Positions 1 to 64,000 of a DNA stretch of 64,000 bases are shown here, piece by piece. The DNA is from Syntrophorhabdaceae bacterium (lineage in GTDB: Bacteria; Desulfobacterota; Syntrophorhabdia; Syntrophorhabdales; Syntrophorhabdaceae), in NCBI GenBank assembly GCA_963665295.1, contig OY762209.1, positions 1,856,001 to 1,920,000 on the forward strand, in the 5' to 3' direction. The translations under genes and the position numbers were made by a program. The notes under the pieces were generated by a model. It was given only the letters and a program-made list of their open reading frames with translations, had not been told where the DNA came from and searched no databases. How positions within the stretch are numbered: the first letter of the stretch is position 1; every line of letters starts with the position of its first letter.

Positions 1-413
1 TGGCCTCGGCCCAAGTCACGGGGGATATCTTTCCGGCTCTTGTTGTGATATTCCACAGCGCACAAAAGCTGTTCCCTGTCCCCGGGACTGTCCGGAAAGG
101 GGAGATCTTCCCCTTCGAGCACCTTGCGCCCCTCGGCGCCGTGGTCCACCGTGTCCGCATCCCCAAAGGTGCCATGTTCTGTAAACTGGGTGAAACGACC
201 CACATCATGAACCAACCCTGTCCCCTCGGCCAGGTGTTTTTCCGACTCCGTCGCCTCCATGGATGCGGCGATGAACGCCGCGTTTTCGGCAACTCGTATG
301 CTGTGACAGCGCTTCAATTCCAGCATGGGATGGAGAACCCCGTCTCCGTTGCGAAACCGGTCGAGGTATTTTTGAAACCATGCTTCAAGGGACCTCAGTT
401 CTTCCTTAGTCAT
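1..413 (-). CDS. HD-domain phosphohydrolase, runs off the window edge
   Basis: Manual translation from ATG at 413: MTKEELRSLEAWF...KRCHSIRVAE...GLVHDVGRFTQF...VDHGAEG...VEYHNK. Contains the H...HD...H...H motifs. Not in the ORF track because it is truncated. Confidence 0.8.
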   Translation of the reverse strand, partial: MTKEELRSLEAWFQKYLDRFRNGDGVLHPMLELKRCHSIRVAENAAFIAASMEATESEKHLAEGTGLVHDVGRFTQFTEHGTFGDADTVDHGAEGRKVLEGEDLPFPDSPGDREQLLCAVEYHNKSRKDIPRDLGRG

Positions 414-653
414 TTCGACATAGATTATACAACGGGCCGGAGCCAAAATCCATCGGCCCCCGCCCTTTAAACGCAGTTCTTCAAAGACACAGGATGCGCC
501 CCCGTGCGCCCACCCTCCGTCCCAACGCCGGGCTCGGAAAGTTTTTCTTGAAATTTCCCGTGACGTGGATCACAATAGATTTCAGATGAGATACGATACG
601 ATGACTTGAGTGACGGGTCGAAGATCGATATTCCACGCCCCTTTGAGGTTCCC

Positions 654-2186
654 ATGAAAAGAGCCGGAAAGAAAGAAACCCTCTCCATATCCCACCGGCG
701 TCCTGACCGGCTTCCCCTTCCGGAGTCTCCGATTATCTACGAGATGAATACCTGGGTTTGGCTCCATGAACTAAGCGAAAAATACCATACCTCAATCACC
801 CTCATGACCGTCCCCGCCGAGGAGTGGGATGCTATCGGAGCCCTGGGCGTTGACGCGGTGTGGCTCATGGGTGTCTGGGAGCGCAGCCCTGCGGGGATTG
901 ACATAGCCAATAACAACGAAGGCCTTCTCGCGGAGTTCCGGATGGTATTGCCGGATTACCGGCCGGGAGACAATGTCGGCTCGCCTTATTGTGTTCGCCG
1001 GTACGTAGTCGAGGGGAGACTGGGCGGCCGGGAAGGACTCGCGAAGGCCAGGCAGGAACTCGCCGGGCGCGGCATGGGGATTATCCTTGATTTTGTTCCC
1101 AACCATGTTGCCCCGGACCATCCCTGGGTTACGGACCATCCCGGATACTTTATCCGGGGGGACACGGAGGACCTTGACAGGGACCGGGCGTCATTCCTTC
1201 GGATCGAAGGGAAAGTCTTTGCCTGCGGGAAGGACCCCTATTTCGAGGCATGGCCGGACGTGCTCCAGCTCAACGGCTTTCACCCGAAGCTCCGTGATGC
1301 GGTAAAAGAAACCTTGCGGGACATTGCGGACCAGTGTGACGGCGTGCGCTGTGACATGGCCATGCTGCTCATGAATGACGTTTTTGAACGGACCTGGGGC
1401 GCGAAGGCGGGGGCCCGGCCGGAGATTGATTACTGGTCTGAGATAATCCCGGCCGTGAAGAGGGAGGACCCCGATTTCACGTTTATTGCAGAGGCCTATT
1501 GGGATCTGGAGTGGGATTTGCAGCAGCAGGGATTTGACTATTGTTACGACAAGCGGCTCTATGACCGCCTCGGACATGAAGACGCCGAGAGCGCCCGGCT
1601 TCACCTCCTGGCTGATCCGGTCTACCAGAAGAAACTGGTCCGCTTCATCGAGAATCACGACGAGCCTCGCGCCGCTGCTATTTTCACCATGGAAAGAGAG
1701 CGGGCGTACGCAGTTGTAATAGCGACCCTGCCCGGGGCAAAGCTGTTTCATGAGGGACAGTTTCAGGGAAGGAAGGTGAGGCTCCCTGTGTTTCTGGGCC
1801 GTCGGCCCGTGGAAAAGCCCGACCCGGACCTTGAGGCGTTCTATGGGAGCATGTTGAAGGCAATCCATGTACCCGCTCTCCGTGCGGGAGAGTGGCGCCT
1901 CTGTGAACGGGGCGGCTGGCCCGATAACCGGAGCTATCTGAACCTGGTGGCGTGGTGCCGGGAAAAAGACGGAGAGCGATTTCTCGTGGTGGTCAACCTC
2001 TCGGACCGGAGGTCTCAGGCCCATATCCGTCTGCCCTGGGATGATCTGACCGGCGCCTTCTGGCGGCTGACGGATGCTCTTAACCAGGCGGTCTTTGATC
2101 GGGACGGCGGGGAGATGGGCGCTTGGGGACTGTTCGTCGATCTGCCTGGTTGGGGATACCACTTCTTTCACCTTGAACGGGCCTGA
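654..2186 (+). CDS. GH13 alpha-amylase family glycosidase
   Basis: GH13 regions DFVPNH, DGVRCDMAM, FIAEAY, FIENHDE. GAGG RBS before ATG 654 (ORF track starts at TTG 606). Confidence 0.9.
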   Translation: MKRAGKKETLSISHRRPDRLPLPESPIIYEMNTWVWLHELSEKYHTSITLMTVPAEEWDAIGALGVDAVWLMGVWERSPAGIDIANNNEGLLAEFRMVLPDYRPGDNVGSPYCVRRYVVEGRLGGREGLAKARQELAGRGMGIILDFVPNHVAPDHPWVTDHPGYFIRGDTEDLDRDRASFLRIEGKVFACGKDPYFEAWPDVLQLNGFHPKLRDAVKETLRDIADQCDGVRCDMAMLLMNDVFERTWGAKAGARPEIDYWSEIIPAVKREDPDFTFIAEAYWDLEWDLQQQGFDYCYDKRLYDRLGHEDAESARLHLLADPVYQKKLVRFIENHDEPRAAAIFTMERERAYAVVIATLPGAKLFHEGQFQGRKVRLPVFLGRRPVEKPDPDLEAFYGSMLKAIHVPALRAGEWRLCERGGWPDNRSYLNLVAWCREKDGERFLVVVNLSDRRSQAHIRLPWDDLTGAFWRLTDALNQAVFDRDGGEMGAWGLFVDLPGWGYHFFHLERA

Positions 2187-2296
2187 AGGGTTTTCAGGTT
2201 CGGGGACTTTTGCAGCAAAATACGCCGGGGCACGGACCGCCTGACCGGGGGCGGCTACACAGGTTCTACAGAAAGACCGGTTTTGGAGGTGGTGCA

Positions 2297-5044
2297 ATGA
2301 CTGGGGGCAAGCCGGAAGAATTTGTGGTGACCGCGGAACACACAAGGCTTGAAGAGGCTCGGGAGCAAAAGGCCCTATGGAAGAAGTGGGGGCCCTATCT
2401 CAGCGAACGGCAATGGGGGACCGTAAGAGAAGATTGCAGCGATGCCGGCGATGCATGGGACTCCTTCACCCATGATCAGGCCCGTTCCCGCGCATACCGG
2501 TGGGGAGAAGACGGACTGGGGGGAATCTGCGACAACCGGCAAACCCTTTGTTTTGCCCTGGCGCTCTGGAACGGGAAGGATCCCATCCTCAAGGAGCGGT
2601 TGTTCGGCCTTACGAACAGGGAAGGCAACCACGGCGAGGATGTCAAGGAATACTACTTTTATCTCGACAGCACCCCCACGCACTCATATATGAAATTCCT
2701 CTACAAGTACCCCCAGGAAGCGTACCCTTACTCGGACCTCGTGGAGACCAACCGCAGGCGCTCCCGGTCGGAGATGGAGTACGAGCTTATCGACACGGGG
2801 GTCTTCCGGGAAGACCGTTATTTCGATGTTTTTGTGGAATATGCCAAGGCCGCGCCGGAAGATGTGCTGATCAGGATCACCATCTGTAATCGGGGACCGG
2901 ATGCAGCTCCCCTCCATGTGCTGCCCACCATCTGGTTCCGTAACACCTGGTCATGGCCCGGCGGCGGTTCAAAACCCCTTCTCAGATCCATGGAAGGTGC
3001 GGAACACGGGGTGATTCTTGCCCATCACGGGGATCCCGCCTTTCAGGAATCGGCCCGGGACCATTTTCTCCGGTGCAGCGGAAGACCTGCGCTTCTTTTT
3101 ACGGAAAATGAGACGAACAACAGGCGCATCTTTGATATCCCCAACGCCGGGCCCTACGTGAAAGACGGCATAAACAATTATCTGGTCCACGGAGACCCGG
3201 AGGCAGTGAATCCCGAACAGCAGGGGACCAAGGCGTCCGCGCACTACCACGTGAAGATCGACGCCGGAGATTCCGCGGTCATCAAATTGAGGCTTTCCGC
3301 CGCATCAACAGAGATCGAAGGCGACGCCTTCGGGGATGCCTTTGATGAGACTTTTTCCGTCAGGCTTCGTGAGGCCGATGATTTCTATCAATCCGTGATC
3401 CCCCCTGCGGCGAGTGACGATGCGGCCCATGTCATGCGCCAGGCCCTGGCCGGCATGATGTGGAGCAAGCAGTATTATTTCTTTGACGTCAACCTCTGGC
3501 TCAAGGAACACAATGCCCACCCCTTGCAAGGCCATAGCCGGCACTTCCGGAACAAAGGGTGGTTCCACATGCTTAACGACCACGTTATCTCCATGCCCGA
3601 CAAGTGGGAGTATCCCTGGTATGCCGCCTGGGACCTTGCGTTCCATTCCGTCGCCCTTGCGCTGGTGGACACGGATTTTGCCAAGGACCAGCTTGCCCTC
3701 ATGCTTCGCCTGGGCTATCTGCATCCCAGTGGTCAGATTCCTGCCTATGAGTGGAACTTCAGCGACGTGAACCCGCCGGTCCATGCGTGGGCCACACTCT
3801 TTTTTTACCGGACCGAGCAAGCCCTGCACGGGAAGGGCGACCTTGACTTCCTCAAGCGCTCCTTCGCAAAACTCATGCTGAATTTCACCTGGTGGGTCAA
3901 CCGCAAAGACCGGTTCGGCAGGAATGTCTTCGAAGGCGGCTTTCTCGGACTCGATAATATCGGCGTTTTTGACAGGAGCGCGCCTCTTCCCGGCGGGGGT
4001 TATCTGGAGCAGGCCGACGGTACGGCATGGATGGCCCTTTTTTGCCAGAACATGATCGAACTGAGCATTGAATTGGCCATCCACGATCCTGCCTACGAAG
4101 ACCTCCTCTACAAGTTCCTCGAACATTTCCTTTGGATCGCTTCGGGGATGAACCGCTCGGGTGACGACAGCATGTGGGATGAGGAGGACGGTTTCTATTA
4201 TGACCTGCTCAGGTTGCCCAACGGAAGCGCCGAGCGGCTCAAGGTGCGATCCATGGTAGGGCTCCTCCCGCTTTGCGCCACAACGATCATCGAAGAGAAC
4301 GACAGAGACCGGATGCCCCACGTGACCCATGCCCTCACTGAACACCTGAAACGCATGCCGGAACTCCTCCGCACCATGCATCCCACCGGTCCGGGTCACA
4401 GGGGCGTTGCGGAGCGGGGCATCCTCGCCCTCGTAAACAAGGAAAGGCTGCGAAGGATCCTCACCCGGATGCTCGACGAGGCGGAATTCCTGAGCCCTTA
4501 CGGCATCCGGTCCCTCTCGCGCTACCATCTGGAGCACCCCTTTGTCACCCACATACACGGCGAGGAATACCGGGTTCAATACGTTCCCGCCGAGTCGGAC
4601 AGCGACCTGTTCGGCGGAAACTCCAACTGGCGGGGTCCCATCTGGATGCCCCTTAACAACCTCATCATCCGGGCGCTCCTTCAGTACTATCGTTACTATG
4701 GCGACAGCTTCAAGATTGAATGCCCCACAGGGTCCGGCGTGCTGATGAACCTTTTTGAAGTGAGTAAGGACATCGCGGAGCGTTTAACCCGCTTGTTCCT
4801 CCGTGACGGGAACGGCAGACGTCCTGTCTACGGCGGAACGGAGAAATTCCAGACCGACCCGCATTGGCGGGACAACATCCTTTTCTACGAATACTTCCAT
4901 GGGGACAATGGCGCCGGGCTGGGAGCGAGCCACCAGACCGGCTGGACAGGTATAGTGGCGAAGCTGATCCAGCTTTACGGCTATGTCGATTCCCGGAGCA
5001 TGCTCGATGCGGATAGCGCCAAGGTGTTCGTGAAGCGGCCATGA
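2297..5044 (+). CDS. GH63/MGH1-like glucosidase
   Basis: WGPYLSERQWGTVRE, SMPDKWEYPWYAAWD, GGFLGLDNIG, GASHQTGWT motifs. GGAGG RBS before ATG 2297. Confidence 0.9.
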   Translation: MTGGKPEEFVVTAEHTRLEEAREQKALWKKWGPYLSERQWGTVREDCSDAGDAWDSFTHDQARSRAYRWGEDGLGGICDNRQTLCFALALWNGKDPILKERLFGLTNREGNHGEDVKEYYFYLDSTPTHSYMKFLYKYPQEAYPYSDLVETNRRRSRSEMEYELIDTGVFREDRYFDVFVEYAKAAPEDVLIRITICNRGPDAAPLHVLPTIWFRNTWSWPGGGSKPLLRSMEGAEHGVILAHHGDPAFQESARDHFLRCSGRPALLFTENETNNRRIFDIPNAGPYVKDGINNYLVHGDPEAVNPEQQGTKASAHYHVKIDAGDSAVIKLRLSAASTEIEGDAFGDAFDETFSVRLREADDFYQSVIPPAASDDAAHVMRQALAGMMWSKQYYFFDVNLWLKEHNAHPLQGHSRHFRNKGWFHMLNDHVISMPDKWEYPWYAAWDLAFHSVALALVDTDFAKDQLALMLRLGYLHPSGQIPAYEWNFSDVNPPVHAWATLFFYRTEQALHGKGDLDFLKRSFAKLMLNFTWWVNRKDRFGRNVFEGGFLGLDNIGVFDRSAPLPGGGYLEQADGTAWMALFCQNMIELSIELAIHDPAYEDLLYKFLEHFLWIASGMNRSGDDSMWDEEDGFYYDLLRLPNGSAERLKVRSMVGLLPLCATTIIEENDRDRMPHVTHALTEHLKRMPELLRTMHPTGPGHRGVAERGILALVNKERLRRILTRMLDEAEFLSPYGIRSLSRYHLEHPFVTHIHGEEYRVQYVPAESDSDLFGGNSNWRGPIWMPLNNLIIRALLQYYRYYGDSFKIECPTGSGVLMNLFEVSKDIAERLTRLFLRDGNGRRPVYGGTEKFQTDPHWRDNILFYEYFHGDNGAGLGASHQTGWTGIVAKLIQLYGYVDSRSMLDADSAKVFVKRP

Positions 5045-5096
5045 GGGTCAAGGCAGATCATACGACGACAATGCTCCTTGCGGGAAGACGAGGTAG

Positions 5097-6464
5097 ATGA
5101 GGAAGGAGGGAATGGTGACAAGAATCTTTACTCTTGTGATGGTATGTGTGTCGGTAGCCGTTTTTACAGGTTATGGGGCCCTTGACAGTTGTCTTGCGGG
5201 GGGCAACGAGAGGTCTGCGAACCAAGAAAAGACGGAGCAGGGCAACGTACAGAAGAAGACCTTCGATGCCCACGAACCCCACGTCCGGTATCACTTCAAA
5301 GATTCGGATATGGACTTCACCTTTGGTTCATTGATCCTCGGCGCCGTGATCAATCAGGGCGCCGAAATAGGCGAGGCATTCCATACCGCCGCCAATATCA
5401 AGGATGGTGATGCGGACAGTTGGCAGGAGGAATGGATCAGGACGGCCCGCCGTGCCGAGGCCAGAGGCAGGAAATCGCTGGACCGGGGTCACAAGGTGAG
5501 CGCCCGTGACCAACTGTTGCGGGCATCCTACTATTACCGGGCAGGGCTCATATCCATGATGCCCCGGGACGCCCGCTTCAAGGAAACCGCAATAAAGAGC
5601 CGTAGTTGCTTCACGCAAGCCGGGAAACTGTTTGATCCGCCCATAGAGTATTTCGAGATAGCCTTTGAAGGCACGGTGCTGCCGGGGTACTTCCGTAAGG
5701 CTTTTGCGGACGCAACCCCACGCAAGACCTTGATCATGATCGGGGGAGGAGAGACCTTTGCCGAAGACCTCTTCTTCTACATAGGGCCACAGGCCTTTGA
5801 CCGGGGTTACAACTTCGTCGCCGTGGATCTGCCGGGCCAGGGCGTGTTGCCTTTGGAGGGGAAGACCTTCCGTCCCGCCATGAACATTCCCATAAAGGCA
5901 GTGACGGACTTCGTCTTGAGCCGGCGCGATGTTGACCCTCAAAAGCTGGCAGCGTACGGAATGAGCGGCGGCGGGGGATTTGTGCCCCAGGCGGCAATGC
6001 ATGACCCACGCATCAGGGCAATCGCCATGAACAGCTGCGTTTTGGACGGCCGACCTCTCTTTGCAACAATGCCCATGTTCAATGCCACGAAAGAGGAGAT
6101 CGACTCCTGGTCCGCCTTTCACCGTAACATCGTACAACTCGTTGCCTGGCGCTGGGGCGTGAGAGCGGACAACCTCCACGGCATGATCGCGGCCAACGAG
6201 GGCTTTACCTTCGATCCGGCGAAGGTTTCCGTTCCTGCCATGATCATAGTCGGCGCAGGAGAGTACCAGAGCAAGGAGATCAAGAGGCAACAACAGGAGT
6301 GTATGGAAAAACTGTCGAACCCGGGGAAGAGACTGGTGGTCACCCCGGCGGCCGAGGGGGCCTCCAACCACTGTGTCATGGAGAACCGCAGTCTTATGAG
6401 CCAGGAGCTGTTCGACTGGCTGGATGAGACTTTTGAAGAGGCGGGAACCAAAGGGCCCAGGTGA
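5097..6464 (+). CDS. Secreted alpha/beta hydrolase (FrsA / dihydroxypseudooxynicotine hydrolase-like)
   Basis: N-terminal signal-like segment, DLPGQG, nucleophile elbow GMSGGG, C-terminal GASNHC His. Confidence 0.8.
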   Translation: MRKEGMVTRIFTLVMVCVSVAVFTGYGALDSCLAGGNERSANQEKTEQGNVQKKTFDAHEPHVRYHFKDSDMDFTFGSLILGAVINQGAEIGEAFHTAANIKDGDADSWQEEWIRTARRAEARGRKSLDRGHKVSARDQLLRASYYYRAGLISMMPRDARFKETAIKSRSCFTQAGKLFDPPIEYFEIAFEGTVLPGYFRKAFADATPRKTLIMIGGGETFAEDLFFYIGPQAFDRGYNFVAVDLPGQGVLPLEGKTFRPAMNIPIKAVTDFVLSRRDVDPQKLAAYGMSGGGGFVPQAAMHDPRIRAIAMNSCVLDGRPLFATMPMFNATKEEIDSWSAFHRNIVQLVAWRWGVRADNLHGMIAANEGFTFDPAKVSVPAMIIVGAGEYQSKEIKRQQQECMEKLSNPGKRLVVTPAAEGASNHCVMENRSLMSQELFDWLDETFEEAGTKGPR

Positions 6465-6774
6465 GACGATAAAGGCTTCGCCCGTTCATGAAAGCAAGCA
6501 ACGAAATAGCCTGTCCCGTACCTCACATAAAGAACACGGACTCCCCTGCCAAGTCCGTGGTAACTTCCGCCGGTCTATGGGGCGGGCAGGGCGCCATCCA
6601 CGGAAGGTAAGAACAGTATAGTGGTCACCATCAGGAAGGTCAAGGCGAACCGACCGGATGGGTCGGTGGGGACGTTAATTCTTTCAATTCATTCGGCCGG
6701 GTCCTCCTGGGACATGTTTGGAGCACCCAAAAGTCCGGAAGGCCGACACGTTCGGAAATACGGATTTCGGGGGC

Positions 6775-6945
6775 AGATCCCGGATAAGGTGTTACGCCGT
6801 ATCCCTGTCATTTTTCTGACTTCCCTTGCCGAATCTGCCGATGAGGTCCACGGTCCCGGCATGGGGCATGGGAGCCGTGGATTACCATCAATAAAGGCTT
6901 CACCGCGATATTCAGAATCAGGGTCTGCATCCATTTGGACCCAAA
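6775..6945 (+). pseudogene. Response-regulator receiver-domain remnant
   Basis: RRIPVIFLTSLAESADEVHG, then in other frames GAVDY and RIRVCIHL. This matches the receiver C-terminal half (IPVIFLT...DE..G...GAVDY...RV..HL), with frameshifts. Confidence 0.5.
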
Positions 6946-7141
6946 AAGGCATCCGGGATACTATTCGGCGCCGTGAACCCCACCAGGATTTTCGGCATCA
7001 TCCTTGCATCATTTACTGACCATTCCCTCGCTCTGCGGTAACATGGAAGAAACGCATCCCGGCCGTCGTTCTCCGAACTCACGCAGGGGCGACCCATTTG
7101 TATGGATATGGCACGACCAACTAATCCATCACGGAGGTATT

Positions 7142-9622
7142 ATGATTAAGCGAGCGTATGCAGCAGCAGCCACCATGTTCCTCATCCTCATCTTGTGCAC
7201 GTTTCTCTTTGTGCCTCAGTCCAACGCCGACACCTGCGTGTCGGGGCAGCGCACCTTCAACTTTATCAATAACTGTGGCTTCACCGTATGGGTGGGCGGT
7301 CACTCGATCCTGGACCCGACCCCGGTCCCGAGCTGGAACTGGAGGGTGAACTCGGGGACCACCCAGACCATGTGCATACCCGAGGCGGCATGGAACAGCG
7401 GCAGGTTCTGGGCCCGGACGGGCTGCGCCTTTGACAGTTCCAGCGTCCACTATCCAACTTGCACGACCAGCGCCGACTGCTCGCCCTATCAGGGGGTAAA
7501 CCCCGTCTGCTATCAGGGGGTCTGCGTGAAGCAGGGATGCCAGTTTAACACCGACTGTATCCCCTTTATCGGCGATAACAGCGCCCAGTGCACGAACGGC
7601 TACTGTCTCCTCCCGAGCGCCTGCGACCTTGGCGACTGCAACGGCCTGCTCAACTGTCAGTCCGGGGGGAGCACGCCCTCTACCCTGAACGAGTTTCAGC
7701 CCGGCGTTGCGGGAACGTCCGTGGACAACTACGACCTGAGCACCGTGGACGGGCCGGGCATCCCCCTGGAGATCGCCGTCATACCGAACACTACTCCTGC
7801 TCCGTGCAATAATCTCGGATGTGTCCAGGCCGGACCGAACTGCCCTGCCCCGTGTGTATGGGACGCCAATTCCAAGTGTCCTCCCGAGCTCCAGATACTT
7901 TCGAACTCCGTCGTGGTAGGATGTCTTGCCCCTCAGGATTATTGCAGCCGCAATCCGAACTGCAAAAGCGGCGGCGACCCGACGTGTACCGCGAATTCGG
8001 ATTGCTGCAGCGGGAGTTGCGTATCGGGGACCTGCGCCGTGGGCAGCTCCATAGACTGTAACAAGGCCCACAGCATGGGCGTGATCTCCTGCTCCCAGAA
8101 TTCGGATTGCCCCGTCTTAGGGGCGAATCTCTGCGGCGATTACCCCAATTATACCTGTCCCACCGGCACCACCTGTCAGATCATCAACACCGAAGCGCTC
8201 TGCGTGATGAACTGCAACCCTCAGACCAACACGTGCCAGGCCCTTCCCTGTACGACGAACGCCGACTGCGCGCCGAGCACGGCCACATGCAACGGAATAA
8301 CCAAGCAGTGCTCGGACGGGAGCGGTCCGTGCGACCCCACCCGGGGGAACTACGACTGCCTTGGCCCCCTCGGGGCGCTCTACGGGCAGCCTCAGGCGTG
8401 CGACCTTACCCCCAACTCGCCCACCATCAATACATGCCAGCCGAGTTCCTGGAGCCTCTATGCGTGTAACGGCATAAACCATACGTCCTGCAAGGGGACG
8501 GGGTCCTACGGAACCAGCGCGACGTGGTGCTGCGGCTGCTCTTCCTGGCAACAGGCGGACGGCGAGTGCCAGGCGGTGAACCCCACATGGGCGGCCGTGG
8601 CCGAGCCCTTTGCCGCGCTCTTCCACAACTCGTGCCCCACCGCGTACAGCTTCCCCTATGACGACAAAGTCCTGCTGACCTGCCTCGGCGATGCGGGGGG
8701 AGCCTTCGGCTACGATGTCACGTTCTGCCCCACCGCGGCACCCTCAACGTACAAATTGACGGTCACCCCCACAGGCACGGGCACGGGCACGGTGACGAGC
8801 TCGCCCTCAGGCATAAATTGCGGCTCCACCTGCTCCGCCTCGTTCACGGCAGGGGCCACCGTCACGCTCACCGCAGTTGCGAACAAGGGATACGCCTTCG
8901 ATAGCTGGTCGGGTTGCACATCCACCTCGGGCGCGACCTGCACGGTGGTCATAAACAGCGCCACAACCGTGGCGGCCGCCTTCAACAAGCCGCCATCCAT
9001 CTCGGTAAACGCCAAGAGCGTCAACCTGGGCAACGTGAAGAAGGGCGTCACCTCCGCCACCAAGACAGTGATCATAAAGAATACCGGGGTCGGCCAGCTC
9101 TGGGTGACCTCCACGACCATCACGGGATCCACGGAGTTCATTGCTTCGAACAACTGCACCTCCGGCATGGATAAGAACGAGACCTGCCAGGTCACGGTGA
9201 GCATCCTCGCCTCATCATACGGCAAGAGAACGGGAACCCTTCAGATCGCCTCCAACGATCCTGTGCACCCCACCGTTTCTGTGAGCCTCACGGCCACCGC
9301 CGTTGCGCCCAAGATGTCCGTGTCGCCCACCAGCATTAACTTCGGCACGGTCACTACAGACGACACGTCAACGAAGCCCATCAAGATCAAGAACACGGGA
9401 TTGTCCGCCCTCACCGTGGGGCCCGTATCGACACCCGCCGACGCGTCCTTCACCGTGGACGCGAGCGGCTGCACGAGCGGAAGCATTGCCCAGAACGCCA
9501 CGTGCACCATAAACGTGACCTTTGACCCCGCCACGGCAGGAACGAAATCGAGCAGTTTCACCATCGGCTCGAATGCCTCGGCTACCCCGACGACAGTGAA
9601 GCTTTCGGGTAAAAAGAAGTAG
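7142..9622 (+). CDS. Secreted thaumatin-like protein with Cys-rich inserts, a divergent InlB B-repeat and two choice-of-anchor D/ASH-type Ig domains
   Basis: Thaumatin signatures NNCGFTVW, GRFWARTGC, TLNEF, NYDLSTVDG, CPTAYSFPYDD, YDVTFCP. Also GTVTSSPSGINCG, and IKNTG...I.SN Ig repeats. GGAGG RBS. Confidence 0.85.
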   Translation: MIKRAYAAAATMFLILILCTFLFVPQSNADTCVSGQRTFNFINNCGFTVWVGGHSILDPTPVPSWNWRVNSGTTQTMCIPEAAWNSGRFWARTGCAFDSSSVHYPTCTTSADCSPYQGVNPVCYQGVCVKQGCQFNTDCIPFIGDNSAQCTNGYCLLPSACDLGDCNGLLNCQSGGSTPSTLNEFQPGVAGTSVDNYDLSTVDGPGIPLEIAVIPNTTPAPCNNLGCVQAGPNCPAPCVWDANSKCPPELQILSNSVVVGCLAPQDYCSRNPNCKSGGDPTCTANSDCCSGSCVSGTCAVGSSIDCNKAHSMGVISCSQNSDCPVLGANLCGDYPNYTCPTGTTCQIINTEALCVMNCNPQTNTCQALPCTTNADCAPSTATCNGITKQCSDGSGPCDPTRGNYDCLGPLGALYGQPQACDLTPNSPTINTCQPSSWSLYACNGINHTSCKGTGSYGTSATWCCGCSSWQQADGECQAVNPTWAAVAEPFAALFHNSCPTAYSFPYDDKVLLTCLGDAGGAFGYDVTFCPTAAPSTYKLTVTPTGTGTGTVTSSPSGINCGSTCSASFTAGATVTLTAVANKGYAFDSWSGCTSTSGATCTVVINSATTVAAAFNKPPSISVNAKSVNLGNVKKGVTSATKTVIIKNTGVGQLWVTSTTITGSTEFIASNNCTSGMDKNETCQVTVSILASSYGKRTGTLQIASNDPVHPTVSVSLTATAVAPKMSVSPTSINFGTVTTDDTSTKPIKIKNTGLSALTVGPVSTPADASFTVDASGCTSGSIAQNATCTINVTFDPATAGTKSSSFTIGSNASATPTTVKLSGKKK

Positions 9623-9650
9623 TAGGACTAACTTATTCCAAGACCTTTCG

Positions 9651-9689
9651 CGGCGCCGGAGAGAGGGGCATTCCCCGCCTCCGGCGCCG
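9651..9689 (+). terminator. GC-rich stem-loop after the thaumatin gene
   Basis: CGGCGCCGGAG...CTCCGGCGCCG inverted repeat. No clear U-tract. Confidence 0.45.
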
Positions 9690-9963
9690 TCGATCTGTCC
9701 CCTGAACGGCCATTCGGCCGTGACATTCTTCTCACGAAAAACGCCCTTCTTCAGTGTCCTTTGCCGGTCCCCTTGCGAGGCGCCTTCCTCTCCTCCACGT
9801 CCGTGATCCGCTTAATTCCGCAATTACAGGATTGGGGAAATAAAGGAAGATAAGGAAAATAATGGGGGTAGGTTATGCATAGAGAGTCCGCCGTTACGAC
9901 AGACGCAGACATTTAGGTTCTAAAGCAAACATCACTCACCCCACCAGGGGACAACCAGGCTAT

Positions 9964-10899
9964 TTATTCGGGAAAGATAAAGTCAGAAGCTACTTTCCTA
10001 GCCTCAAACCTCGTCCCATTATCCATATTTTCATAAGCGAACAGCTTTTCAGTAAGGGTGATAAGCTTGTATGCATCTCTATTTGAAGGGTCTGACGGGT
10101 CTGCAACCGTTGTCTTGTCACCCTCGAGACCGGTCTTATAAATCTGGAAAAAGACGTCCCCCGAAACGCCCCATTCTCCGGATTCTGTCCTGTCCATTTT
10201 CTTCCCTGCCGGATCTATCGTTCTGAACCGAACCGTGTAGGAGCCATCATTCCTGTTATCTGCGATCCACATGTACGTTCCGCCTTCTTTAGTACTCGTA
10301 CTGCCGAACCACCTTCCGACAACGAGGCCCCATTTTGCCTCCCTTGTAGCAGGGACCTTTGCCGCATCCTTGCCCTGAGTCATCTTTGAGACCGGCTTCT
10401 TCTTCTCCATTTCCGTCTTAACTTCCTCGGTCATCTCCTTACAAAGGACCTTAATCTTTTCCTGTAGTTCCGGCAGACGTTTCTGCAATGTAGCCATGGC
10501 CAAACGCATGGCTACAGGCATCTTTTCGGTAACAGATCGGCCGACTGGACTCTTATAGAACACAAGCATCCCCTTCAACTCTTCTTCGCTAAATGAATGG
10601 ACATAGATGTTGATAATATCATCCTTTGAATTTTCCCACCCCACGCTTTGTTCCATGATATTCAATAATTTTTCTTGGTATTTATCCAAAATCGGTTTCA
10701 TGTCTTCCGGAACGCCGGCCTCAGACAATTGCCGTGCCATCATTGACCGCATTTCATCAAGAGCCTGCTTCATCGCTTGGTCAACCTTTGTCGTATAGAA
10801 CAAATATTCAACAAGCTCTCTTTGCGAGGCTTCGTCTGCGTATACGACAGGGCTTACGGCGCAAAGAGCAATTGCGATTAACAGCACCAGAGTCTTCAT
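9964..10899 (-). CDS. Exported DUF2059-domain protein with an additional C-terminal beta-rich domain
   Basis: Signal peptide. Y.HSFSEEELKGMLVFYKSPVG..V..KMP is DUF2059-like. C-terminal LVVGRWFG...ESGEWGV domain. Confidence 0.75.
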   Translation of the reverse strand: MKTLVLLIAIALCAVSPVVYADEASQRELVEYLFYTTKVDQAMKQALDEMRSMMARQLSEAGVPEDMKPILDKYQEKLLNIMEQSVGWENSKDDIINIYVHSFSEEELKGMLVFYKSPVGRSVTEKMPVAMRLAMATLQKRLPELQEKIKVLCKEMTEEVKTEMEKKKPVSKMTQGKDAAKVPATREAKWGLVVGRWFGSTSTKEGGTYMWIADNRNDGSYTVRFRTIDPAGKKMDRTESGEWGVSGDVFFQIYKTGLEGDKTTVADPSDPSNRDAYKLITLTEKLFAYENMDNGTRFEARKVASDFIFPE

Positions 10900-11111
10900 C
10901 TGTTCCTCCTACGTGCGCAATAGATATGATATTCACTACCACTACTTGCTGAAGTATAGCAAGGAATAATCCGAGATGCTCGGTTTTAGGAAGCAATATG
11001 GATGAGGACATGCGGAGTCCGACAGATTGAATCCCGGCTTTTACATACGCTAAATTGCCATCTTTTTGCTAAAGTGATTTGCGTGCAAGTCCTACTTACA
11101 GGCACAGGGCC

Positions 11112-11130
11112 ATTAGGGACGCTCATTGAA
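11112..11130 (-). repeat. REP-like repeat, inverted copy
   Basis: ATTAGGGACGCTCATTGAA is the exact reverse complement of 11900-11918. Confidence 0.75.
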
Positions 11131-11175
11131 ATATTAAATGCTCTTTTCTCGTCATGCCAGCGCCAGCTTCTCACG

Positions 11176-11220
11176 CCCTGTTTCTCAAAAATATGATAAT
11201 TCGATGAGCTTCCCTAATCC
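11176..11220 (+). repeat. 45 bp direct repeat, copy 1
   Basis: CCCTGTTTCTCAAAAATATGATAATTCGATGAGCTTCCCTAATCC; 40/45 identical to 11876-11920. Confidence 0.8.
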
Positions 11221-11229
11221 CTCCCCTTT

Positions 11230-11826
11230 TCAATGGGGAATTGATGTCAGTAACATATTTATGGCCCACGACCCCATCGCCTCTTGCTCTACAAGAAAGA
11301 TGTTCCCATAGTCAAGGTCCCATATATAACGGTTTGGCGTCTTCGATCGTTGAGTTGGTGTGCCGAGCCGTGATGCAAGAACCTTGGAAGTCTTCTCGAA
11401 TACCCGGTGGGCTTCGGTTTGCTTATCGGTTATATACTGAAGCGTCAATTTATATATCTTTCCGTCGATGGCACCAACTACCAGATACCAACGATACTGA
11501 TTGAAAGTTACTTGTGGGCCGCTGAAAACCTGTTCGCCCGCTATGCCTTTCCCGCCCTGAGAAGACCATAAAGCGGCATACTCATTCGGCGTCAACTCCA
11601 CTAAACCGCGAGCAGTTTTGACGTCTTGGCCGAAGCGATACTCTCCGATCTTGTCGATCATGTCCGCCCCATGACAAAGAATGGAGACCTGCATAATGAT
11701 CAAGCAAGCTGTTAAAACCCTCAGTGCCTTCAAGCCGCACCTCCCAATTGAATTTTCTCTTTGGAGATAGATTATACCACATACCAATGATCTTTTTTCC
11801 GCAAAAGCAATGTGGGTACCGCTCAA
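11230..11826 (-). CDS. Hypothetical exported protein
   Basis: 198 aa ORF with an internal signal-like hydrophobic stretch, so the true start is probably downstream. Lies between two direct repeats. Confidence 0.55.
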   Translation of the reverse strand: MSGTHIAFAEKRSLVCGIIYLQRENSIGRCGLKALRVLTACLIIMQVSILCHGADMIDKIGEYRFGQDVKTARGLVELTPNEYAALWSSQGGKGIAGEQVFSGPQVTFNQYRWYLVVGAIDGKIYKLTLQYITDKQTEAHRVFEKTSKVLASRLGTPTQRSKTPNRYIWDLDYGNIFLVEQEAMGSWAINMLLTSIPH

Positions 11827-11875
11827 TATTTTCCCTAATTGCAGACCACTCGGAAGACGACACCTCTAGAGAGCC

Positions 11876-11920
11876 CCCTGTTTCTCAAGAATCTGGTAAT
11901 TCAATGAGCGTCCCTAATCC
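11876..11920 (+). repeat. 45 bp direct repeat, copy 2
   Basis: CCCTGTTTCTCAAGAATCTGGTAATTCAATGAGCGTCCCTAATCC, exactly 700 bp from copy 1. Confidence 0.8.
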
Positions 11921-11943
11921 TCCTAATCCTCCCCCATTTCCTG

Positions 11944-12420
11944 ATGGAGACCGGCTCGAGAGTGGGCGAAGCCTGGGCGCTCAAAGTGAAAGACCTTGAC
12001 GTGAAACAACTGAAGGCAATTATAAGGCGAACGTGGAGCCGTACAAAGCTGGTGGAAACGACGAAAGGAAGAAACAAGCCGCCCGTCTATCTTTCGGACA
12101 AGACTTACGAGATAGCGAAGCGAAACATGGAAGGGAAGTTCGGAGAGGATTTTGTTTTACCAATTCGTTCACTGGTCGCGGATACACACAGGAATGCTTG
12201 CGGAAGAGATGGCGTAGGCACACCGATGCAGCCGTCACGCCCAAAGAGGCTACGCGACATTCCTGCTGCACGCAGATAGCGGAAAGCGGACAGCGTTAAG
12301 GACACACCCTCCAGACACAACAACTGATGCGCCATGCCGATCTCAGGAGCACACGGAAGTATTTTCACGGTACCGAGAGGAGCATGAAGGAAATTATGAA
12401 CCAGCGGGGAAGGTGGGAAA
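11944..12420 (+). pseudogene. Tyrosine recombinase/integrase C-terminal fragment, frameshifted
   Basis: METGSRVGEAWALKVKD (box I Arg), then in other frames ATRHSCCTQIAESG and QLMRHADLRSTRKY (His and catalytic Tyr). N-terminus absent. Confidence 0.8.
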
Positions 12421-12438
12421 CTCCAGTCAATCTTCCTC

Positions 12439-12467
12439 TTGGACGCCCGTAATTTTTGTATTATAAT
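12439..12467 (+). promoter_or_regulatory. Sigma70-like promoter of the MNT-HEPN operon
   Basis: TTGGAC-N17-TATAAT ending 5 nt before ATG 12473. Confidence 0.55.
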
Positions 12468-12472
12468 CTATC

Positions 12473-12802
12473 ATGCCCATATTAACCCTCAGAGAACCCG
12501 AGAGGAAGATGCTTGTTGCGCGTAAAACGGCGCTCTTCGAGAAAGCGAAGCGTACAGGCGAGTATTTGCGAAGCTTGGGGGCAAAGGAGGTTTACCTCTT
12601 CGGCTCTATCACCAGGGATGACTTCCGCCCTCATTCGGACGTGGACATAGCCGTTTCGGGCCTTCCCTATGAATTCATCTACACCGTGGAAGCGAGGATC
12701 GCCGATATTCTCGGCACTGATGACTTCGACCTCGTGTATCTTGAGTATACAAAAGAGCGGGTAAGAAATAGGATACTTGAGCAGGGGGTCAAAGTTTGTT
12801 AG
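12473..12802 (+). CDS. Minimal nucleotidyltransferase (MNT) antitoxin
   Basis: VYLFGS...SDVDIAV motif and DLV; overlaps the downstream HEPN gene. Confidence 0.85.
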   Translation: MPILTLREPERKMLVARKTALFEKAKRTGEYLRSLGAKEVYLFGSITRDDFRPHSDVDIAVSGLPYEFIYTVEARIADILGTDDFDLVYLEYTKERVRNRILEQGVKVC

Positions 12803-13275
12803 CCGTTTTTCAGGATGTTCAGATAGAACTGGAGGAACTCAGAGAAGAAGTTGAACGGCTGAAAATTAAGAAGAAATTGTACAGAAAAGCGGTGGACGCC
12901 GACGTTGAGATTGCCGATTCGCATATGCGGGCCATGGCTTCTTTTATTCATGACATATACACCGGCATGGAAAAGCTCCTTGAAGGTTTGGTGAAGTACT
13001 TCGATGGTCAACTCCCGGCAGGTGAAGACTGGCACCGTAAATTGCTTGCAAGGGCCGGTTTTCCCAATGAGAATGCCCGGCCCGCGATAATATCCGATGA
13101 CACAGGCAAAATCCTTGACGAATTGAGGAGCTTCCGTCATGTTTTCCGGAACAGATACTTAAGCAACCTCATCCCTAAACGGGTCGATGATCTGGCGGGT
13201 GAGACAATAAGTGCCTTTGAGGCATTCCAAGAGGACATACGCAAATTTATAGCAGCTGTTAAGTCGGAGCATTAA
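12796..13275 (+). CDS. HEPN-domain (HepT-like) toxin
   Basis: IHDIYTGMEK, GEDWH, LDELRSFRHVFRNRY; paired with the MNT gene. Confidence 0.8.
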   Translation: MLAVFQDVQIELEELREEVERLKIKKKLYRKAVDADVEIADSHMRAMASFIHDIYTGMEKLLEGLVKYFDGQLPAGEDWHRKLLARAGFPNENARPAIISDDTGKILDELRSFRHVFRNRYLSNLIPKRVDDLAGETISAFEAFQEDIRKFIAAVKSEH

Positions 13276-13409
13276 CTGCCGGGCCAGATCAACGAATAAC
13301 AAAGCCGTCTTTTCCTGGCAGTATTCGCAGACCTCCCCGCGTCAAGAAGGTCTTTTCAATCCCTATAAACGCTTCACACGACATATGCAGCCAGGGTGGC
13401 CATTAGGCC

Positions 13410-13424
13410 CTTCCTGCACGTAAT
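13410..13424 (+). repeat. Bipartite site family, tail-only copy
   Basis: CTTCCTGCACGTAAT, identical to 13501-13515 and followed by a similar GG.TAAATTC. Confidence 0.65.
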
Positions 13425-13456
13425 GGTTAAATTCTGAGGCGAAAGCATTTCTGCTG

Positions 13457-13515
13457 TTCTTCCTGAAGTCTACACTCCATCCCGTTTCACCTACATAGCA
13501 CTTCCTGCACGTAAT
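13457..13515 (+). repeat. Bipartite site family, copy A
   Basis: TTCTTCCTGAAGTCTACAC...CTTCCTGCACGTAAT; 51 nt offset from the T of TGAAG to the end of the tail. Confidence 0.7.
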
Positions 13516-13700
13516 CGGTAAATTCCCCATGAAAACATTTCACCTTTCCTGTAACGGAGTTTTGTGAATTCTTCTGGACATCCCGCGCTACAAGTGATAA
13601 GGGATACCCTAGAGTCAATTTTGGCTAACGCAGCAGGCAAACGAAGGCGCGGGCGCTCAACGATCCCCTGTCTTGGCTGCCGCAAGCGCGCGGAGAGCTC

Positions 13701-14963
13701 ATGGGTTGCGATGTGTTGCTGAGCGAGATAACAGACTTCTATTCGAAGTCACGTGATTACAACGGGATCCCCATTTCCTCTCTCGTCAGACCCCACGGAG
13801 AAATGAAGGTGAGAAGCTGCTTGTCCCAACTCATCAGTGATGGGCTAGTGTCTGTTGTATTCGGCGATTACCACCCTAACCCACACATAAAAGCTCTTCC
13901 CCCAGAACCCGAAGCAGAGCAGCGCGAGAAACTTGATACACCCCGCTTCCAACGCGCATGCGCGTACCCAACTGCCAAGCACCTAACAACAGTAGTCGAT
14001 CCGGCCGCTTTCAGCGACAGACCATTCAACTTGTCTCTGGCGCTTGGGGAGCCACAGTTAACATACAAGAGTTTCGACTTATCGATACTAGAGATATATC
14101 GTAACGATCCGCGTTACCACTATAGCTACGACGACATTCACGGTTGGATTAGCGTCACGAGCGAGTTCTTCGAGACAGACAGGATGAAGGACTCAGACCA
14201 GGTGCTCCTAGAGTCTTTCGGTTTTTGTTTCGATAAGGAGAACAACGTCTACGTGGCTGCATTTCTCAGATACTTGTCAGGCCTTAGCCCTGAGCACCAA
14301 CTTATATGGGCTTCAAAGAAGGTCAGCAACGAAACGTACTTGCATCCAGATTACCATCGGACATCGATAATCGGCGATTGGCCTGAACGACTCTCCCTGT
14401 ATCAGGCCGTTCTGGCGGAGATGAAGGCGATAAATGATATCTGTGCAGCCATCGGACGTAAATCTTTCTTCAAAAACGACTTCGCCGAGGGCAGACGGCC
14501 ACGTGAGTTCGGGTATCTGCTCCGCCCGACGTTGAAGGAATACAACGAATTTATCCACCTTCTCGACAAAATGCTATCCGAGAATATTAACAGAGAGTTT
14601 TTCGGACATGATGTTTCTTTTGAGAGAGAAGAAGAAAGAGGTGACGGAAAGATTATTGTAAGGCAAAAGGGGACAATTCAGATACTGACTGATTGGCTAA
14701 GAAGTTGCTTTAAGACCAATGACTGGTCAGAAATTGAAGAAATGCTTCAGACGCTCCGAGATGTTAGGAAGTTGCGTCAAAAGCCAGCTCACTCGATAAA
14801 AGAGAACGAGTTCGACCAACAGTACATTCGTGAACAGCGGGAGGTCATGAAGCAAGTTTACCGTGCAGTCATGATTTTGCGCGTTGCGTTGGCGTTGCAT
14901 CCTTCGGCCTCCGAGATCAGGATTCCCAGGCAGCTAACGGATAGCCTTATATGGGCAGTGTAA
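13701..14963 (+). CDS. Conserved hypothetical protein with a C-terminal HEPN-like RxxxxH motif (candidate defence effector)
   Basis: 420 aa ORF. VRKLRQKPAH lies in a helical C-terminus. No Walker A motif seen. Confidence 0.65.
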   Translation: MGCDVLLSEITDFYSKSRDYNGIPISSLVRPHGEMKVRSCLSQLISDGLVSVVFGDYHPNPHIKALPPEPEAEQREKLDTPRFQRACAYPTAKHLTTVVDPAAFSDRPFNLSLALGEPQLTYKSFDLSILEIYRNDPRYHYSYDDIHGWISVTSEFFETDRMKDSDQVLLESFGFCFDKENNVYVAAFLRYLSGLSPEHQLIWASKKVSNETYLHPDYHRTSIIGDWPERLSLYQAVLAEMKAINDICAAIGRKSFFKNDFAEGRRPREFGYLLRPTLKEYNEFIHLLDKMLSENINREFFGHDVSFEREEERGDGKIIVRQKGTIQILTDWLRSCFKTNDWSEIEEMLQTLRDVRKLRQKPAHSIKENEFDQQYIREQREVMKQVYRAVMILRVALALHPSASEIRIPRQLTDSLIWAV

Positions 14964-15117
14964 GTGGTAGGGGCTAGCGCAAGGCGCTCCACGCGGACAC
15001 CGCCTGGCGGCTCTCTCAAGCTTGATGGGACAAAAGGGTCGGCACCCGACATGAGACAACCATGAAGCGGCTTCTCTCTGACCCTCGATGTAAAGGCCAG
15101 AACAGACGGGGGTGTGA

Positions 15118-15588
15118 ATGAAAAAGTTTGTGTGGGACACATCTGCAATCATAAACATTAAAGAGCCGAATTCAGAGGGCTATTCACCCGGTCACAGCCT
15201 AATTAAAGACCTTTCTGATGGATGGATCCGCGGGCCATATCAGAATATATTCCCATCTTTGGCAGTTTTCGAGGTGTCCGCTACGGTCTCTCGAATGCAT
15301 CGCGAAGGCAAAAGAATATTGAGAGAATTCTACCTACTGGATGAAAAGTCAATATTGTATGACGTTGATAGGGGTCTTATTCTCAAGAGTCATGATCTTC
15401 ATGCTAAACAGGGCTTTGATCAACTAAAAGGAGCAGATTTGGTTTTTGCATGTATTGCCTATATTGAAGATGCTTATCTCGTAACGCTAGACAAACAGCT
15501 TGGAAGAAGCATATCAAGACATGTTAAAATCATAGATCTAAACGATAGTCGTGATTTGCCGGAATATAGACAATTATTTGAGCCCTAA
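15118..15588 (+). CDS. PIN-domain (VapC-like) nuclease, no adjacent antitoxin
   Basis: FVWDTSAII, FEV, LKGADLVF, LVTLD acidic PIN residues. Confidence 0.8.
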   Translation: MKKFVWDTSAIINIKEPNSEGYSPGHSLIKDLSDGWIRGPYQNIFPSLAVFEVSATVSRMHREGKRILREFYLLDEKSILYDVDRGLILKSHDLHAKQGFDQLKGADLVFACIAYIEDAYLVTLDKQLGRSISRHVKIIDLNDSRDLPEYRQLFEP

Positions 15589-15606
15589 CCGAATACCAAC
15601 CATGGA

Positions 15607-18096
15607 TTAAGGTAGACAACACTTCTTGTATTTCTTCCCACTGCCGCAAGGACATGGATCATTTCTGCCTATTCCGCCGCGGTTCTGCATGGCTTTCTCT
15701 ATCCTTTTTCTTCTTAAACTCTCTGCTCGAATTTTCAGTCGTTCAAGCTTTGCATCAGGAATATCTTCAAGGCTAATAAAATCAAAATCGACAGCAATGA
15801 GATCTCGCGCTAAATTAAAGGTTAGTTCGACTAGTAGCCGTTCTTGATCTCCGGTAACCAGCATGGCCGTCTGTACGTGTTCTAATGCAAGTCTCTTATC
15901 TCGTTCTAATAACTGCTCTTGCCAGCAAAACACCGTAATCTTTACGTCGCCATAGGTTGAGAGTGCTCTTGCCCGACCTGATACTGATTGTTCTTTCAAC
16001 ACCTCATCTATTCCCGACCAAATAGTAGTTCGCCATGATCCCTCACAATCGAGAAGCATGCTTGATACCTTTCTTCGGTAGCTTTGAGTACTTGTTGACA
16101 AAAAATCTATGATCTCTTTTAGGCGGACAGGTAGCTCCTGCCTAAGAGAGCATGTTGCGTCTGGATCATGTAGTTTATGGGTAAAATAATGGTCGATATC
16201 TACTCGATATCCGTTCCACAACAATTCTCGGTCAAAACCAAACTGTTTTACGTATTCGGTGTAAATATTATGTTTGAGGTATAAACCGAGATGATCAAGT
16301 TCATCTTCCGTTTTAATCAAATTCGATTGAAATGCCCGTACCCTTTGTTCAACAAAATGCAAGAAAATAAGAGGGTTATCAAAGATGTCGGTGTAAACTC
16401 GTAAATCGTCTATTGAGATTGACCATTGAGGATATTGACCCACATTTACGCCAATCTTCTTTAGATGCTGCGCCTGTGAAGCAAGCTCAGTAAACGCGTC
16501 AAGCGTAACTGCACATACCGTAACGTGCTCAAACTCATTTCTCGCGATTGTTCCGATAAAATCATGGTTTTTGTCGAAGAGATCTACTTTGACATCGCTT
16601 TCGAGGTATTCCAAGAAGCGTCCTCCCTGTTCAGCTGGCTTGAAGACCAGATTTCGTAGCGACTCAATATATGCTGAAAAATCCGTCGCAGGGGGCGTAT
16701 ATGTAAATGCTCCGGCCTTTACTTCGACGATAAAGAGATGGTCTTCATAAATTAATATGGCATCTACCTCGCACCACTGTAAACTATTACCGGATCCCGT
16801 GTGCCAACGATAGTATACGGGGCGATAAGTCTGAGCCCCAGGAAGCAGCTTGACAAAAAGCTCTATAGGAATCCGCTCGGATACATCCTGTTGCTTGTTG
16901 TTCCATATTGCCCGATACTCTGGTTTCCTTTTTAATATGATTCGCTGCATAGTTCTATAGAAGTTATCAAAGAGGTTATAAAGTTCAAAACAATAATTTT
17001 GTCCATTGATCTTAATGAAAGGGCGTTTAAAGATGGGCCATATTCGGAGAGGCCATGCTTTGTATTCGCCTTCTGCAAAAAACTCGGTATCTTGTCCTGG
17101 CTCCCACGACAATTCGTTCAGTAGCGCCTCTGGCAGATCTGTGATCTTCGCGAGATTGAATAGATCCAACCCGCAGAGTCTTCCGGACACGTGTTCTCGC
17201 CAATCTTCCCCGTAATTTTCACGGATGATTCGTCGCATGGCGTCAGGAAGGTCCCCTTCTTGATCATTTCCCAACGTCCCTCTTTTTTCCTCCAGTTTGG
17301 CGATTACAACCTCTCGACACTTCACCAATTCTTCCAGTACATTCCCCAAGCCCATTGTCAGCGAATCTTGAATTCGTTGAAGTGCCGAAAGAAGTTTCTC
17401 AACATTGATACCAAACAATTCCTGTAGAATATCGTTGTGGGGTGAAAGGACATCACGGAGAAACGGAATATTGTGTGCGCTGTAGCGATGTCCGCGGATG
17501 TTGCACCAGTAAATTTGAGCTTTGTAAAAATACTCTTCAAAATCAGGGTCATAATCAGGGTCATTCTTACGAGCGACAGCCGTACGACAAATTTGGTAAT
17601 CCATGTTTAGTTTGGAAAACAAACCGCCTACTAACGCTCTAGTCTCTTCCCACTGTTCTTCGGTTACTGCCTCTTCAATGACTTCGGCTGGCTGTGCCGA
17701 GGCTATGATGCTTTGCAAATAATCCACCATTCTAAGAGAGAGTGCGCCATCTTGGTCAATATCGCTTTCACTCTTTATGTTGAGATGATGCCCCGCCATT
17801 TCCCAGTAGCCCCTTTTGAGCACTTCATCTGGTGGAAGTTTTCTGACTATCTCAACAATACGGAAAATTGCGTCGTTAATTTCTTGACAAACTTCTGGAA
17901 AATGCTCGATGAGTTTTTCCTGCGCCTCCTCGAACTGTTCGCCGGACATCCGGTTTCTGGCCACCAGCAGAGTGCCGAAACGAGCCATTTCGAATGCCCC
18001 GTGGGAAAAATAGTCGTCAGCGGATACTGGCTTCTTTTTTGCTACGAGTTCCGAAACTCTATGCTTAGCGCGTGCCTTCTTTCCCATGAGTAGCAT
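15607..18096 (-). CDS. Large protein with a NERD/PD-(D/E)xK nuclease domain and a C-terminal SEC-C motif
   Basis: CEVDAILIYEDHLFIVEVKAG (D...ExK); C-terminal GRNDPCPCGSGKKYKKCC. Confidence 0.8.
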   Translation of the reverse strand: MLLMGKKARAKHRVSELVAKKKPVSADDYFSHGAFEMARFGTLLVARNRMSGEQFEEAQEKLIEHFPEVCQEINDAIFRIVEIVRKLPPDEVLKRGYWEMAGHHLNIKSESDIDQDGALSLRMVDYLQSIIASAQPAEVIEEAVTEEQWEETRALVGGLFSKLNMDYQICRTAVARKNDPDYDPDFEEYFYKAQIYWCNIRGHRYSAHNIPFLRDVLSPHNDILQELFGINVEKLLSALQRIQDSLTMGLGNVLEELVKCREVVIAKLEEKRGTLGNDQEGDLPDAMRRIIRENYGEDWREHVSGRLCGLDLFNLAKITDLPEALLNELSWEPGQDTEFFAEGEYKAWPLRIWPIFKRPFIKINGQNYCFELYNLFDNFYRTMQRIILKRKPEYRAIWNNKQQDVSERIPIELFVKLLPGAQTYRPVYYRWHTGSGNSLQWCEVDAILIYEDHLFIVEVKAGAFTYTPPATDFSAYIESLRNLVFKPAEQGGRFLEYLESDVKVDLFDKNHDFIGTIARNEFEHVTVCAVTLDAFTELASQAQHLKKIGVNVGQYPQWSISIDDLRVYTDIFDNPLIFLHFVEQRVRAFQSNLIKTEDELDHLGLYLKHNIYTEYVKQFGFDRELLWNGYRVDIDHYFTHKLHDPDATCSLRQELPVRLKEIIDFLSTSTQSYRRKVSSMLLDCEGSWRTTIWSGIDEVLKEQSVSGRARALSTYGDVKITVFCWQEQLLERDKRLALEHVQTAMLVTGDQERLLVELTFNLARDLIAVDFDFISLEDIPDAKLERLKIRAESLRRKRIEKAMQNRGGIGRNDPCPCGSGKKYKKCCLP

Positions 18097-18304
18097 TCAC
18101 CGATCTTAGAGATATTGTATAATATTCTTTGACGACATTATAGCAAAGGAAAGAGAGCAACACCCATAGGGGCCCTTCATACAAAGTGAACTTTTGGTCC
18201 TAAAGCCAGTACATGTTACGTTCCTATCATTTTTGTCCTATGGCGCATGTCTCACACCTTTCCTTCGATGATGTGCAACCATTCGAAAAAGGTCCATCAT
18301 CGAC

Positions 18305-18362
18305 TTGTTGTGAAGTTCACGCACAACCCTCTCTTGACCCCGTGGCTCTTTCTGCACGTAAT
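18305..18362 (+). repeat. Bipartite site family, copy B
   Basis: TTGTTGTGAAGTTCAC...CCCTCTCTTGACCCC...CTTTCTGCACGTAAT; 51 nt offset. Confidence 0.7.
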
Positions 18363-18392
18363 CCGCAGGTTCTCATGAGAAATCATTTTTGT

Positions 18393-19270
18393 TGTCAACG
18401 GTCTTTTCAATTTGAGCCATTTTCGGTCGTCAAGACTGAGCCACCCGCCCTTACGCCCAACTCCTTTTCTTCCACCTCCTGTCCGATCTTTCCCCTAAGC
18501 CTGTAACTGTTTCCTTTCATGTTGATCACCACGCTGTGATGGAGGAGGCGATCAAGGAAGGCGGTTACAATGACCGGGTCCTGGAAGAGCTCCGTCCAGT
18601 CCGAGAAGGCCTTATTGGAGGTAATGATGGTGCTGGCCTTTTCGTACCGGTTGGCGATGAAGCGGAAGAAGAGATTGCATTCTTCCCTGTCGATGGGCGT
18701 ATAACCTACCTCGTCCACGATCACGAGCGCCGACTTGCGGTAGGCCCTCGCTCTTCCCTTGCCGCCGGACGCACGGTCCTTTTTCAACTTCCCGATGAGG
18801 TCCTCCATGGTAGTAAAGTAGATGCTCAATCCTGCCTGGCACGCCTTTACCGCGAGGGATACCGCCAAGTGGGTCTTCCCGATGCCGGGAGGGCCGAGAA
18901 AGATCACATTGTCCTTCTGCCGGACAAAGGTCAGGTCAAAGAGGGCCATGATCTTCTGTCGATCCAATGTGGGTTGGAAGGCGAAGTCGAACTCATCGAT
19001 GCTCTTGACAAAGGGAAGGCCCGATATCTTCAAAGATGTCTCCACTCTCCTTTGCTCCCTTGAGGCGACCTCCTCTTCAAGGAGTTCATCAAGAAATCTG
19101 AGATAACTCTTCCCCTCATCCTCCGATACCCGTATTGCCCTTTCCAGGATGGTGCCCATATGGGAGAGCTTCAGTCGCGTGAGACTCCCCTGAATTCGGT
19201 CAAAGACGAAGGTATCGTTCATATGGCCACCGCATCATAAAAAGACGGGGACCGTACTTCCAGGAGGCTA
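18393..19270 (-). mobile_element. IS21-family remnant: one end, intact istB, last codons of istA
   Basis: End TGTCAACGG with internal TGAGCCA repeats. istA tail SLLEVRSPSFYDAVAI* overlaps the istB start. The rest of istA is absent. Confidence 0.75.
18407..19222 (-). CDS. istB: IS21 helper ATPase IstB
   Basis: FDFAFQP, GPPGIGKTHLA, IVDEVGY, RYEKASTIITSN, LDRLLHH, GNSYR. Confidence 0.95.
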   Translation of the reverse strand: MNDTFVFDRIQGSLTRLKLSHMGTILERAIRVSEDEGKSYLRFLDELLEEEVASREQRRVETSLKISGLPFVKSIDEFDFAFQPTLDRQKIMALFDLTFVRQKDNVIFLGPPGIGKTHLAVSLAVKACQAGLSIYFTTMEDLIGKLKKDRASGGKGRARAYRKSALVIVDEVGYTPIDREECNLFFRFIANRYEKASTIITSNKAFSDWTELFQDPVIVTAFLDRLLHHSVVINMKGNSYRLRGKIGQEVEEKELGVRAGGSVLTTENGSN

Positions 19271-19303
19271 TAGGGACGTCCAAGGAGGCTATAGGGACGT
19301 CCA
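19262..19303 (+). repeat. Perfect 21 bp tandem duplication (REP-like GGGACGTCC core)
   Basis: AGGAGGCTATAGGGACGTCCA x2. Related hairpin GGGACGTCC-TTCAA-GGATGTCCC at 19498-19520. Confidence 0.8.
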
Positions 19304-19440
19304 TGAAAGGATTAAATTGTCTGCGGTTTGCAGAAAAACAAAGGTTTAGGCGTTGAAGAAATCCTTAATGATGCCACCCTTTAACTGTTTCTTCTCGTAA
19401 ATCATTGCCGAGTCAAAGCAGTCCGTGCTCGACTTATAGG

Positions 19441-19487
19441 TCAAGTTCACACTAAAGCCCTGTCTCGGCCCCTTAACGCTTTCTATG
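19441..19487 (+). repeat. Bipartite site family, truncated copy I
   Basis: TCAAGTTCAC...CCCTGTCTCGGCCCC...CTTTCTATG aligns with copy B throughout. The tail is cut off by a GGGAC element. Confidence 0.55.
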
Positions 19488-19779
19488 AGGGGCTACCGGG
19501 ACGTCCTTCAAGGATGTCCCCATTGATTGAACAAGTAAGCGGGAAACCGTGAATGTCAATATTTCACCGCCGCCCCGTCCCCATTAGATCCTGAAGTCAG
19601 GGGTCAAGAAGTCCGCCGTCGATCATTGCGATATCCTGAGAGAGAAGATAAGCCCCGCCCCAGTCCGGCTCTATGAGGAGATCAACAAAGAATAGAGCCG
19701 GACTGCGGTTTTGCTTGCCTTTTTTCCCCGATTCGGACCATAATAATCCAAAAATAAGACCGAAGAGCGAGGTATTTTT

Positions 19780-22146
19780 ATGAAAACGTCGGTATCGCAG
19801 GTGACTTGCCACGCTATTCTCCTGGCTGTCCTTACTCTGGCGCTGGTGTGCTTTATCCATCCCCCGGTTGCGGGAGCCGCCGATCGAGGCGTGGAGAAGA
19901 CGGTGGGGAGGAGCACCTATCCGGCGCTCCTTGCGAGGGCCGAAAGCGACGGCTCGGCGAGGGTCATCGTAAAAGTGGGCATCGATTTCAGGGCAGAGCC
20001 GGTTCTTGCCGGAGAGCAGATGGCCGCACAGAGGGCCGCGACCCTCATGGCCCAAAACCGGCTTATCTCGGAGCTTGAGACGAAGGGCGTCGCGCCTTCC
20101 GCCTTTTATCGTTACAAATACATACCTTTTATGGCCATGACCGTGAGCGCCGCCGGCCTGAAGGCTCTTGCCGCTTCGGCCAATGCCCTGCTCATTCAGG
20201 AGGACGCGGTTTCCCTGCCTGACGAAGACCCCACACCGGGTTGGAGCATCCCCCTTATCGGCGCAGAGGCGATGCAGAACGCCGGCATAACGGGCGCGGG
20301 CATGACCGTTGCAGTGGTCGATACGGGCGTTGACAAGACCCATCCCTATCTTACCGGTGCGGTTACCTCCGAGGCATGTTACTCCACCAATGACAGGCAG
20401 CACAAGCAGTCCTCTCTCTGTCCCGGGGGAGTTTCCTCCTCCACGGCCGCAGGCTCCGCAATGCCTTACGGGGGATCGTGCCCCACGTCCACCGTGCCCG
20501 GTCAGGGAAAGTGCGACCATGGCACCCACGTGGCGGGAATCGTTGCCGGACGGAGCGGTATCGCCGGAAGCCCGGGACCGGGTGTGGCCCCGGCGGCCAA
20601 CATTATCGCCATACAGGTTTTCACTTACTCTGAGCGGGCCCAGGACTGCGACTCAAACGGGCCTCCGTGCGTCACGGCAAACGACTCCGACATTATCAAG
20701 GCCCTGGAGAGGGTCTACGAACTTCAAGAGGGCGGCCTTACCATCGCTTCCGTCAACATGAGCCTCGGAGGCGGTCAGTATGGCGAGAACTGCGACAGTC
20801 AGGCAGCTTCGAAAACTATCGTCGATATGCTGAGGGCGGCGAATATCGCCACCGTGGCATCATCGGGCAACAACGGGTATTGCGGCGCCATAGGCAGTCC
20901 CGCGTGTATTTCGTCGGTGGTCAGCGTGGGCGCAACCGATTCGAACGATAATGTAGCCCCCTATTCAAACAGCGCGCCCTTCATGAGCCTTCTGGCCCCG
21001 GGCTCGGCAATCACGTCGTCCATACCGGAGGTGGAGGACACGTGGTATGCCTCCTGGAACGGCACGTCCATGGCCGCCCCGCACGTGGCGGGCATTTGGG
21101 CGTTGATGAGGCAGCAGACACCCGCGGCCACGGTGAGCGACATTTTGAGCGCCCTTACGTCCACGGGGGCCTCGGTGACCGATTCGTCATGCAGCCCGGT
21201 GACGAAAAAGAGGGTGAACGTGAGCGAAGCCTCCGCCCTGCTCCAAAACGGGGCAGCCCTCTCAGTTACCATCGGGGGAAAAGGCCAGGGCACGGTCTCA
21301 GCCGACGGCCTCACGTGCGCGGGCAGCGCGAGTTGCTCGGGAACCTACGTGACCGGGACCACCGTGACCCTCACCGCCCAACCCAATTTCAAGTACGCCT
21401 TCGACGCGTGGACGGGCTGTACCACCACGACAGACAATACGTGCACCATAGTCATGGATAGCGGCAAGACCGTGACCGCGTCCTTCGGGCTTCTTCCCGT
21501 AATGAACGTGACGCCCCAATCCTTGAACTTCGGCTCCGTGAAAAAAGGGATTCGTTCGGATAAACAAATCACCGTCAAGAATACAGGACCCACCGGAGCC
21601 GCCCACCTTACGGTCGGCACTGTCGATATATCAGTCCCCTCGGATTTTGCGGTGACCGGCACCACCTGCGCCACGCCCCTTGCAAAAGGGGAATCGTGCA
21701 CCATAACCATCGGCCTTACCTCCTCGTCCTACGGGGCAAAGAGCGGCCTGGCAAGGGTGGCCTCCAATGACCCCAAGCGATCCCCCATAGGCGTGAAACT
21801 CGCGGGGAACGCCGCACCTCCCGTCATCTCCGTGCCGGGCAACACAAACCTGGGTTCCATCACGGTGGGGCAGACAAGCGAGGCGAAACAGATATATGTG
21901 AGGAACACGGGACTTTCCCCCCTCACCTTCACCTTTATCGGGCTTGCCGACAAGAGCGGCCCCTTTGCCCTGGTCTTCGACGGGTGCACGGGCCAGAGCG
22001 TTGCCAAGGGTGACTATTGCCCCGTGGCAGTCACTTTCACCCCTACCGCTGCCGGCACCGCGACAGGCCACCTGATCATCCAGTCCAACGACCCCAACCC
22101 GTCAAGGGCCACGCTCGTGAGGCAGCTAAGCGGTCGGGGGAAGTAA
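19780..22146 (+). CDS. Secreted S8 subtilisin-like protease with a B-repeat and two choice-of-anchor D-type domains
   Basis: Triad VAVVDTG, HGTHVAG, GTSMAAPHVAG; signal peptide; VKNTG...SNDP Ig repeats. Confidence 0.92.
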   Translation: MKTSVSQVTCHAILLAVLTLALVCFIHPPVAGAADRGVEKTVGRSTYPALLARAESDGSARVIVKVGIDFRAEPVLAGEQMAAQRAATLMAQNRLISELETKGVAPSAFYRYKYIPFMAMTVSAAGLKALAASANALLIQEDAVSLPDEDPTPGWSIPLIGAEAMQNAGITGAGMTVAVVDTGVDKTHPYLTGAVTSEACYSTNDRQHKQSSLCPGGVSSSTAAGSAMPYGGSCPTSTVPGQGKCDHGTHVAGIVAGRSGIAGSPGPGVAPAANIIAIQVFTYSERAQDCDSNGPPCVTANDSDIIKALERVYELQEGGLTIASVNMSLGGGQYGENCDSQAASKTIVDMLRAANIATVASSGNNGYCGAIGSPACISSVVSVGATDSNDNVAPYSNSAPFMSLLAPGSAITSSIPEVEDTWYASWNGTSMAAPHVAGIWALMRQQTPAATVSDILSALTSTGASVTDSSCSPVTKKRVNVSEASALLQNGAALSVTIGGKGQGTVSADGLTCAGSASCSGTYVTGTTVTLTAQPNFKYAFDAWTGCTTTTDNTCTIVMDSGKTVTASFGLLPVMNVTPQSLNFGSVKKGIRSDKQITVKNTGPTGAAHLTVGTVDISVPSDFAVTGTTCATPLAKGESCTITIGLTSSSYGAKSGLARVASNDPKRSPIGVKLAGNAAPPVISVPGNTNLGSITVGQTSEAKQIYVRNTGLSPLTFTFIGLADKSGPFALVFDGCTGQSVAKGDYCPVAVTFTPTAAGTATGHLIIQSNDPNPSRATLVRQLSGRGK

Positions 22147-22177
22147 TAGGGGCTTCTATAAGGGTATTTAAGGAGGT

Positions 22178-22226
22178 CATCCGCAGGGACCCGGACCACT
22201 GTGGCCGGTCGGGGTCCCTGCGGATG
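22178..22226 (+). terminator. Strong stem-loop after the S8 gene
   Basis: CATCCGCAGGGACCC...GGGTCCCTGCGGATG, 15 bp perfect stem. Confidence 0.6.
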
Positions 22227-22456
22227 GCTCGCAAGCTATGACAGAGCAAGAGCCTTCACTTAGCCGGAAGGGTGGAATTGACACAAAGGGCCTATCTGTG
22301 GCGCCATGCTGCGCCGGTGTCCTCTGACGTGCGGCAAGTACGTCGCTTAGAAGCACCTGCCGTTGGCCGGCACCGCATCTGATACATACCTCTGACCCCG
22401 TGAATCTGCACTCCCTGGGGAGCCCGACCTCCTGACTCTTTCCCAGCCTACGACGT

Positions 22457-22645
22457 ATGACAATACGTTGCCTGGAAGTAGTGAATAGAGAATTGGCGAT
22501 GGAGTTCGGCCGGGGCTTCTCTGAAAAGAACCTCCGGCACATGATCCGTTTTGCAGAAGTCTTTCCCGATGAGGAGATTCTCTCCGCACTGCGGAGAGAA
22601 TTGAACCGGACCCACCTGAAGAAGATCATATGCCCTTGGTGGTGA
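22457..22645 (+). pseudogene. DUF1016/YhcG N-terminal fragment
   Basis: EFGRGFSEKNLRHMIRFAEVFPDEEILSALRREL..TH is a typical DUF1016 N-domain segment; truncated on both sides. Confidence 0.75.
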
Positions 22646-22671
22646 TACTGTCATTCACTTCTGCACGTAAT
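22617..22671 (+). repeat. Bipartite site family, copy C
   Basis: TGAAGAAG...CTTCTGCACGTAAT. Confidence 0.6.
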
Positions 22672-22735
22672 AAACAGTCAGCCGCCGTAATGTTATAGCT
22701 CAACAGCAATGAACTTGGATGCTTCCCCCGCCGCC

Positions 22736-24196
22736 TCAATCTGCCATCCAGCTACCTCCTAAGGACTTAATGAGGGCTATGACCGACACGAGTTGTTGAC
22801 CGCGCAGGCGCATGGCCGTCCGGTCGATTCCCAGGGTGACATTCTCCGCCGTTGCCACATCGAGATAAGTGACGAGACCTGCCTCATAGCGGTTATTGGC
22901 AACTTCCAGTTGCCTTCGCCCCGATTTTGACGCTGCCACGACCCTCTCATGCTGGTTGGCAAGCAGATATTCAGCCGAGAGGTTGTTTTCAACGTCCGCG
23001 AAGGCACTGAGCACCGTCTGGCGGTATTTGGCAACCGCCTCCTCATAGGCTGCCCTAGCCTGGTCGAGCCCGGCGACAAGCTGGCCGCCTTGGAAGAGCG
23101 GGAGCGTGATTGACGGCGCGACGGTCCAGAACCTGCTCTGCCAGTCGAGGAGGTTGCTCGTTGTCCCGCTCTGATATCCTGTCTGGGCGCCAAATCTGAT
23201 GGTCGGGAAAAATGCTGCCGTTGCCACTCCGATACTTGCGTTGGCGGCAGCCATGCGCCGCTCAGCGGCGGCAATATCGGGCCTGCGCTCGAGCAACTCG
23301 GAAGGCAAATTGGGTGGGAGTATCACCGGTTTCAGATCAAGGGGCCGCTCTGATACCCTGAAAAACGATGCATTTTGTCCGGTGAGCACGGCGAGCGCAT
23401 GTTCGAACTTCGCCCTTTGCAGGGCGGTATCGGGGAGTTGGGACTCTGTGTTCCTGAGAACCGTTTCCGCCTGTGCCACATCGAGATCCGACACCATGCC
23501 CCCCGCCCTCCGATTCGAAACGAGCTCGAACGATTTACGGAAGACCTCGATGCTCCTGAGGAGCAAATCCTTATCCCCGTCTAGGGCTCGGATTGCGAAA
23601 TAATCTGCCGCGACTTCCGCCTGAATGGCCAGCTTCACCGCCTCCACATCGTCGGCGCTCGCCTGCACCTGGGCCGTCGCGGACTCGACGAGGCGCCTTA
23701 CTCGCCCCCAGAGATCGACCTCATAACTCAGGTCAAAAAGAACGGTATCTGTATTGTACGTTTGGCCCGGGTGGCCCCCGGCAGGACGGTTCAGCGAGTC
23801 AAGCTGCCTCACCGGGAGATAAGAGCCGGATAGTTTCGGGAAAAGATTCGCCTGCGTCACGTTGGCGGCAGCGCGAGCCTGGTTGAACCTGGCGTAGGCA
23901 GCCTTCAGGTCCTGGTTGGCCGCGGCTGCGGCCTCTTCCAGTTTATTCAGCTCGAGGTCGCCGAACACTTCCCACCATTTGCCCTTGGGAATATGCGCCT
24001 GGGGCACGGCGATCTTCCATTCATCGGACACTCCGGTGTATCCTTCAGGGATCTCCGTTGCATCGGGGCGCACGTAGTCGGGCCCCACGGCGCAGGCCGC
24101 AAGCGCCATCGCCAAAAGAAATAGTGCGAGCACCGAAATCACCAGACTGTGGCGGTCTGCTATCCGGAGAGACGGGAGTGAACGAATCGTCTTCAT
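22736..24196 (-). CDS. RND efflux outer-membrane lipoprotein (NodT/OprM family)
   Basis: Lipobox LAAC-AVGPDY, YEVDLWGR, PSELLERRPDI, LIKSLGGSW. Confidence 0.92.
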   Translation of the reverse strand: MKTIRSLPSLRIADRHSLVISVLALFLLAMALAACAVGPDYVRPDATEIPEGYTGVSDEWKIAVPQAHIPKGKWWEVFGDLELNKLEEAAAAANQDLKAAYARFNQARAAANVTQANLFPKLSGSYLPVRQLDSLNRPAGGHPGQTYNTDTVLFDLSYEVDLWGRVRRLVESATAQVQASADDVEAVKLAIQAEVAADYFAIRALDGDKDLLLRSIEVFRKSFELVSNRRAGGMVSDLDVAQAETVLRNTESQLPDTALQRAKFEHALAVLTGQNASFFRVSERPLDLKPVILPPNLPSELLERRPDIAAAERRMAAANASIGVATAAFFPTIRFGAQTGYQSGTTSNLLDWQSRFWTVAPSITLPLFQGGQLVAGLDQARAAYEEAVAKYRQTVLSAFADVENNLSAEYLLANQHERVVAASKSGRRQLEVANNRYEAGLVTYLDVATAENVTLGIDRTAMRLRGQQLVSVIALIKSLGGSWMAD

Positions 24197-25392
24197 TTGC
24201 CCTTCTCCTTTTTCGCGGCCGGCGCCACGGACACGGCAGCACCGGTGGAAAGCGAATCAGAAGGATTCAATATAACCCGGTCGCTCGGCCCCACGCCCAC
24301 GAGCACTTCAATGGTCTGACCGAAATCCCGTCCCAGCTTCACGTTCCGAAGCTCCACCTTCCCGTCGGCCTTCACCACACCGACCTGAGGCCCTTCCGGC
24401 CGGAACAGCACCGTATTAGCAGGGAGGGTGAGGACGGGCTCACTCTTCGCATCGGTAAACCGTACCTGGGCATACCCGCCCGCAATGATCTCCTCCTTCG
24501 GGTTATCAAGCTCTAGCTCTATGAGGAGCGTCCTGGAGTCGGCGGCCATGACACCGGCCGTACGGATCACTCGGGGTTTAAATGTCCGGTCAGGGAACTC
24601 TGACACGGTCAGCTCTGCGCTCTGGCCGGTTCGGATGCTCCGGGCCATTGACTGGGGAACCTGCACGAATATCCGGAGTTTCCCTGTTTGGGCGAGGTGG
24701 AAGATTTCCTTCCCCGCCCCGGCGACGATGAGATCGCCCGAATCGATATTTCGGACCGTGATGGTGCCCGCGAACGGCGCCTTGACCCGTAGGAACGATT
24801 CGAGCCTTTCGAGCCTGCGCACTTCCGAGCGGGCCGATTCGGTACTTGCCGCTTTAAGCTTGAAATCGGCCTGTTTCTCGGCGTTCTCCTGGTCGCTCAC
24901 GCTCGCGGTCTTCACGAGACCCGCCCACCGCTCCGCCGTGATCTTGGCGAGCCCAAGGGCCGCCTCCGCCTGGGCGAGCTGTCCCCGGGCCCGCTCGATC
25001 TCCTGATTGAGCTCCGGCGCGTCGATCTCGGCAAGGAGCTGGCCCTGCTTGACATGACTCCCTATGTCCACGAGCCTTCTTTTAAGATAGCCGTTTGCCC
25101 GTGCATAAATCGGAGCCTCCACAAATGGCTTCACCTCCGCGGGAAGGGGGAGGTGCGACCCTGATTGGCCAGGTTTGGGAGACACCACTACGACCGTAGG
25201 AACGGAAAGTTCCTTCGTTTCCGCGCGCAGCATGGCCCGCTCCCGAAGCCTCGGCACGAGACCTGCCACGACACCAATAATGATCAGGAGCGCGAGAATG
25301 ACCCCGACAAGCATGAACCTGGAGCGTCCCCGACCGGCCGTGTCTCCCGTATTGTGGATGAGATCAAAAGGATTATTTTCTGTTGAATTCAT
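24193..25392 (-). CDS. RND periplasmic adaptor (membrane fusion protein)
   Basis: Single TM helix, ARANGYL..VDIG.V..GQLLAEID, APFAGTI. ATG 25392 overlaps the permease stop. Confidence 0.92.
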   Translation of the reverse strand: MNSTENNPFDLIHNTGDTAGRGRSRFMLVGVILALLIIIGVVAGLVPRLRERAMLRAETKELSVPTVVVVSPKPGQSGSHLPLPAEVKPFVEAPIYARANGYLKRRLVDIGSHVKQGQLLAEIDAPELNQEIERARGQLAQAEAALGLAKITAERWAGLVKTASVSDQENAEKQADFKLKAASTESARSEVRRLERLESFLRVKAPFAGTITVRNIDSGDLIVAGAGKEIFHLAQTGKLRIFVQVPQSMARSIRTGQSAELTVSEFPDRTFKPRVIRTAGVMAADSRTLLIELELDNPKEEIIAGGYAQVRFTDAKSEPVLTLPANTVLFRPEGPQVGVVKADGKVELRNVKLGRDFGQTIEVLVGVGPSDRVILNPSDSLSTGAAVSVAPAAKKEKGK

Positions 25393-28300
25393 GGTAACAC
25401 CTCGTCGGTTTTGATTTCTGTTGGATCGGGCTCGGCTCCTTTTCTGTGGAGAAGGCTGAATACGACCGGGACGAAGAAGAGGGTTGCAATAGTGGCAAGG
25501 ATCAGGCCGCCAATGACCGCCCGGCCAAGGGGTGCATTCTGCTCGCCCCCTTCGCCCAGTGCAAGGGCCATGGGGAACATGCCGATCATCATGGCAAGGG
25601 CCGTCATGAGCACCGGTCGCAGGCGGCCTACACCCGCCTCCCATGCGGCCCTCATGGGGTCGAGGCCGCGGCGGAGATTATTTCTTGCGAAAGTCACCAC
25701 CAGGACCGAGTTGGCCGTAGCCACTCCCAGGCTCATAATTGCCCCCATCATGGCGGGAACGCTGAGCGTGGTGAAGGTAAGGTAGAGCCCCCACACTACG
25801 CCCGCAAAGGCACCGAGAAGGGCGGTAATGATGATGAATGGATCAAGCCAGGACTGGAAGTTGATGACCAAGAGGAGGTAGACGAAGGCGATTGCTAGAA
25901 GGAGCCCTATGGAGAGTCCGGTGAAGCTCGAATGCATGGTGTCTGCCTGCCCCCGGAACATGATGAAGCTCCCCTTGGGAAGCTCCTTCTTTGCCTGTTC
26001 CACCAGGGGCATGATATCCCGGAGCACGCCCCCCAGGTCACGCCCGCTCACTCCGCCGAATACGTCGATCACGGGCATGACATTGTACTGCGAGTAAATG
26101 GGTGAGCCGCTCGCGCGCTTCAGAGAGGCGAGGTTGGCGAGGACCTGCGCGTCGTTTTTGCCCTGCCGGTTCGCGCTTACCGGGATGCCGTTCAAGGCGG
26201 CGAGCGAGTCGATGGGGTGCTCCGGCACCCTCACGTTCACCAGGTACTGTATGCCGTTTTTGGGGTTGAGCCAGTAGTTCGGCTGCACCTGGCTGTTGCC
26301 GCTCAAGCTCAGGAGCACCGAGCCGGTAACATCCCGCTCGGAGAGCCCGATCTGTGATGCCTTGGTACGGTCGACGTCGAAATGGAGCTCGGGCTGATCC
26401 GTTGGTTGCTGGATGCGCACATCCACGGCCCCGGGAACCCGGCGGACCTTTTCAACGAGTCGTGCCGCAACGGCGTGGCTTTTCACGCGGTCCTTGCCGA
26501 CGATCTGGATGTCGAAGGGCGCGGGCAAACCGAAATTGATGGTCTGGTTCACGATATCGGCGGGCAGAAAATAAAAGGTTGTCCCCGGAAAGTCACGGTT
26601 AAGCCGGGCCCTCAGGCGCCTCACGTAGCCTTCCGTGGACCGGTGACCGGATTTGAGGGATACGAGTATATCCCCGTCGGCCGTCCCCGTGAGGCCGTTG
26701 TCGATGTAGGTGAGGGGGATCCCTCCGAAGGGGATGCCGAGATTATCGAGGATGCCGGCGATCTCTTTGGCGGGGATTTCTTCCCGTATGACACCCTCGA
26801 TCCTGTCAGCAAGCCGGGTTGTTTCTTCGATTCGCGTCCCTGTTGGGGCCCGGACATGGAGCCTGAACTGGCCAGCGTCTACCGAGGGGAAGAAATCCTG
26901 GCCGAGTTGAGGGATGAGAAGCCAGGAGCCGACGCAAAACGCGGTAAAAAGGATCGCGAAGGCCGTTCGATGGGCAAGGACATTGCCCAGCATCCGGCGA
27001 TAGTCTTCCCGGAAACGGGTGAATCCGCGCTCGAAACTTCCCTGCAGGGACACAAACGGGCGCAGCAATGGAGAAACCGATCCCGGGTCCGTTCCATGAC
27101 CCCGGTATTCGATATGGCGGTAGAACCACATGACAAGTGTCGGAATGAGGGTCCGGGAGAGCACGTAACTTGCGAGCATCGCGAATACGACTGCTTCGGC
27201 AAGAGGCACGAAAAGATACCGGGCAACGCCGGTTAAAAAGAACATCGGCACGAAGACGATGCAGATGCAGAGGGTGGAGACAAATGCAGGCAGGGCTATC
27301 TCCTGTGCCCCGTCCAAGATCGCCTGGACGTTCGGTTTGCCGAGCGCCATCTGGCGATGGACATTTTCAATTTCCACCGTCGCGTCATCCACCAGAATGC
27401 CAACGGCCAGGGCTAGTCCTCCCAGGGTCATGAGGTTGATGGTCTCGCCGAGGGCGGAGAGAAGGCCCAAGGAGCACAGAACGGAAAGAGGAATTGAGAG
27501 AGCGATGATAAAAGTGCCCCGCCATGTACCAAGAAAGAGGAGGATCATTATGGCCGTGAGCGTGGCGGCGATAATACCCTCTTTCATGACGCCGTTTATC
27601 GCCGCCCTCACGAAAAGGGACTGGTCGGCGAATTCCTTAACCCCGAGTTCCGAGGGAAGACCGCTTAGAATCCGGGGCATGGTCTTCTTCACGCTGTCCA
27701 CCACTGCGAGCGTAGAGGCGGCACCCGTTTTCATGATGGTAAGGAGAACTCCGCGGACCCCGTCGAGGCGTACCACATTTTGCTGGGGTTGGTATCCGTC
27801 ATGGACGTGAGCCACGTCGCCGACCCGGATTACCGCGCCGTTCACCGTCTTCACGGGAAGGTCGTTGAGCGCCGAAATCACCTCCGGGTTGCTGTTCATG
27901 AAGACGTTGTATTCCGTGGCGGCAATTTTTGCGGTGCCGCTGGGGAGAACGAAGTTCTGGGCGTTGACTGCGTTCACGACATCCTGGGGGGCTAGGTTCT
28001 TCGCCTGGAGGGCCGGAAGGTCGAGGTCCACGGCGACGACCCTTGCCTTGCCCCCGTACGGATAGGGCACCGAAGCGCCGCGCACGGTCGAAAGGCCCAC
28101 CTTGATCTGGTTCATCGCCATGTCCTGCAATTCCTGCTCGGAGAACCTTGTGCTCGCCAGGCTGTATTGCAGGATAGGCACTGTCGAGGCATTGTAGCGG
28201 ATCACGAAGGGCGGCGTGACCCCCGGCGGAAGGAACCTTTGGGCCGCCTGGCCGCTGGCGGCAAGCTGCCCCACCGCATCGGAAACCGAGGCACCCGGCT

Positions 28301-28589
28301 GGAGAAACACCTTGATGACACCAGCGCCGTTATAGGCCGTTGCTTCGATGTGCTCAATATCGTTCACCAGAGCTGCAATCATTCGCTCATGGTTCGAGAT
28401 GATCCGCTGATCCACCTCTTTCGCGTTGAGGCCGTTGTAGACCCAGACCACGCTCACGACCGGGATATTAATCTCAGGAAATATATCCGTCGGAGTGCGA
28501 AGCAGCACGAACGGCGTCAGTAATAAAAGCACCAACGAAGCCACCACGAACGTGTATGGTCGACGTAGTGCGAGTTTAACAATCCACAT
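25389..28589 (-). CDS. RND efflux permease (AcrB/AcrD/AcrF family)
   Basis: 1066 aa; DIFPEINIPVV, GILVDDATVEIEN, RLRPVLMT, PLGRAVIGG. Confidence 0.95.
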   Translation of the reverse strand: MWIVKLALRRPYTFVVASLVLLLLTPFVLLRTPTDIFPEINIPVVSVVWVYNGLNAKEVDQRIISNHERMIAALVNDIEHIEATAYNGAGVIKVFLQPGASVSDAVGQLAASGQAAQRFLPPGVTPPFVIRYNASTVPILQYSLASTRFSEQELQDMAMNQIKVGLSTVRGASVPYPYGGKARVVAVDLDLPALQAKNLAPQDVVNAVNAQNFVLPSGTAKIAATEYNVFMNSNPEVISALNDLPVKTVNGAVIRVGDVAHVHDGYQPQQNVVRLDGVRGVLLTIMKTGAASTLAVVDSVKKTMPRILSGLPSELGVKEFADQSLFVRAAINGVMKEGIIAATLTAIMILLFLGTWRGTFIIALSIPLSVLCSLGLLSALGETINLMTLGGLALAVGILVDDATVEIENVHRQMALGKPNVQAILDGAQEIALPAFVSTLCICIVFVPMFFLTGVARYLFVPLAEAVVFAMLASYVLSRTLIPTLVMWFYRHIEYRGHGTDPGSVSPLLRPFVSLQGSFERGFTRFREDYRRMLGNVLAHRTAFAILFTAFCVGSWLLIPQLGQDFFPSVDAGQFRLHVRAPTGTRIEETTRLADRIEGVIREEIPAKEIAGILDNLGIPFGGIPLTYIDNGLTGTADGDILVSLKSGHRSTEGYVRRLRARLNRDFPGTTFYFLPADIVNQTINFGLPAPFDIQIVGKDRVKSHAVAARLVEKVRRVPGAVDVRIQQPTDQPELHFDVDRTKASQIGLSERDVTGSVLLSLSGNSQVQPNYWLNPKNGIQYLVNVRVPEHPIDSLAALNGIPVSANRQGKNDAQVLANLASLKRASGSPIYSQYNVMPVIDVFGGVSGRDLGGVLRDIMPLVEQAKKELPKGSFIMFRGQADTMHSSFTGLSIGLLLAIAFVYLLLVINFQSWLDPFIIITALLGAFAGVVWGLYLTFTTLSVPAMMGAIMSLGVATANSVLVVTFARNNLRRGLDPMRAAWEAGVGRLRPVLMTALAMMIGMFPMALALGEGGEQNAPLGRAVIGGLILATIATLFFVPVVFSLLHRKGAEPDPTEIKTDEVLP

Positions 28590-28735
28590 GGTCTATCTCC
28601 TCCTGCTGTACTGCTCTTGGGGGGCGGCGCCGAAGTCTTGTTGAAACGACCCCTCTCGCCCACAAACGTAAATGGATCCAGGGAACCTGCACCTGAACCT
28701 GTGATTTAAGAGTTTAAACTACGGGTATTGCGGTA

Positions 28736-29032
28736 TTAGCAACGAAGGGGTGGGGCTTCTGTCTGGGTGTTGGGGGTAGGGGCTTCAAAATCAAAAGTAG
28801 ACGCTGTCAGAACAACGGCCGGATCGGGACTCATCGGGCCCGAGGGCGGAAGGCCGACCATCTCGGCGAGGTCGGAAGAAGACGTCACCGAGTCGCGAAG
28901 ACACGGTTTCATCTTATGCGAGAACGGGCAGCCCTGAGAGAGCTTGTGCGCGCAGGTAAGCGGTACCATGCCCGCAATGAGCATGATAATAGCACATGCC
29001 ACAATAGTCGAGGTCAAACTATGACGCCGCAT
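28736..29032 (-). CDS. Small hypothetical exported Cys/His-containing protein
   Basis: GGAGG RBS, signal-like N-terminus, ends PPLRC; upstream of the RND operon. Confidence 0.5.
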   Translation of the reverse strand: MRRHSLTSTIVACAIIMLIAGMVPLTCAHKLSQGCPFSHKMKPCLRDSVTSSSDLAEMVGLPPSGPMSPDPAVVLTASTFDFEAPTPNTQTEAPPLRC

Positions 29033-29104
29033 TATCTATCCTCCGCAATCCTTCACTTCACTAGTATAGCATAAACGAATAATGTGAAGGAACAGCGAAG
29101 AGAA

Positions 29105-29158
29105 TGTGAATAATTATGAAGAAGAACCTGCCGCGCCTGCTTCCTACGCGCGCATAAT
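29105..29158 (+). repeat. Bipartite site family, degenerate copy D
   Basis: TGTGAAT...GCGCATAAT with 51 nt offset, followed by CGGTAATTC as in copy A. Confidence 0.4.
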
Positions 29159-29315
29159 CGGTAATTCGCACAACAGACTGATAGAAATATCCTTTCTTTC
29201 TATCAGTCTGTAACAACCTCTTCACCCTAAGGTCTACCACCGTTTCAGCCATTTGCATTGTTAAAAGAGCCCGTGAAACACGCTGCGAGGTGGGCCCAAA
29301 CGTTGAGATGGGTTT

Positions 29316-29375
29316 TTTGTGAATTGCGATTTCATTATCAATTTCTAATCGCTATTAACACTTTCTATGCGTAAT
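29316..29375 (+). repeat. Bipartite site family, copy E
   Basis: TTTGTGAAT...CTTTCTATGCGTAAT; 55 nt offset. Confidence 0.5.
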
Positions 29376-29524
29376 TCGCAGCGGAGGGCTTACCCTGGGT
29401 TATTTACTTGCAGGTGACGGCATCAGATCCATCTAATTTCGGCCCATCGGGTGATCAATAAAGTGGCGGTGATAGCCCTTTATGGTGATTGTCACACCAC
29501 TTACCTAATGATGTCAGTGGTTTA

Positions 29525-29548
29525 AGAGCGGAGAGGGTGGGATTCGAA
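29525..29548 (-). repeat. att site: duplicated 3' end of tRNA-Ser
   Basis: AGAGCGGAGAGGGTGGGATTCGAA, identical to 34809-34832. Confidence 0.9.
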
Positions 29549-29670
29549 AATACGGCCATTCAGTAATGACACGGCCTTCTAAGCTTTACCTAAATATCAC
29601 CTAAACATCAAATCGCGTGCTGTTGACTCCACCTACAAGTCAATAACCGAGGCCGAGGGTTTGGCCGAGG

Positions 29671-29732
29671 ACTACGCATAGAAAGCATTGCATTTTGGCG
29701 TCAAGAGAGGACCAAGGCGAACTTCACGACAA
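29671..29732 (-). repeat. Bipartite site family, copy F
   Basis: Minus strand TTGTCGTGAAGTTC...CCTCTCTTGACGCC...CTTTCTATGCGTAGT; aligns with copy B. Confidence 0.65.
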
Positions 29733-29739
29733 ACAACCC

Positions 29740-30549
29740 TCACCCCCCAATCCGCTTCAAGAGGAGAATAATACCAGGTGAAGTGAAAACCAGTTTGTGT
29801 GAGTTCAGTTTCAAGGTAGGACGACGAGAATGACAAACATCGTCATCGGAAAACTGATCCCCATTAGAAACATACAGGCAGCCCAACCTCTGACAAACTG
29901 TCTTGAGGGAGCCTTTTCCGTTCGCGCAAAATCGCGCCACATTGAATAGTCCTCCGGATGCAACCAAAAGTACCCGCCCGGGATCATTAGTAGCAGGCCC
30001 ATGAGGATTACACCGATCATGATCCATGAAACAGACGCTATCGCCTTCGCTGCTTGAGGCCCTTCGAAGAGGGCGGAGATAGTAACCGCTAAGGACCGCC
30101 GACGGTCTACAATAGACGTGTCTTATGTTCTCCCAGTTGACGCGGCGTTTCACGAGACCTAGACGCTGCACGATCTCGGCGCCGTCATTCTCAATGAATC
30201 CTCTCTCGTTCACTTCATAGCTTCCATGATTGGTGTCTATGAAGTAGAACGGTCTACCACTACGTATCGAAATTCTTTCCTGCAATCCCGTTACATTCTT
30301 TAGCTCTACGCGCGTTTTGAAGAGATGCTTGATTTCTAGATGTTCCGACGTGAGCGAAATGCGCTCGGGAGTCAACAGACTAGCACATATCCCGATCAGC
30401 CAAAGTAGCAAGGCGAGACCGACATACAGAAAAGCAACCTGAATTTTATTCAAGGCACCTCCGATGTGGCTTTGCTGGTGATCTCCATGTAAGCTATCAT
30501 TGTTCTTTTGGCTGGCTATCTGATCTCTTGGACGTAGGGGCGACTGCAT
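29740..30549 (-). CDS. Hypothetical membrane protein (PH-like segment); 3' part probably non-native read-through
   Basis: A TM segment followed by a beta-rich region. The C-terminal third overlaps the 29811-30020 ORF and looks random. Confidence 0.35.
   Translation of the reverse strand: MQSPLRPRDQIASQKNNDSLHGDHQQSHIGGALNKIQVAFLYVGLALLLWLIGICASLLTPERISLTSEHLEIKHLFKTRVELKNVTGLQERISIRSGRPFYFIDTNHGSYEVNERGFIENDGAEIVQRLGLVKRRVNWENIRHVYCRPSAVLSGYYLRPLRRASSSEGDSVCFMDHDRCNPHGPATNDPGRVLLVASGGLFNVARFCANGKGSLKTVCQRLGCLYVSNGDQFSDDDVCHSRRPTLKLNSHKLVFTSPGIILLLKRIGG
29811..30020 (-). CDS. Small two-TM membrane protein
   Basis: 69 aa ORF with two hydrophobic segments. Confidence 0.4.
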   Translation of the reverse strand: MIGVILMGLLLMIPGGYFWLHPEDYSMWRDFARTEKAPSRQFVRGWAACMFLMGISFPMTMFVILVVLP

Positions 30550-31174
30550 CCCCCGATGAGTCTGGCTTAGCGCAGTTCTTCATATAGGGCGTCAGTCCGG
30601 CCCTGGGCTTTGCGTCCGGGTATTTCTTAGCCAGTTCCTCGGCACGAATGCTGAAGGATTTCCCCTCCTCCGCACGACCTATCTCTTGAAGGGCTCTAGC
30701 ATACAAAGTGAAGTATGCCACGAACTGGCCGGGATCGGTCCCAATGAATTCTTCTTTATCTACGATCGGGATGGCCTGGCCGAAATAAGATACGGCTTCG
30801 GCGTACTCTTCCCGATCGTACTTGAGCAAGGCAAGTTCGAAAAGCGCCATGTGGGTCGGACCGGATGTTTCTTTGTCATATTTCAAAGCCTCGGTCAGCA
30901 TAAGTTCCGCGTTCTTGTGATCGCAAAGAATGCCAAGCATCCTTCCGTACGAGTATGCGGCGGCCGCGTGACGTTGGGGTTCCAAGTTTCCCATTCTTAC
31001 GTTTACCAGCGCCCGGTAATAGTTCATTTTGGCGAGTTCGTATTGACCTTCTTGTTCAGCCACGAACCCGGCCTGATAATATCTTTGGTACGTCACTCTG
31101 TTTATGGGATTCGCGCAGCTATTAAGAACAAGAAAAAAGACCCCGATCAAACAAAGTTTGTATGCTGTCGTCAT
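30497..31174 (-). CDS. TPR-repeat lipoprotein
   Basis: Lipobox LNSC, TPR-like helices (YELAKMNYYRAL, YAEAVSYFGQA), GAGG RBS. Confidence 0.7.
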   Translation of the reverse strand: MTTAYKLCLIGVFFLVLNSCANPINRVTYQRYYQAGFVAEQEGQYELAKMNYYRALVNVRMGNLEPQRHAAAAYSYGRMLGILCDHKNAELMLTEALKYDKETSGPTHMALFELALLKYDREEYAEAVSYFGQAIPIVDKEEFIGTDPGQFVAYFTLYARALQEIGRAEEGKSFSIRAEELAKKYPDAKPRAGLTPYMKNCAKPDSSGDAVAPTSKRSDSQPKEQ

Positions 31175-31308
31175 GTAGGTTTCCTCTTTGTGGGAGGCAG
31201 AGTAACACACCCATATCATTACCACTTACAACGATTTATGTCCACAAAAGATTAGAAAGAACAGCCTTTAGGAATTAAGGCGAAACTCGTTTGTCGTGAA
31301 AGGTGCCC

Positions 31309-31367
31309 ATTACGTGCAGAAAGCATTCAACGGGTGATGTAAGGTGAGGTGTTGACTTCAGGAAGAA
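31309..31367 (-). repeat. Bipartite site family, copy G
   Basis: Minus strand TTCTTCCTGAAGTCAACAC...CTTTCTGCACGTAAT; 51 nt offset; head nearly identical to copy A. Confidence 0.7.
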
Positions 31368-31378
31368 GCAGGTATCAC

Positions 31379-32347
31379 TTATTTTTTCTCAAAAGGAAAG
31401 ATAATCTTCCAATCATTCTTCATACTTATAACGACCCATCCTTCCTTTTTTGCCTTAGACATGAGAGCGTCGCTGAAGGTACCAATTCTTGATTGTGCGC
31501 CGTAGGCCCATTCGCGCTCGGCGTCATCATGATGCAGTAACACCATGAGCCTCCTTCCCCCGTTACATTGTGTCCACTCCAGCATTTGTTGATCCCCGTC
31601 GGAGTTTCCAAAAGCCGCAACGGGTTGTCTGCCGAGGTGCGAGTGGATCGTGACCGGTTTAGCGGATTTGTCGTCGATGAAAAGCATTTCCGGCAGGCGG
31701 ATCAGCACAGACTTGCCGTCCCTGATCTCATACTGCGTCTTGACGCTGCTTCCTATCACCTGCTCCGGCGGAATGCCGTACACCCTCTCTGTCCATGGCC
31801 TCATGAACTCGATGCCGCCCGCGGAAACAATGTATGTTTTGAATTCGTTCGCACGAAGATACGCGAGGAGTTCCAGCATCGGTTCGTATGTCATCTCGGT
31901 ATAGAGACGACCCGTTTTCGGGTGCTTTGCGGTAGAGATCCAATCTTCGACGATCTGCTCAAATTCGGTTGTCGTCATACCGGCGTGGGTGCTCATAATG
32001 AGTTCGGCAATCCCTTCTTTTCCGCCGGCAGTTATGCCGTCCATATTGCCTTTGAAAAGTGATGCGAAGGGTTCCCTATCCTTCCATTCAGGATGCTTTG
32101 CGGCAAGCATCTTCACGCGATCGAGGGTGAAGAGGGCCTGAAAATAATGGGGGTGCTCGGCCCAGAGTGTACCGTCGTTGTCAAATGCTGCAATGCGCTC
32201 GGCAGGTGGTATGTAGTCTGACGAGCCTTCTCTGGTCACCGCGCCGACGAATCTCATGATAGCTGTTTTGGCGGGACTATCATTCCAGGAAGGCAAAGGG
32301 TCCGGGGTTCTTGGAATCATCACCATGCACCGGAGGTTAAGAGACAA
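31379..32347 (-). CDS. HAD-superfamily hydrolase (acid-phosphatase-like)
   Basis: AFDNDGTLW, IVSAGG, AFGNSDGD motifs. Confidence 0.9.
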   Translation of the reverse strand: MSLNLRCMVMIPRTPDPLPSWNDSPAKTAIMRFVGAVTREGSSDYIPPAERIAAFDNDGTLWAEHPHYFQALFTLDRVKMLAAKHPEWKDREPFASLFKGNMDGITAGGKEGIAELIMSTHAGMTTTEFEQIVEDWISTAKHPKTGRLYTEMTYEPMLELLAYLRANEFKTYIVSAGGIEFMRPWTERVYGIPPEQVIGSSVKTQYEIRDGKSVLIRLPEMLFIDDKSAKPVTIHSHLGRQPVAAFGNSDGDQQMLEWTQCNGGRRLMVLLHHDDAEREWAYGAQSRIGTFSDALMSKAKKEGWVVISMKNDWKIIFPFEKK

Positions 32348-32609
32348 CCTCGAGATTTTTATTCATGATTTTACCTTGTCTTGAGCAATAATTACCACGA
32401 GAATTGTACGATAACAAGAAGAAATAGAATAGTTGATTGCAGAAAGAAAGATATTTTTGTGCACATACACAAAAATATAGGGTAGGTGATCAAGTTCATA
32501 ATAGAATTGCTCGGGTACTTTGAGACTGTGGAGCAGGGGAGAAAATCGGGTTCATATTCGGTCCCCTTGTCTTTTATCATAGATTCTTTCGCGAAGGAGC
32601 CTATCACGC

Positions 32610-33748
32610 TAGTGTACTGTCTCACTAATAGCTTTACAATTACCCTTGGCTATGCTATCATAGTGCATGTGGAATCCAGCCAGTACGCTAGACATGACGG
32701 AAGAGCAGAGAAAGACATTGGAAACATGGGTCAAAGCAAAGAAGACTCCCCAAAGGGTGGTTCTACGCTCCCGCATCTGCCTGCTCGCGGCAGAAGGGAT
32801 GTCCCATAACGCCATAGCGAAGAGGCTCAATACCTCCCGCCCTACGGTGATATTGTGGGTAGGCCGCTTCAGAGAACAGGGCCCCTCGGGCTTATCGGAG
32901 GACGCACCCCATGGGCCGAGTTCAAGGCGCCTTAACCCGGAGATAGTGCGCACCATCGTGGAAGCCACGCTCCATACAACTCCCAAAGATGCTACTCAGT
33001 GGTCCACCCGCACCATGGCAAAGGAGAAGGGCGTGAGCCATGCCACCGTGCAGCGCATCTGGGATGCCCATGGACTACAGCCCCATCGGGTAGAAACTTT
33101 CAAGCTGTCCAGAGACAAGAAGTTCGTGGAGAAACTGACCGATGTGGTGGGCGTCTATCTCAATCCTCCCGACAAAGCGGTGGTACTCTGTGTGGATGAG
33201 AAAAGCCAGGTGCAGGCCCTGGACCGGACCCAGCCGGGATTACCGATGAAGAAGGGGCGCTGCGGCACGATGACCCACGACTACAAAAGGAACGGCACTA
33301 CCTGTCTTTTTGCCGCCCTCAATGTTCTGGAAGGAAAAGTCATAGGCTCCTGCTATCCCCGCCACAGAAATACCGAATTTCTTAAGTTCCTGCGTACCAT
33401 AGACCGTCAGGTGCCAAAGGGCCTCGATGTCCATATGATTCTCGACAACTACGGAACTCATACCCACCCCAATGTGAAAGCATGGCTCGAAAAACACCCC
33501 CGTTTCGTTCCCCACTTTACACCCACAAGCTCGTCGTGGCTTAACCTGGTGGAGCGCTGGTTCGGGGAGATCACACGAAAGAGAATTCGTCGCGGCATCT
33601 TCAAAAGCGTTCAGGAACTGGTGACCGCCATCGAAGAATATATTCGCTGCAACAACGAAGACCCCAAACCCTTCGTATGGACCAGGAAGGCCGAGGAGAT
33701 ACTTGAAAAAGTGAATCGCTGTAAAGGCGTTACTGAGACACTACACTA
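32610..33748 (+). mobile_element. IS630-family insertion sequence
   Basis: IRs TAGTGTACTGTCTCACTAA and (reverse complement) TAGTGTAGTGTCTCAGTAA; inserted at CTAG with TA duplication. Confidence 0.92.
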
Positions 33749-33749
33749 G
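32694..33749 (+). CDS. IS630 transposase
   Basis: HTH region WSTRTMA; DDE motifs CVDEKSQ, ILDNY, WLNLVERWF. The stop codon lies in the terminal CTAG. Start could be 32667. Confidence 0.95.
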   Translation: MTEEQRKTLETWVKAKKTPQRVVLRSRICLLAAEGMSHNAIAKRLNTSRPTVILWVGRFREQGPSGLSEDAPHGPSSRRLNPEIVRTIVEATLHTTPKDATQWSTRTMAKEKGVSHATVQRIWDAHGLQPHRVETFKLSRDKKFVEKLTDVVGVYLNPPDKAVVLCVDEKSQVQALDRTQPGLPMKKGRCGTMTHDYKRNGTTCLFAALNVLEGKVIGSCYPRHRNTEFLKFLRTIDRQVPKGLDVHMILDNYGTHTHPNVKAWLEKHPRFVPHFTPTSSSWLNLVERWFGEITRKRIRRGIFKSVQELVTAIEEYIRCNNEDPKPFVWTRKAEEILEKVNRCKGVTETLH

Positions 33750-33905
33750 GATTGCACGATAAGCGGGAACCTAGGGCCGATGAAGCTCAGCCGGAAGCTG
33801 AGATCGAGGAGTGGCAAAGACGGTTTCTCGCACCCGAGGACGATCAGTTCGTGGAACTCATGGCCATGGAAATTATGAATCGATCAGGGCGCAGGCGATA
33901 GATCA

Positions 33906-34103
33906 CTACTTGCTGCTTTCCCGCAATTCTTTAAACTTCTTTCGAGCCACCTCTCCGATTTCCCTCTTGCTCCGCCTCAGTAATTCTACTTCGGACTCTG
34001 TCAGCATCCTCGGTGTTAAGTAAGTACCGGGCTTCGGATTGAGTAAGGCAGTCGAAGGAGTGAGCGAACTTTTCCTTCCACCAGTCTTCAAGCTCTTTTC
34101 CAT
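33906..34103 (-). CDS. Small helical hypothetical protein overlapping the PRTase 3' end
   Basis: ...RMLTESEVELLRRSKREIGEVARKKFKEL; start uncertain. Confidence 0.35.
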   Translation of the reverse strand: MEKSLKTGGRKSSLTPSTALLNPKPGTYLTPRMLTESEVELLRRSKREIGEVARKKFKELRESSK

Positions 34104-34675
34104 GTTTACTCCTCAGTTGTTGTAATGTACCACTTCGCAATAGTGCCGCCCATACCAATGAAATCGTCCCCAATCAGATATTCTTACCCTTCTATCGCGT
34201 TACCGTCAAAAAGCGGCTGTCCGGCAAGGCGGCCAAACCCATCCTATCCCGTATGCTCCGCTATATTTGTCTGAACTATTCTGTTTTCCACTTCAAGGCC
34301 AAGATTGTCGGCAATCTTTTCGGCAAGCGCTTCCGGGATCGCGTTTATGCCCTCGCCCTCCAAGGTGTGAACACTGATAAGAATGGGCTTTCTTCCGCGC
34401 AACAGCGTCTTGAGTGCTTCTATGGAGTCAGGGTTAAGGGTATCATTCACAAGAATAGACGCGGCCTCTGCATCTCCCGTCTTTGCCGCCGTATAAAAGG
34501 GATGCTTTTTCACCGATGTCTCTGTCGTGTGAATGATGACATCCGGGAAGTCGAATAGGGGCTTACGAAAGGGTTTCGGAAACAATCCGGGCCAAAGCCG
34601 ACGAAACACGATCTCGATATCGGATAATGACTTCGCTTCCTGTACAGCTTTTACCCACCATTCTTTTTCGTCCAT
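33931..34675 (-). pseudogene. Phosphoribosyltransferase-fold protein, disrupted
   Basis: HPFYTAAKTGD...NAIP...IVQTN..HTG*DGFGRLA. Then a frameshifted PRPP loop IGDDFIGMGGT, then LRSKHG...WW...LTQSEARYL. Confidence 0.65.
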
Positions 34676-34811
34676 ATTGAAATCATATCAACTATCAGTT
34701 CAAAGGGCAAGATGATGAGTGGCAAGAAGAGGCACCGCATCTAACCCCCCTTACGAAATATTGTTGGACCTTCTTAACTTTGGAAGTAGTCGTTATTATT
34801 AATGATGTAGA

Positions 34812-34903
<92 letters not shown>

Positions 34904-35449
34904 TTAATTGAAAAAACTTTCGGAGCAGCGTTTTGCTCTTGTCTTCGAGAATACCCCCTCTGACCTCGGCCTTGTGGTTCAGGGGGAGACTGTTTATATC
35001 GACTACTGAACAGAGGCCGCCTCTTTTTGCATCGAAACAGCCGAAAACCACCGTCTTTATTCTTGCCTCCACAAGGGCGCCCGCGCACATGACACAGGGT
35101 TCCATGGTCGCGTAGAGGGTGCATCCCGTGAGGCGATAGTTGTCGAGGACCTTCGCCGCCTCGTTCATGGCAAGGATCTCCGCATGGGCCGTCGGCGAAT
35201 TGAGGTGAATGGTGAGGTTGTGCGCCCGGGCGAGCACCTTGCCTTCGGGGGACACCACGACCGCGCCCACGGGCACTTCACCCTTGTCAAAAGCCTTGCG
35301 GGCCTCGTCGAGACACATCTCCATAAAGAACTCGTCTTCCATCGCGATAAATATACCTTTGATTCATCACAAAATCAATGATATTTGCCGGAAGAAGAGT
35401 GTGGCGCGCCGTGGACGGGGTGCTTACAATGGTAACATAAGGAGAGAAT

Positions 35450-36409
35450 ATGAAAGATATGCCGGGTTTGAGGCCGAAGGTCTCCATAATAGGAGCGGGG
35501 AATGTGGGGGTGCGCTACGCCTTCGCCCTTATCATGAAGGGGCTCGCGAGGTCGGTGGTCATGGTGGACCTCGACAGGAGGAGGGCCGAAGGGGAAGTGA
35601 TGGACCTTTCGAGCGTCATGCCCTATATCCCTCCGGTAAATATCAGCACCGGGGACTATGACGACCTCGAAGGTTCGGACCTCGTGGTGATCTCGGCGGG
35701 TCGGAAGCAGAAGCCGGGTCAGGGCAGGCTTGATCTGGCCGCGGCAAACGTCGTCCTTTTCAGGGAGATGGTGCCGGAGATCATGAAGGCGAGCCCGGAC
35801 TCGATCTGGCTTGTGGCGGCCAACCCCGTGGACGTGCTCACCTATGCCGCGCTCACGATCTCGGGGAAGCCGTGGCAACAGGTGATAGGCTCGGGCACCG
35901 TTCTCGACAGCGCCCGCCTGAGGCTCCTCCTCTCCGAGAGGTGCGAGATCGATGCGAGGAATATCCACGCCTACATCCTGGGTGAGCACGGGAAGAGCGA
36001 GTTCGCCGCCTGGAGCAGGGCCCTGGTGGGCGGCGTGCTTTTCGAGGATTACTGTCCCATGTGCGGCCGTTGCCGTGATTATCACGAGACACGCCTTTCC
36101 GTCTTTGAGGAAGTCCGCGATTTTGCGGAAAAGGTCATTGAGAGAAAGGGCGAAACCTCCTACGGGGTCGCCCTTGCCATGGTGAGGATCACCCAGGCGA
36201 TCCTGAACGACGAAAACTCGGTCCTTCCCGTCTCCTGCTATACAGACGGCTATAATGACGTGAGCGGCGTCTGCCTCAGCGTGCCTTCCGTGATAAACCG
36301 GACGGGCGTGAGAGAGCTTATCCGCATACGGCTGAGTGCGGAGGAGACGAAGAGCCTCCATGAATCGGCGCGGGCTTTGAAAGAGGTCATAAAGGAAACG
36401 GGACTCTGA
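35450..36409 (+). CDS. ldh: L-lactate dehydrogenase
   Basis: GAGNVG, AGRKQKPGQGRLDL (Gln specificity loop), NPVD, GTVLDSAR, GEHG. Confidence 0.9.
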   Translation: MKDMPGLRPKVSIIGAGNVGVRYAFALIMKGLARSVVMVDLDRRRAEGEVMDLSSVMPYIPPVNISTGDYDDLEGSDLVVISAGRKQKPGQGRLDLAAANVVLFREMVPEIMKASPDSIWLVAANPVDVLTYAALTISGKPWQQVIGSGTVLDSARLRLLLSERCEIDARNIHAYILGEHGKSEFAAWSRALVGGVLFEDYCPMCGRCRDYHETRLSVFEEVRDFAEKVIERKGETSYGVALAMVRITQAILNDENSVLPVSCYTDGYNDVSGVCLSVPSVINRTGVRELIRIRLSAEETKSLHESARALKEVIKETGL

Positions 36410-36431
36410 CAGGCGACGCCTGCCCGGAGCG

Positions 36432-37877
36432 TCACGTCTTCTTCGGACCGAAGAGGGCGCCCAGGACCTGCACGAAGGGATTGCCTTTCAATTCGTCGAT
36501 ATGACACACCTTTGCCGGCTGCTTGATGACGTCGGAGAAGGTGGGGTAGATGTGGATCACCGAATCGAGTTTGTATAAAGGTATATCGAAGGTCTTGGCA
36601 ACCTGGATTTCATGGATCACGTCGCCCGCGCGGCTCCCCAGGATATGGGCCCCGAGGATCTTGTACCGGTCGTTGCATATGATTTTGGAGAGTCCGAACC
36701 CTTCCATGTCGGTTTTCCCCCTGTCCGTGTTCCCGTATTCCCAGCGGTAGACCCTTACCTTTTCCCCGTATTTCTGCCGCGCCTCGTCTTCCGTGAGGCC
36801 CGCGTGGGCAAGTTCCGGGTCGGTGAACATACACCAGATGTAATGCTCGTAGTCCGCATGTTTCTTTATGGGCAGCAGCGCGTTCTGCGTCGCGATGCGG
36901 GCCTGGTATTCCGCCATGTGAGAGAACTGGTAGGGTCCCACCACGTCCCCGCACGCGTAAATATTGGGAGAGGACGTGCGAAGCGCGTCATCCACGGCGA
37001 TCCCTTTCGGAGAATGATGGACCCCGGCCTTTTCCAGTCCGAGGCCTTCCGTGTTCACCACGCGGCCCACGGCAACGAGGATGCTCTCCGCCGTGACGGC
37101 CCGCGTCTCCCTATCCGGTCCTTCCACGGTAAGGGAGATCATGCCTTCTTCCTGGGAAAGGCGCACAGCCTTTGTCCTGGTGAGAAGGACGAGTCCCTCG
37201 TCGGCCAGCCTTCGGGCAAGGAGGTCCCTCAGTTCCTTGTCCTCCCGGATCATGATCTGCTCCGCCATCTCGACGATGGTGATATGAACGCCGAGGCGGC
37301 TCAATGCCTGGGCGAGTTCCGTGCCGATGGGACCGCCGCCGAGAACGATCATGGACCGGGGCAGTTTCTTCAGCTCGAAGGCACTCTCATTGGTGAGATA
37401 GGGGACCGTGTCGATGCCCTCGATGGGGGGGATAAAGGCGGACGAACCGGTGGCGATAATGAAGCTCTCCGCGGAAAGGGTTTCTCCCTCGACTTCGATA
37501 TGGTGGTTGTCGGTGAATACGGGGCTTCCGAAGACAATCTCCATACCGCGCTCGCGGAATACCTCCGGCCGGTGGCCGTCGTAGACCTTCCTGACGACAT
37601 TCCGGACGTGGTCCATTACGTATTCAGGGTTTACGGAACGAGGAGGGCCTTCGGCGAGCCCGTATTCGGACCCTCCCTCCCCGGATGCGTAGCGGCATAT
37701 GTTGGCTGCCTTGATGAGGGCCTTGCTCGGCACACATCCTGAATGGGTGCATTCGCCCCCGAGCATCCTGTGCTCTACGAGGGCGACCTTCTTGCCCAGG
37801 CCCGCGGCCATGGTGGATGAAACCATTCCCGCCGCGCCGCCGCCTATAACGATAAGATCATAATCGAAAGATGACAT
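36432..37877 (-). CDS. Flavoprotein disulfide reductase (mercuric reductase/LPD-like)
   Basis: GGGAAG, GGECTHSGCVPSK, GGGPIG, HIYPT; lacks the MerA C-terminal CC pair. Confidence 0.85.
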   Translation of the reverse strand: MSSFDYDLIVIGGGAAGMVSSTMAAGLGKKVALVEHRMLGGECTHSGCVPSKALIKAANICRYASGEGGSEYGLAEGPPRSVNPEYVMDHVRNVVRKVYDGHRPEVFRERGMEIVFGSPVFTDNHHIEVEGETLSAESFIIATGSSAFIPPIEGIDTVPYLTNESAFELKKLPRSMIVLGGGPIGTELAQALSRLGVHITIVEMAEQIMIREDKELRDLLARRLADEGLVLLTRTKAVRLSQEEGMISLTVEGPDRETRAVTAESILVAVGRVVNTEGLGLEKAGVHHSPKGIAVDDALRTSSPNIYACGDVVGPYQFSHMAEYQARIATQNALLPIKKHADYEHYIWCMFTDPELAHAGLTEDEARQKYGEKVRVYRWEYGNTDRGKTDMEGFGLSKIICNDRYKILGAHILGSRAGDVIHEIQVAKTFDIPLYKLDSVIHIYPTFSDVIKQPAKVCHIDELKGNPFVQVLGALFGPKKT

Positions 37878-38055
37878 TCCTTACCCCCATTTTACTGCCT
37901 TCGATCTGTCCGGATCACACGAATATAGTGACCGCCCCGGCCTTTGTCAACGATCCCGGCTGCGACGTCCCCTCGAGGGCCCGCGTTACCGCGCGGAAAT
38001 GAAGGGAAGGAGGGAGGGCACACATTATGGCGGGGAGGAAATCTTATTGCGAAGA

Positions 38056-38064
38056 TGCTATAAT
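38056..38064 (+). promoter_or_regulatory. Extended -10 element
   Basis: TGCTATAAT upstream of protease 1; the same element is at 40991-40999 upstream of protease 2. Confidence 0.5.
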
Positions 38065-38097
38065 CTCCTTATATTCGCATTATCGGAGGAAGGAACC

Positions 38098-40869
38098 ATG
38101 GCAACAAGCGCCTCAAGAACCATGTCTTTGATCGGTGTGATGCTCTTTGCGCTGGCGTTTACGATCTTTTTGCCGGGAAACGCCCGCGCCGGTTCATCGC
38201 CCGTGGTGGAATGGTCTCTTGACGCCCGACTGGTCGTGCCGGGGGACGGGCTGTCCGAGGCCGCCTCCTCTGAGGGGGCTGCCCGGCAAGTCAACGCCCT
38301 GACGTCGAAACTCGGCGCAAAAGGCGTAAAGACCGAAGCACGCGTCCTGTCGAGGGATGACAGGGGGGTGACCTACGGGCTCACGGCCTCCGGAACGGGT
38401 GATGTGGATACCTTTCGCTCGATCCTCTATTCGGTGGCGCAGCCCCATTACCACGTCCTCGGCGGGGTGACCGAGATGGAGATCGAGAGCGGGGCCGCCG
38501 CCGGAAAGGACGCGACCATCGTCCTGGAATCGAACCCCTCCACGGGCTATGGCTGGAGAGTAGCCTCCGGAAGCGGTATGGTGGAGGCCGCGCCCAATGA
38601 GTACCGGATGCATACCCGCGGTTATGGAGCCCCCGAGCGGCAGGTCCTCCGCCTGACTTCGGGCGGGACAGCCGGCGGGCCCATCAAACTCGTGTACAAG
38701 CGTTTATGGGAGGATACGGCCCCCACGGGGAGCCTGAAGGTCAAACTCTCCGCACTTCCCGCGAGACTTGACCTGAGCGATCCCAATACGCCCGCCGTGC
38801 CGACCGCCATGCCCGCGGGTGTAACCCATGACGAATTGTTCCCCTCTACCCCTGAAGGGGGCCTTCCCGCCCATTTCGACTGGCGAGACTCCGGCATCGT
38901 TCCCGCGGTCCGCGACCAGGGTTACTGCGGGAGTTGCTGGGCCTTCGGCACCGTGGGGATCATGGAGTCCGCTCTCTGGAAGAATGGCGTGGCCGATGTG
39001 GACCTGTCCGAACAGTTTCTGGTTTCGTGCAATAAGGATGGCTGGGTCTGTTCGATCGGCGGGTTCACAGCCCACAAGTACCACTATGACACCCTGGCAA
39101 AGAACCAGAAGACCGTGGGCGCGGTCCTTGAGACCGTCAAGCCTTACACCGGAACCAACGGCACATGCAGCACGGGCGACTACAACAAACCTTACAAACT
39201 CACCGGCTGGGAATTCATCACGGGCTCCGAGTCCACCATGCCCACGGTGGACCAGATCAAGAACGCCATTTACACCTATGGTCCTGTTACGGCGGGGGTT
39301 TGCGCGGGGAACGCGTGGGATTATTATTACGGTTCACCGGGCGTGCTTACCACGGATGAGACGTCTCAGTGCGCCCCCTACACCACCAACCACCAGATTA
39401 TCCTTGTCGGCTGGGACGACGACGGAGGTTACTGGATACTGCGGAATAGCTGGGGCGCCGATTGGGGCTATGACGGCTACATGTACATCAAGTATGGTAT
39501 CTCCCGCGTGGGAGAGGGTACGTCATGGGTGACGACCCCCCTGGCCGGGCCTACGCTCAGCGTCTCCAAGACCGGGGGCGGCTCGGGTACGGTGATAAGT
39601 TCTCCCGCGGGCATAAACTGCGGGTCCACGTGTACCCGCCAGTTCGCGACAGGCGAGGTGGTCACTCTCACTGCGACGGCCGGCTCGGGAGCGACCTTTG
39701 CCGGCTGGAGCGGCGATTGCAGCGGCACGGGCGCCTGTGTGGTAACCATGGACGACGCAAGGTCGGTGACCGCCTCGTTCACAGTGAATACCTATAACCT
39801 TGCGGCGTCGATGACAGGGTCCGGGGGCGGCACTCTCGTTGCCACGGGACTCACGTGCAACGGCAAGAGCTGTTCCGGGTCATACCCGTATAATACACAG
39901 GTCACCATAGCCGCCACGGCGGACGCAGCGTCCACATTCACCGGCTGGACAGGATGCACAAGCTCTTCGGCCTCCCTGAAAGGAGTGAAAAGCAAGGCCG
40001 GGACCGGGACTCCCGTTTCCCGGACGCTCACGAAGGGCGGGAAATCCGCTTCCGCCCAAAGCACATGTATGGTGATGATAACGGGTGATAAAACAGTAAC
40101 CGCGAATTTTGAACCCGGAAAGACCCTCACCGTGACGAAGACAGGCTCGGGCGCGGTCACAAGCTCCCCTTCGGGCGTCAACTGCGGCTCCACATGCGCG
40201 ACGCCTTTCCAGGTCGGAACCGAGGTGACCCTCACCGCGACCCCTGCCGCCGGTTATGGCTTTGCCTACTGGTCGGGCGCGTGTACCGGCGCCGCACTCA
40301 CGTGCAAGGTCGTTATGAATGACGACACCCAAGTGGCAGCCCTTTTTAATTCGACCAAGACCAGGAAGTTCACTCTTTCAACAAGCAGGAAGAAGGTGAA
40401 TTCCGGTGACGGGACTATCGCCGGTTCCGACGGCATCATCGACTGCGGGAAGACGTGCAGCAAACCGTACTATCCGGGCGCTCCGGTTACCCTCACCGCA
40501 ACACCTGCCGCCAATTCCGTTTTCACGGGCTGGGGCGGGGCGTGTTCGGGCACGGAGACCTGCAGCGTCACCATGGATAAGGCGACCAAGGTAACCGCCA
40601 CCTTTGTGGGTCCTTATACCCTGAAGGTCAACAAGTCGAGCAAGAAGAAGGGGACGGGCCTCGTGACGAGCTCTCCGGCAGGGATTTACTGCGGGGGCAC
40701 ATGCAAGCAGAAATTTATCTACGGGACCCGGGTCACCCTCACCGCTGAAGGCGCGGGGGGCTCCACCTTTACGGGGTGGACCCCGGAAAAGATATGCACG
40801 GGCACAGGCACGTGCACGGTAGAGATGATTGCGGCGAAAACAGTGACGGCCACCTTCACGGGACCATAA
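38098..40869 (+). CDS. Secreted C1A papain-like protease with an N-terminal chagasin (I42)-like domain and five divergent InlB B-repeats
   Basis: LESNPSTGYGW (I42); DQGYCGSCWAF, NHQI, RNSWG (C1A); GxVxSSPxGINCG...VTATF repeats. Confidence 0.9.
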   Translation: MATSASRTMSLIGVMLFALAFTIFLPGNARAGSSPVVEWSLDARLVVPGDGLSEAASSEGAARQVNALTSKLGAKGVKTEARVLSRDDRGVTYGLTASGTGDVDTFRSILYSVAQPHYHVLGGVTEMEIESGAAAGKDATIVLESNPSTGYGWRVASGSGMVEAAPNEYRMHTRGYGAPERQVLRLTSGGTAGGPIKLVYKRLWEDTAPTGSLKVKLSALPARLDLSDPNTPAVPTAMPAGVTHDELFPSTPEGGLPAHFDWRDSGIVPAVRDQGYCGSCWAFGTVGIMESALWKNGVADVDLSEQFLVSCNKDGWVCSIGGFTAHKYHYDTLAKNQKTVGAVLETVKPYTGTNGTCSTGDYNKPYKLTGWEFITGSESTMPTVDQIKNAIYTYGPVTAGVCAGNAWDYYYGSPGVLTTDETSQCAPYTTNHQIILVGWDDDGGYWILRNSWGADWGYDGYMYIKYGISRVGEGTSWVTTPLAGPTLSVSKTGGGSGTVISSPAGINCGSTCTRQFATGEVVTLTATAGSGATFAGWSGDCSGTGACVVTMDDARSVTASFTVNTYNLAASMTGSGGGTLVATGLTCNGKSCSGSYPYNTQVTIAATADAASTFTGWTGCTSSSASLKGVKSKAGTGTPVSRTLTKGGKSASAQSTCMVMITGDKTVTANFEPGKTLTVTKTGSGAVTSSPSGVNCGSTCATPFQVGTEVTLTATPAAGYGFAYWSGACTGAALTCKVVMNDDTQVAALFNSTKTRKFTLSTSRKKVNSGDGTIAGSDGIIDCGKTCSKPYYPGAPVTLTATPAANSVFTGWGGACSGTETCSVTMDKATKVTATFVGPYTLKVNKSSKKKGTGLVTSSPAGIYCGGTCKQKFIYGTRVTLTAEGAGGSTFTGWTPEKICTGTGTCTVEMIAAKTVTATFTGP

Positions 40870-41041
40870 CCCGAACCGCCGAAGCGGAAGATCACCGCAA
40901 GAGAATGAGGCAATCGTCGCCCTTCCCGGCGGCAGGCAGGTCGGGCGTTGCGGTCCATTGCAGATATTGGTTCCCCATCGATCGCCAAAGTGCTATAATC
41001 TTTTGCTCCGGAAAATAACAAAGTCAAGGAGGGAACCCCCC

Positions 41042-43030
41042 ATGCCTGCAAAGGGCTCGAAAACCGCAGCGCTCATCAGCCTCATCGTTTTTGCCCTCGT
41101 ATTTGCGTTCCTGCCCGTGGGCAGCGCTCGCGGCGACTCATCATCGCCGGTGGTGGAATGGTCCCTTGAGGCGGAACTGCTTGTCCCGGTTGACGGGGGT
41201 GTTGACCACATGAGCGCCCTCACCTCGAAACTTAATGCGAATAACGCCAGGTCGGACGCGAGGGTCATCGCTTCCGACGAAAGAGGCGTCACCTATGCCT
41301 TCAAAGCGTCGGGAAAGAGCGACGTGAATGCCCTCCGCTCCGTCCTTTATACGGCCGCCGCGCCCGGGTTCAGACTCCTCGGAGGAGTGACTGAGATGGA
41401 GGTCAGGGGGCGGGCTTTGGGTAAACAGAACACCACCATCATCCTTGAATCAAACCCCTCCACCGGATATGGCTGGAGACTCTCCCCGGGGAGCGCGGTG
41501 ACGCGGAGCGCCCCTGACAGGTACGAACACGCCCGCGGTTATGGTGCTTCTCAACGCCAGATCCTCCTCCTGACCTCGGACGCGACCGGGGAAGCGCCCA
41601 TCAAGCTCGTATATAAACGTTCTTGGGAAGACAGGGTCCCGACGCGGAGTCTGAAACTCTCCTTCCCGCTTTTGCCTGAAAAACTCGACCTCAGCAACCC
41701 CGATACGCCCGTTGCCCCGGTTGTCGCGGAAGAAGACAGGGTGCAGGAGAGCGCCTTTCCTGCCCTTTCCGTGGACCTGCCCTCCCACTTTGACTGGAGG
41801 GAGTCAGGCATTGTCCCCGCAGTCCGCGACCAGGGTTACTGCGGGAGTTGCTGGGCCTTCGGCACCGTGGGGATCATGGAGTCCGCTCTCTGGAAAAACG
41901 GCGTGGCAGACGTGGACCTGTCCGAACAGTTCCTCCTTTCGTGCAACAAGGACAAGTGGAACTGCGAGTCCGGAGGGTTTACCGCCCACAAGTACCACTA
42001 TAACACCACGGGACAGAAGCAGAAGACCGTGGGCGCGGTCCTCGAGGCCGCCAAGCCCTACACCGCAACGGACGGCACCTGCGGTACGACTGACTATAAC
42101 AAGTCCTTCAGGCTGACGGGCTGGAAATTCATTACGGGCTCGGAGAAGACCGTAGCCACGGTTGAACAGATAAAGAACGCCATTTACACCTATGGCCCGG
42201 TCACCGCAGGGGTCTGCGCGGGTAGCGGCTGGGACGATTATGCGGGCGGCGTGTTCTCCACCGACGAAACGTCCGAGTGCTGCGACCCGGGCGAGAAGGG
42301 CTGCACGAACCACCAGATTATCCTCGTGGGCTGGGACGACGAAGAACAATACTGGATACTGCGGAACAGCTGGGGTGAAGGCTGGGGGATAGACGGCTAT
42401 ATGCACATCAGGTACGATATTTCCCGCGTGGGCGAGGGGACCTCATGGGTTACCACCAAAGGCACGCTTACGCCCTCCATAGTCATCGATTCGCCGACCC
42501 TGCCGGATGGCGAGGTCAAGGTGGCCTACGTGACGGCGACCATGTCGGTGGTAAACGGCACGGGCCCCTACAAATGGGCGGCTGCCCCGGGAAGCGCGGT
42601 CCCGGCCGGTCTCAAGCTCAAGACAGGCAAGGATACGAGTATTGTTACCATTTCGGGAACACCTTCCAAGGCGGGTTCCTATAGCTTCACCGTGCGGGTG
42701 ACGGATAAGGACCAGAGGTCGGAAGACCAGGCCCTCACAGTTGTCGTCTATCCGGTACTCGCTGTCTCTCCCGACAAATTACCGAATGCCGTGGTGGGGA
42801 CAGCTTATACGCAGGCCCTCGCAGTCACGGGAGGAAGCGGCGCGGGTTACCAGTATTCAACTGTGGGGAAGACGCCTTCCTGGCTAACGGTGAGTTCTGA
42901 AGGCGTCATTGCAGGCACGCCTACCACGGCGGGAAGCTGTCAGGTCAGTGTGAGGGTAACGGACAGCCTTGGAGGATCGGTCATGAAGAGATACACTATT
43001 AAGGTTGCCAAGGCCCCTGCCGCGTTGTAG
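41042..43030 (+). CDS. Paralogous I42-C1A protease with putative Ig (He_PIG-like) domains
   Basis: Same I42 and C1A motifs; C-terminal LP.G.V..AY...ISGTP..AGSY.FTVRVTD repeats. Confidence 0.9.
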   Translation: MPAKGSKTAALISLIVFALVFAFLPVGSARGDSSSPVVEWSLEAELLVPVDGGVDHMSALTSKLNANNARSDARVIASDERGVTYAFKASGKSDVNALRSVLYTAAAPGFRLLGGVTEMEVRGRALGKQNTTIILESNPSTGYGWRLSPGSAVTRSAPDRYEHARGYGASQRQILLLTSDATGEAPIKLVYKRSWEDRVPTRSLKLSFPLLPEKLDLSNPDTPVAPVVAEEDRVQESAFPALSVDLPSHFDWRESGIVPAVRDQGYCGSCWAFGTVGIMESALWKNGVADVDLSEQFLLSCNKDKWNCESGGFTAHKYHYNTTGQKQKTVGAVLEAAKPYTATDGTCGTTDYNKSFRLTGWKFITGSEKTVATVEQIKNAIYTYGPVTAGVCAGSGWDDYAGGVFSTDETSECCDPGEKGCTNHQIILVGWDDEEQYWILRNSWGEGWGIDGYMHIRYDISRVGEGTSWVTTKGTLTPSIVIDSPTLPDGEVKVAYVTATMSVVNGTGPYKWAAAPGSAVPAGLKLKTGKDTSIVTISGTPSKAGSYSFTVRVTDKDQRSEDQALTVVVYPVLAVSPDKLPNAVVGTAYTQALAVTGGSGAGYQYSTVGKTPSWLTVSSEGVIAGTPTTAGSCQVSVRVTDSLGGSVMKRYTIKVAKAPAAL

Positions 43031-43190
43031 AACGGCCCCTTCCTTCCGGTGCGGGCCTGTCGGTCGAAAGGCGACCGGCAACCCGGGCCTTGCGCCGGCT
43101 AAAGAATTCGGAACTACGGTATGAGGCCGGGTATCCCGGGAGTAATCCGTCGCGAATTTCGGAAGCACGTGCACAATGGAGGGTGGTGTC

Positions 43191-44009
43191 CTAATTTGCC
43201 TTAAGTAAATCCTTCACACTCCAAATATGATCTGTGATTCCTGCGGCCATTGCGGGAGTAACCCTAAGAGAGCTATGTACCCTCACGAAGTTATAATGCG
43301 CGAAGTGGAGCGCTACAGCAGCCTTGAGGTTCTCAAGCTTCTTACTAAAGGCATTAGTCAGACGAGTCAACCGGCGCATTTGCATTCTCATAGTCAGGTT
43401 TTGCCGTTCAATATATGATGTGGATATTTTGGACACATCTGGCCGACCGGATACGACTATCCGATCAGCCTTAATCACGTGCGGGGGGCTATACCTTCCC
43501 GGCCCGATAGGCTCAGCCTCATAGGCTTTTACCACTTGTCCATAATCCACTTCTGCACCGAATGCTAACTCAACCGCATCCACATAAGCGGACAGTGCAT
43601 CACTACTTATCTGCACTCTGTTCTCTAGCCTCTCCGATAGGTCGCTCATAAACGCACAGGCATTTTGAATTGATCTCTTGCCTACCAAATAAGCAGGGAT
43701 GAGCTTGCTATCTGCATCAAGGGCGACCCATACCCATTGATCGCCCACTTCAAACATATTATCGTTTTTAGTAAGGTGCCGTTGTTTCTTCCCAACATAA
43801 CACCATATTTCATCTACCTGGATATTCTCACATTGTAAGTGATTCATTGTGGAATCCATAATGTCTTCGCAATTCTGACCGGTGCGAACCATGAGGCGCA
43901 TAATCGTGTCTCTATGAATACCCGTCATACGCTCGACCGACCGTATAGACGTACCCTCGACTAATGCGCCTATTGCCATTGCCCGTTTCTCTGCCGATAA
44001 AATATTCAT
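43191..44009 (-). CDS. IS1-family-like DDE transposase
   Basis: HTH EGTSIRSVERMTG; IQVDEIW, ISSDAL, STSYIERQNLTMR; stop codon inside the IR; GGAGG RBS. Confidence 0.88.
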   Translation of the reverse strand: MNILSAEKRAMAIGALVEGTSIRSVERMTGIHRDTIMRLMVRTGQNCEDIMDSTMNHLQCENIQVDEIWCYVGKKQRHLTKNDNMFEVGDQWVWVALDADSKLIPAYLVGKRSIQNACAFMSDLSERLENRVQISSDALSAYVDAVELAFGAEVDYGQVVKAYEAEPIGPGRYSPPHVIKADRIVVSGRPDVSKISTSYIERQNLTMRMQMRRLTRLTNAFSKKLENLKAAVALHFAHYNFVRVHSSLRVTPAMAAGITDHIWSVKDLLKAN

Positions 44010-44046
44010 TGCAAAACCTCCCGTTGCCGTATACAATTAGGGATAG

Positions 44047-44116
44047 CGGAGCGCAGGGGTATTGAACCCCTAACGAACGGGTGTAAGCCCCGATCTGAGT
44101 CCCCAACTCGCGCCCC
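44047..44116 (-). ncRNA. tRNA-like structure (non-canonical or pseudo-tRNA) in the transposase leader
   Basis: GGGGCGC/GCGCTCC acceptor, GAGT-TGGGG-ACTC D-like arm, GATCGGG-GCTTACA-CCCGTTC arm, AGGGG-TTCAATA-CCCCT T arm, then G-CTA. Confidence 0.6.
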
Positions 44117-44194
44117 ATGACTTAGTAGGGGAACAGGTTGCTTGGTCAGCTTGTTTCCCTTTTCTTTTTGGTTGGTTATCGACTTCATGCAGAC

Positions 44195-44224
44195 TATTAT
44201 AATAAATTTATTATAATATGTCAA
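44195..44224 (-). promoter_or_regulatory. Perfect sigma70 promoter overlapped by a 24 bp palindrome
   Basis: Minus strand TTGACA(44224-44219)-N17-TATAAT(44201-44196); palindrome TATTATAATAAATTTATTATAATA at 44195-44218. Confidence 0.8.
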
Positions 44225-44265
44225 CAATATACCACTTGAAATTATAATTTTTTTATTATATAGTT

Positions 44266-44646
44266 ATGAAAGAATGGACCTTCAAGGTATTCGTTGAAAA
44301 TGGCTATTGTGACTTCGTTGAAGAGTGGGAGAAGAGACTTCCTACAAAGGCGAAAGCCAAAATGCATTGGCTAATAACGGAGATGCAAAAAATAAAAGAC
44401 TGGACACAAACGAAATATTTTCGTCCCCTCACCAATACGGAGGGAATATGCGAGTTGAGGTTCCAGGTTGGCAACGCGCAATATAGACCTCTAGGTTGTT
44501 TTGGACCTGATGATGGTTGTTTTACCTTGTTGATGGGAGCAAAAGAGGTCGGTGGGAACATTATACCAAAAACTGCTATCTGGACAGCGACAAAAAGAAA
44601 AGTCATGATCGGCAAAGACAGGAGGCATGTCGATGAGTACTATTGA
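44266..44646 (+). CDS. RelE/HigB (Gp49)-like toxin
   Basis: GICELRF...QYRPLGCF...FTLLMGAKE; toxin-first order, overlapping an HTH gene. Confidence 0.7.
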   Translation: MKEWTFKVFVENGYCDFVEEWEKRLPTKAKAKMHWLITEMQKIKDWTQTKYFRPLTNTEGICELRFQVGNAQYRPLGCFGPDDGCFTLLMGAKEVGGNIIPKTAIWTATKRKVMIGKDRRHVDEYY

Positions 44647-45187
44647 TAAACGCAAGAATAGACTATTGGAAGAACTGCAAGACAAAGAATACAGGGACGC
44701 TTATACTTCTGCGGCGGTTGACATTGGAATAGCATTTCAGATAAAGGCGTTAAGAGAGCAAAGACAATGGACTCAGATGGAATTTGGTAAAATAGCGAAA
44801 ATGGCACAAGCAAGAATACATGAGCTAGAAGATCCCGATAGGCCGCCAAGCCTAAGAACATTGAAGAGGTTGGCTAACGCATTTGATGTGGGGTTAATAG
44901 TCAGATTTGTTCCAATAAGCGAAATAGTTAAATATGATCTAGATTTGTCTGATTCTCACTCTATGGCCCTATCCTCTAACTCTGCGGGAGTTAATAGCTA
45001 CAAGGACGATGCTTATTTCAGGAAGCCAGAAGGACAAGATTCTCTTGAACTATTTATGCCTTCTCCCCCCAAAGGGCAATTTCTAGGAGCTGGAGGGAGC
45101 CAAATAATGGATATGGACACGTTTAAGCAGTCCAGAAGCCAAACCGGGTTATCATTGGGTGAAAATAATGAAGCTGCTATCCGTTGA
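44627..45187 (+). CDS. XRE-family HTH protein (HigA-like antitoxin)
   Basis: EYRDAY...IAFQIKALREQRQWTQ...ARIHELE...SLRTLKRLANAFDV.L.VRFVP. Confidence 0.85.
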   Translation: MSMSTIDKRKNRLLEELQDKEYRDAYTSAAVDIGIAFQIKALREQRQWTQMEFGKIAKMAQARIHELEDPDRPPSLRTLKRLANAFDVGLIVRFVPISEIVKYDLDLSDSHSMALSSNSAGVNSYKDDAYFRKPEGQDSLELFMPSPPKGQFLGAGGSQIMDMDTFKQSRSQTGLSLGENNEAAIR

Positions 45188-45827
45188 TCTAGCGCAAGCA
45201 TGGTGGTATGGACAACTGAAAGATTTTAATCCAAGGGGGGCTGCATGGTTGTCCATCCTTACGCCATGGTTATCGGAGGTTTATGGTTTGCAGCCAATGC
45301 AGCCCATAGAAGAGGAAGCTAAACAGGGTGCCATCAAATTTAAGAAGGGAATATACTCTCTTGCTAAAGGAGGGTTACCGATTGAAATAAGCCAATTATC
45401 TTTTTTTCCCGCTGGAATAGGAGCGCAAACATCGCACTCTACAGAAGCCTGTGAAACATTTTTGGTCGATTTGTTTACTAGACTTGCCGTAACTTTTGGT
45501 GTTCTGGAATATAGAGAAGTTATACAACGGAAAAGGTATTTCAGCCAGGTTTGGGTTAATACCGACAAAAACATAGAATTGCTCAACCCCAAACTAAAAG
45601 CGATTACGGAGTACCTTTCTAGCGAGGTTGAGGAAGGAAAGTTAAAGTTTGAAGCAGGCGGTATATCGTTTTGGCCAGACCAAACGGCGAAGTTTCCACC
45701 ATCGGCATTTGTTTTCGAAAGGGCAGGTAATATACCATTTTCGGAAAATAGGTACTTTTCTAGGGCGCCATTGACGACGGATAAACACCTTCATTTGCTA
45801 GAGATGTTGGAGAACATCTTGGCCTGA
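45168..45827 (+). CDS. Hypothetical protein (transposon cargo)
   Basis: Overlaps its neighbours; FERAG...YFSRAPL.T..H..LLE..E C-terminus. Confidence 0.65.
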   Translation: MKLLSVDLAQAWWYGQLKDFNPRGAAWLSILTPWLSEVYGLQPMQPIEEEAKQGAIKFKKGIYSLAKGGLPIEISQLSFFPAGIGAQTSHSTEACETFLVDLFTRLAVTFGVLEYREVIQRKRYFSQVWVNTDKNIELLNPKLKAITEYLSSEVEEGKLKFEAGGISFWPDQTAKFPPSAFVFERAGNIPFSENRYFSRAPLTTDKHLHLLEMLENILA

Positions 45828-46126
45828 TGGATGCCCAACTAAAAGAAACATTAGAAAAGCTTCATAACTGTATTGCCTCCTTCATTGAAGACGTTGTTGT
45901 CGTGGAGAAGTTTGGTAATAAAACGGTGTGGAGCGGCACAGTATCGGTATATGAGATTAAAGGCCATCCCCAAGCCACCAAAGCCTATGCGTGGTCTTCG
46001 CCTATCGAAGGCAGCACAAAGAGACGGTATTATGCCGTGCTTCATATCCCGCCCGTAGATTCTCCGGAGAAGGCGGTAAGGGCGGCGATAGTTCAAGATA
46101 GTCGATCCAAAAGGTTAACATCATAA
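45827..46126 (+). CDS. Small hypothetical protein
   Basis: VWSGTVSVY...GHP.A.KAYAWS...YAVLH.PPVDSP..AVRAAI; TGATG translational coupling. Confidence 0.7.
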   Translation: MDAQLKETLEKLHNCIASFIEDVVVVEKFGNKTVWSGTVSVYEIKGHPQATKAYAWSSPIEGSTKRRYYAVLHIPPVDSPEKAVRAAIVQDSRSKRLTS

Positions 46127-46150
46127 ACATTTACCTTAAGGGAGGTTTAA

Positions 46151-46915
46151 ATGGAACAGTTAGCTTTGATTCCTCACACGGTAGGAACCACACTTATTCA
46201 TCAAAGAGCTATGGATGGTTATGTAAACGCTACCGCCATCTGTAACGCCGCTGGCAAGAAATTCAATGATTATTCAAGGCTCAGCGTTACGAAGGCTTTT
46301 ATAGAAGAGCTTTCCGGGGCGGCGGGAATTCCCGCCGACCTGTTAATCTTCACTGTTACAGATGGTCCGATGCACGGACGTGGAACATGGGTACACCCTG
46401 ACGTGGCGATAAACCTTGGGCAATGGTGTTCCCCTAAATTTGCGGTTGCAGTTTCTCAGTGGGTTAAAGAATGGATTGCCAACCGATCAAAGCCGCAAAA
46501 CATGCCTTACCACATTCAGAGGTATCTGGCTAATAGAGGCGAGATACCTCCCACGCATTTTTCTATGTTGAATGAAATGATTTTTGCCCTAATAGCCCCG
46601 TTAGAGTCTGCGGGGTATACCATTCCCGACGACATGGTTCCTGATATATCGGCAGGAAGAATGTTCTGTAAGTGGCTAAGGGATGAGAAAGACATTGATA
46701 CAGATATGTTGCCCACTTATAGACACGTGTTTGAAGATGGTCGCACCGTCTTCCCCAAACTTTATCCCAATGAGGTCCTTGCTGACTTCAGAGATTATTT
46801 TCACACTAGATGGTTGCCAGAAAAGGCAGAGGCTTATTTTGGGGATCGAGACCCAAAAGCCTTGCCATATCTTAAGAAAGTTCTTCCGAAGGAACCCAAG
46901 AAGTTGAAGTCATGA
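46151..46915 (+). CDS. KilA-N domain protein
   Basis: DGYVNATAIC, GTWVHPDVAINLGQWCSPKF; strong GGAGG RBS. Confidence 0.88.
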   Translation: MEQLALIPHTVGTTLIHQRAMDGYVNATAICNAAGKKFNDYSRLSVTKAFIEELSGAAGIPADLLIFTVTDGPMHGRGTWVHPDVAINLGQWCSPKFAVAVSQWVKEWIANRSKPQNMPYHIQRYLANRGEIPPTHFSMLNEMIFALIAPLESAGYTIPDDMVPDISAGRMFCKWLRDEKDIDTDMLPTYRHVFEDGRTVFPKLYPNEVLADFRDYFHTRWLPEKAEAYFGDRDPKALPYLKKVLPKEPKKLKS

Positions 46916-47061
46916 AATAGCATTTTTTGTGCCACGGAAAGGAACTCTGGATTTCAAATTAGGACACCACCCAATAGAGCATCCTTTTGACATTCGCCCC
47001 CCCTTTCAGGGTATATTAATGGAGTTTTGCTGTTTTCATGATTGATTGCGTGTAACTTTAT

Positions 47062-49296
47062 ATGGCCGAATCCACGAAACCTTTTGACAATACATCTTCC
47101 CCGGGGGAAGTACTCTCCGCATGTTTTGGCTATGAGACCTTCCGCGAGCACCAGGAAGAGGCCATAACCCAGGTCATGGCGGGAAAGGACGCCTTTGTCC
47201 TCATGCCCACGGGGAGTGGGAAATCCATTTGTTACCAGATTCCCGCCATAATGCGTTCGGGGGTGGGCGTGGTGATTTCGCCCCTCATCGCCCTGATGCA
47301 GGACCAGGTGGACGCGGTGCGTCAGTCGGGGGTCCGGGCAGGTTTCCTCAATTCCACCTTGACCTACGGGGAAGCCCGCAGGGTGGAGGAGAAGATGATA
47401 GCGGGCGAGTTGGACCTGCTCTACGTAGCGCCTGAGAGGCTTGTCACGGAGGGCTTCATGAGGGTCCTGGGGGGCACGAAAATAGCGCTCTTCGCCATAG
47501 ATGAAGCCCATTGCGTTTCCCAGTGGGGGCACGATTTCAGGCCCGAATACCTGAAGCTCGGCATCCTTCCGGAACAGTTCCCCCACGTGCCGCGCATTGC
47601 GCTCACGGCCACCGCGGACGAGGTCACGAGAAAGGAGATTATCGAGAAGCTCCACCTCGAAAAGGCGAGGCAGTTCATTTCAAGTTTTGACAGGCCCAAT
47701 ATCCGCTACAGGGTCGAGGTGAAGCAGAACGAGAAGGCCCAGTTGCTGGAGTTCCTCCGCCTGGAGCATCCGGGCCATTCGGGGATCGTTTATTGCATGA
47801 CGAGAAAGAAGGTGGACGAAATCGCGGAGTTCCTTTCCGGTAAAGGTATAACCGCCCTTCCTTATCACGCGGGCCTCGACCGGGATGCGCGGTTGAAGAA
47901 CCAGAGACAATTTCTCGGCGGCGACGGCATAGTCATGGTGGCTACCATAGCCTTCGGCATGGGCATCGACAAGCCCGATGTCCGTTTTGTAGCCCACCTG
48001 AATCTGCCGAAAACCCTGGAGGGTTACTATCAGGAAACGGGCCGCGCAGGGCGTGACGGGGATGCGGCCGACGCCTGGATGATATACAGCCTTGCCGACG
48101 TTATCATCCTGAGGCAGATGCTCGAGGGCTCCCAGGGGGACGAAGAGTACAAGTTCATTCAGCGCCGCAAGATGGAGGCCATGCTGGGCTACTGCGAGAC
48201 TTCGAAGTGCCGCAGGCAGGTGCTCCTCGGTTATTTCGGTGAAGAACTTGCCCTTCCATGCGGGAACTGCGACATGTGCGAGGGGAAGATCGAGACCTGG
48301 GACGGGTCGTCCGTTGCCCGAAAGGCCCTGTCCTGTGTAAAGGAGACGGGCCAGATGTTCGGGTCCCAGTACCTGATTGATGTGCTTATGGGCAAGGAGA
48401 ACGAAAGGATCCGCCGGTTCGGTCATGACAGGACCTCCGTATTCGGAACCGGAAAGGACCTCTCCCTGGCCGAATGGAAATCCGTATTCCGGCAACTGGT
48501 CGCCCAGGGTCTCCTGAGTGTCAGCATTGAGGATAAAGGCGGTTTCAAGCTGACCCCCGCGAGCCGTCCCGTGCTGAAAGGTGAACAAGGGTTCGAGCTT
48601 CGCAAAGACCCGGTCCCCGTGAGAAGCAAGGCAAGGAAGACCGCGGGCAAGGGCGCGGCATCGGCGGGAAAGGAGCGCTCCGGGGCTGCCCCGGGGTCGT
48701 TCCGAAACGAGGTTTTTGAAAAACTGCGCGCCTTGCGGCTCAGGATAGCGAAGGAGCAGGGCGTGCCCCCTTACGTGATATTCCACGACAAGACATTATG
48801 GGAGCTCATAGAGGTGTGTCCCCGGTCCCTGGAAGAGATGAAGGACGTGTCGGGCATAGGCGGGAAGAAGATAGAACAATACGGCGATCTGTTTCTTGAG
48901 GTCATGGTGGAGTGCAGCGAAGGACTCAGGAACGGTTCGGGTCCCGCAGAGCAGGGCGCGGGCCATAGGGCAACGGGTGGTTCGTCCCGTGAGGGCCGGG
49001 AGAACGAGCCTGCCGACACCCCCGTTCCGTGTAACGCCATCTCCATCGAGGAGGCCATCATGTTTATAAAGAAGAGGCCCCTGGTAATGCGCGATGAAGA
49101 GATCGACGATGAGAGTATCCTGAAGATAAGGGAACGATACCGAAGGGCTTATGAACCATGGAGCGCGGACGAAGGGGACTTGCTGCTCAATCTCTATAAC
49201 AGAATAAAGGAGCCCAAGGCGCTGGCCATGATCTTCCAGCGCCAGCCTGACGCGATCGAGTCGCGTATCAGGCAGCTTACCGGATTAAAGAAGTGA
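47062..49296 (+). CDS. recQ: ATP-dependent DNA helicase RecQ
   Basis: PTGSGKS, DEAHCVSQWGHDFRP, QETGRAGRDG, Zn-binding CRR...CGNCD.C, RQC and HRDC domains. Confidence 0.96.
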   Translation: MAESTKPFDNTSSPGEVLSACFGYETFREHQEEAITQVMAGKDAFVLMPTGSGKSICYQIPAIMRSGVGVVISPLIALMQDQVDAVRQSGVRAGFLNSTLTYGEARRVEEKMIAGELDLLYVAPERLVTEGFMRVLGGTKIALFAIDEAHCVSQWGHDFRPEYLKLGILPEQFPHVPRIALTATADEVTRKEIIEKLHLEKARQFISSFDRPNIRYRVEVKQNEKAQLLEFLRLEHPGHSGIVYCMTRKKVDEIAEFLSGKGITALPYHAGLDRDARLKNQRQFLGGDGIVMVATIAFGMGIDKPDVRFVAHLNLPKTLEGYYQETGRAGRDGDAADAWMIYSLADVIILRQMLEGSQGDEEYKFIQRRKMEAMLGYCETSKCRRQVLLGYFGEELALPCGNCDMCEGKIETWDGSSVARKALSCVKETGQMFGSQYLIDVLMGKENERIRRFGHDRTSVFGTGKDLSLAEWKSVFRQLVAQGLLSVSIEDKGGFKLTPASRPVLKGEQGFELRKDPVPVRSKARKTAGKGAASAGKERSGAAPGSFRNEVFEKLRALRLRIAKEQGVPPYVIFHDKTLWELIEVCPRSLEEMKDVSGIGGKKIEQYGDLFLEVMVECSEGLRNGSGPAEQGAGHRATGGSSREGRENEPADTPVPCNAISIEEAIMFIKKRPLVMRDEEIDDESILKIRERYRRAYEPWSADEGDLLLNLYNRIKEPKALAMIFQRQPDAIESRIRQLTGLKK

Positions 49297-49350
49297 CCCT
49301 AGAGTGTTTCAAAGGGGTGAAACATAGGGGAGACGAAAGGGAAAAGACGT

Positions 49351-50205
49351 ATGAACGAGTACAAAGACAGCAATCTTATGGTCGATCTTACAAAGAAGGT
49401 ATATACGCCGGAGGAAGCAGGTTTTATCCTGGACAGGCTGGAGTATGCATGTCAGGAGGGCATCGTGGAGGCCCGGTCGGAGAGCACCCCTTCCCTGCTT
49501 TCATCATACAGGGGCGTCGAGGAAAAAGGGATCACCCCTAAATGGAACGTGAAGGTCTACGGGTACAATAAGAAGAAAGGCGGCCACAGTGTGGTCTGCA
49601 TCGATATGCACGTCCTCGGGAGACTGCTCGAAGCGGATTACGAGAGCTTTGTCCCGCCGGACCTCAAGGTCCTGAGGATCGACGACGCGGGCGGGGGTTT
49701 TCCTCTGTGCGGGGTGATGGTAGGGATATCCGACGAAGGGACCGTCCAGACGGCCGTGGTGCCCGTGGAATACTTCAGGAACGATACGGACAACGCCTTC
49801 GAGACAAAGCGGTACCTCGATATATACCAGGACCTGGCGGTAAGGGTTTTGCAACGGTTTGACGCGTCTCCCTCCACGCACCGCATAGAAATATGCAGCG
49901 GCCATATAAACCAGCCTCTCAGGGATAAGTTGAGGCGCCTCGGATACGACGTGCGGGTCACAGAGATCAAGGGCATGTTGCAGGACACTCTCGAAGAGCT
50001 GTACAGGGAATATGTCAACGGGGAGGTCGGTTCGGACGTCTATTACGACCCGAAGGGCGTGAAGGTATCCGAGATCCCGACCAGATACCGGGCTGCCCTC
50101 GAATACGGCCGCAAACATTGTCCGGACAAGATCAAGACCGGGTGGAACAGCCCCAACAAGTCGGGCAACCGGTCCAACCGGCGCGCCTTTCAGATACCGG
50201 GTTGA
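49351..50205 (+). CDS. Hypothetical protein with an RNase HII-like motif
   Basis: 284 aa; LRIDDAGGGFPLCGVMVG resembles the RNase HII motif GIDEAGRG.L.GP. Confidence 0.6.
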   Translation: MNEYKDSNLMVDLTKKVYTPEEAGFILDRLEYACQEGIVEARSESTPSLLSSYRGVEEKGITPKWNVKVYGYNKKKGGHSVVCIDMHVLGRLLEADYESFVPPDLKVLRIDDAGGGFPLCGVMVGISDEGTVQTAVVPVEYFRNDTDNAFETKRYLDIYQDLAVRVLQRFDASPSTHRIEICSGHINQPLRDKLRRLGYDVRVTEIKGMLQDTLEELYREYVNGEVGSDVYYDPKGVKVSEIPTRYRAALEYGRKHCPDKIKTGWNSPNKSGNRSNRRAFQIPG

Positions 50206-50501
50206 CCGTCTTCCGTGCTGCGGGGTCCACCGGGCCCCTGTATTCACGGGTTGTCCCCTTGAATTAGTACCAAATTATCACCAGTAAAATGTAAGGCTAT
50301 TCCTTATGATGATGTAACCTTGTAATATCACATGTTGTTTGTGCAAAACAGGGCGCTATTTACCTGAACGGCCGTTCGTTTACGGCATTGTTTCCCTTGC
50401 CGTTCTGTGCTACAAACTCATTATTGTTTCATCAAAGTTGTACTTGAAACACTCCGCGGGCTACCAGGGCGGTGAAAAGTCACCAAAACATCGAGGTTTT
50501 G

Positions 50502-50678
50502 ATGAATACCATCGTATGTCCTTACTGTGGCAAAGATGTGGCTCTTATCAGGTACGGCGGGGCGTGGATAGGCGTATGCTGTCACAGAATTATATACAAT
50601 GAGGAAGAACTGCCGGGGGACAAATCAATAAACAGGGATATGGCCGCGGTGGAATTGGAACACGACTCTCCCTCGTAA
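50502..50678 (+). CDS. Small Zn-ribbon-like protein
   Basis: CPYCG...GVCC; GAGG RBS. Confidence 0.6.
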   Translation: MNTIVCPYCGKDVALIRYGGAWIGVCCHRIIYNEEELPGDKSINRDMAAVELEHDSPS

Positions 50679-50765
50679 GCCATGGGAGGACGATCGGAAA
50701 TCTCTTCGCGCCATTCTCCACTCTGTGGCGCAAATATTACTATTGATCGATAGGGACGGCGGTTC

Positions 50766-52046
50766 ATGGATATAAGGTCACTTATTCCGATTTTTGATTT
50801 TTTGCCCCATGCAATCTTTGCGGTGGACGGGCAAAAGAAGGTTGTTGCCTGGAACAGGGCCATGGAAGCGATGACGGGGGTGAAGAGGGAAGACATCCTC
50901 GGTTCCGACGACTATGCCTATGCCGTGCCCTTCTACGGAAGAAAAAGGCCCGTCCTTATCGACCTCGTGGCGGGTGAAAACCGGGAAGAGGAAAACCTTT
51001 ACAATCAGGTAGAGAGGCAGGGTAACATCCTGTATGGAGAGGCATACGCTCCCGTGATGAACGGGGGCGCGGGCGCCTGCCTCCGGGGCGTCGCCGTGCC
51101 GCTGCGGGACAATATGGGCGTCTATCTCGGAGCGATCGAATCCATCCACATAACGGACTGCCGGACCGTCGGGAAGGGGCCCGGTGAATGGAAGGAAGGA
51201 TTCGACGTCTTCTTCGAGGAAGCGGCCGACCCTGCATTCCTCTTTGACGGTCATGTTTTTACGGACTGCAACCAGGCCGCGGTGCGGATCACGGGTGCAA
51301 CGCGCAAGGAGCAGTTGGTCGGGATGAACCCCATCGCCATGTCCCCGGACCGGCAGTGCGGCGGCCGTTTATCGCACGAAATGTGGCAGGAACACGTGAA
51401 TACGGCCATGGGGCAGGGAAGCAGCCGGTTTGAATGGATGTACCGTTCCTTCCAGGGCCCCACGCTCTGGACCGAAGTCTCGCTTACGGCATTGCCGGAT
51501 CAGGGAGAGAAGACCCTCTACATGGTCTGGAGGAATATGGGGCACCCCAACTGGGCGGGGGAAAGATCGGGGGCCGGGTTCGAGGAGAGACTAAGGGAAA
51601 AAGAGGAGGAGCTGCACCTTAAATCCCGAAATCTCGACGAAATCAACGCGGCGCTGAGGGTGCTTCTCGATGAGAGGGAAATCCATAAGGTCCGGATTGA
51701 AGAAAAGATACTGTCCAATGTAAAAGACCTGGTCTCGCCCTATATCGAAAAACTGAAGAAATGCTTGCCCGATCCCAATCAACTGATGTATCTGGACATA
51801 ATCGAGGCAAACCTCAACGAAATAGTTTCACCTTTTCTCCAGAAAATGCGCCTGCAATACGCCCACCTCACGCCCACGGAAACGGGCATAGCCCATCTCA
51901 TCAAAGACGGCAAGAGCACGAAAGAGATAGCCGAGATACTCCACATGTCCTCAGGAGCCATCAATTTTCACAGGAACAATATAAGAAAGAAGCTCGGACT
52001 GGTCAAAAAGAAGATCAATCTCAGGTCCCATCTTTTGTCCCTGTAA
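50766..52046 (+). CDS. PAS-PAS-LuxR transcriptional regulator
   Basis: Two PAS domains (WNRAME, DCNQAA); C-terminal LTPTE..IA.LI..GKSTKEIA...HRNNIRKKLGL. Confidence 0.9.
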   Translation: MDIRSLIPIFDFLPHAIFAVDGQKKVVAWNRAMEAMTGVKREDILGSDDYAYAVPFYGRKRPVLIDLVAGENREEENLYNQVERQGNILYGEAYAPVMNGGAGACLRGVAVPLRDNMGVYLGAIESIHITDCRTVGKGPGEWKEGFDVFFEEAADPAFLFDGHVFTDCNQAAVRITGATRKEQLVGMNPIAMSPDRQCGGRLSHEMWQEHVNTAMGQGSSRFEWMYRSFQGPTLWTEVSLTALPDQGEKTLYMVWRNMGHPNWAGERSGAGFEERLREKEEELHLKSRNLDEINAALRVLLDEREIHKVRIEEKILSNVKDLVSPYIEKLKKCLPDPNQLMYLDIIEANLNEIVSPFLQKMRLQYAHLTPTETGIAHLIKDGKSTKEIAEILHMSSGAINFHRNNIRKKLGLVKKKINLRSHLLSL

Positions 52047-52278
52047 CGGACCTCCAGGGATTCAATTTCACTTATACACCATAACTAAAAACTATACCCC
52101 CTCCCGTGTAAAGGTTTGATAAATCTCACGTTTCGCCGAATATCACGAAAAGTAAGACAAAGACACTGTTTTTTTTCGTGCCTCGCGTACCTTTTTTGAA
52201 ACAAACTCGGAAAAAAGCGGAGAATAAGGCCTTGACATGAAATCGTTATCGTTTATGCTATTCTACAGACAAAACATT

Positions 52279-53178
52279 ATGTTCTCCTACTCACTAAACT
52301 CCTTGATCGTGTTCTACGAAGTCGTAAAACTGAACAGCTTTTCCAAGGCTGCGGACCTGCTTTTCATGACCCAGCCGGGCGTGTCGAACCATGTGGCCCA
52401 ACTGGAGGCCCAGACGGGGAGCAGGCTCCTTACACGGGAAAAGGGCGCGTGCAGACTCACCAAGGAGGGAAAGGCGGTCTTCAGGTATGCGGAGAAGATA
52501 GAGACCATGGCAAGGGGCCTCGAGAATACCATAAGGGGCATAAAGCAGGAATCCGTCCCCTCTTTGAGGCTCGCCACGAGCCCCATATATTCGAAGGTCA
52601 TGCTCCCCTTTATCCTCGGCACCTTTCAGAAGGACAACCCCGATATCTCCATCGCCCTCGACATGGGGACCTCCCACGACCTTGTGGATTCAGTCCTTGC
52701 CATGAAGAACGATGTGGTAATCGCTGCTGCGGAGAAGACCTCGAAGAACCTCTCCGTATTCCCTCTCGTGAAAGAGGAACTGGTGGCCATAGTGCCCACC
52801 AACCATCCCTTCTCCATAAGGACGTCCATATCCTTACGGGAGATGGAGGGACGTCCTCTGATCGTACGGGAGAAAGGGTCCGCCACGAGGCATGCGGTAC
52901 TTGCCGCCTTCGAGTCGATGAAGATAAAACCTTCCGTCCTCATCGACATGAAGAGCACGGAGTTCATAAAGGAGTGGGTATCTCAGGGCAAGGGCAAGTC
53001 GATCCTCATCAAGAGGGCCGTATCGGCCGACGACCTCAAGCACCTCAAGGTCATACCCCTGGATGAGGACCTTTCCCTTAACGTGTCCATGCTCTTTTTG
53101 AAGGCGAGGAGATACGACCTCGCCATCCGGAAGTTCGTCCACCACGTGGAGGAGCTTAAATCGAAGTATGTGTTGTAA
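52279..53178 (+). CDS. LysR-family regulator
   Basis: SFSKAADLLFMTQPGVS HTH; REKGSATR. Confidence 0.92.
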   Translation: MFSYSLNSLIVFYEVVKLNSFSKAADLLFMTQPGVSNHVAQLEAQTGSRLLTREKGACRLTKEGKAVFRYAEKIETMARGLENTIRGIKQESVPSLRLATSPIYSKVMLPFILGTFQKDNPDISIALDMGTSHDLVDSVLAMKNDVVIAAAEKTSKNLSVFPLVKEELVAIVPTNHPFSIRTSISLREMEGRPLIVREKGSATRHAVLAAFESMKIKPSVLIDMKSTEFIKEWVSQGKGKSILIKRAVSADDLKHLKVIPLDEDLSLNVSMLFLKARRYDLAIRKFVHHVEELKSKYVL

Positions 53179-53218
53179 AAATAAGAGTTCACTACTATTT
53201 TAGAGCGAGGAGGCGGAT

Positions 53219-53527
53219 ATGGGTATCCATAGTGATGTGTATGAGTTTGCCGCGAGGGCAGGGGCGTTTGAGGGATTTGTGTACCGGAGGGACGGAATCG
53301 ACGCCCCATCGCTCAGTAAATGGGTGGAGCACCTGGAAAAGGGCTACCGGTCGTTGCCTCCGGAGGTCAGGAAAGAGTTGCAGAACTTGAGCGACGGCAC
53401 TATAGGCCGGGCGATCCGGTCCCTTGTCCCCGCCATCAGCGAAGAGGACGAGATCATCAAGAAGCTGAGAGGGATGATCGGAGGGAAGATGCCTGACTCG
53501 GCCGATGACTTTTCCCGGGTGAGATAG
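53219..53527 (+). CDS. Hypothetical protein
   Basis: 102 aa ORF with GGAGG RBS. Confidence 0.7.
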   Translation: MGIHSDVYEFAARAGAFEGFVYRRDGIDAPSLSKWVEHLEKGYRSLPPEVRKELQNLSDGTIGRAIRSLVPAISEEDEIIKKLRGMIGGKMPDSADDFSRVR

Positions 53528-53556
53528 AGTATGGTACGTGGTCCGGGCAATCCTTG

Positions 53557-54147
53557 ATGGCCCTCGCCCTTTTTGATTTTGACGGTACCATAAGTTTCAG
53601 GGACAGCTTCGCGGGTTTCATCAAGTACCTCGTGGGACCGGTCAGGTTCTACCTCGGGGTCACATGTTTGATTCCGGTGGTGGCAGGCTTCTTTCTGGGT
53701 CTGGTCCCTGCGTGGCGCGCAAAGGAGATGATGTCCATATTCTTCTTCCACGGCCGGGATTTGCGCCAATTTCAGGAACTGGCCACAAGGTACTCCCTGG
53801 AAGAGCTTCCGAAGATCGTGAGGCCTGCGATGATGGAGCGGATCGACCGGCACAGGGAACAGGGGGATACGGTGGTGGTGGTCACGGCCTCCCTTGAATG
53901 CTGGCTCAAGGCCTGGTGCGAAGCCCGGGGGGTCCACCTCATAGGGACGCAGCTCAAGGTGGAGGGGGGACGGGTTTCAGGACGGTTTCTCACGAAGAAC
54001 TGCAGCGGCCGGGAGAAGATAAGGCGCATCGAAGAACGTTTCAACCTTTCCGATTTTGACTACATTTACGCCTACGGGGACAGCACGGGCGACCGCGCCA
54101 TGCTCTCCATAGCGAACGAAGCCTACTACCGGGGAAAACGCGTCTAA
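53557..54147 (+). CDS. HAD-IB family hydrolase
   Basis: FDFDGT, VVTAS, NC.G.EK, AYGDSTGD. Confidence 0.9.
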   Translation: MALALFDFDGTISFRDSFAGFIKYLVGPVRFYLGVTCLIPVVAGFFLGLVPAWRAKEMMSIFFFHGRDLRQFQELATRYSLEELPKIVRPAMMERIDRHREQGDTVVVVTASLECWLKAWCEARGVHLIGTQLKVEGGRVSGRFLTKNCSGREKIRRIEERFNLSDFDYIYAYGDSTGDRAMLSIANEAYYRGKRV

Positions 54148-54194
54148 TATCGCACTCCCTTGAAGAAGAGAAGGGCTCTCCTTTACATGCTCCC

Positions 54195-54971
54195 TTACTG
54201 CGGGGCGGACAGCAACACTATGCCGTCCCCGATGCAGTTGCACGGTTCGGCAAGGTCTACTGAAAATCCTGCATCTTCCGCTGTTTTTGCGAGCCAGGCC
54301 ATGCTTACGGGATACTCGTTGTCCCTCTTCATGATCAGGTCTCCGGCTCTGGACTCGTTTTCCGCACAGAAGATACCGGCCTCTCTCGATCTTTCTATTT
54401 CCTCTTTTCCGAGACCTCCAAGGGCAGCCCAGAAGGTGCTGGAATACCCTTCCAGTTCCCTCAGGGACCAGCGGTTCCGGGTAAGGGCCAGGAGTTCCAC
54501 CCTTCCGAAGGATTCGGGGAGAAATATATCCGCCACGCACACCTTGCCCTTTGAGGGTAATTTCCCTCTCAATACCCTCAGGAAATCCGCCTTGGTCTCA
54601 AGGGGGTCGGTTACGTGGTGGAAGGAGTAAAGGAAGATCGTCATATCCGGCAACTGCTCCAGATTTCCCACGTAACCCACCATGTCATCCTTGAGGAACG
54701 CCGCGTTGGCAGGGGCCGTGGACCGGGCGAGGGCGATCATCTCATCTCTCATGTCTATGCCGGTGACCCGGCATCCGGGGTTTTCCCGGGCGAGGCGGTT
54801 TGCGGTCGCCCCCGTTCCCGCGCCGAGGTCAACCAGTGTTTCCGGCCGGCAGAGCTTCACAATCTTGCTTACCCCGTTCTGCAATGCCATGTAATAGGAA
54901 GACTGTCCCAGAAACTTTCTGAACATCTCCTCCGTCCTGTAAAAACTGGGGGTCCTGTCGTAATCTGTCAC
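54195..54971 (-). CDS. Class I SAM-dependent methyltransferase
   Basis: LVDLGAGTG, VTGID, SFHH. Confidence 0.85.
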   Translation of the reverse strand: MTDYDRTPSFYRTEEMFRKFLGQSSYYMALQNGVSKIVKLCRPETLVDLGAGTGATANRLARENPGCRVTGIDMRDEMIALARSTAPANAAFLKDDMVGYVGNLEQLPDMTIFLYSFHHVTDPLETKADFLRVLRGKLPSKGKVCVADIFLPESFGRVELLALTRNRWSLRELEGYSSTFWAALGGLGKEEIERSREAGIFCAENESRAGDLIMKRDNEYPVSMAWLAKTAEDAGFSVDLAEPCNCIGDGIVLLSAPQ

Positions 54972-55216
54972 CTGTAACCTCCTCGGGCGTTTTGTCTGCG
55001 GCGTTCCGGGTTGCTCACCGCCCTTTACACAATAGGATACGGGAACAGCCTTTGTGTCAATTCAGTTCTTTTTATGGGCCATAAGGAAAAACCATGGAGG
55101 CCTGAATGCCCGCCGCTACTGAAAACGGGCGGGTGACGGGCTTATTTCCTATTGACAGAAACGCATTTCCTGTGCAGTTATCTTTAAGGGACAAATCTTT
55201 GAGGCAGGTGAGCCGA

Positions 55217-55837
55217 ATGGGCCGGAAGAAAGGGGGCCTTGTTTTCAACAGATCTTTGGAGAGGGCATTGCAGATACTGAACGCCTTCGATGGCCGGAGA
55301 CGGGAGCTGAGCATGACCCAGATCTCGAAGGCCCTGAGCCTGCCCACGGCCACGGTCCTCAGACTTTGCTCGACCCTGGTAAGATATGATTTTCTGAAAC
55401 ACGACATGGATTCGAAAAGGTATTCCCTGGGTCCCAGGTTGTCCGAACTGGGAGTCCTTGTGCCGGGCCCCTCTTTTCGGAAAAGAAGGGCTTCGGTAAG
55501 CATGTCCATGGAATCGGGAGGAGATGCTCTCGAGAAGGCCGCCCTGAAGGAGGACCGGATCGGACCGAGGGGGCGCGCCGACAGGCCGGACTTGGGGAGG
55601 AATGCGGTTTCTCGTCCGACAGTCCGTCGCATGGCGGTGGTGGTAATGTGTGATGCCCCTGAGGGCAAGGACGTCCGCGAGTATATCATCCTTGAGCCGG
55701 AGACCATGTTTGAGGAGATTGCCGCGTTTATCGAGAAGCGGAGCTTCAGTGGGCGGCAACTCGCGGGGAGGATCGGGTTCGGCGAGGACACGGCCCCTGC
55801 AAGACCCGGCAAACCGGACAAGAAGGCCTTCAGATGA
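55217..55837 (+). CDS. IclR-type HTH protein with an atypical C-terminus
   Basis: RSLERALQIL...LPTATVLRL..TL...YSLG.RL.ELG; no IclR effector domain recognised. Confidence 0.65.
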   Translation: MGRKKGGLVFNRSLERALQILNAFDGRRRELSMTQISKALSLPTATVLRLCSTLVRYDFLKHDMDSKRYSLGPRLSELGVLVPGPSFRKRRASVSMSMESGGDALEKAALKEDRIGPRGRADRPDLGRNAVSRPTVRRMAVVVMCDAPEGKDVREYIILEPETMFEEIAAFIEKRSFSGRQLAGRIGFGEDTAPARPGKPDKKAFR

Positions 55838-55941
55838 GGATGCAGGCAACCTGCCGGGGATACTGAGGAAGAGGGGTTTTTCTTCCCGATGGCCCTTGAA
55901 GGCCCCGAAGCAGGCGAGACCAATGACGATAAGGGTGTAAG

Positions 55942-56457
55942 ATGAGCGATCTTCTGATACTTGTGGACAAGGACGACAACATTGCGGGATACGAAGAAAA
56001 GGAGCGGTGTCACCTCATTCCCACGAAACTCCACCGCGCCTTCTCCATCTTCATTCTTAGCCCGGAAGGGAAGATGCTCATCCACCGGAGAAGCCTCCTG
56101 AAGAAGACGTGGCCCGGTTTCTGGACAAACGCGTGCTGCTCCCATCCGAGAAAAGGTGAGTCCCTGGATATGGCCGTCGCGAGGCGGCTTCAAGAGGAGT
56201 TGGGTTTTGTGACGACCGTGACCCCCCTCTTCGCATTTCGCTACGAGGCAGACTACGACGGCACATACGGGGAGAACGAAATCGATCACGTGTTTCTGGG
56301 CACCTACGCCGGTGAGATCAAGGCGAACGCCGACGAGATCGACGAGTGGAAGTTCGTGGACATAGAGGCCTTGAAGGCGGAGATTTCGGCGGATAGTGAA
56401 AGATTCACCCCATGGTTCAAGAAGGCATTGCCGGGCGTACTGGCGTATCTTCTCTGA
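55942..56457 (+). CDS. idi: Isopentenyl-diphosphate delta-isomerase type 1
   Basis: LHRAFS, WTNACCSHP, ENEIDHVF, FTPWF. Confidence 0.93.
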   Translation: MSDLLILVDKDDNIAGYEEKERCHLIPTKLHRAFSIFILSPEGKMLIHRRSLLKKTWPGFWTNACCSHPRKGESLDMAVARRLQEELGFVTTVTPLFAFRYEADYDGTYGENEIDHVFLGTYAGEIKANADEIDEWKFVDIEALKAEISADSERFTPWFKKALPGVLAYLL

Positions 56458-56504
56458 TCCCGTTACGGTCGCGGACGTGACGCCCCCGCTTAACGGGAAA
56501 GCCG

Positions 56505-57137
56505 TCAGGGCGAGGCGGGTTCCTTCCCGGGGACTTCTTTCCTCTGCCAGAAAAGGGTCGTCCTGATCCTTTCCAGGATGGGTTGCACCATGGCGGGGTT
56601 TTTGATCGTTTCCGTCTCCCTCCATCCTCTCCAATCGCCCAGGAGTTCGTGGTATAGGTCTGCGCAGGCCCGGTGGTACAGGACTTCGGTGCCGGGGCTG
56701 GTCCGGGACGCACACCTCGTGAGCGCGTCGTAGAGCCGGTCGCGCTCCGTCTCGCTCTCCGCGTTAAAGACGATTACCTTTGTGCCCTTCGTGGGGTCGG
56801 CCGATCCGAACCTGCCTTTGATATCCATATCGCCGAGATAATCGTTCTCAAAATCACTGAGGAACCGGGTGCACTCCTCCATATCGGCGAGAGGCACGAC
56901 CACCTTCCAGCATTGGTGCGCCCGCCCGAGGCTGATCTCGGACCTCCCTTCCTTGAGCTGTTCATAGAGGCTGGTGATGCAGGGAACACACCTTCCGTAG
57001 ATATCGCTTTTGGTCCTCTTGAGGCCGGGGTTGGTTTCGAAGCTTACCCATTTCGCATCGTTCCTTGCGAAGTACCGCCTGTCTATGTAAAGCCTGCCCA
57101 TAGGTCCGTCCTTTGGAGGCCCGTCGCCCGCCGTCAT
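56505..57137 (-). CDS. Conserved-looking hypothetical protein
   Basis: 210 aa with RCVPC, KGRFGS, YHRAC motifs. Confidence 0.65.
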   Translation of the reverse strand: MTAGDGPPKDGPMGRLYIDRRYFARNDAKWVSFETNPGLKRTKSDIYGRCVPCITSLYEQLKEGRSEISLGRAHQCWKVVVPLADMEECTRFLSDFENDYLGDMDIKGRFGSADPTKGTKVIVFNAESETERDRLYDALTRCASRTSPGTEVLYHRACADLYHELLGDWRGWRETETIKNPAMVQPILERIRTTLFWQRKEVPGKEPASP

Positions 57138-57465
57138 CTTTTTTCCGAACCGGACCGGCGGCGCCGCGCGAGTCGCCCGTATTGTATATATATGCAGATA
57201 TTATGATTCCCGAACGGGGACTGTCAATAATATTGGTGAAATAGGGTCATAGGTTTTTCTTATGCACCATAAGAAGAACTGAATTGACATATGGCGCACG
57301 GCAACGGTTTATTGTTATGAAAGAACACTGAATGAACACGTGTTTCGGTGTGTGTACACCAATGGGGGCAAGGTGCCCCGGGACTTACGGACCGTGTTTC
57401 CATCGAGCTGTTCTGTCACAGGCGGATGCACCATAGCCAATTCCAAGCAGCAGGGGAGGTAAACC

Positions 57466-58773
57466 ATGGAGTACTGGAACGCGTACACGGAGACATTACC
57501 CCGGGAGACGCTGAACAAGGTGGAGTTGAAGTATTTTAAGGACCTCGTTTCCTACGGCAAGGCCCATTCCAATCTTTACAAAGAAAAACTGAAGGGGATA
57601 GAGGCAGGGGATATCAAGACCTTCGAAGACATCAAGAAGGTCCCTTTCACCTACAAGGAGGAACTCCGGAAGTGGCAGGAGGATGTGACCCCCTTCCCCT
57701 ACGGAGGACTCCTGGGCGTTCCCATCGAGGAGGTATGCACCTTCAGGCAGACAAGCGGCACCACGGGCAAACCCGTCTATGTGCCCGAGTCCTACGAGAG
57801 CTGGCAGTGGAGGATCGAATCATGGTGCCACATACTCTATATGGCAGGCTTCAGGCCCCGCCACAGGCTCTTCCTTCCCTTCGGGTATAACGTGTACGTG
57901 GCATTCTGGGAAGCCCACTACGCAGCCGAGAAACTCGGGTGTGAGGTAATCCCCGGCGGCGCCTTGGATACCAAGGGCAGGGTCAACAAGATCCTCGAAC
58001 TCAAGGCCACCGCTATGGCGGGCACCCCCACCTATACCCTCAATATCGCCCAGGAAGCCATGTCCATGGGCATCGACCCCAAGACCTTCGGGATCGAGAG
58101 GATATTGGGCGCAGGCGAGCCCCTTCCCGAGGCGACCCGTAAAAAGATAGAAGACACCTATGGATGCAAAATGTTCGACCATATAGGCTCCACCGAGACC
58201 TGCGGCTTCGCGGGCATGTGCGAGGCCCAGCAGGGACTCCACATCATCGAACCCCTCTTCCTCGTAGAGTTCCTCGACAGAGAGACCCTCTCCAAGGAAG
58301 TAGCCGAAGGCGAGCAGGGCGTCCTTGTAGTAACCCCCCTGGGAAGGCACTCCTTCCCTGTCATACGGTTCAACACCAACGACGTGGCGGTAAAGGGCCC
58401 CTCCACCTGCGAATGCGGAAGGACCTCCCAGAAGATGATGGAGATCGTGGGAAGGGTAGACGACATCACGAAGATACGGGGCGTCCTCTTCTCCCCCAAG
58501 ACGGTGGAGCAGCTCGTGAGATCGGAATTCCCCGAGATCAAGGAATATGAGCTTGTCGTAACCCGTGAAGGGATCATGGACAAGATCCTGGCACGGATCG
58601 AGGTAGATCCCTCTCTCTCCCCCCAGGAAGCCGAGGCGGTCGCGAAGAGGCTCTCCGAAAGGCACAAGATAAAGACGAACCTCTCCTGCACCACGAAGGT
58701 GGAACCCGCAGGCGCCCTCCCGAGGTATGAGCTCAAGGCGAAGAGATTCAAGGACATGAGGGGAGCGCACTAA
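57466..58773 (+). CDS. Phenylacetate-CoA ligase family protein
   Basis: QTSGTTGKP, GAGEP, GSTE, RFNTND, GRVDD..KIRGV. Confidence 0.9.
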   Translation: MEYWNAYTETLPRETLNKVELKYFKDLVSYGKAHSNLYKEKLKGIEAGDIKTFEDIKKVPFTYKEELRKWQEDVTPFPYGGLLGVPIEEVCTFRQTSGTTGKPVYVPESYESWQWRIESWCHILYMAGFRPRHRLFLPFGYNVYVAFWEAHYAAEKLGCEVIPGGALDTKGRVNKILELKATAMAGTPTYTLNIAQEAMSMGIDPKTFGIERILGAGEPLPEATRKKIEDTYGCKMFDHIGSTETCGFAGMCEAQQGLHIIEPLFLVEFLDRETLSKEVAEGEQGVLVVTPLGRHSFPVIRFNTNDVAVKGPSTCECGRTSQKMMEIVGRVDDITKIRGVLFSPKTVEQLVRSEFPEIKEYELVVTREGIMDKILARIEVDPSLSPQEAEAVAKRLSERHKIKTNLSCTTKVEPAGALPRYELKAKRFKDMRGAH

Positions 58774-58796
58774 ATAACTAACGGAGGTGGCCGTAA

Positions 58797-58949
58797 ATGG
58801 ACGAGATAAGAAAAGAAATAGATAACCTTCAGAAAAGCGCGGAGAGGCTCAAGGCCCTCGCGGACGGCAATAACGCCATAAAGAAGAACGCGGAGATCAT
58901 CCTTACGTTTCTTTATATACTGCAGTTCATCACACCTGCGGAAGATTAA
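58797..58949 (+). CDS. Small 50 aa hypothetical protein
   Basis: Manual translation MDEIRKEIDNLQKSAERLKALADGNNAIKKNAEIILTFLYILQFITPAED; GGAGG RBS; within the operon. Confidence 0.7.
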   Translation: MDEIRKEIDNLQKSAERLKALADGNNAIKKNAEIILTFLYILQFITPAED

Positions 58950-58998
58950 TACCCGTGACGTGTGAAGAAAAGATAACTACATTAAAGGGAGGTTCATT

Positions 58999-59763
58999 AT
59001 GGGATCAGAAGGTAAGCTTGCACTCGTAACAGGCGCGTCAATGCCCCACGGCATCGGGAGGGCCGCAGCCCTGGCCATTGCCAGAGATGGGGCGGATGTG
59101 GTGGTAACAGGCTTCAACAACATGGACGGCGTGGAGAAGGTAGCGGCTGAGATCCGCGCCATGGGCCGCAAATCGATGGCGATCAGGATGAACGGAAGAG
59201 ACTATGGGGACGTACAGAAGGGTTTCGCCGCCATCAAGGCGGAAATGGGTCCTGTAGACATCCTTGTCAACAACGCAGCCCAGATGCGCCGCATGGTGAC
59301 CATTGCGAAGACCAACGTGGAAGACTGGGACAACGAGGTGAAGCTCTGTCTCAACTCCGCCTTCTACTGCATCAAGGAGGCATGGGCCGATATGACGGCA
59401 AAGAAGTGGGGACGCATCGTCAACATGTCCTCAGTAGCGGGCGTCATGGGCGGTTCCGGCCAGTCGAGCTACGGCGCGGCCAAAGCGGGCCTCATAGGCA
59501 TGGCAAAGTCGGCGGCCCTCGAAGGCGCACGGCACGGCATCACCGCCAACGTGGTCTTGATAGGCACGGCCAATACGGAGGCCTACTATGAGCCCATCCC
59601 CGAAGAGACCCGTCAGAAATTCGAGAAGAGGATCGCCCTTCGCAGACCTGCCGAGCCTGCAGAGATAGGCGAGGCCATCGCCTTCGTCGTATCCGACAAA
59701 GCGGCATACATGACCGGCGCCGTCGTCAACATGATGGGCGGACTCGATCTGTTTGTATTTTAA
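58999..59763 (+). CDS. SDR-family oxidoreductase (FabG-like)
   Basis: TGAS..GIG, LVNNA, YGAAK. Confidence 0.9.
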   Translation: MGSEGKLALVTGASMPHGIGRAAALAIARDGADVVVTGFNNMDGVEKVAAEIRAMGRKSMAIRMNGRDYGDVQKGFAAIKAEMGPVDILVNNAAQMRRMVTIAKTNVEDWDNEVKLCLNSAFYCIKEAWADMTAKKWGRIVNMSSVAGVMGGSGQSSYGAAKAGLIGMAKSAALEGARHGITANVVLIGTANTEAYYEPIPEETRQKFEKRIALRRPAEPAEIGEAIAFVVSDKAAYMTGAVVNMMGGLDLFVF

Positions 59764-59773
59764 GGAGGAACAC

Positions 59774-60976
59774 ATGAACAAGTATACGAAAGCCTACATC
59801 CCTTACAAGGGCTATTATTCAACCCCCTTCTCACGCTGGCAGGGGAGCATGCAGAACGACAACGCCGTGGAACTGGCAGCAAAAACGGCAAGGAGATGGT
59901 TCCTTGAGAAGAACCTTGACCCCACGGTCATGGATTACATGTATTTCGGTTCCACCGTGGCCCAGAACCACTGGTTCTGTGCCCACAACTACGCCGCCGC
60001 CATGCTGACGGATGACCAGAAGTTCGTGCCCGCCCTGTTCGTGAACCAGGCGTGCGCCACATCGACCACGATCCTGAACCTTATTGCAAAGGACCTGGAG
60101 CTCGGCGTCTACGATGTAGGGTATGCCCTCATGGCGGACCGCTGCTCCAACGGACCCCACACCACGTGGGCAGACCCCTTAGGTCCCGGCGGCCAGCCCG
60201 ACAGGGAAGACTGGAACATGGATAACTTCAGCGGCACCCCGAGACACCGCGCTGCCATGGTGCAGACCGCGGAGAACGTCGCCAAGGAAGTGGGGATCAC
60301 GAAGGAAGAGTGCGACACGGTAGTCTTACGCCGTTTTCAGCAGTACCAGGACGCCATCGCCAACGACCGCGCATTCCAGAAGCGTTACATGTTCTCCCCC
60401 GAGGTCACGGTGACCAGGAAAAAGACCAAATTGATGGAAGTAGATGAAGGTTGGACCCCCACCACGGCGGAAGGTCTGGCCAAGCTGAAACCGGTCGTAC
60501 CCGGCGGCTGTCTCAGCTTCGGCGCTCAGACCTTTCCCGCCGATGGTAACTGCGGGATCATCGTTACCACGAGGGACAAGGCGAAGGAGTTGAGCGCGGA
60601 CCCGAAGAGGGAGATTCAGATCGTCTCCTACGGCTTCGCCCGCGTAAAACCCATGTTCATGCCTGCTGCCCCGATCCCCGCCTCCGAGATGGCCCTTGCC
60701 AACGCGGGTCTCAAGGTATCGGACATGAAGGCCATAAAGACCCATAACCCCTTCGCGGTCAATGACCTTGCCTTTGCGAAGAAGTTGGGCTACGATGTGA
60801 TGAAGATGAACAACAACGGAAGCTCCCTGATCTATGGTCATCCCCAGGGACCGACCATAGGCAGGGCGGTATGTGAGCTTATCGAAGAGCTGGTCCTCCT
60901 GGGAGGAGGCTACGGGCTCGTGACGGGTTGCTCCGCCGGTGATACGGCGGCTTCCCTGGTGCTGAAGGTAGACTAG
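59774..60976 (+). CDS. Thiolase-family protein
   Basis: NQACATS, PADG, HNPF, GHPQG, GCSAG. Confidence 0.88.
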   Translation: MNKYTKAYIPYKGYYSTPFSRWQGSMQNDNAVELAAKTARRWFLEKNLDPTVMDYMYFGSTVAQNHWFCAHNYAAAMLTDDQKFVPALFVNQACATSTTILNLIAKDLELGVYDVGYALMADRCSNGPHTTWADPLGPGGQPDREDWNMDNFSGTPRHRAAMVQTAENVAKEVGITKEECDTVVLRRFQQYQDAIANDRAFQKRYMFSPEVTVTRKKTKLMEVDEGWTPTTAEGLAKLKPVVPGGCLSFGAQTFPADGNCGIIVTTRDKAKELSADPKREIQIVSYGFARVKPMFMPAAPIPASEMALANAGLKVSDMKAIKTHNPFAVNDLAFAKKLGYDVMKMNNNGSSLIYGHPQGPTIGRAVCELIEELVLLGGGYGLVTGCSAGDTAASLVLKVD

Positions 60977-60994
60977 GTAAAGGACGCAAATTCC

Positions 60995-61023
60995 GGGGGG
61001 CCGTAAGTCCGGCCCCCCTTTTT
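60995..61023 (+). terminator. Rho-independent terminator
   Basis: GGGGGGCCG-loop-CGGCCCCCC followed by TTTTT. Confidence 0.8.
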
Positions 61024-61119
61024 GCTACACCCGGTATGGCTTTATCCGGGGGTAACAACAGGACGGACGGCGCCCGCGCCCTCCGCGCGGGGCATAGTCA
61101 CTAATTGTTGGGAGGTACA

Positions 61120-61833
61120 ATGGATTTCACACACCTGTTCAACGGCCCTTTCTTTTTCGGCCTGCTTAACATCATCTTCATCAACATCATCCTTTCAGGA
61201 GACAACGCAGTGGTCATCGCCATGGCGGTGAGGTCCCTTCCCCCCAAGGAAAGACAGTGGGGCATCATACTGGGTACCGCAGGGGCGGTGCTGCTCAGGA
61301 TAGCCCTTACCTTCGTGGCGGCAAAGCTCCTTGAAGTCTCCTTCGTGAAGCTCGCGGGCGGTCTTCTCATCCTCTGGATTGCCTTCAAGCTCCTCCTCCC
61401 TGAACCGGAGGGAGACAACGTAAAAGAGGTACATGGCCTCCGTCAGGCGGTCATCACCATCCTCATGGCAGACCTCGTAATGAGTCTCGATAACGTACTC
61501 GGCGTGGCGGGAGCCGCGAACGGGAACCTTCTTCTTCTCCTCATCGGACTTGCCACGAGCATCCCCATAGTGGTATTCGCGAGCAACATCATTACAAAGC
61601 TCATGGACCGCTTCCCGGTGATCGTCCTCCTGGGCGCCGCCGTACTGGGCAGGGTAGCGGGAGAGATGATCATGAGCGATCCCTGGATGGTGCGCTCCGT
61701 GTTCCACGGACATCCGGGTCACCTCCTCGACTATACGGTGCAGCTTGCCCTTGCCGTGGGTGTCGTGGTGGCGGCGAAGATGTGGGTGAAGGTGAAGGTT
61801 CGGACGGCGAAGCCCGCAACAGCGGTGGATTAA
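61120..61833 (+). CDS. TerC family (YjbE-like) membrane protein
   Basis: LSGDNAVVIAMA, ADLVMSLDNV. Confidence 0.92.
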   Translation: MDFTHLFNGPFFFGLLNIIFINIILSGDNAVVIAMAVRSLPPKERQWGIILGTAGAVLLRIALTFVAAKLLEVSFVKLAGGLLILWIAFKLLLPEPEGDNVKEVHGLRQAVITILMADLVMSLDNVLGVAGAANGNLLLLLIGLATSIPIVVFASNIITKLMDRFPVIVLLGAAVLGRVAGEMIMSDPWMVRSVFHGHPGHLLDYTVQLALAVGVVVAAKMWVKVKVRTAKPATAVD

Positions 61834-61933
61834 AAGAGACAGACCGGCTATCAGGGGATGATCATGGTCCGGCGCGCCCCAGCTCAAAAGGGAGGGGCTA
61901 CGCGAAATCGGACCATGGTCATCCTTTTATTCT

Positions 61934-63139
61934 TTACACGTTTGTGAGTATGTGCCCCAGCTTCTCCTGTTTTGTCCTGAGGTACACGATATTGTGATCG
62001 GTGGGCGACATTTCGAGGGGGACCCTTTCCACTACAGTCAGCCCATATCCTTCAAGGCCCAGTATCTTTCGGGGGTTGTTAGTGAGGAGCCTCATGCGTC
62101 GGACCCCGAGGTCATTGAGTATCTGCGCGCCTATCCCGTAATCCCTGAGGTCGGGGGAAAACCCCAGGGCAATATTCGCCTCCACCGTGTCGCGCCCCTT
62201 GTCCTGCAGGTTATACGCCCGGAGCTTGTTGAGAAGGCCTATGCCCCTTCCCTCCTGTCTCATATAGACGAATACGCCCTTCCCCTCCTTCCCGATCATG
62301 GCGAGGGCACGATGCATCTGCTCTCCACAGTCGCACCTCAGAGAGCCCAGGACGTCGCCTGTAAAGCATTCCGAGTGGACCCGCACGAGGACCGTATCAT
62401 CGGGCGTAATCTCTCCCTTCACAAGGGCGAGGTGAGTCTCTTTATCTACATCGTTGTCATATCCCACCAATGTGAATTCACCGCCGTACCTTGTAGGTAT
62501 TCTCGTCTGGGTGGCCCTTCGCACGAGTTTTTCATGTTTCATCCTGTAGGTGATGAGGTCCGCGATGGTCCCTATTTTGAGGTCGTGCCGCTTCGCGAAC
62601 CGTTTGAGGTCCACCATTCTCGCCATGGTACCGTTCTCTTTCATGATCTCGCAAATGACGGCCGCCGGCTTCAACCCTGCAATCCTTGCCAGATCGATGG
62701 ACGCCTCCGTGTGACCGACCCTGACGAGCACTCCGCCCTGTCGCGCCATGAGAGGGAAGACGTGCCCCGGTTTTGCAAGGTCGGCAGGCCTCGATCCGTC
62801 GGCTATGGCTACCTCGACGGTTTTTGCCCGGTCATGGGCCGATATACCGGTGGTTACGCCCTCTCGTGCCTCTATGGAGACGGTGAAGGCCGTATTATGG
62901 GCCGACGTATTCTCTCGCACCATTAAAGGAAGGCCGAGGCTCCTGACCTTCTCTTCCGTGAGGGGAAGACAAATAAGGCCGCAGGCGTACCGGGCCATGA
63001 AGGTGATTATCTCGGGTGTGGCCTTTTCGGCGGCCACCATGAGGTCCCCTTCATTTTCCCTGTCCTCGTCGTCAACGATGATGACCATTTTTCCGTTCTT
63101 TACGTCTTCAATTACGTCTTCGATATTTGAAACTGCCAT
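61934..63139 (-). CDS. ribBA: Bifunctional DHBP synthase / GTP cyclohydrolase II
   Basis: [40 protein letters not shown]. Confidence 0.96.
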
Positions 63140-63345
63140 ATGTGCCCCCTTTTATCTGTTCATGCGGTCCCACGGGTGTAACGAAGGGTTTCGGGCAGGG
63201 AGGATGGAGGGTTCATGTCACTTCATCTTGCAGGGACCGATGGATCATCCTTTCCCGGAGACGGGTTTACGACGGAACCTGCGCTTACGGTCAGGCCGGG
63301 CAACACGGCGATCAGGCGCGGGATGGTCTCCCGTCTCCTGCGCCG

Positions 63346-63392
63346 GGATGGGATAACCGGTTCCCCAAGGGGTGTGTCCGGTTATCCCATCC
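63346..63392. terminator. Long stem-loop downstream of the Tm-1-like gene
   Basis: GGATGGGATAACCGG...CCGGTTATCCCATCC, 15 bp perfect stem. Confidence 0.55.
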
Positions 63393-63431
63393 AACGACAC
63401 TGTCTCACTCAAACCGTAAGCAGCTTTATGC

Positions 63432-64000
63432 TCAACTCCTTTGCAGCGAACGGGAAACGTTTTCCAGAAAAGCGTCCATAACGGCATCGGTAAATTTCTC
63501 TTCAAGCACGTGGGCATCTACCTTGACAACTTTGAACTTGCCGTCGAAGGCCGAGATCGCCTCGATGAATCCCTGGTCTGCGTCGGGATTGTACAGGGCG
63601 CCGCCCACCTGATCGTGTACACCGAAGCCGCGCATGGGTATTACCACAGTGACGGGTCCCTTGCTCCTCGCCAGTTTTTCCCCTACTTCCTTTCCTACCC
63701 GCGTGAGTTCTTCCTTGCTGGACCGGTAAAGGGCTACTGCCCGGTTATGAGGCTGAACCACCCGTCCCGGATATTTTCCGGGCGCCGCGGCGATGAAATC
63801 ACAGGAGCCGGGGATAAAGACCTGGGGCAGGCCCAACTTTCCGGCATTCTCATAGCGGTCGTCAGGGGGAAAGGAGTCCCCGCCCCCGAGACGGTCAAGC
63901 CAGTCACTCGCAAGCTCGATGACCCCGCCGTCGATATAGCCGTCCGCAAGGACCTGTTCGAGACTTGCAGGGCCGAACCCGAAACAATGGAAGGTCATGG
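63432..64000 (-). CDS. Tm-1-like (UPF0261) protein, 5' end outside the window
   Basis: FH..G.G...LE, R...AG..G.PQV..PG..D, HN....L.R, IP.RGF...D, DAH motifs. Confidence 0.8.
   Translation of the reverse strand, partial: MTFHCFGFGPASLEQVLADGYIDGGVIELASDWLDRLGGGDSFPPDDRYENAGKLGLPQVFIPGSCDFIAAAPGKYPGRVVQPHNRAVALYRSSKEELTRVGKEVGEKLARSKGPVTVVIPMRGFGVHDQVGGALYNPDADQGFIEAISAFDGKFKVVKVDAHVLEEKFTDAVMDAFLENVSRSLQRS

Follow-up and report, generated by a model that had tools for sequence, protein, structure and literature searches.

The accessory region and its neighbouring elements

The 64-kb window (the whole stretch of DNA analysed) holds an 18-kb accessory region adjoining a serine tRNA gene, tRNA-Ser(CGA) (34812..34903, minus strand), which is an integration target. 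A direct repeat of the 3' end of this gene (29525..29555; 31 nt, 90%) represents the distal att of a 5.3-kb insertion at tRNA-Ser that spans 29525-34839. A 21-mer of this repeat occurs exactly twice, with 0 occurrences expected and no third copy found. The region also carries toxin–antitoxin genes, namely MntA/HepT and PIN.

The only recombinase gene nearby is, as the original prediction held, a tyrosine integrase pseudogene (11908..12452, plus strand; PF00589, E 5.4e-5), and no intact recombinase was found in the 64-kb window. This remnant, which lies 1 kb to the left of the repeat array described below and reads toward it, is frameshifted and preserves the catalytic half only, with approximately the first 240 codons missing and an alignment to residues 247-320 of a 415-residue integrase. 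Within the array lies an IS21-family remnant (18407..19527, minus strand), which comprises istB (18407-19222), three 21-nt boxes (19262-19303 and 19487-19507) and a terminus-like end (19510-19527). Its IstB product yields matches with E values of 3.6e-82 and 1.6e-80 and is 54.5% identical to IstB of ISPepr5, whose right terminus the end of the remnant resembles.

A clustered 15-nt box in intergenic DNA

The tail box of the array, here called T, is a 15-nt sequence, CTTYCTRYRCGTAAT, with seven matches at up to two mismatches in the 64-kb window, at 13410, 13501, 18348, 22657 and 29361 on the plus strand and at 29671 and 31309 on the minus strand. Only 0.8 matches were expected, and none of 100 dinucleotide shuffles reached seven (mean 0.82, maximum 4), so that the predicted enrichment over shuffled controls holds. 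All seven boxes are confined to intergenic DNA between 13.4 and 31.3 kb, in a region (13.0-32.0 kb) of which open reading frames cover about 86% (hand arithmetic from the sets of frames); the sites fill most of the larger gene gaps of the accessory region. A 13-nt string is common to five of the T copies, exactly or with one change. T is far better conserved than its surroundings, and the flanks of many copy pairs align at chance level. The conservation of T where flanks such as those of the 22657 copy are not conserved points to constraint or repeated re-creation rather than to decaying duplicates.

An nhmmer profile trained on the six full units and run over the whole 64-kb window at E ≤ 10 returned nine matches, six of which are the training copies. 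The others lie at 13402-13452 (E 1.7e-5), 19443-19486 (E 0.87) and 19374-19400 (E 8.3), the last two being weak. No profile match was obtained in the window before 13.4 kb or after 31.4 kb at this threshold, in agreement with the earlier statement that the housekeeping region is devoid of copies; 0 copies of T lie in the remaining 46 kb, where core genes make up about 35 kb and a second low-G+C islet is found at 43-47 kb. A scan of a genome collection, to which the source genome does not belong, gave chance matches only.

Site architecture

One site spans up to about 130 bp. T is preceded at some 37 nt by a head box and followed at some 45 nt by a third box, the latter confirming the third repeat originally reported after the tail. 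Both companion boxes are looser than T. The stretch between T and the third box is A/T-rich. The distance from the TGAAG start to the tail end is 51 nt in three copies (13464/13515, 18311/18362 and 31360/31309) and 54-55 nt in those at 22617, 29320 and 29726. Head and tail had been taken for inverted repeats; however, the best copies read as direct repeats of each other, with both boxes opening with CTTCCTG at 13459 and 13501, and this part of the predicted array was not sustained, whereas the enrichment and clustering of T were. The head and the third box co-vary within a unit: TTGTTGT, for example, occurs twice in the 18348 copy, and TTCCTG twice in that at 13501. T lacks palindromic symmetry, and beside it no inverted left half-site was seen in five of the eight copies. 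The ATG-variant copies hold a 6-7-nt inverted repeat around a 7-nt spacer inside an extended T, and the truncation at 19479 coincides with the right edge of this spacer.

Nine copies had been counted originally; seven of these are solid, the one at 19441 is real but truncated, and the one at 29105 is marginal. The leftmost copy (13410..13457, plus strand; T at 13410-13424) is tail-only: it has an exact T and an A-type right arm (z 1.6-2.9), its left arm is unrelated to any other (z around 0), and its homology with the 13501 and 18348 copies begins 4 nt before T. The next T, 91 bp further on, belongs to the 13501 copy (13451..13581, plus strand; head 13461-13472, T 13501-13515, third box about 13544-13560), which shows 130 bp of inverted homology with 31238-31371. 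These latter coordinates are those of the outermost minus-strand copy (head 31352-31363, T 31309-31323, third box about 31265-31282), which bears A-type arms. The 18348 copy (18298..18401, plus strand; head 18308-18319, T 18348-18362, third box 18386-18401) stops 5 nt short of the istB stop codon, and its left arm groups with those of the copies at 19441 and 29671, its right arm with those of 13410 and 13501.

On the other side of istB, the degenerate copy at 19441 (19387..19487, plus strand) comprises a weak T-like box (19387-19401), a head (about 19438-19449) and a half T (19479-19487), of which only the first 8-9 bases remain, fused to an IS21-type end. In an alignment with the 18348 copy (18298-18353), its head and spacer reach z 8.1 (5.7 in another comparison), and its whole period aligns to 13410-13506 with z 3.3. 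The 22657 copy (22607..22705, plus strand; head-like TGAAGA 22617-22622, T 22657-22671) has two arms unrelated to any other copy (arm z −1.4 to 2.5). The marginal copy (29105..29167, plus strand), in which a T-like box with an insertion of 3-4 nt (29140-29158) is followed by the start of an A-type right arm, is missed by the nhmmer profile in the 64-kb window at E ≤ 10, and the 25-28-nt local alignment of 13501-13525 to 29140-29167 scores no better than chance-level pairs.

The two ATG variants face each other across the tRNA-Ser repeat (29525-29555), on opposite sides of which the plus and minus sets lie, as had been proposed. The 29361 copy (29308..29426, plus strand; head 29317-29328, T 29361-29375) is oriented toward the tRNA fragment, has a B-type right arm (z 5.4-5.8) and forms a 66-nt inverted repeat (71%) with 29620-29685. 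The latter belongs to the 29671 copy (29620..29738, minus strand; head 29718-29729, T 29671-29685, ending in TAGT), which combines a B-type right arm with a C-type left arm.

Mosaic arms and the segments between sites

The spacer subfamilies originally described were borne out by arm alignments, which define left-arm groups formed by 18348, 19441 and 29671 (z 2.5-5.9) and by 13501 and 31309 (z 4.3-4.7), and right-arm groups formed by 13410, 13501, 18348 and 31309 (z 1.6-4.0) and by 29361 and 29671 (z 5.4-5.8). The arms are thus mosaic: the 18348 and 29671 copies have a common left arm and different right arms, and the point at which similarity switches is the 5' edge of T, 11 to 4 nt upstream of it. 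The segments 13516-18347, 18363-19478 and 31308-29686 have the same arm pair, A-type at the start and C-type at the end, and both runs of sites have the same boundaries, the first T being followed by an A-type right arm and the last T by one of B type. An A-type left arm is found on two of the three A-type starts, and a C-type left arm on one of the two ends. Such shared arm pairs correspond to what accretion into a single kind of resident site would produce, namely attL, attP-like and attR patterns.

The segments are multi-gene, of up to 6.7 kb, and their G+C contents are 0.457, 0.517, 0.597, 0.584 and 0.492. The two segments within 19.5-29.4 kb, which encode an S8 protease and an RND pump, have a core-like G+C content and dinucleotide signature, and for that reason may not be captured modules but native DNA.

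The units match no Rfam family and contain no coding frame. T is not the end of any recognisable target gene; frames that terminate at its TAA or TAG are either short or have no start codon. Promoter and terminator patterns are inconsistent, with units touched by 2 of 20 promoter-like and 1 of 15 terminator-like sites. A co-oriented gene starts within 300 nt downstream at just two to three of eight sites, and orientation and distance to genes are likewise inconsistent. Single-strand folding was absent from all six full units tested (z −1.97 to +1.07, only one below −1.5), which gives no support to a folded attC-like site.

Putative recombination sites and a possible stepwise accretion

The closest resemblance of the array is to docking and crossover sites of a putative DNA recombinase. 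We give a probability of about 40% to the reading in which a double-stranded att-like recombination site has T as its core and the array results from the stepwise accretion of modules. The core would comprise the crossover region and one strongly specified recombinase-binding arm, while the head and third boxes, at about 40-45 bp on either side, may be accessory sites for the same protein or for a helper, with a possible bend in the A/T-rich stretch. Circular modules, each holding one site, would have recombined successively with the resident site, leaving a row of co-oriented hybrid sites with the left arm from one module and the right arm from the next. The minus-strand pair would belong to the separate insertion at tRNA-Ser, which might have gained one module of its own. 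Either the integrase at 11.9 kb, now truncated, or an enzyme whose gene lies elsewhere could be the recombinase. The repeat, its boxes, their clustering, the mosaic arms and the truncated copy are observed directly; that a recombinase binds and cuts at the T sites, the exact position of the cut and the order of events are inferred.

This reading is favoured by the strong conservation of T, by the mosaic arms and shared arm pairs, by the partial sites (T plus right arm at 13410; left arm plus half T at 19479), by the inverted repeat and spacer in the ATG-variant copies, by the differences in G+C between segments, by the integrase remnant that reads toward the array and by the integration hotspot that the region abuts. 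The units also form no hairpin, belong to no RNA family, and show neither a coding frame nor a promoter pattern. Moreover, accretion together with decayed cis-mobilizable elements is an established route to such arrays, as described in PMC5704250. On the other hand, nothing ties the integrase pseudogene to T, and without the inverted left half-site in those five copies the core site is asymmetric at best. The co-variation of head and third boxes is awkward for freely reassorting arms. The spacing of 91 or 92 bp between T boxes, which occurs twice, resembles the period of a tandem repeat and not two independent cargo deletions. Nor would simple accretion predict that 29361 and 29671 lie as mirror images on either side of the tRNA att fragment, and mosaic arms can also come from homologous exchange within any repeat family. 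The gene capture or shuffling at non-attC sites put forward originally is upheld insofar as the sites behave like recombination joints; the mosaic arms, the tail-only 13410, the cut at 19479-19487 and the spread of segment G+C fit capture or shuffling and stacked element ends equally.

Alternative readings: transposon ends, intergenic repeats or integrons

Such stacked ends are the substance of an unlikely yet substantial alternative, in which each unit is the multi-box end of an element from a transposon, IS or MITE family. The terminus would be formed by the head, the transposase would bind internally at T and at the third box (as in IS21, Tn7, Mu and Tn402-type elements), and nested or one-ended insertions in a hotspot would have left orphan ends. 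Three direct boxes per ~100 bp are a typical end architecture, and at each end of ISPepr5, the nearest IS21 relative, a terminal repeat is accompanied by one or two internal 12-nt boxes, all within 55 bp. Two inverted pairs have their heads outward (13451-13581 with 31238-31371, 17.9 kb apart; 29308-29426 with 29620-29738, 0.4 kb apart), although target duplications were not found at either pair when read by eye. Plus copies are followed by minus copies, as nested insertions produce. The heads start with TGT or similar TG-like strings, and the third box at 18393 differs from the ISPepr5 terminus by one change; however, the conserved box is the innermost one, T, and not the terminus. One unit is located where the right end of the istB-bearing remnant is expected, but the units flanking istB are direct rather than inverted, and the remnant has different boxes and a terminus of its own. 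A cognate transposase is absent, since istA is missing from the IS21 remnant and the other transposases present are IS630 and IS1-like only. Mosaic arms are unexpected for the ends of one element family, and the copies share at most 130 bp, far below the near-identity usual for MITEs.

It is improbable that the units are a non-mobile, lineage-specific intergenic repeat—a BIME/REP-like mosaic or an operator array—to which an architectural or regulatory protein would bind so as to insulate or co-regulate the transcription units of the accessory region. In 13-32 kb the sites occupy the majority of the larger gaps that separate transcription units and none of the tight junctions within operons, two sites lie in core-like DNA, and two box types alternate with few linker types in short tandem runs with a 91-92-bp period. 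Alternating boxes and linkers in short tandem runs recall mosaic intergenic repeats. Nevertheless, T is non-palindromic and the units are unfolded, no copies occur in the other 46 kb of the window with its core genes and islet, and neighbour-gene orientation, distance and promoter or terminator signals lack consistency. Truncated and tail-only copies are also hard to explain as operators.

A chromosomal integron with unusual attC sites is highly improbable and is contradicted by the folding and orientation results: the unit size (55-130 bp) falls within the attC range, the toxin–antitoxin genes are typical cassette cargo and several units come after a co-oriented gene end (29740 to 29729; 31379 to 31363), but none of the six full units folds, inverted R''/R' cores were not seen by eye, the sites lie in both orientations around multi-gene segments of up to 6.7 kb, and the sole integrase, 1 kb off and co-oriented with the array, looks like an ordinary tyrosine recombinase that has been truncated.

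Comparison with known systems

The ends of IS21-family elements, exemplified by ISPepr5 from Pelobacter propionicus pPRO1, resemble the units in carrying several short boxes per ~100 bp and TG-initial strings, and one unit lies directly against istB, in the position expected of a right end. Unlike the units, in which boxes lie ~45 bp apart, ISPepr5 has its boxes 25 bp apart; moreover, the IS21 remnant of the window uses other boxes, and the istB-flanking units are direct and not inverted.

In integrons, attI and attC sites similarly have a short conserved core in otherwise variable sites at cassette borders, and attI1 holds accessory direct-repeat integrase-binding boxes beside its simple site, which resemble the head and third boxes. 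In contrast, the units have no hairpin or GTTRRRY-type cores, and they show mixed orientation and operon-sized modules, with no IntI. The pdif modules (XerC/XerD) of Acinetobacter plasmids are likewise delimited by short recombination sites, in both orientations, that split accessory DNA, including toxin–antitoxin genes; a Xer site has a 6-nt centre flanked by two 11-nt arms, of which that of XerD is very conserved, whereas a second Xer arm after T was not seen in any copy when read by eye.

The sfx sites of the R64 shufflon, recognised by Rci, resemble the units in being asymmetric, with a conserved spacer and one conserved arm, the other arm being free, and in that several of them subdivide a region; they differ in lying within the coding segments of one gene and in alternating in orientation. 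Inverted pairs in the array could likewise invert the intervening DNA, the candidates being 29361/29671, with 295 bp between their T boxes, and 13501/31309, 17.8 kb apart, although the window has no Rci-like gene. The resemblance to RIT elements originally suggested finds no support, as the window contains no recombinase-gene trio and RIT ends are described in PMC10214605 as 34-bp inverted repeats.

Finally, in tandem accretion arrays of integrative elements and decayed cis-mobilizable elements (ICESt1 type; PMC5704250), the target gene, in many cases one for a tRNA, supplies the repeated core with its 3' end, whereas here the tRNA-Ser core is repeated once only, T matches no gene end and no functional integrase is present. 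Nonetheless, as in the arrays described there, co-oriented sites with a short core split an island into modules, internal sites combine the arms of adjacent modules, integrase genes are lost or decayed, and a tRNA hotspot adjoins the array.

Occurrence and clustering of the T box

The repeated units between 13.4 and 31.4 kb are built around a conserved 15-nt box, CTTYCTRYRCGTAAT (T, or tail box), which with up to two mismatches is found seven times in the window: at 13410, 13501, 18348, 22657 and 29361 on the plus strand, and at 29671 and 31309 on the minus strand. The mean in 100 dinucleotide-preserving shuffles was 0.82 and none of them reached seven, which excludes a chance origin. All seven boxes are intergenic, although by our own arithmetic ORFs fill about 86% of the 13–32 kb region. 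An nhmmer profile built on six full-length units (each a TGAAG-type head box, T and a looser third box, named by the start of T) and run over the whole window at E ≤ 10 returned nine matches: every training copy, the copy that consists of the tail alone at 13402–13452 (E 1.7e-5), and two weak ones at 19443–19486 (E 0.87) and 19374–19400 (E 8.3). Within the window, the scan was empty left of 13.4 kb and right of 31.4 kb, and the motif-free part includes about 35 kb of ordinary genes as well as a second low-G+C islet at 43–47 kb. This islet (43100–47000, G+C 0.445) bears an IS1-like transposase fragment, a Gp49/HigB-like plus HTH pair and a KilA-N protein, and lacks the T motif.

The original prediction of nine bipartite sites dividing the accessory region into cassette-like modules was right about the recurring tail motif, about the head-to-tail offsets (51 nt in some copies, 54–55 nt in others) and about the lack of copies in the housekeeping DNA past 35 kb. 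Its tally, on the other hand, becomes seven solid copies, one truncated and one marginal. The copy at 19441 is genuine but cut, with a head and spacer that align to the 18348 copy (z 8.1) and a tail box reduced to its first 8–9 bases, while the copy at 29105 was missed by the profile and has one 25–28-nt local alignment as its sole support.

The best-supported reading, to which we give a probability of roughly 40%, is that the cluster represents putative double-stranded, protein-bound recombination sites with T as their core, which would have been assembled by stepwise site-specific exchange.

Anatomy of the units

In pairwise local alignments, the homology between copies ends within about 130 bp. 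In the aligned units, the TGAAG-type head box precedes T by approximately 37 nt and the third box follows it by approximately 45 nt, the latter being the third repeat that had been noticed after the tail. Head and tail had also been described as imperfect inverted repeats, but the head of the best copies nearly repeats the beginning of T in direct orientation, with CTTCCTG opening both boxes at 13459 and 13501. In four copies, the stretch from T to the third box includes an A/T-rich GAAA.CATTT. The T boxes at 13410 and 13501 are spaced by 91 bp, and 92 bp separate a weak T-like box at 19387 from the cut T at 19479; the whole 91/92-bp period aligns between both pairs (z 3.3, with 1 of 300 shuffles scoring higher). 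The head box by itself is nonspecific (39 matches vs. 26 expected), and head and third box co-vary inside the units.

In the two copies with the ATG variant of T (29361 and 29671), the box extends leftward, on reading, to TTAAC(G/A)C-TTTCTAT-GCGTAA, a 6–7-nt inverted repeat with a 7-nt spacer, and this is a possible candidate for a core-site structure. The right edge of this spacer coincides with the truncation point at 19479. In the other copies, a left half-site could not be made out convincingly on reading, and conservation is confined to the spacer and right arm; a similar asymmetry has been reported for shufflon sfx sites. Between the marginal copy 29105 and copy 29361, at 29173–29211, two perfectly matching 15-bp inverted arms enclose a 9-nt loop, and the right arm includes bases 1–8 of the ATG-variant T.

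The truncated copy and the IS21 remnant

An IS21-family remnant (18407–19527) retains an intact-looking istB and lacks istA. Among IstB proteins in the plasmid collection, the nearest (54.5% identity) belongs to ISPepr5, an IS21-family element from Pelobacter propionicus pPRO1 with ends that consist of a short terminal repeat and one or two internal 12-nt boxes. The remnant has its own 16-nt box, GGCTAYNGGGACGTCC, in three exact copies (19266, 19287 and 19491), unlike both T and head; a 21-nt box is found in tandem at 19262–19303 and in a third copy at 19487–19507, and a terminus-like string at 19510–19527 resembles the ISPepr5 right terminus. The second box is 183 bp from the third, and the degenerate unit fills this interval (19304–19486), stopping exactly inside T, while the third box of unit 18348 stops 5 nt short of the istB stop codon, at a place taken up in ISPepr5 by 75 bp of end sequence. 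These junctions on both sides of istB indicate that the IS remnant was clipped or interrupted by unit DNA at both, with one junction inside T. Such a junction in T is what exchange with a secondary site would leave; an ordinary deletion could also have produced it. A possible diverged T plus right arm at 19298–19320 is unsupported, its z of 2.4 deriving from an overlap artefact.

This remnant bears on the explanation that ranks next, in which the units would be multi-box transposon or MITE ends stacked by nested insertion. The architecture of IS21-family ends, in which both ends have a terminal repeat and internal repeated boxes, is similar to that of the units, but the remnant's own boxes differ from T and head, and rather than inverted ends around istA-istB there is no istA, and the units beside istB are co-oriented. 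Inverted pairs, as in a MITE, are present in the cluster, but no target duplication was found on reading, and the copies have at most 130 bp in common, at low identity. The similarity to Tn3-type 38-bp ends, compared by eye, is limited to the inner ACGTAA-like part, with no GGGG terminus. Stacked element ends are a possible, if rather unlikely, origin of the units.

Mosaic arms and proposed stepwise accretion

The central result comes from a separate comparison of the 55 nt to the left and the 56 nt to the right of T, with shuffle-based z scores. Among the left arms, 18348, 19441 and 29671 form family C (z 2.5–5.9), and 13501 and 31309 form family A (z 4.3–4.7); among the right arms, family A comprises 13410, 13501, 18348 and 31309 (z 1.6–4.0), and family B comprises 29361 and 29671 (z 5.4–5.8). 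Copy 22657 has T alone in common with the others. The separate groupings, which bear out the spacer subfamilies of the original prediction, define 18348 as C-left/A-right, 29671 as C-left/B-right, 13501 and 31309 as A-left/A-right, 29361 as unique-left/B-right and 13410 as unrelated-left/A-right. Left-arm and right-arm groupings are thus incongruent, and in pairwise alignments the similarity switches 11 to 4 nt upstream of T.

Three segments (13516–18347, 18363–19478 and, on the other strand, 31308–29686) have an A-type start and a C-type end. In both runs of sites, the right arm is of type A after the first T and of type B after the last; an A-type left arm is also present at two of the three starts, and a C-type left arm at one of the two ends. 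This arrangement would correspond to the attL, internal attP-like and attR sites expected from the serial integration of circular modules, all bearing one type of site, into a single type of resident site, a correspondence graded as moderate because it is drawn from eight short, diverged sequences. As in an accretion array, direct repeats of one core lie between modules (five solid T boxes on the plus strand and two on the minus strand, each set co-oriented), and the internal sites appear, with the same moderate strength, to be hybrids between the arms of neighbouring elements, given their incongruent groupings and the switch at the 5' edge of T. T does not behave as the end of a target gene: the frames that stop at TAA/TAG inside it are of 7–56 codons, with no credible gene, and the tRNA-Ser core differs from T. 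The available part of PMC5704250 describes accretion, and decay to cis-mobilizable remnants, for integrative elements, and that of PMC3146451 describes tandem islands at ssrA in Dehalococcoides.

The G+C content of the successive inter-site segments is 0.457, 0.517, 0.597, 0.584 and 0.492, and the protease and pump segments match the core in both G+C and dinucleotide signature. These two segments look native and are left unexplained by accretion, as are the co-variation of head and third box and the 91–92-bp period. The S8 protease of the array (19780–22146) and a thaumatin-domain protein of the flanking core (7004–9622) have the same Ig-like domains (HYDIN/ASH/DUF1573) at their C termini and share 73% identity over 44 nt, suggesting that the protease segment comes from the same lineage.

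The tRNA-Ser insertion and the inverted pair of units

The accessory region with the cluster adjoins tRNA-Ser(CGA) (34812–34903). A repeat of the tRNA 3' end at 29525–29555 (24 nt exact; 31 nt at 90%) marks the far end of a 5.3-kb insertion (29525–34839), whose cargo comprises a HAD hydrolase, an IS630 transposase, and TPR and unknown genes; two unit copies, with two genes between them, lie in it. Lacking an integrase, this insertion looks like a decayed tRNA-integrated element. A third tRNA-Ser core was searched for, including further left, and none was found.

Further left of the insertion lie a MntA/HepT pair, a PIN protein, an 829-aa SEC-C-motif protein, the S8 protease and a three-gene RND efflux operon. 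As had been predicted, the recombinase is present only as a pseudogene at 11.9 kb, a single truncated PF00589 (tyrosine integrase) fragment (11908–12452) that matches residues 247–320 of a 415-aa integrase, so that approximately the first 240 codons are missing. Three copies of a 31–45-nt repeat at 11112–11920 (direct at 11176–11220 and 11876–11920, 89%; inverted at 11112–11142) surround an unknown 198-aa ORF (11230–11826, minus strand) and abut the truncation point; this feature may be the insertion that broke the integrase. The 420-aa ORF at 13701–14963, considered as a recombinase, looks instead like a member of an uncharacterised AAA ATPase family. The 8-mer TAGGGGCT is found at 14968, 22147, 28777 and 34556, always on the plus strand and in the accessory region, twice at or next to gene stops, with four occurrences vs. 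about two expected by chance on both strands. At 37999–43030 lie two neighbouring large proteins of secreted type, in each of which a chagasin-like inhibitor domain is combined with a papain-family protease domain and repeat domains.

Units 29361 and 29671 lie as mirror images on either side of the tRNA att fragment, forming a 66-nt inverted repeat (71%), with their T boxes 295 bp apart. For a tandem-integration junction, a corresponding arm would be expected where the 5.3-kb insertion meets the tRNA, and none is present there. The units were rejected as integrase arm sites of the tRNA-Ser insertion, since the tRNA-proximal 34530–34805 scored 23 against the arm left of the distal att, vs. a shuffle mean of 29. 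The geometry of this pair would suit an invertible segment flanked by T sites in opposite orientation whose inner arms match. Inside the 295-bp segment, a weak sigma-70-like site (29488–29517, minus strand; 9/12 positions, upstream TG) faces a 98-aa ORF and the RND operon, and is of interest only if the segment inverts.

Architectural or regulatory readings

The units might also be an architectural or regulatory intergenic repeat. Their gene contexts are mixed: three follow the end of a co-oriented gene, a fourth has divergent gene starts on its two sides and a fifth convergent gene ends, and the remaining two face the tRNA fragment. Among 20 sigma-70-like and 15 terminator-like sites, two and one, respectively, touch a unit. 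By eye, the GG of the sigma-54 −24 element is missing from all copies, and the best DnaA-box match reaches 7/9 positions, with the ATG variant unmatched. No Rfam family was found at the units at the gathering threshold or at E ≤ 5, and conserved peptides are absent from the three forward frames. Folding of the T-bearing strand of all six full units as single-stranded DNA gave z scores from −1.97 to +1.07 and no common structure; in comparison with REP/BIME repeats, which are palindromic and dispersed among core intergenic regions, the units do not fold, and the 46 kb of the window outside the cluster hold no copies. An architectural or regulatory repeat seems an unlikely explanation of the cluster.

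Searches of wider collections returned no relatives of the units. A genome-collection scan for the head, 29–37 nt and T matched 14 loci once each, in taxa unrelated to one another or to the source (three of them Luteibacter), and inspection of all 14 found none of the flanks of the units. In plasmids, blastn with 13380–13600 and 29290–29760 gave no match for one query and one 33-nt chance match, and 11-mers of T retrieved unrelated primer strings only from full-text literature.

Comparison with known recombination systems

An attC site has an imperfect internal palindrome through which the single strand forms a hairpin, and its core sites are RYYYAAC and GTTRRRY, inverted at both ends. An integron is highly improbable here: the T-bearing strand forms no attC-like hairpin in the six full units, GTTAAAT follows T in 13410 only, with a paired inverse core in no copy, and rather than an adjacent intI/attI and a single orientation there are the truncated PF00589 fragment, which, incomplete as it is, may or may not be of IntI type, and sites on both strands. 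A Xer/dif site has two 11-nt arms, a 6-nt centre and a conserved XerD arm; by eye, none of eight copies has a second arm after T. The suggested likeness to the termini of RIT elements found no support, since the search of ORFs at 9–36 kb with Pfam and NCBIfam gave one integrase fragment instead of three adjacent tyrosine recombinases, and RIT ends, as described in the available part of PMC10214605, are terminal inverted repeats of about 34 bp, whereas the units span about 100–130 bp.

If the units are decayed element ends or an architectural repeat, they are an ordinary feature of an insertion hotspot, useful mainly for island annotation. If, as in the preferred reading of recombination sites, T is a working core, whole operons (such as the defence-type ATPase/PIN block, the protease and the RND efflux pump) could be piled up and swapped through short double-stranded sites with no integron involved, and the 15-nt box with its spacing rule would be a simple sequence handle by which, in this lineage, module borders and the enzyme behind them might be found. 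A further, doubtful step is that the T sites form a hairpin-independent, integron-like capture system, which would take circular, operon-sized modules into a 15-bp double-stranded core with accessory boxes. Its candidate recombinase would act in trans, or may have been the now decayed integrase, and could also invert the DNA between opposed sites, such as the 295-bp segment (29375–29671) with the tRNA att fragment. With such a system, the island would be an array of gene modules open to reshuffling, for which integrons, shufflons and pdif plasmids offer no described counterpart.

Follow-up and report, generated by a model that had tools for sequence, protein, structure and literature searches.

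Transposases are tightly restrained by frameshifting, antisense RNAs and inhibitor proteins. In the window (the whole 64,000-nucleotide stretch of Syntrophorhabdaceae DNA analysed here), the leader of an IS1-like transposase gene contains a 70-nt sequence that an earlier note, made from the sequence alone, had described as a cloverleaf and a tRNA mimic. This raises the question of whether a tRNA-like RNA in such a place is a decaying remnant or a functional molecule and, if functional, on what it acts.

The tRNA-like element and its transposon

The tRNA-like element (TLE) was located at 44047..44116 on the minus strand by covariance model, fold and alignment. Read from 44116 to 44047 it is GGGGCGC-GAGT-TGGGG-ACTC-A-GATCGGG-GCTTACA-CCCGTTC-GTT-AGGGG-TTCAATA-CCCCT-GCGCTCC-G, and on re-reading the sequence we recovered the stems, the loops and the G-CTA end as they had been described. 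The acceptor stem has 7 bp (GGGGCGC/GCGCTCC) and includes a G3:U70 wobble (G3 at 44114, U70 at 44050), on which the earlier note had not remarked. The D-like stem of 4 bp (GAGT/ACTC) abuts the acceptor directly, without an 8/9 linker. The anticodon-like stem has 7 levels with one U:U mismatch and ends in the loop GCTTACA; the T arm has 5 bp and a TTCAATA loop, and the discriminator G (G73 at 44047) is followed by CTA. Within the anticodon-like loop (GCUUACA in the RNA) the triplet UAC (44083..44085, minus strand) has a U on its 5' side and an A on its 3' side. In the best fold, with a 7-nt loop, it occupies loop positions 4-6, displaced by one nucleotide in the 3' direction from where a canonical anticodon lies. 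The minimum free energy was -35.4 kcal/mol as compared with a shuffle mean of -25.5 (z = -3.3), and 0/200 shuffles were as stable.

The TLE failed the geometry tests for a canonical tRNA at the 8/9 linker, at the 5-bp anticodon stem (its own counterpart having 7-9 levels across the TLE family) and at the placement of the anticodon at loop positions 3-5, in agreement with the missing linker and irregular anticodon geometry pointed out before. ARAGORN, run on the whole window, did not call it, the sole call being a tRNA-Ser elsewhere. The Rfam tRNA model RF00005 gave no match to the window TLE even at E up to 10 (gathering score 29 bits), and neither did the tmRNA model RF00023 (gathering score 47 bits). 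Its best Rfam matches were to tRNA-Sec at 21.2 bits (gathering score 47) and to mascRNA at 15.5 bits. Four TLE homologues were called by ARAGORN as tRNA-Stop(tta) or tRNA-Pyl(cta). The tRNA-Ser(CGA) of the window (34812-34903) lies where the G+C content falls from ~59% to 48-53% (30000-35000) and may border another island. In the host genome outside the window, ARAGORN also called a 91-nt 'tRNA-Gly' with anticodon ACC (G000:C1:1693925-1694015); given its odd length and anticodon, this may be another irregular tRNA.

The TLE is integral to a cargo transposon of the IS1 family (43181-46972; 3,792 bp), which is single-copy in its 5.5-Mb genome and has a G+C content of 41-50%, that of the surrounding region being 58-60%. 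The right terminal inverted repeat of 18 nt (GGGTGGTGTCCTAATTTG, 43181..43198) is matched perfectly (18/18) by the left one (46955..46972). These inverted repeats are perfect, and no clear direct repeat that could be a target-site duplication was seen at the transposon flanks in the window; a search for an empty site or junction in the contigs of 4 runs found no joints. The sequence AAATTAGGACACTACC was kept at the 3' end of most transposase homologues, with an inverted copy 2.3-4.6 kb upstream where the flank sufficed. The transposase gene (43191..44009, minus strand) encodes an IS1-family DDE transposase of 272 aa, and its stop codon TAG falls within the right inverted repeat. The protein matched Pfam DDE_Tnp_IS1 at 41.6 bits (cut-off 24.1) and the NCBIfam IS1 model at 70.7 bits; since the latter is below the cut-off of 100, we place it in a distant IS1 subgroup. 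The AF2 model of the transposase (pLDDT 86, pTM 0.85) has an RNase H-like core with the invariant residues D66, D137 and E201.

A consensus sigma-70 promoter (TTGACA-17-TATAAT, 12/12; 44196..44224, minus strand) reads towards the TLE and the transposase, whose ATG (44009) is 37 nt 3' of the TLE. The element thus lies between promoter and transposase ribosome-binding site, as had been proposed. Within this promoter is a palindrome (TATTATAATAAA/TTTATTATAATA, 44195-44218); in the subgroup of the window the palindrome is conserved in this promoter, which faces divergent toxin-antitoxin genes. In the window these are a Gp49-like (HigB/RelE-type) toxin (44266..44646) and an HTH (XRE-type) antitoxin or regulator (44627..45187), followed by two hypothetical proteins (45159-45827 and 45827-46126) and a KilA-N domain protein (46151-46915), all on the plus strand. 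An ATG at 44118 overlaps G1 of the TLE, and ORFs beginning MRR... lie upstream in one group of relatives (group B, below); since the frames differ between copies, these small ORFs are not protein-coding.

Conservation of fold, acceptor end and position

A covariance model (R1) was built from 9 TLE homologues, and relatives were counted in two scans (556 and 588), the best 80 of each being analysed. Similar sequences were present in the 160 nt upstream of many of the best 80 genomic transposase homologues. With R1, matches upstream of the transposase and on the same strand were found at 22/80 genomic and 28/80 metagenomic loci (best 80 homologues each), so that a similar fold does accompany related transposases. 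A scan of viral contigs gave 21 transposase loci and one TLE, with the triplet UAC. In the bacterium's own order R1 matched in 6/96 genomes, and the five new matches each adjoined a transposase homologue (73-82% identical). In 151 genomes sampled from the phylum, there were three matches of ~80 bits or more (that in the genome of the window and two new ones), along with seven weaker ones (36-39 bits) that are ordinary tRNA-Ala and tRNA-Lys; tRNA-Ala is also among the nearest canonical matches in other genomes. All strong matches were on the transposase strand, mostly 24-70 nt from the ATG, and the copies came from hosts of several phyla.

In every element of which both ends were captured, the TLE lay inside conserved inverted repeats GGTAGTGTCCTAATTT (examples are L109-L111, L113-L115, L117, L118, L123, L128, L130, L131, L134, L139 and L141). 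Passenger sets varied between elements, toxin-antitoxin genes being frequent neighbours, while the pair of TLE and transposase was constant. We considered and rejected the remnant of an integration site, with the 3' piece of a tRNA or tmRNA left at the edge of an island, as both cloverleaf halves are present and inside the inverted repeats. Tandem TLE pairs precede one transposase at L134:2763-2911 and L118:3793-3954; there the upstream copies carry the triplets UAG (L134) and AGC (L118), and the downstream copies UAC. At L042 and L027 a G+C-rich hairpin resembling a bidirectional terminator (A run/T run) lies within ~20 nt of the TLE 5' end, and the space between the two shows no obvious sense promoter.

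On the 5.5-Mb genome of the bacterium itself, R1 found the TLE as the only strong match (80.4 bits, E about 1e-15). The next matches in this genome were tRNA-Ala(CGC), tRNA-Met, tRNA-Trp and tRNA-His, at 29.7 bits or less, and the host has its own normal tmRNA gene at another place (194.5 bits). With no close canonical relative in its own genome and the tmRNA separate, the TLE is neither a copy nor a fragment of a host gene. The near-identical canonical tRNA that would point to passive capture was sought in this genome and none was found.

An alignment of 57 TLE copies, 51 of them distinct, showed that the fold is maintained by compensatory change. Standard pairs made up 94.1% of cells in the distinct sequences, and 11/17 pairs had changed on both sides. 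The covariation score was 0.287; it was 0.081 in shuffles, 0/500 of which reached 0.287, and at most 0.059 with slid partners. Acceptor pairs 4-7 covary (CG, GC, AU, UA), as does the T stem, and the D stems vary yet stay complementary (GAGU/ACUC, GACU/AGUC, GGGU/ACCC, GUGU/ACAC, GAAU/AUUC, GCAU/AUGC, GGUC/GACC, AAGC/GCUU). The D loop UGGG and the T-loop sequence GGUUCRAU were conserved, and the loop motif Y-UAC-A was nearly invariant. Three types could be distinguished: group A, to which the window copy belongs, with a D stem; group B, with a 9-nt loop and a stemless D region (GAUUGGUUC) like that of the host tmRNA (AUUGGUUUCGAC); and group C, with an acceptor of the GGGCCAC type. All of them keep both G3:U70 and Y-UAC-A. 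The nucleotide at -1 was U in 45/51 distinct copies, and CCA was encoded in 17/51.

The pairs G1:C72, G2:C71 and G3:U70 were invariant in 51/51 distinct TLEs, the window included. Together with A73 these form the identity set for alanyl-tRNA synthetase (AlaRS) that is common to tRNA-Ala and tmRNA. G3:U70 is also given as the alanine identity element in Mukai et al. (Nucleic Acids Res 2017, PMC5389517). A73 was found in 50/51 distinct TLEs; the window alone has G73, and it departs from the family further in that its transposase gene has 7 GTA codons. By both features, this copy may be somewhat relaxed. The strand-specific G:U pairs indicate that the functional RNA is on the transposase strand.

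We conclude that the TLE is a selected, functional tRNA-like RNA, far beyond chance. The preference of the earlier note for a functional mimic over decay is thereby upheld, by the covariation of 51 distinct copies and by the want of any near-identical canonical tRNA in the same genome. The element falls outside canonical tRNA, tmRNA and the known allo-tRNAs, and it carries the alanine acceptor signature save for G73 of the window.

Codon 160 of the transposase and a predicted antisense promoter

In order to compare transposase genes with and without the element, we codon-aligned 127 distinct ones, 47 element-bearing and 80 without it. Codon 160 (window numbering; GUA, Val, at 43530..43532 on the minus strand in the window) was GTA in 45/47 element-bearing genes and in 11/80 of the others, the share expected from the Val codon use of element-bearing genes being 11%. 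It was the top outlier among 83 conserved degenerate columns, the runner-up standing at 39/47. The nominal binomial P was 5e-41, the next column having 9e-18; since the sequences are related these values are overstated, and it is the rank that counts. The element-bearing genes make up what is essentially a single clade (mean pairwise identity 68%). Its sister clade lacks the element and has diverged less (mean identity 73%), yet GTT, the most frequent codon there at this column (20/31), ranks no higher than 9th of 102 columns. A further five distinct element-bearing loci outside the first codon table had GTA in 5/5.

In the two exceptions, codon and loop have changed together. L031 (GTT) and L038 (GTC) are the sole element-bearing genes without GTA, and their TLEs, with the loops UUGACA (GAC) and UUAACG (AAC), alone carry a different triplet at that position. 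In L038 the pairing of A34 with C3 is no standard wobble pair unless A34 is modified. The two loci are sister taxa, and the number of independent codon and triplet changes is small. L009, inside the element-bearing clade, has lost the element and has CTA at codon 160. The triplet is flanked by a pyrimidine on its 5' side and by A on its 3' side, as at tRNA positions 33 and 37. Additional complementarity, of UUUAC with GUAAA (codons 160-161), occurs in many copies and is not universal.

The earlier note had read the loop as UUA (ochre) or, shifted, as UAC (Val). The match to GUA codon 160 bears out the shifted reading, and the ochre reading fails because five distinct members with CUAC loops (six copies in the alignment) retain GUA160. 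Ochre suppression or read-through extending the transposase N-terminus was considered separately and rejected, since the in-frame TAA upstream of the ATG has a TAG before it in that frame. Supply of a rare codon was rejected as well: the host has tRNA-Val(GAC), tRNA-Val(CAC) and tRNA-Val(UAC), and GUA is used 12.2 times per 1,000 codons (16% of Val codons; 1,100 long ORFs), so that the TLE supplies no missing decoder. A quadruplet or +1/-1 frameshift at GUA-A was looked for in the lengths of the shifted frames, which were alike whether or not a gene bore the element.

Among the other Val codons, the GTA share was 7% in element-bearing genes and 13% in genes without the element, despite the lower GC3 of the former. 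Such a halved use of GTA would fit avoidance of off-target decoding. In the AlphaFold model, residue 160 lies in strand 154-163 (beta5) of the RNase H-like core, between D137 and E201; in element-less homologues it is Val, Ile or His, and never Ala. The second-strongest synonymous conservation was observed eleven codons after GUA160, where GGT (39/47) is followed by AGG (27/47). This site corresponds to residues 171-172 (43494-43499), and the window itself has GGA AGG.

The sequence between the TLE and the transposase start also contains a promoter-like site on the opposite strand (TTGCAA-17-TACAAT; 44009..44037, plus strand), with a predicted start at about the TLE 3' end. We scanned the 30 nt after the TLE in 52 distinct trailers on both strands, together with shuffles. 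TAnnnT was present in 50/52 on the antisense strand and in 33/52 on the sense strand (shuffle mean 29.5, maximum 40), and the extended -10 motif TGnTAnnnT in 29/52 and 0/52, respectively (shuffle mean 2.2, maximum 8). The antisense hexamer mostly ends 6-9 nt from the discriminator, which puts the predicted start at the TLE 3' edge. Just past the TLE 5' end is an intrinsic-terminator-like hairpin of 14 pairs with a T run (44127..44170, plus strand), in which G:U pairs occur on the plus strand only. An RNA running from this promoter to this hairpin would be ~125 nt long and complementary to the whole window TLE. It is better read as a regulator of the TLE than as the functional product itself, and it could serve as an antidote to a potentially harmful adaptor.

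A proposed adaptor, its rivals and its relatives

On balance, we think it probable from these comparisons that the TLE is a transposon-encoded tRNA-like adaptor acting at codon 160 of the transposase. It would be transcribed with the transposase from the shared consensus promoter and released from the transcript by tRNA processing enzymes; U at -1 and the encoded CCA fit ordinary tRNA processing. AlaRS would then recognise it through G1:C72, G2:C71 and G3:U70 (with A73 in the family) and probably charge it with alanine, the invariance of the identity set arguing that it is charged. On the ribosome, UAC would pair with GUA160 of its own transposase mRNA, and the codon 160 link argues that it is there that the two meet. 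Since irregular G3:U70 tRNAs have been reported to be processed, charged and used in E. coli (PMC5389517), we propose that the TLE competes with host tRNA-Val at GUA160, with Ala160 or an otherwise aberrant product as the most likely outcome. The fraction of normal transposase would depend on the TLE level, giving a private, dose-dependent control, and the conserved antisense promoter firing into the TLE would probably temper the adaptor. What the comparisons show directly is that the TLE is conserved and covaries, that its identity set is invariant, that its triplet changes with codon 160, and that it lies within the insertion sequence; the steps from processing and charging to decoding on the ribosome, and any effect on transposition, we infer. 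True recoding of GUA160 from Val to Ala is a possibility to which we give distinctly less credence than to the adaptor as such. We are just as tentative about the fullest form of the proposal, in which a mis-wired tRNA (Ala identity, Val anticodon) would recode GUA160 to Ala or abort translation there, the ratio of products would report the dose of the element and set transposition frequency, and an antisense 'anti-tRNA' would check the proteome-toxic adaptor.

Some observations speak against the adaptor: the irregular geometry, the failure of the window copy to pass as a tRNA with ARAGORN and Rfam, the non-standard pair of L038 together with the small number of independent changes, the G73 and the 7 GTA codons of the window, and the terminator-like hairpins next to the TLE at L042 and L027. 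Several other readings also have to be weighed. The TLE might be a cis-acting processing or insulating signal, its tRNA shape recruiting RNase P and 3' enzymes so that the transposase mRNA is severed from its leader or from transcripts reading in, while the small RNA itself has no role. Its place in a leader, with a promoter on one side and a ribosome-binding site on the other, suits such a signal, as do the U at -1, found in many bacterial pre-tRNAs and preferred there by RNase P, and the weak Rfam matches to mascRNA, itself a processed tRNA-like RNA. A processing signal, however, needs neither the invariant set of G3:U70 and A73 nor an invariant UAC-A loop, and it gives no account of why GUA is fixed 480 nt farther downstream or why codon and loop change together. 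We therefore hold it unlikely, and the RNase P/Z role named in the earlier note does not suffice for the invariant G3:U70 or for the link between anticodon and codon. That link would be kept by a riboregulator working off the ribosome, whose loop pairs directly with GUAAA (codons 160-161), in cis or in trans, and alters the folding, stability or translation of the mRNA; the codon-loop co-variation is the same, and in group A up to 5 nt are complementary. The universal part, however, is UAC with its 3' A, and copies with CCUAC or CUCUAC lose the extra pairs and keep GUA. Off the ribosome, a duplex of three to five pairs is too weak, and the alanine identity set is again left unexplained, which makes direct pairing quite unlikely.

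A similarly low probability attaches to a tmRNA-type mimic or decoy, in which the Ala-charged domain would bind SmpB or enter stalled ribosomes, or would soak up a tRNA- or ribosome-directed toxin of the Gp49/HigB-like kind. The acceptor is tmRNA-like, the stemless D region of group B resembles that of the host tmRNA, two copies gave weak Rfam tmRNA matches (L011 at 18.6 and L029 at 17.6 bits), and toxin-antitoxin genes often adjoin the TLE. Those matches, however, cover the tRNA-like ends only, all scores fall far short of the 47-bit gathering score, a messenger part is missing, and the host already has a normal tmRNA. As for a decoy, RNA and transposase stay together across elements whose passengers vary, and a decoy predicts no GUA codon in the transposase. 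We found nothing in support of the decoy for the adjacent RelE-like toxin, nor of the transposase-bound RNA, that the earlier note had offered. The antisense promoter and terminator (44009-44037 and 44127-44170) allow a further reading, that the plus-strand RNA is the functional product and the minus-strand cloverleaf incidental to it. The extended -10 (29/52 trailers against 0/52 in sense), the TAnnnT hexamer (50/52) and the G:U pairs of the terminator hairpin all lie with the plus strand. All strand-specific signals inside the TLE, however, are on the transposase strand (G3:U70, the U:G pairs of the anticodon-like stem, GGUUCRAU and UGGG), and its G:U pairs would become invariant A:C mismatches on the plus strand, so that we judge this reading very unlikely. 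That the TLE folds by chance, or is what remains of a tRNA or tmRNA captured passively and now decaying, as its rejection by the tRNA finders in the window might suggest, is extremely improbable in view of 51 distinct copies from several phyla with compensatory changes and invariant identity elements, of their strict placement inside the insertion sequence, and of the lack of a close canonical relative in the genome of the window.

The adaptor that we prefer has partial parallels in known systems. In Streptomyces, the availability of a dedicated tRNA, the bldA tRNA-Leu(UAA), gates genes with a UUA codon. The TLE would likewise be a gate-type adaptor for one codon, but here one mobile element carries both adaptor and target gene, GUA is no rare codon for the host, and the Val codon is read by an adaptor whose acceptor has Ala identity. 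Antisense control of a transposase is known from IS10 RNA-OUT, in which an outward promoter near the transposase start makes an RNA complementary to the leader; the antisense RNA predicted here differs in that it would cover the TLE instead of the ribosome-binding site. In common with tRNA-Ala and tmRNA, the TLE has G1:C72, G2:C71, G3:U70, mostly G4:C69, A73 and a canonical T arm. It differs from them in that UAC is not an alanine anticodon, in lacking a messenger domain, pseudoknots and the 8/9 linker, in its long anticodon-like stem, and in scoring below the Rfam thresholds of both families.

The closest precedent is the report of Mukai et al. (PMC5389517) on irregular tRNAs from soil and sediment metagenomes, some of them with G3:U70 and non-alanine anticodons, which occur beside toxin-antitoxin and transposon-related genes. 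According to the part of that report available to us, irregular G3:U70 tRNAs are processed, alanylated and used by the ribosome in E. coli, inserting mainly alanine, also serine and minor others, and the authors suggest that irregular tRNAs may not serve translation (PMC5389517). These allo-tRNAs and the TLE are alike in their non-canonical cloverleaf, in G3:U70 (in some allo-tRNAs) and in their neighbourhood. They differ in that allo-tRNAs, as described there, have 8/4 or 9/3 acceptor/T stems and mostly a long variable arm, whereas the TLE is 7/5 with a short variable region; the same part of the report describes neither an IS1-family location nor a matching transposase codon (PMC5389517). 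In the literature on allo-tRNA with transposase, and on tRNA-like RNAs with transposases or IS1, we found no published account of the TLE system. The earlier statement that no tRNA-like leader was known in IS1-family elements has to be qualified: irregular G3:U70 tRNAs near toxin-antitoxin and transposon genes had already been reported (PMC5389517). If the proposal is true, transposition would be subject to an additional restraint of quite another sort, namely a tRNA-like adaptor that the element brings along and that is matched to one fixed codon of its transposase. The irregular tRNAs of soil metagenomes, which seem to mistranslate and for which no role has been settled since 2017, would gain a biological purpose as well. 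With an acceptor end for alanine and a loop for valine, it would amount to natural targeted recoding carried by mobile DNA, and thus to a natural, mobile and self-targeted departure from the genetic code.

Other RNAs were observed in and around the same leader position. Other lineages of the transposase family have different odd tRNAs in the place of the TLE (L064:1228-1303, L143:209-284, L178:1870-1946, L060:1289-1361, L148:3327-3491 and L150:3068-3148). Some are of a type with anticodon ACU (Rfam tRNA 64 bits for L064 and 43 bits for L060), and others of a long-armed type with anticodon UUA, among which is one whose acceptor has 8 bp. In group B and some of group A, a conserved structured RNA of ~170 nt lies 5' of the TLE, at about positions 1250-1380 (L006, L007, L008, L012, L014, L015, L021, L029, L063, L005, L010 and L013). 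It has two covarying hairpins and a long-range pairing (GAATCGCC/GGCGATTC), and it opens with a Shine-Dalgarno site and AUG AGA AGA; the frame of this ORF differs per copy, indicating that the RNA is conserved and not a peptide. In Acidobacterial relatives that have no TLE (L066, L070, L072, L081 and L084, ~1350-1400), a short upstream ORF beginning MPPPP is found behind a Shine-Dalgarno site, with two hairpins between it and the transposase; the arrangement resembles a polyproline stalling leader.
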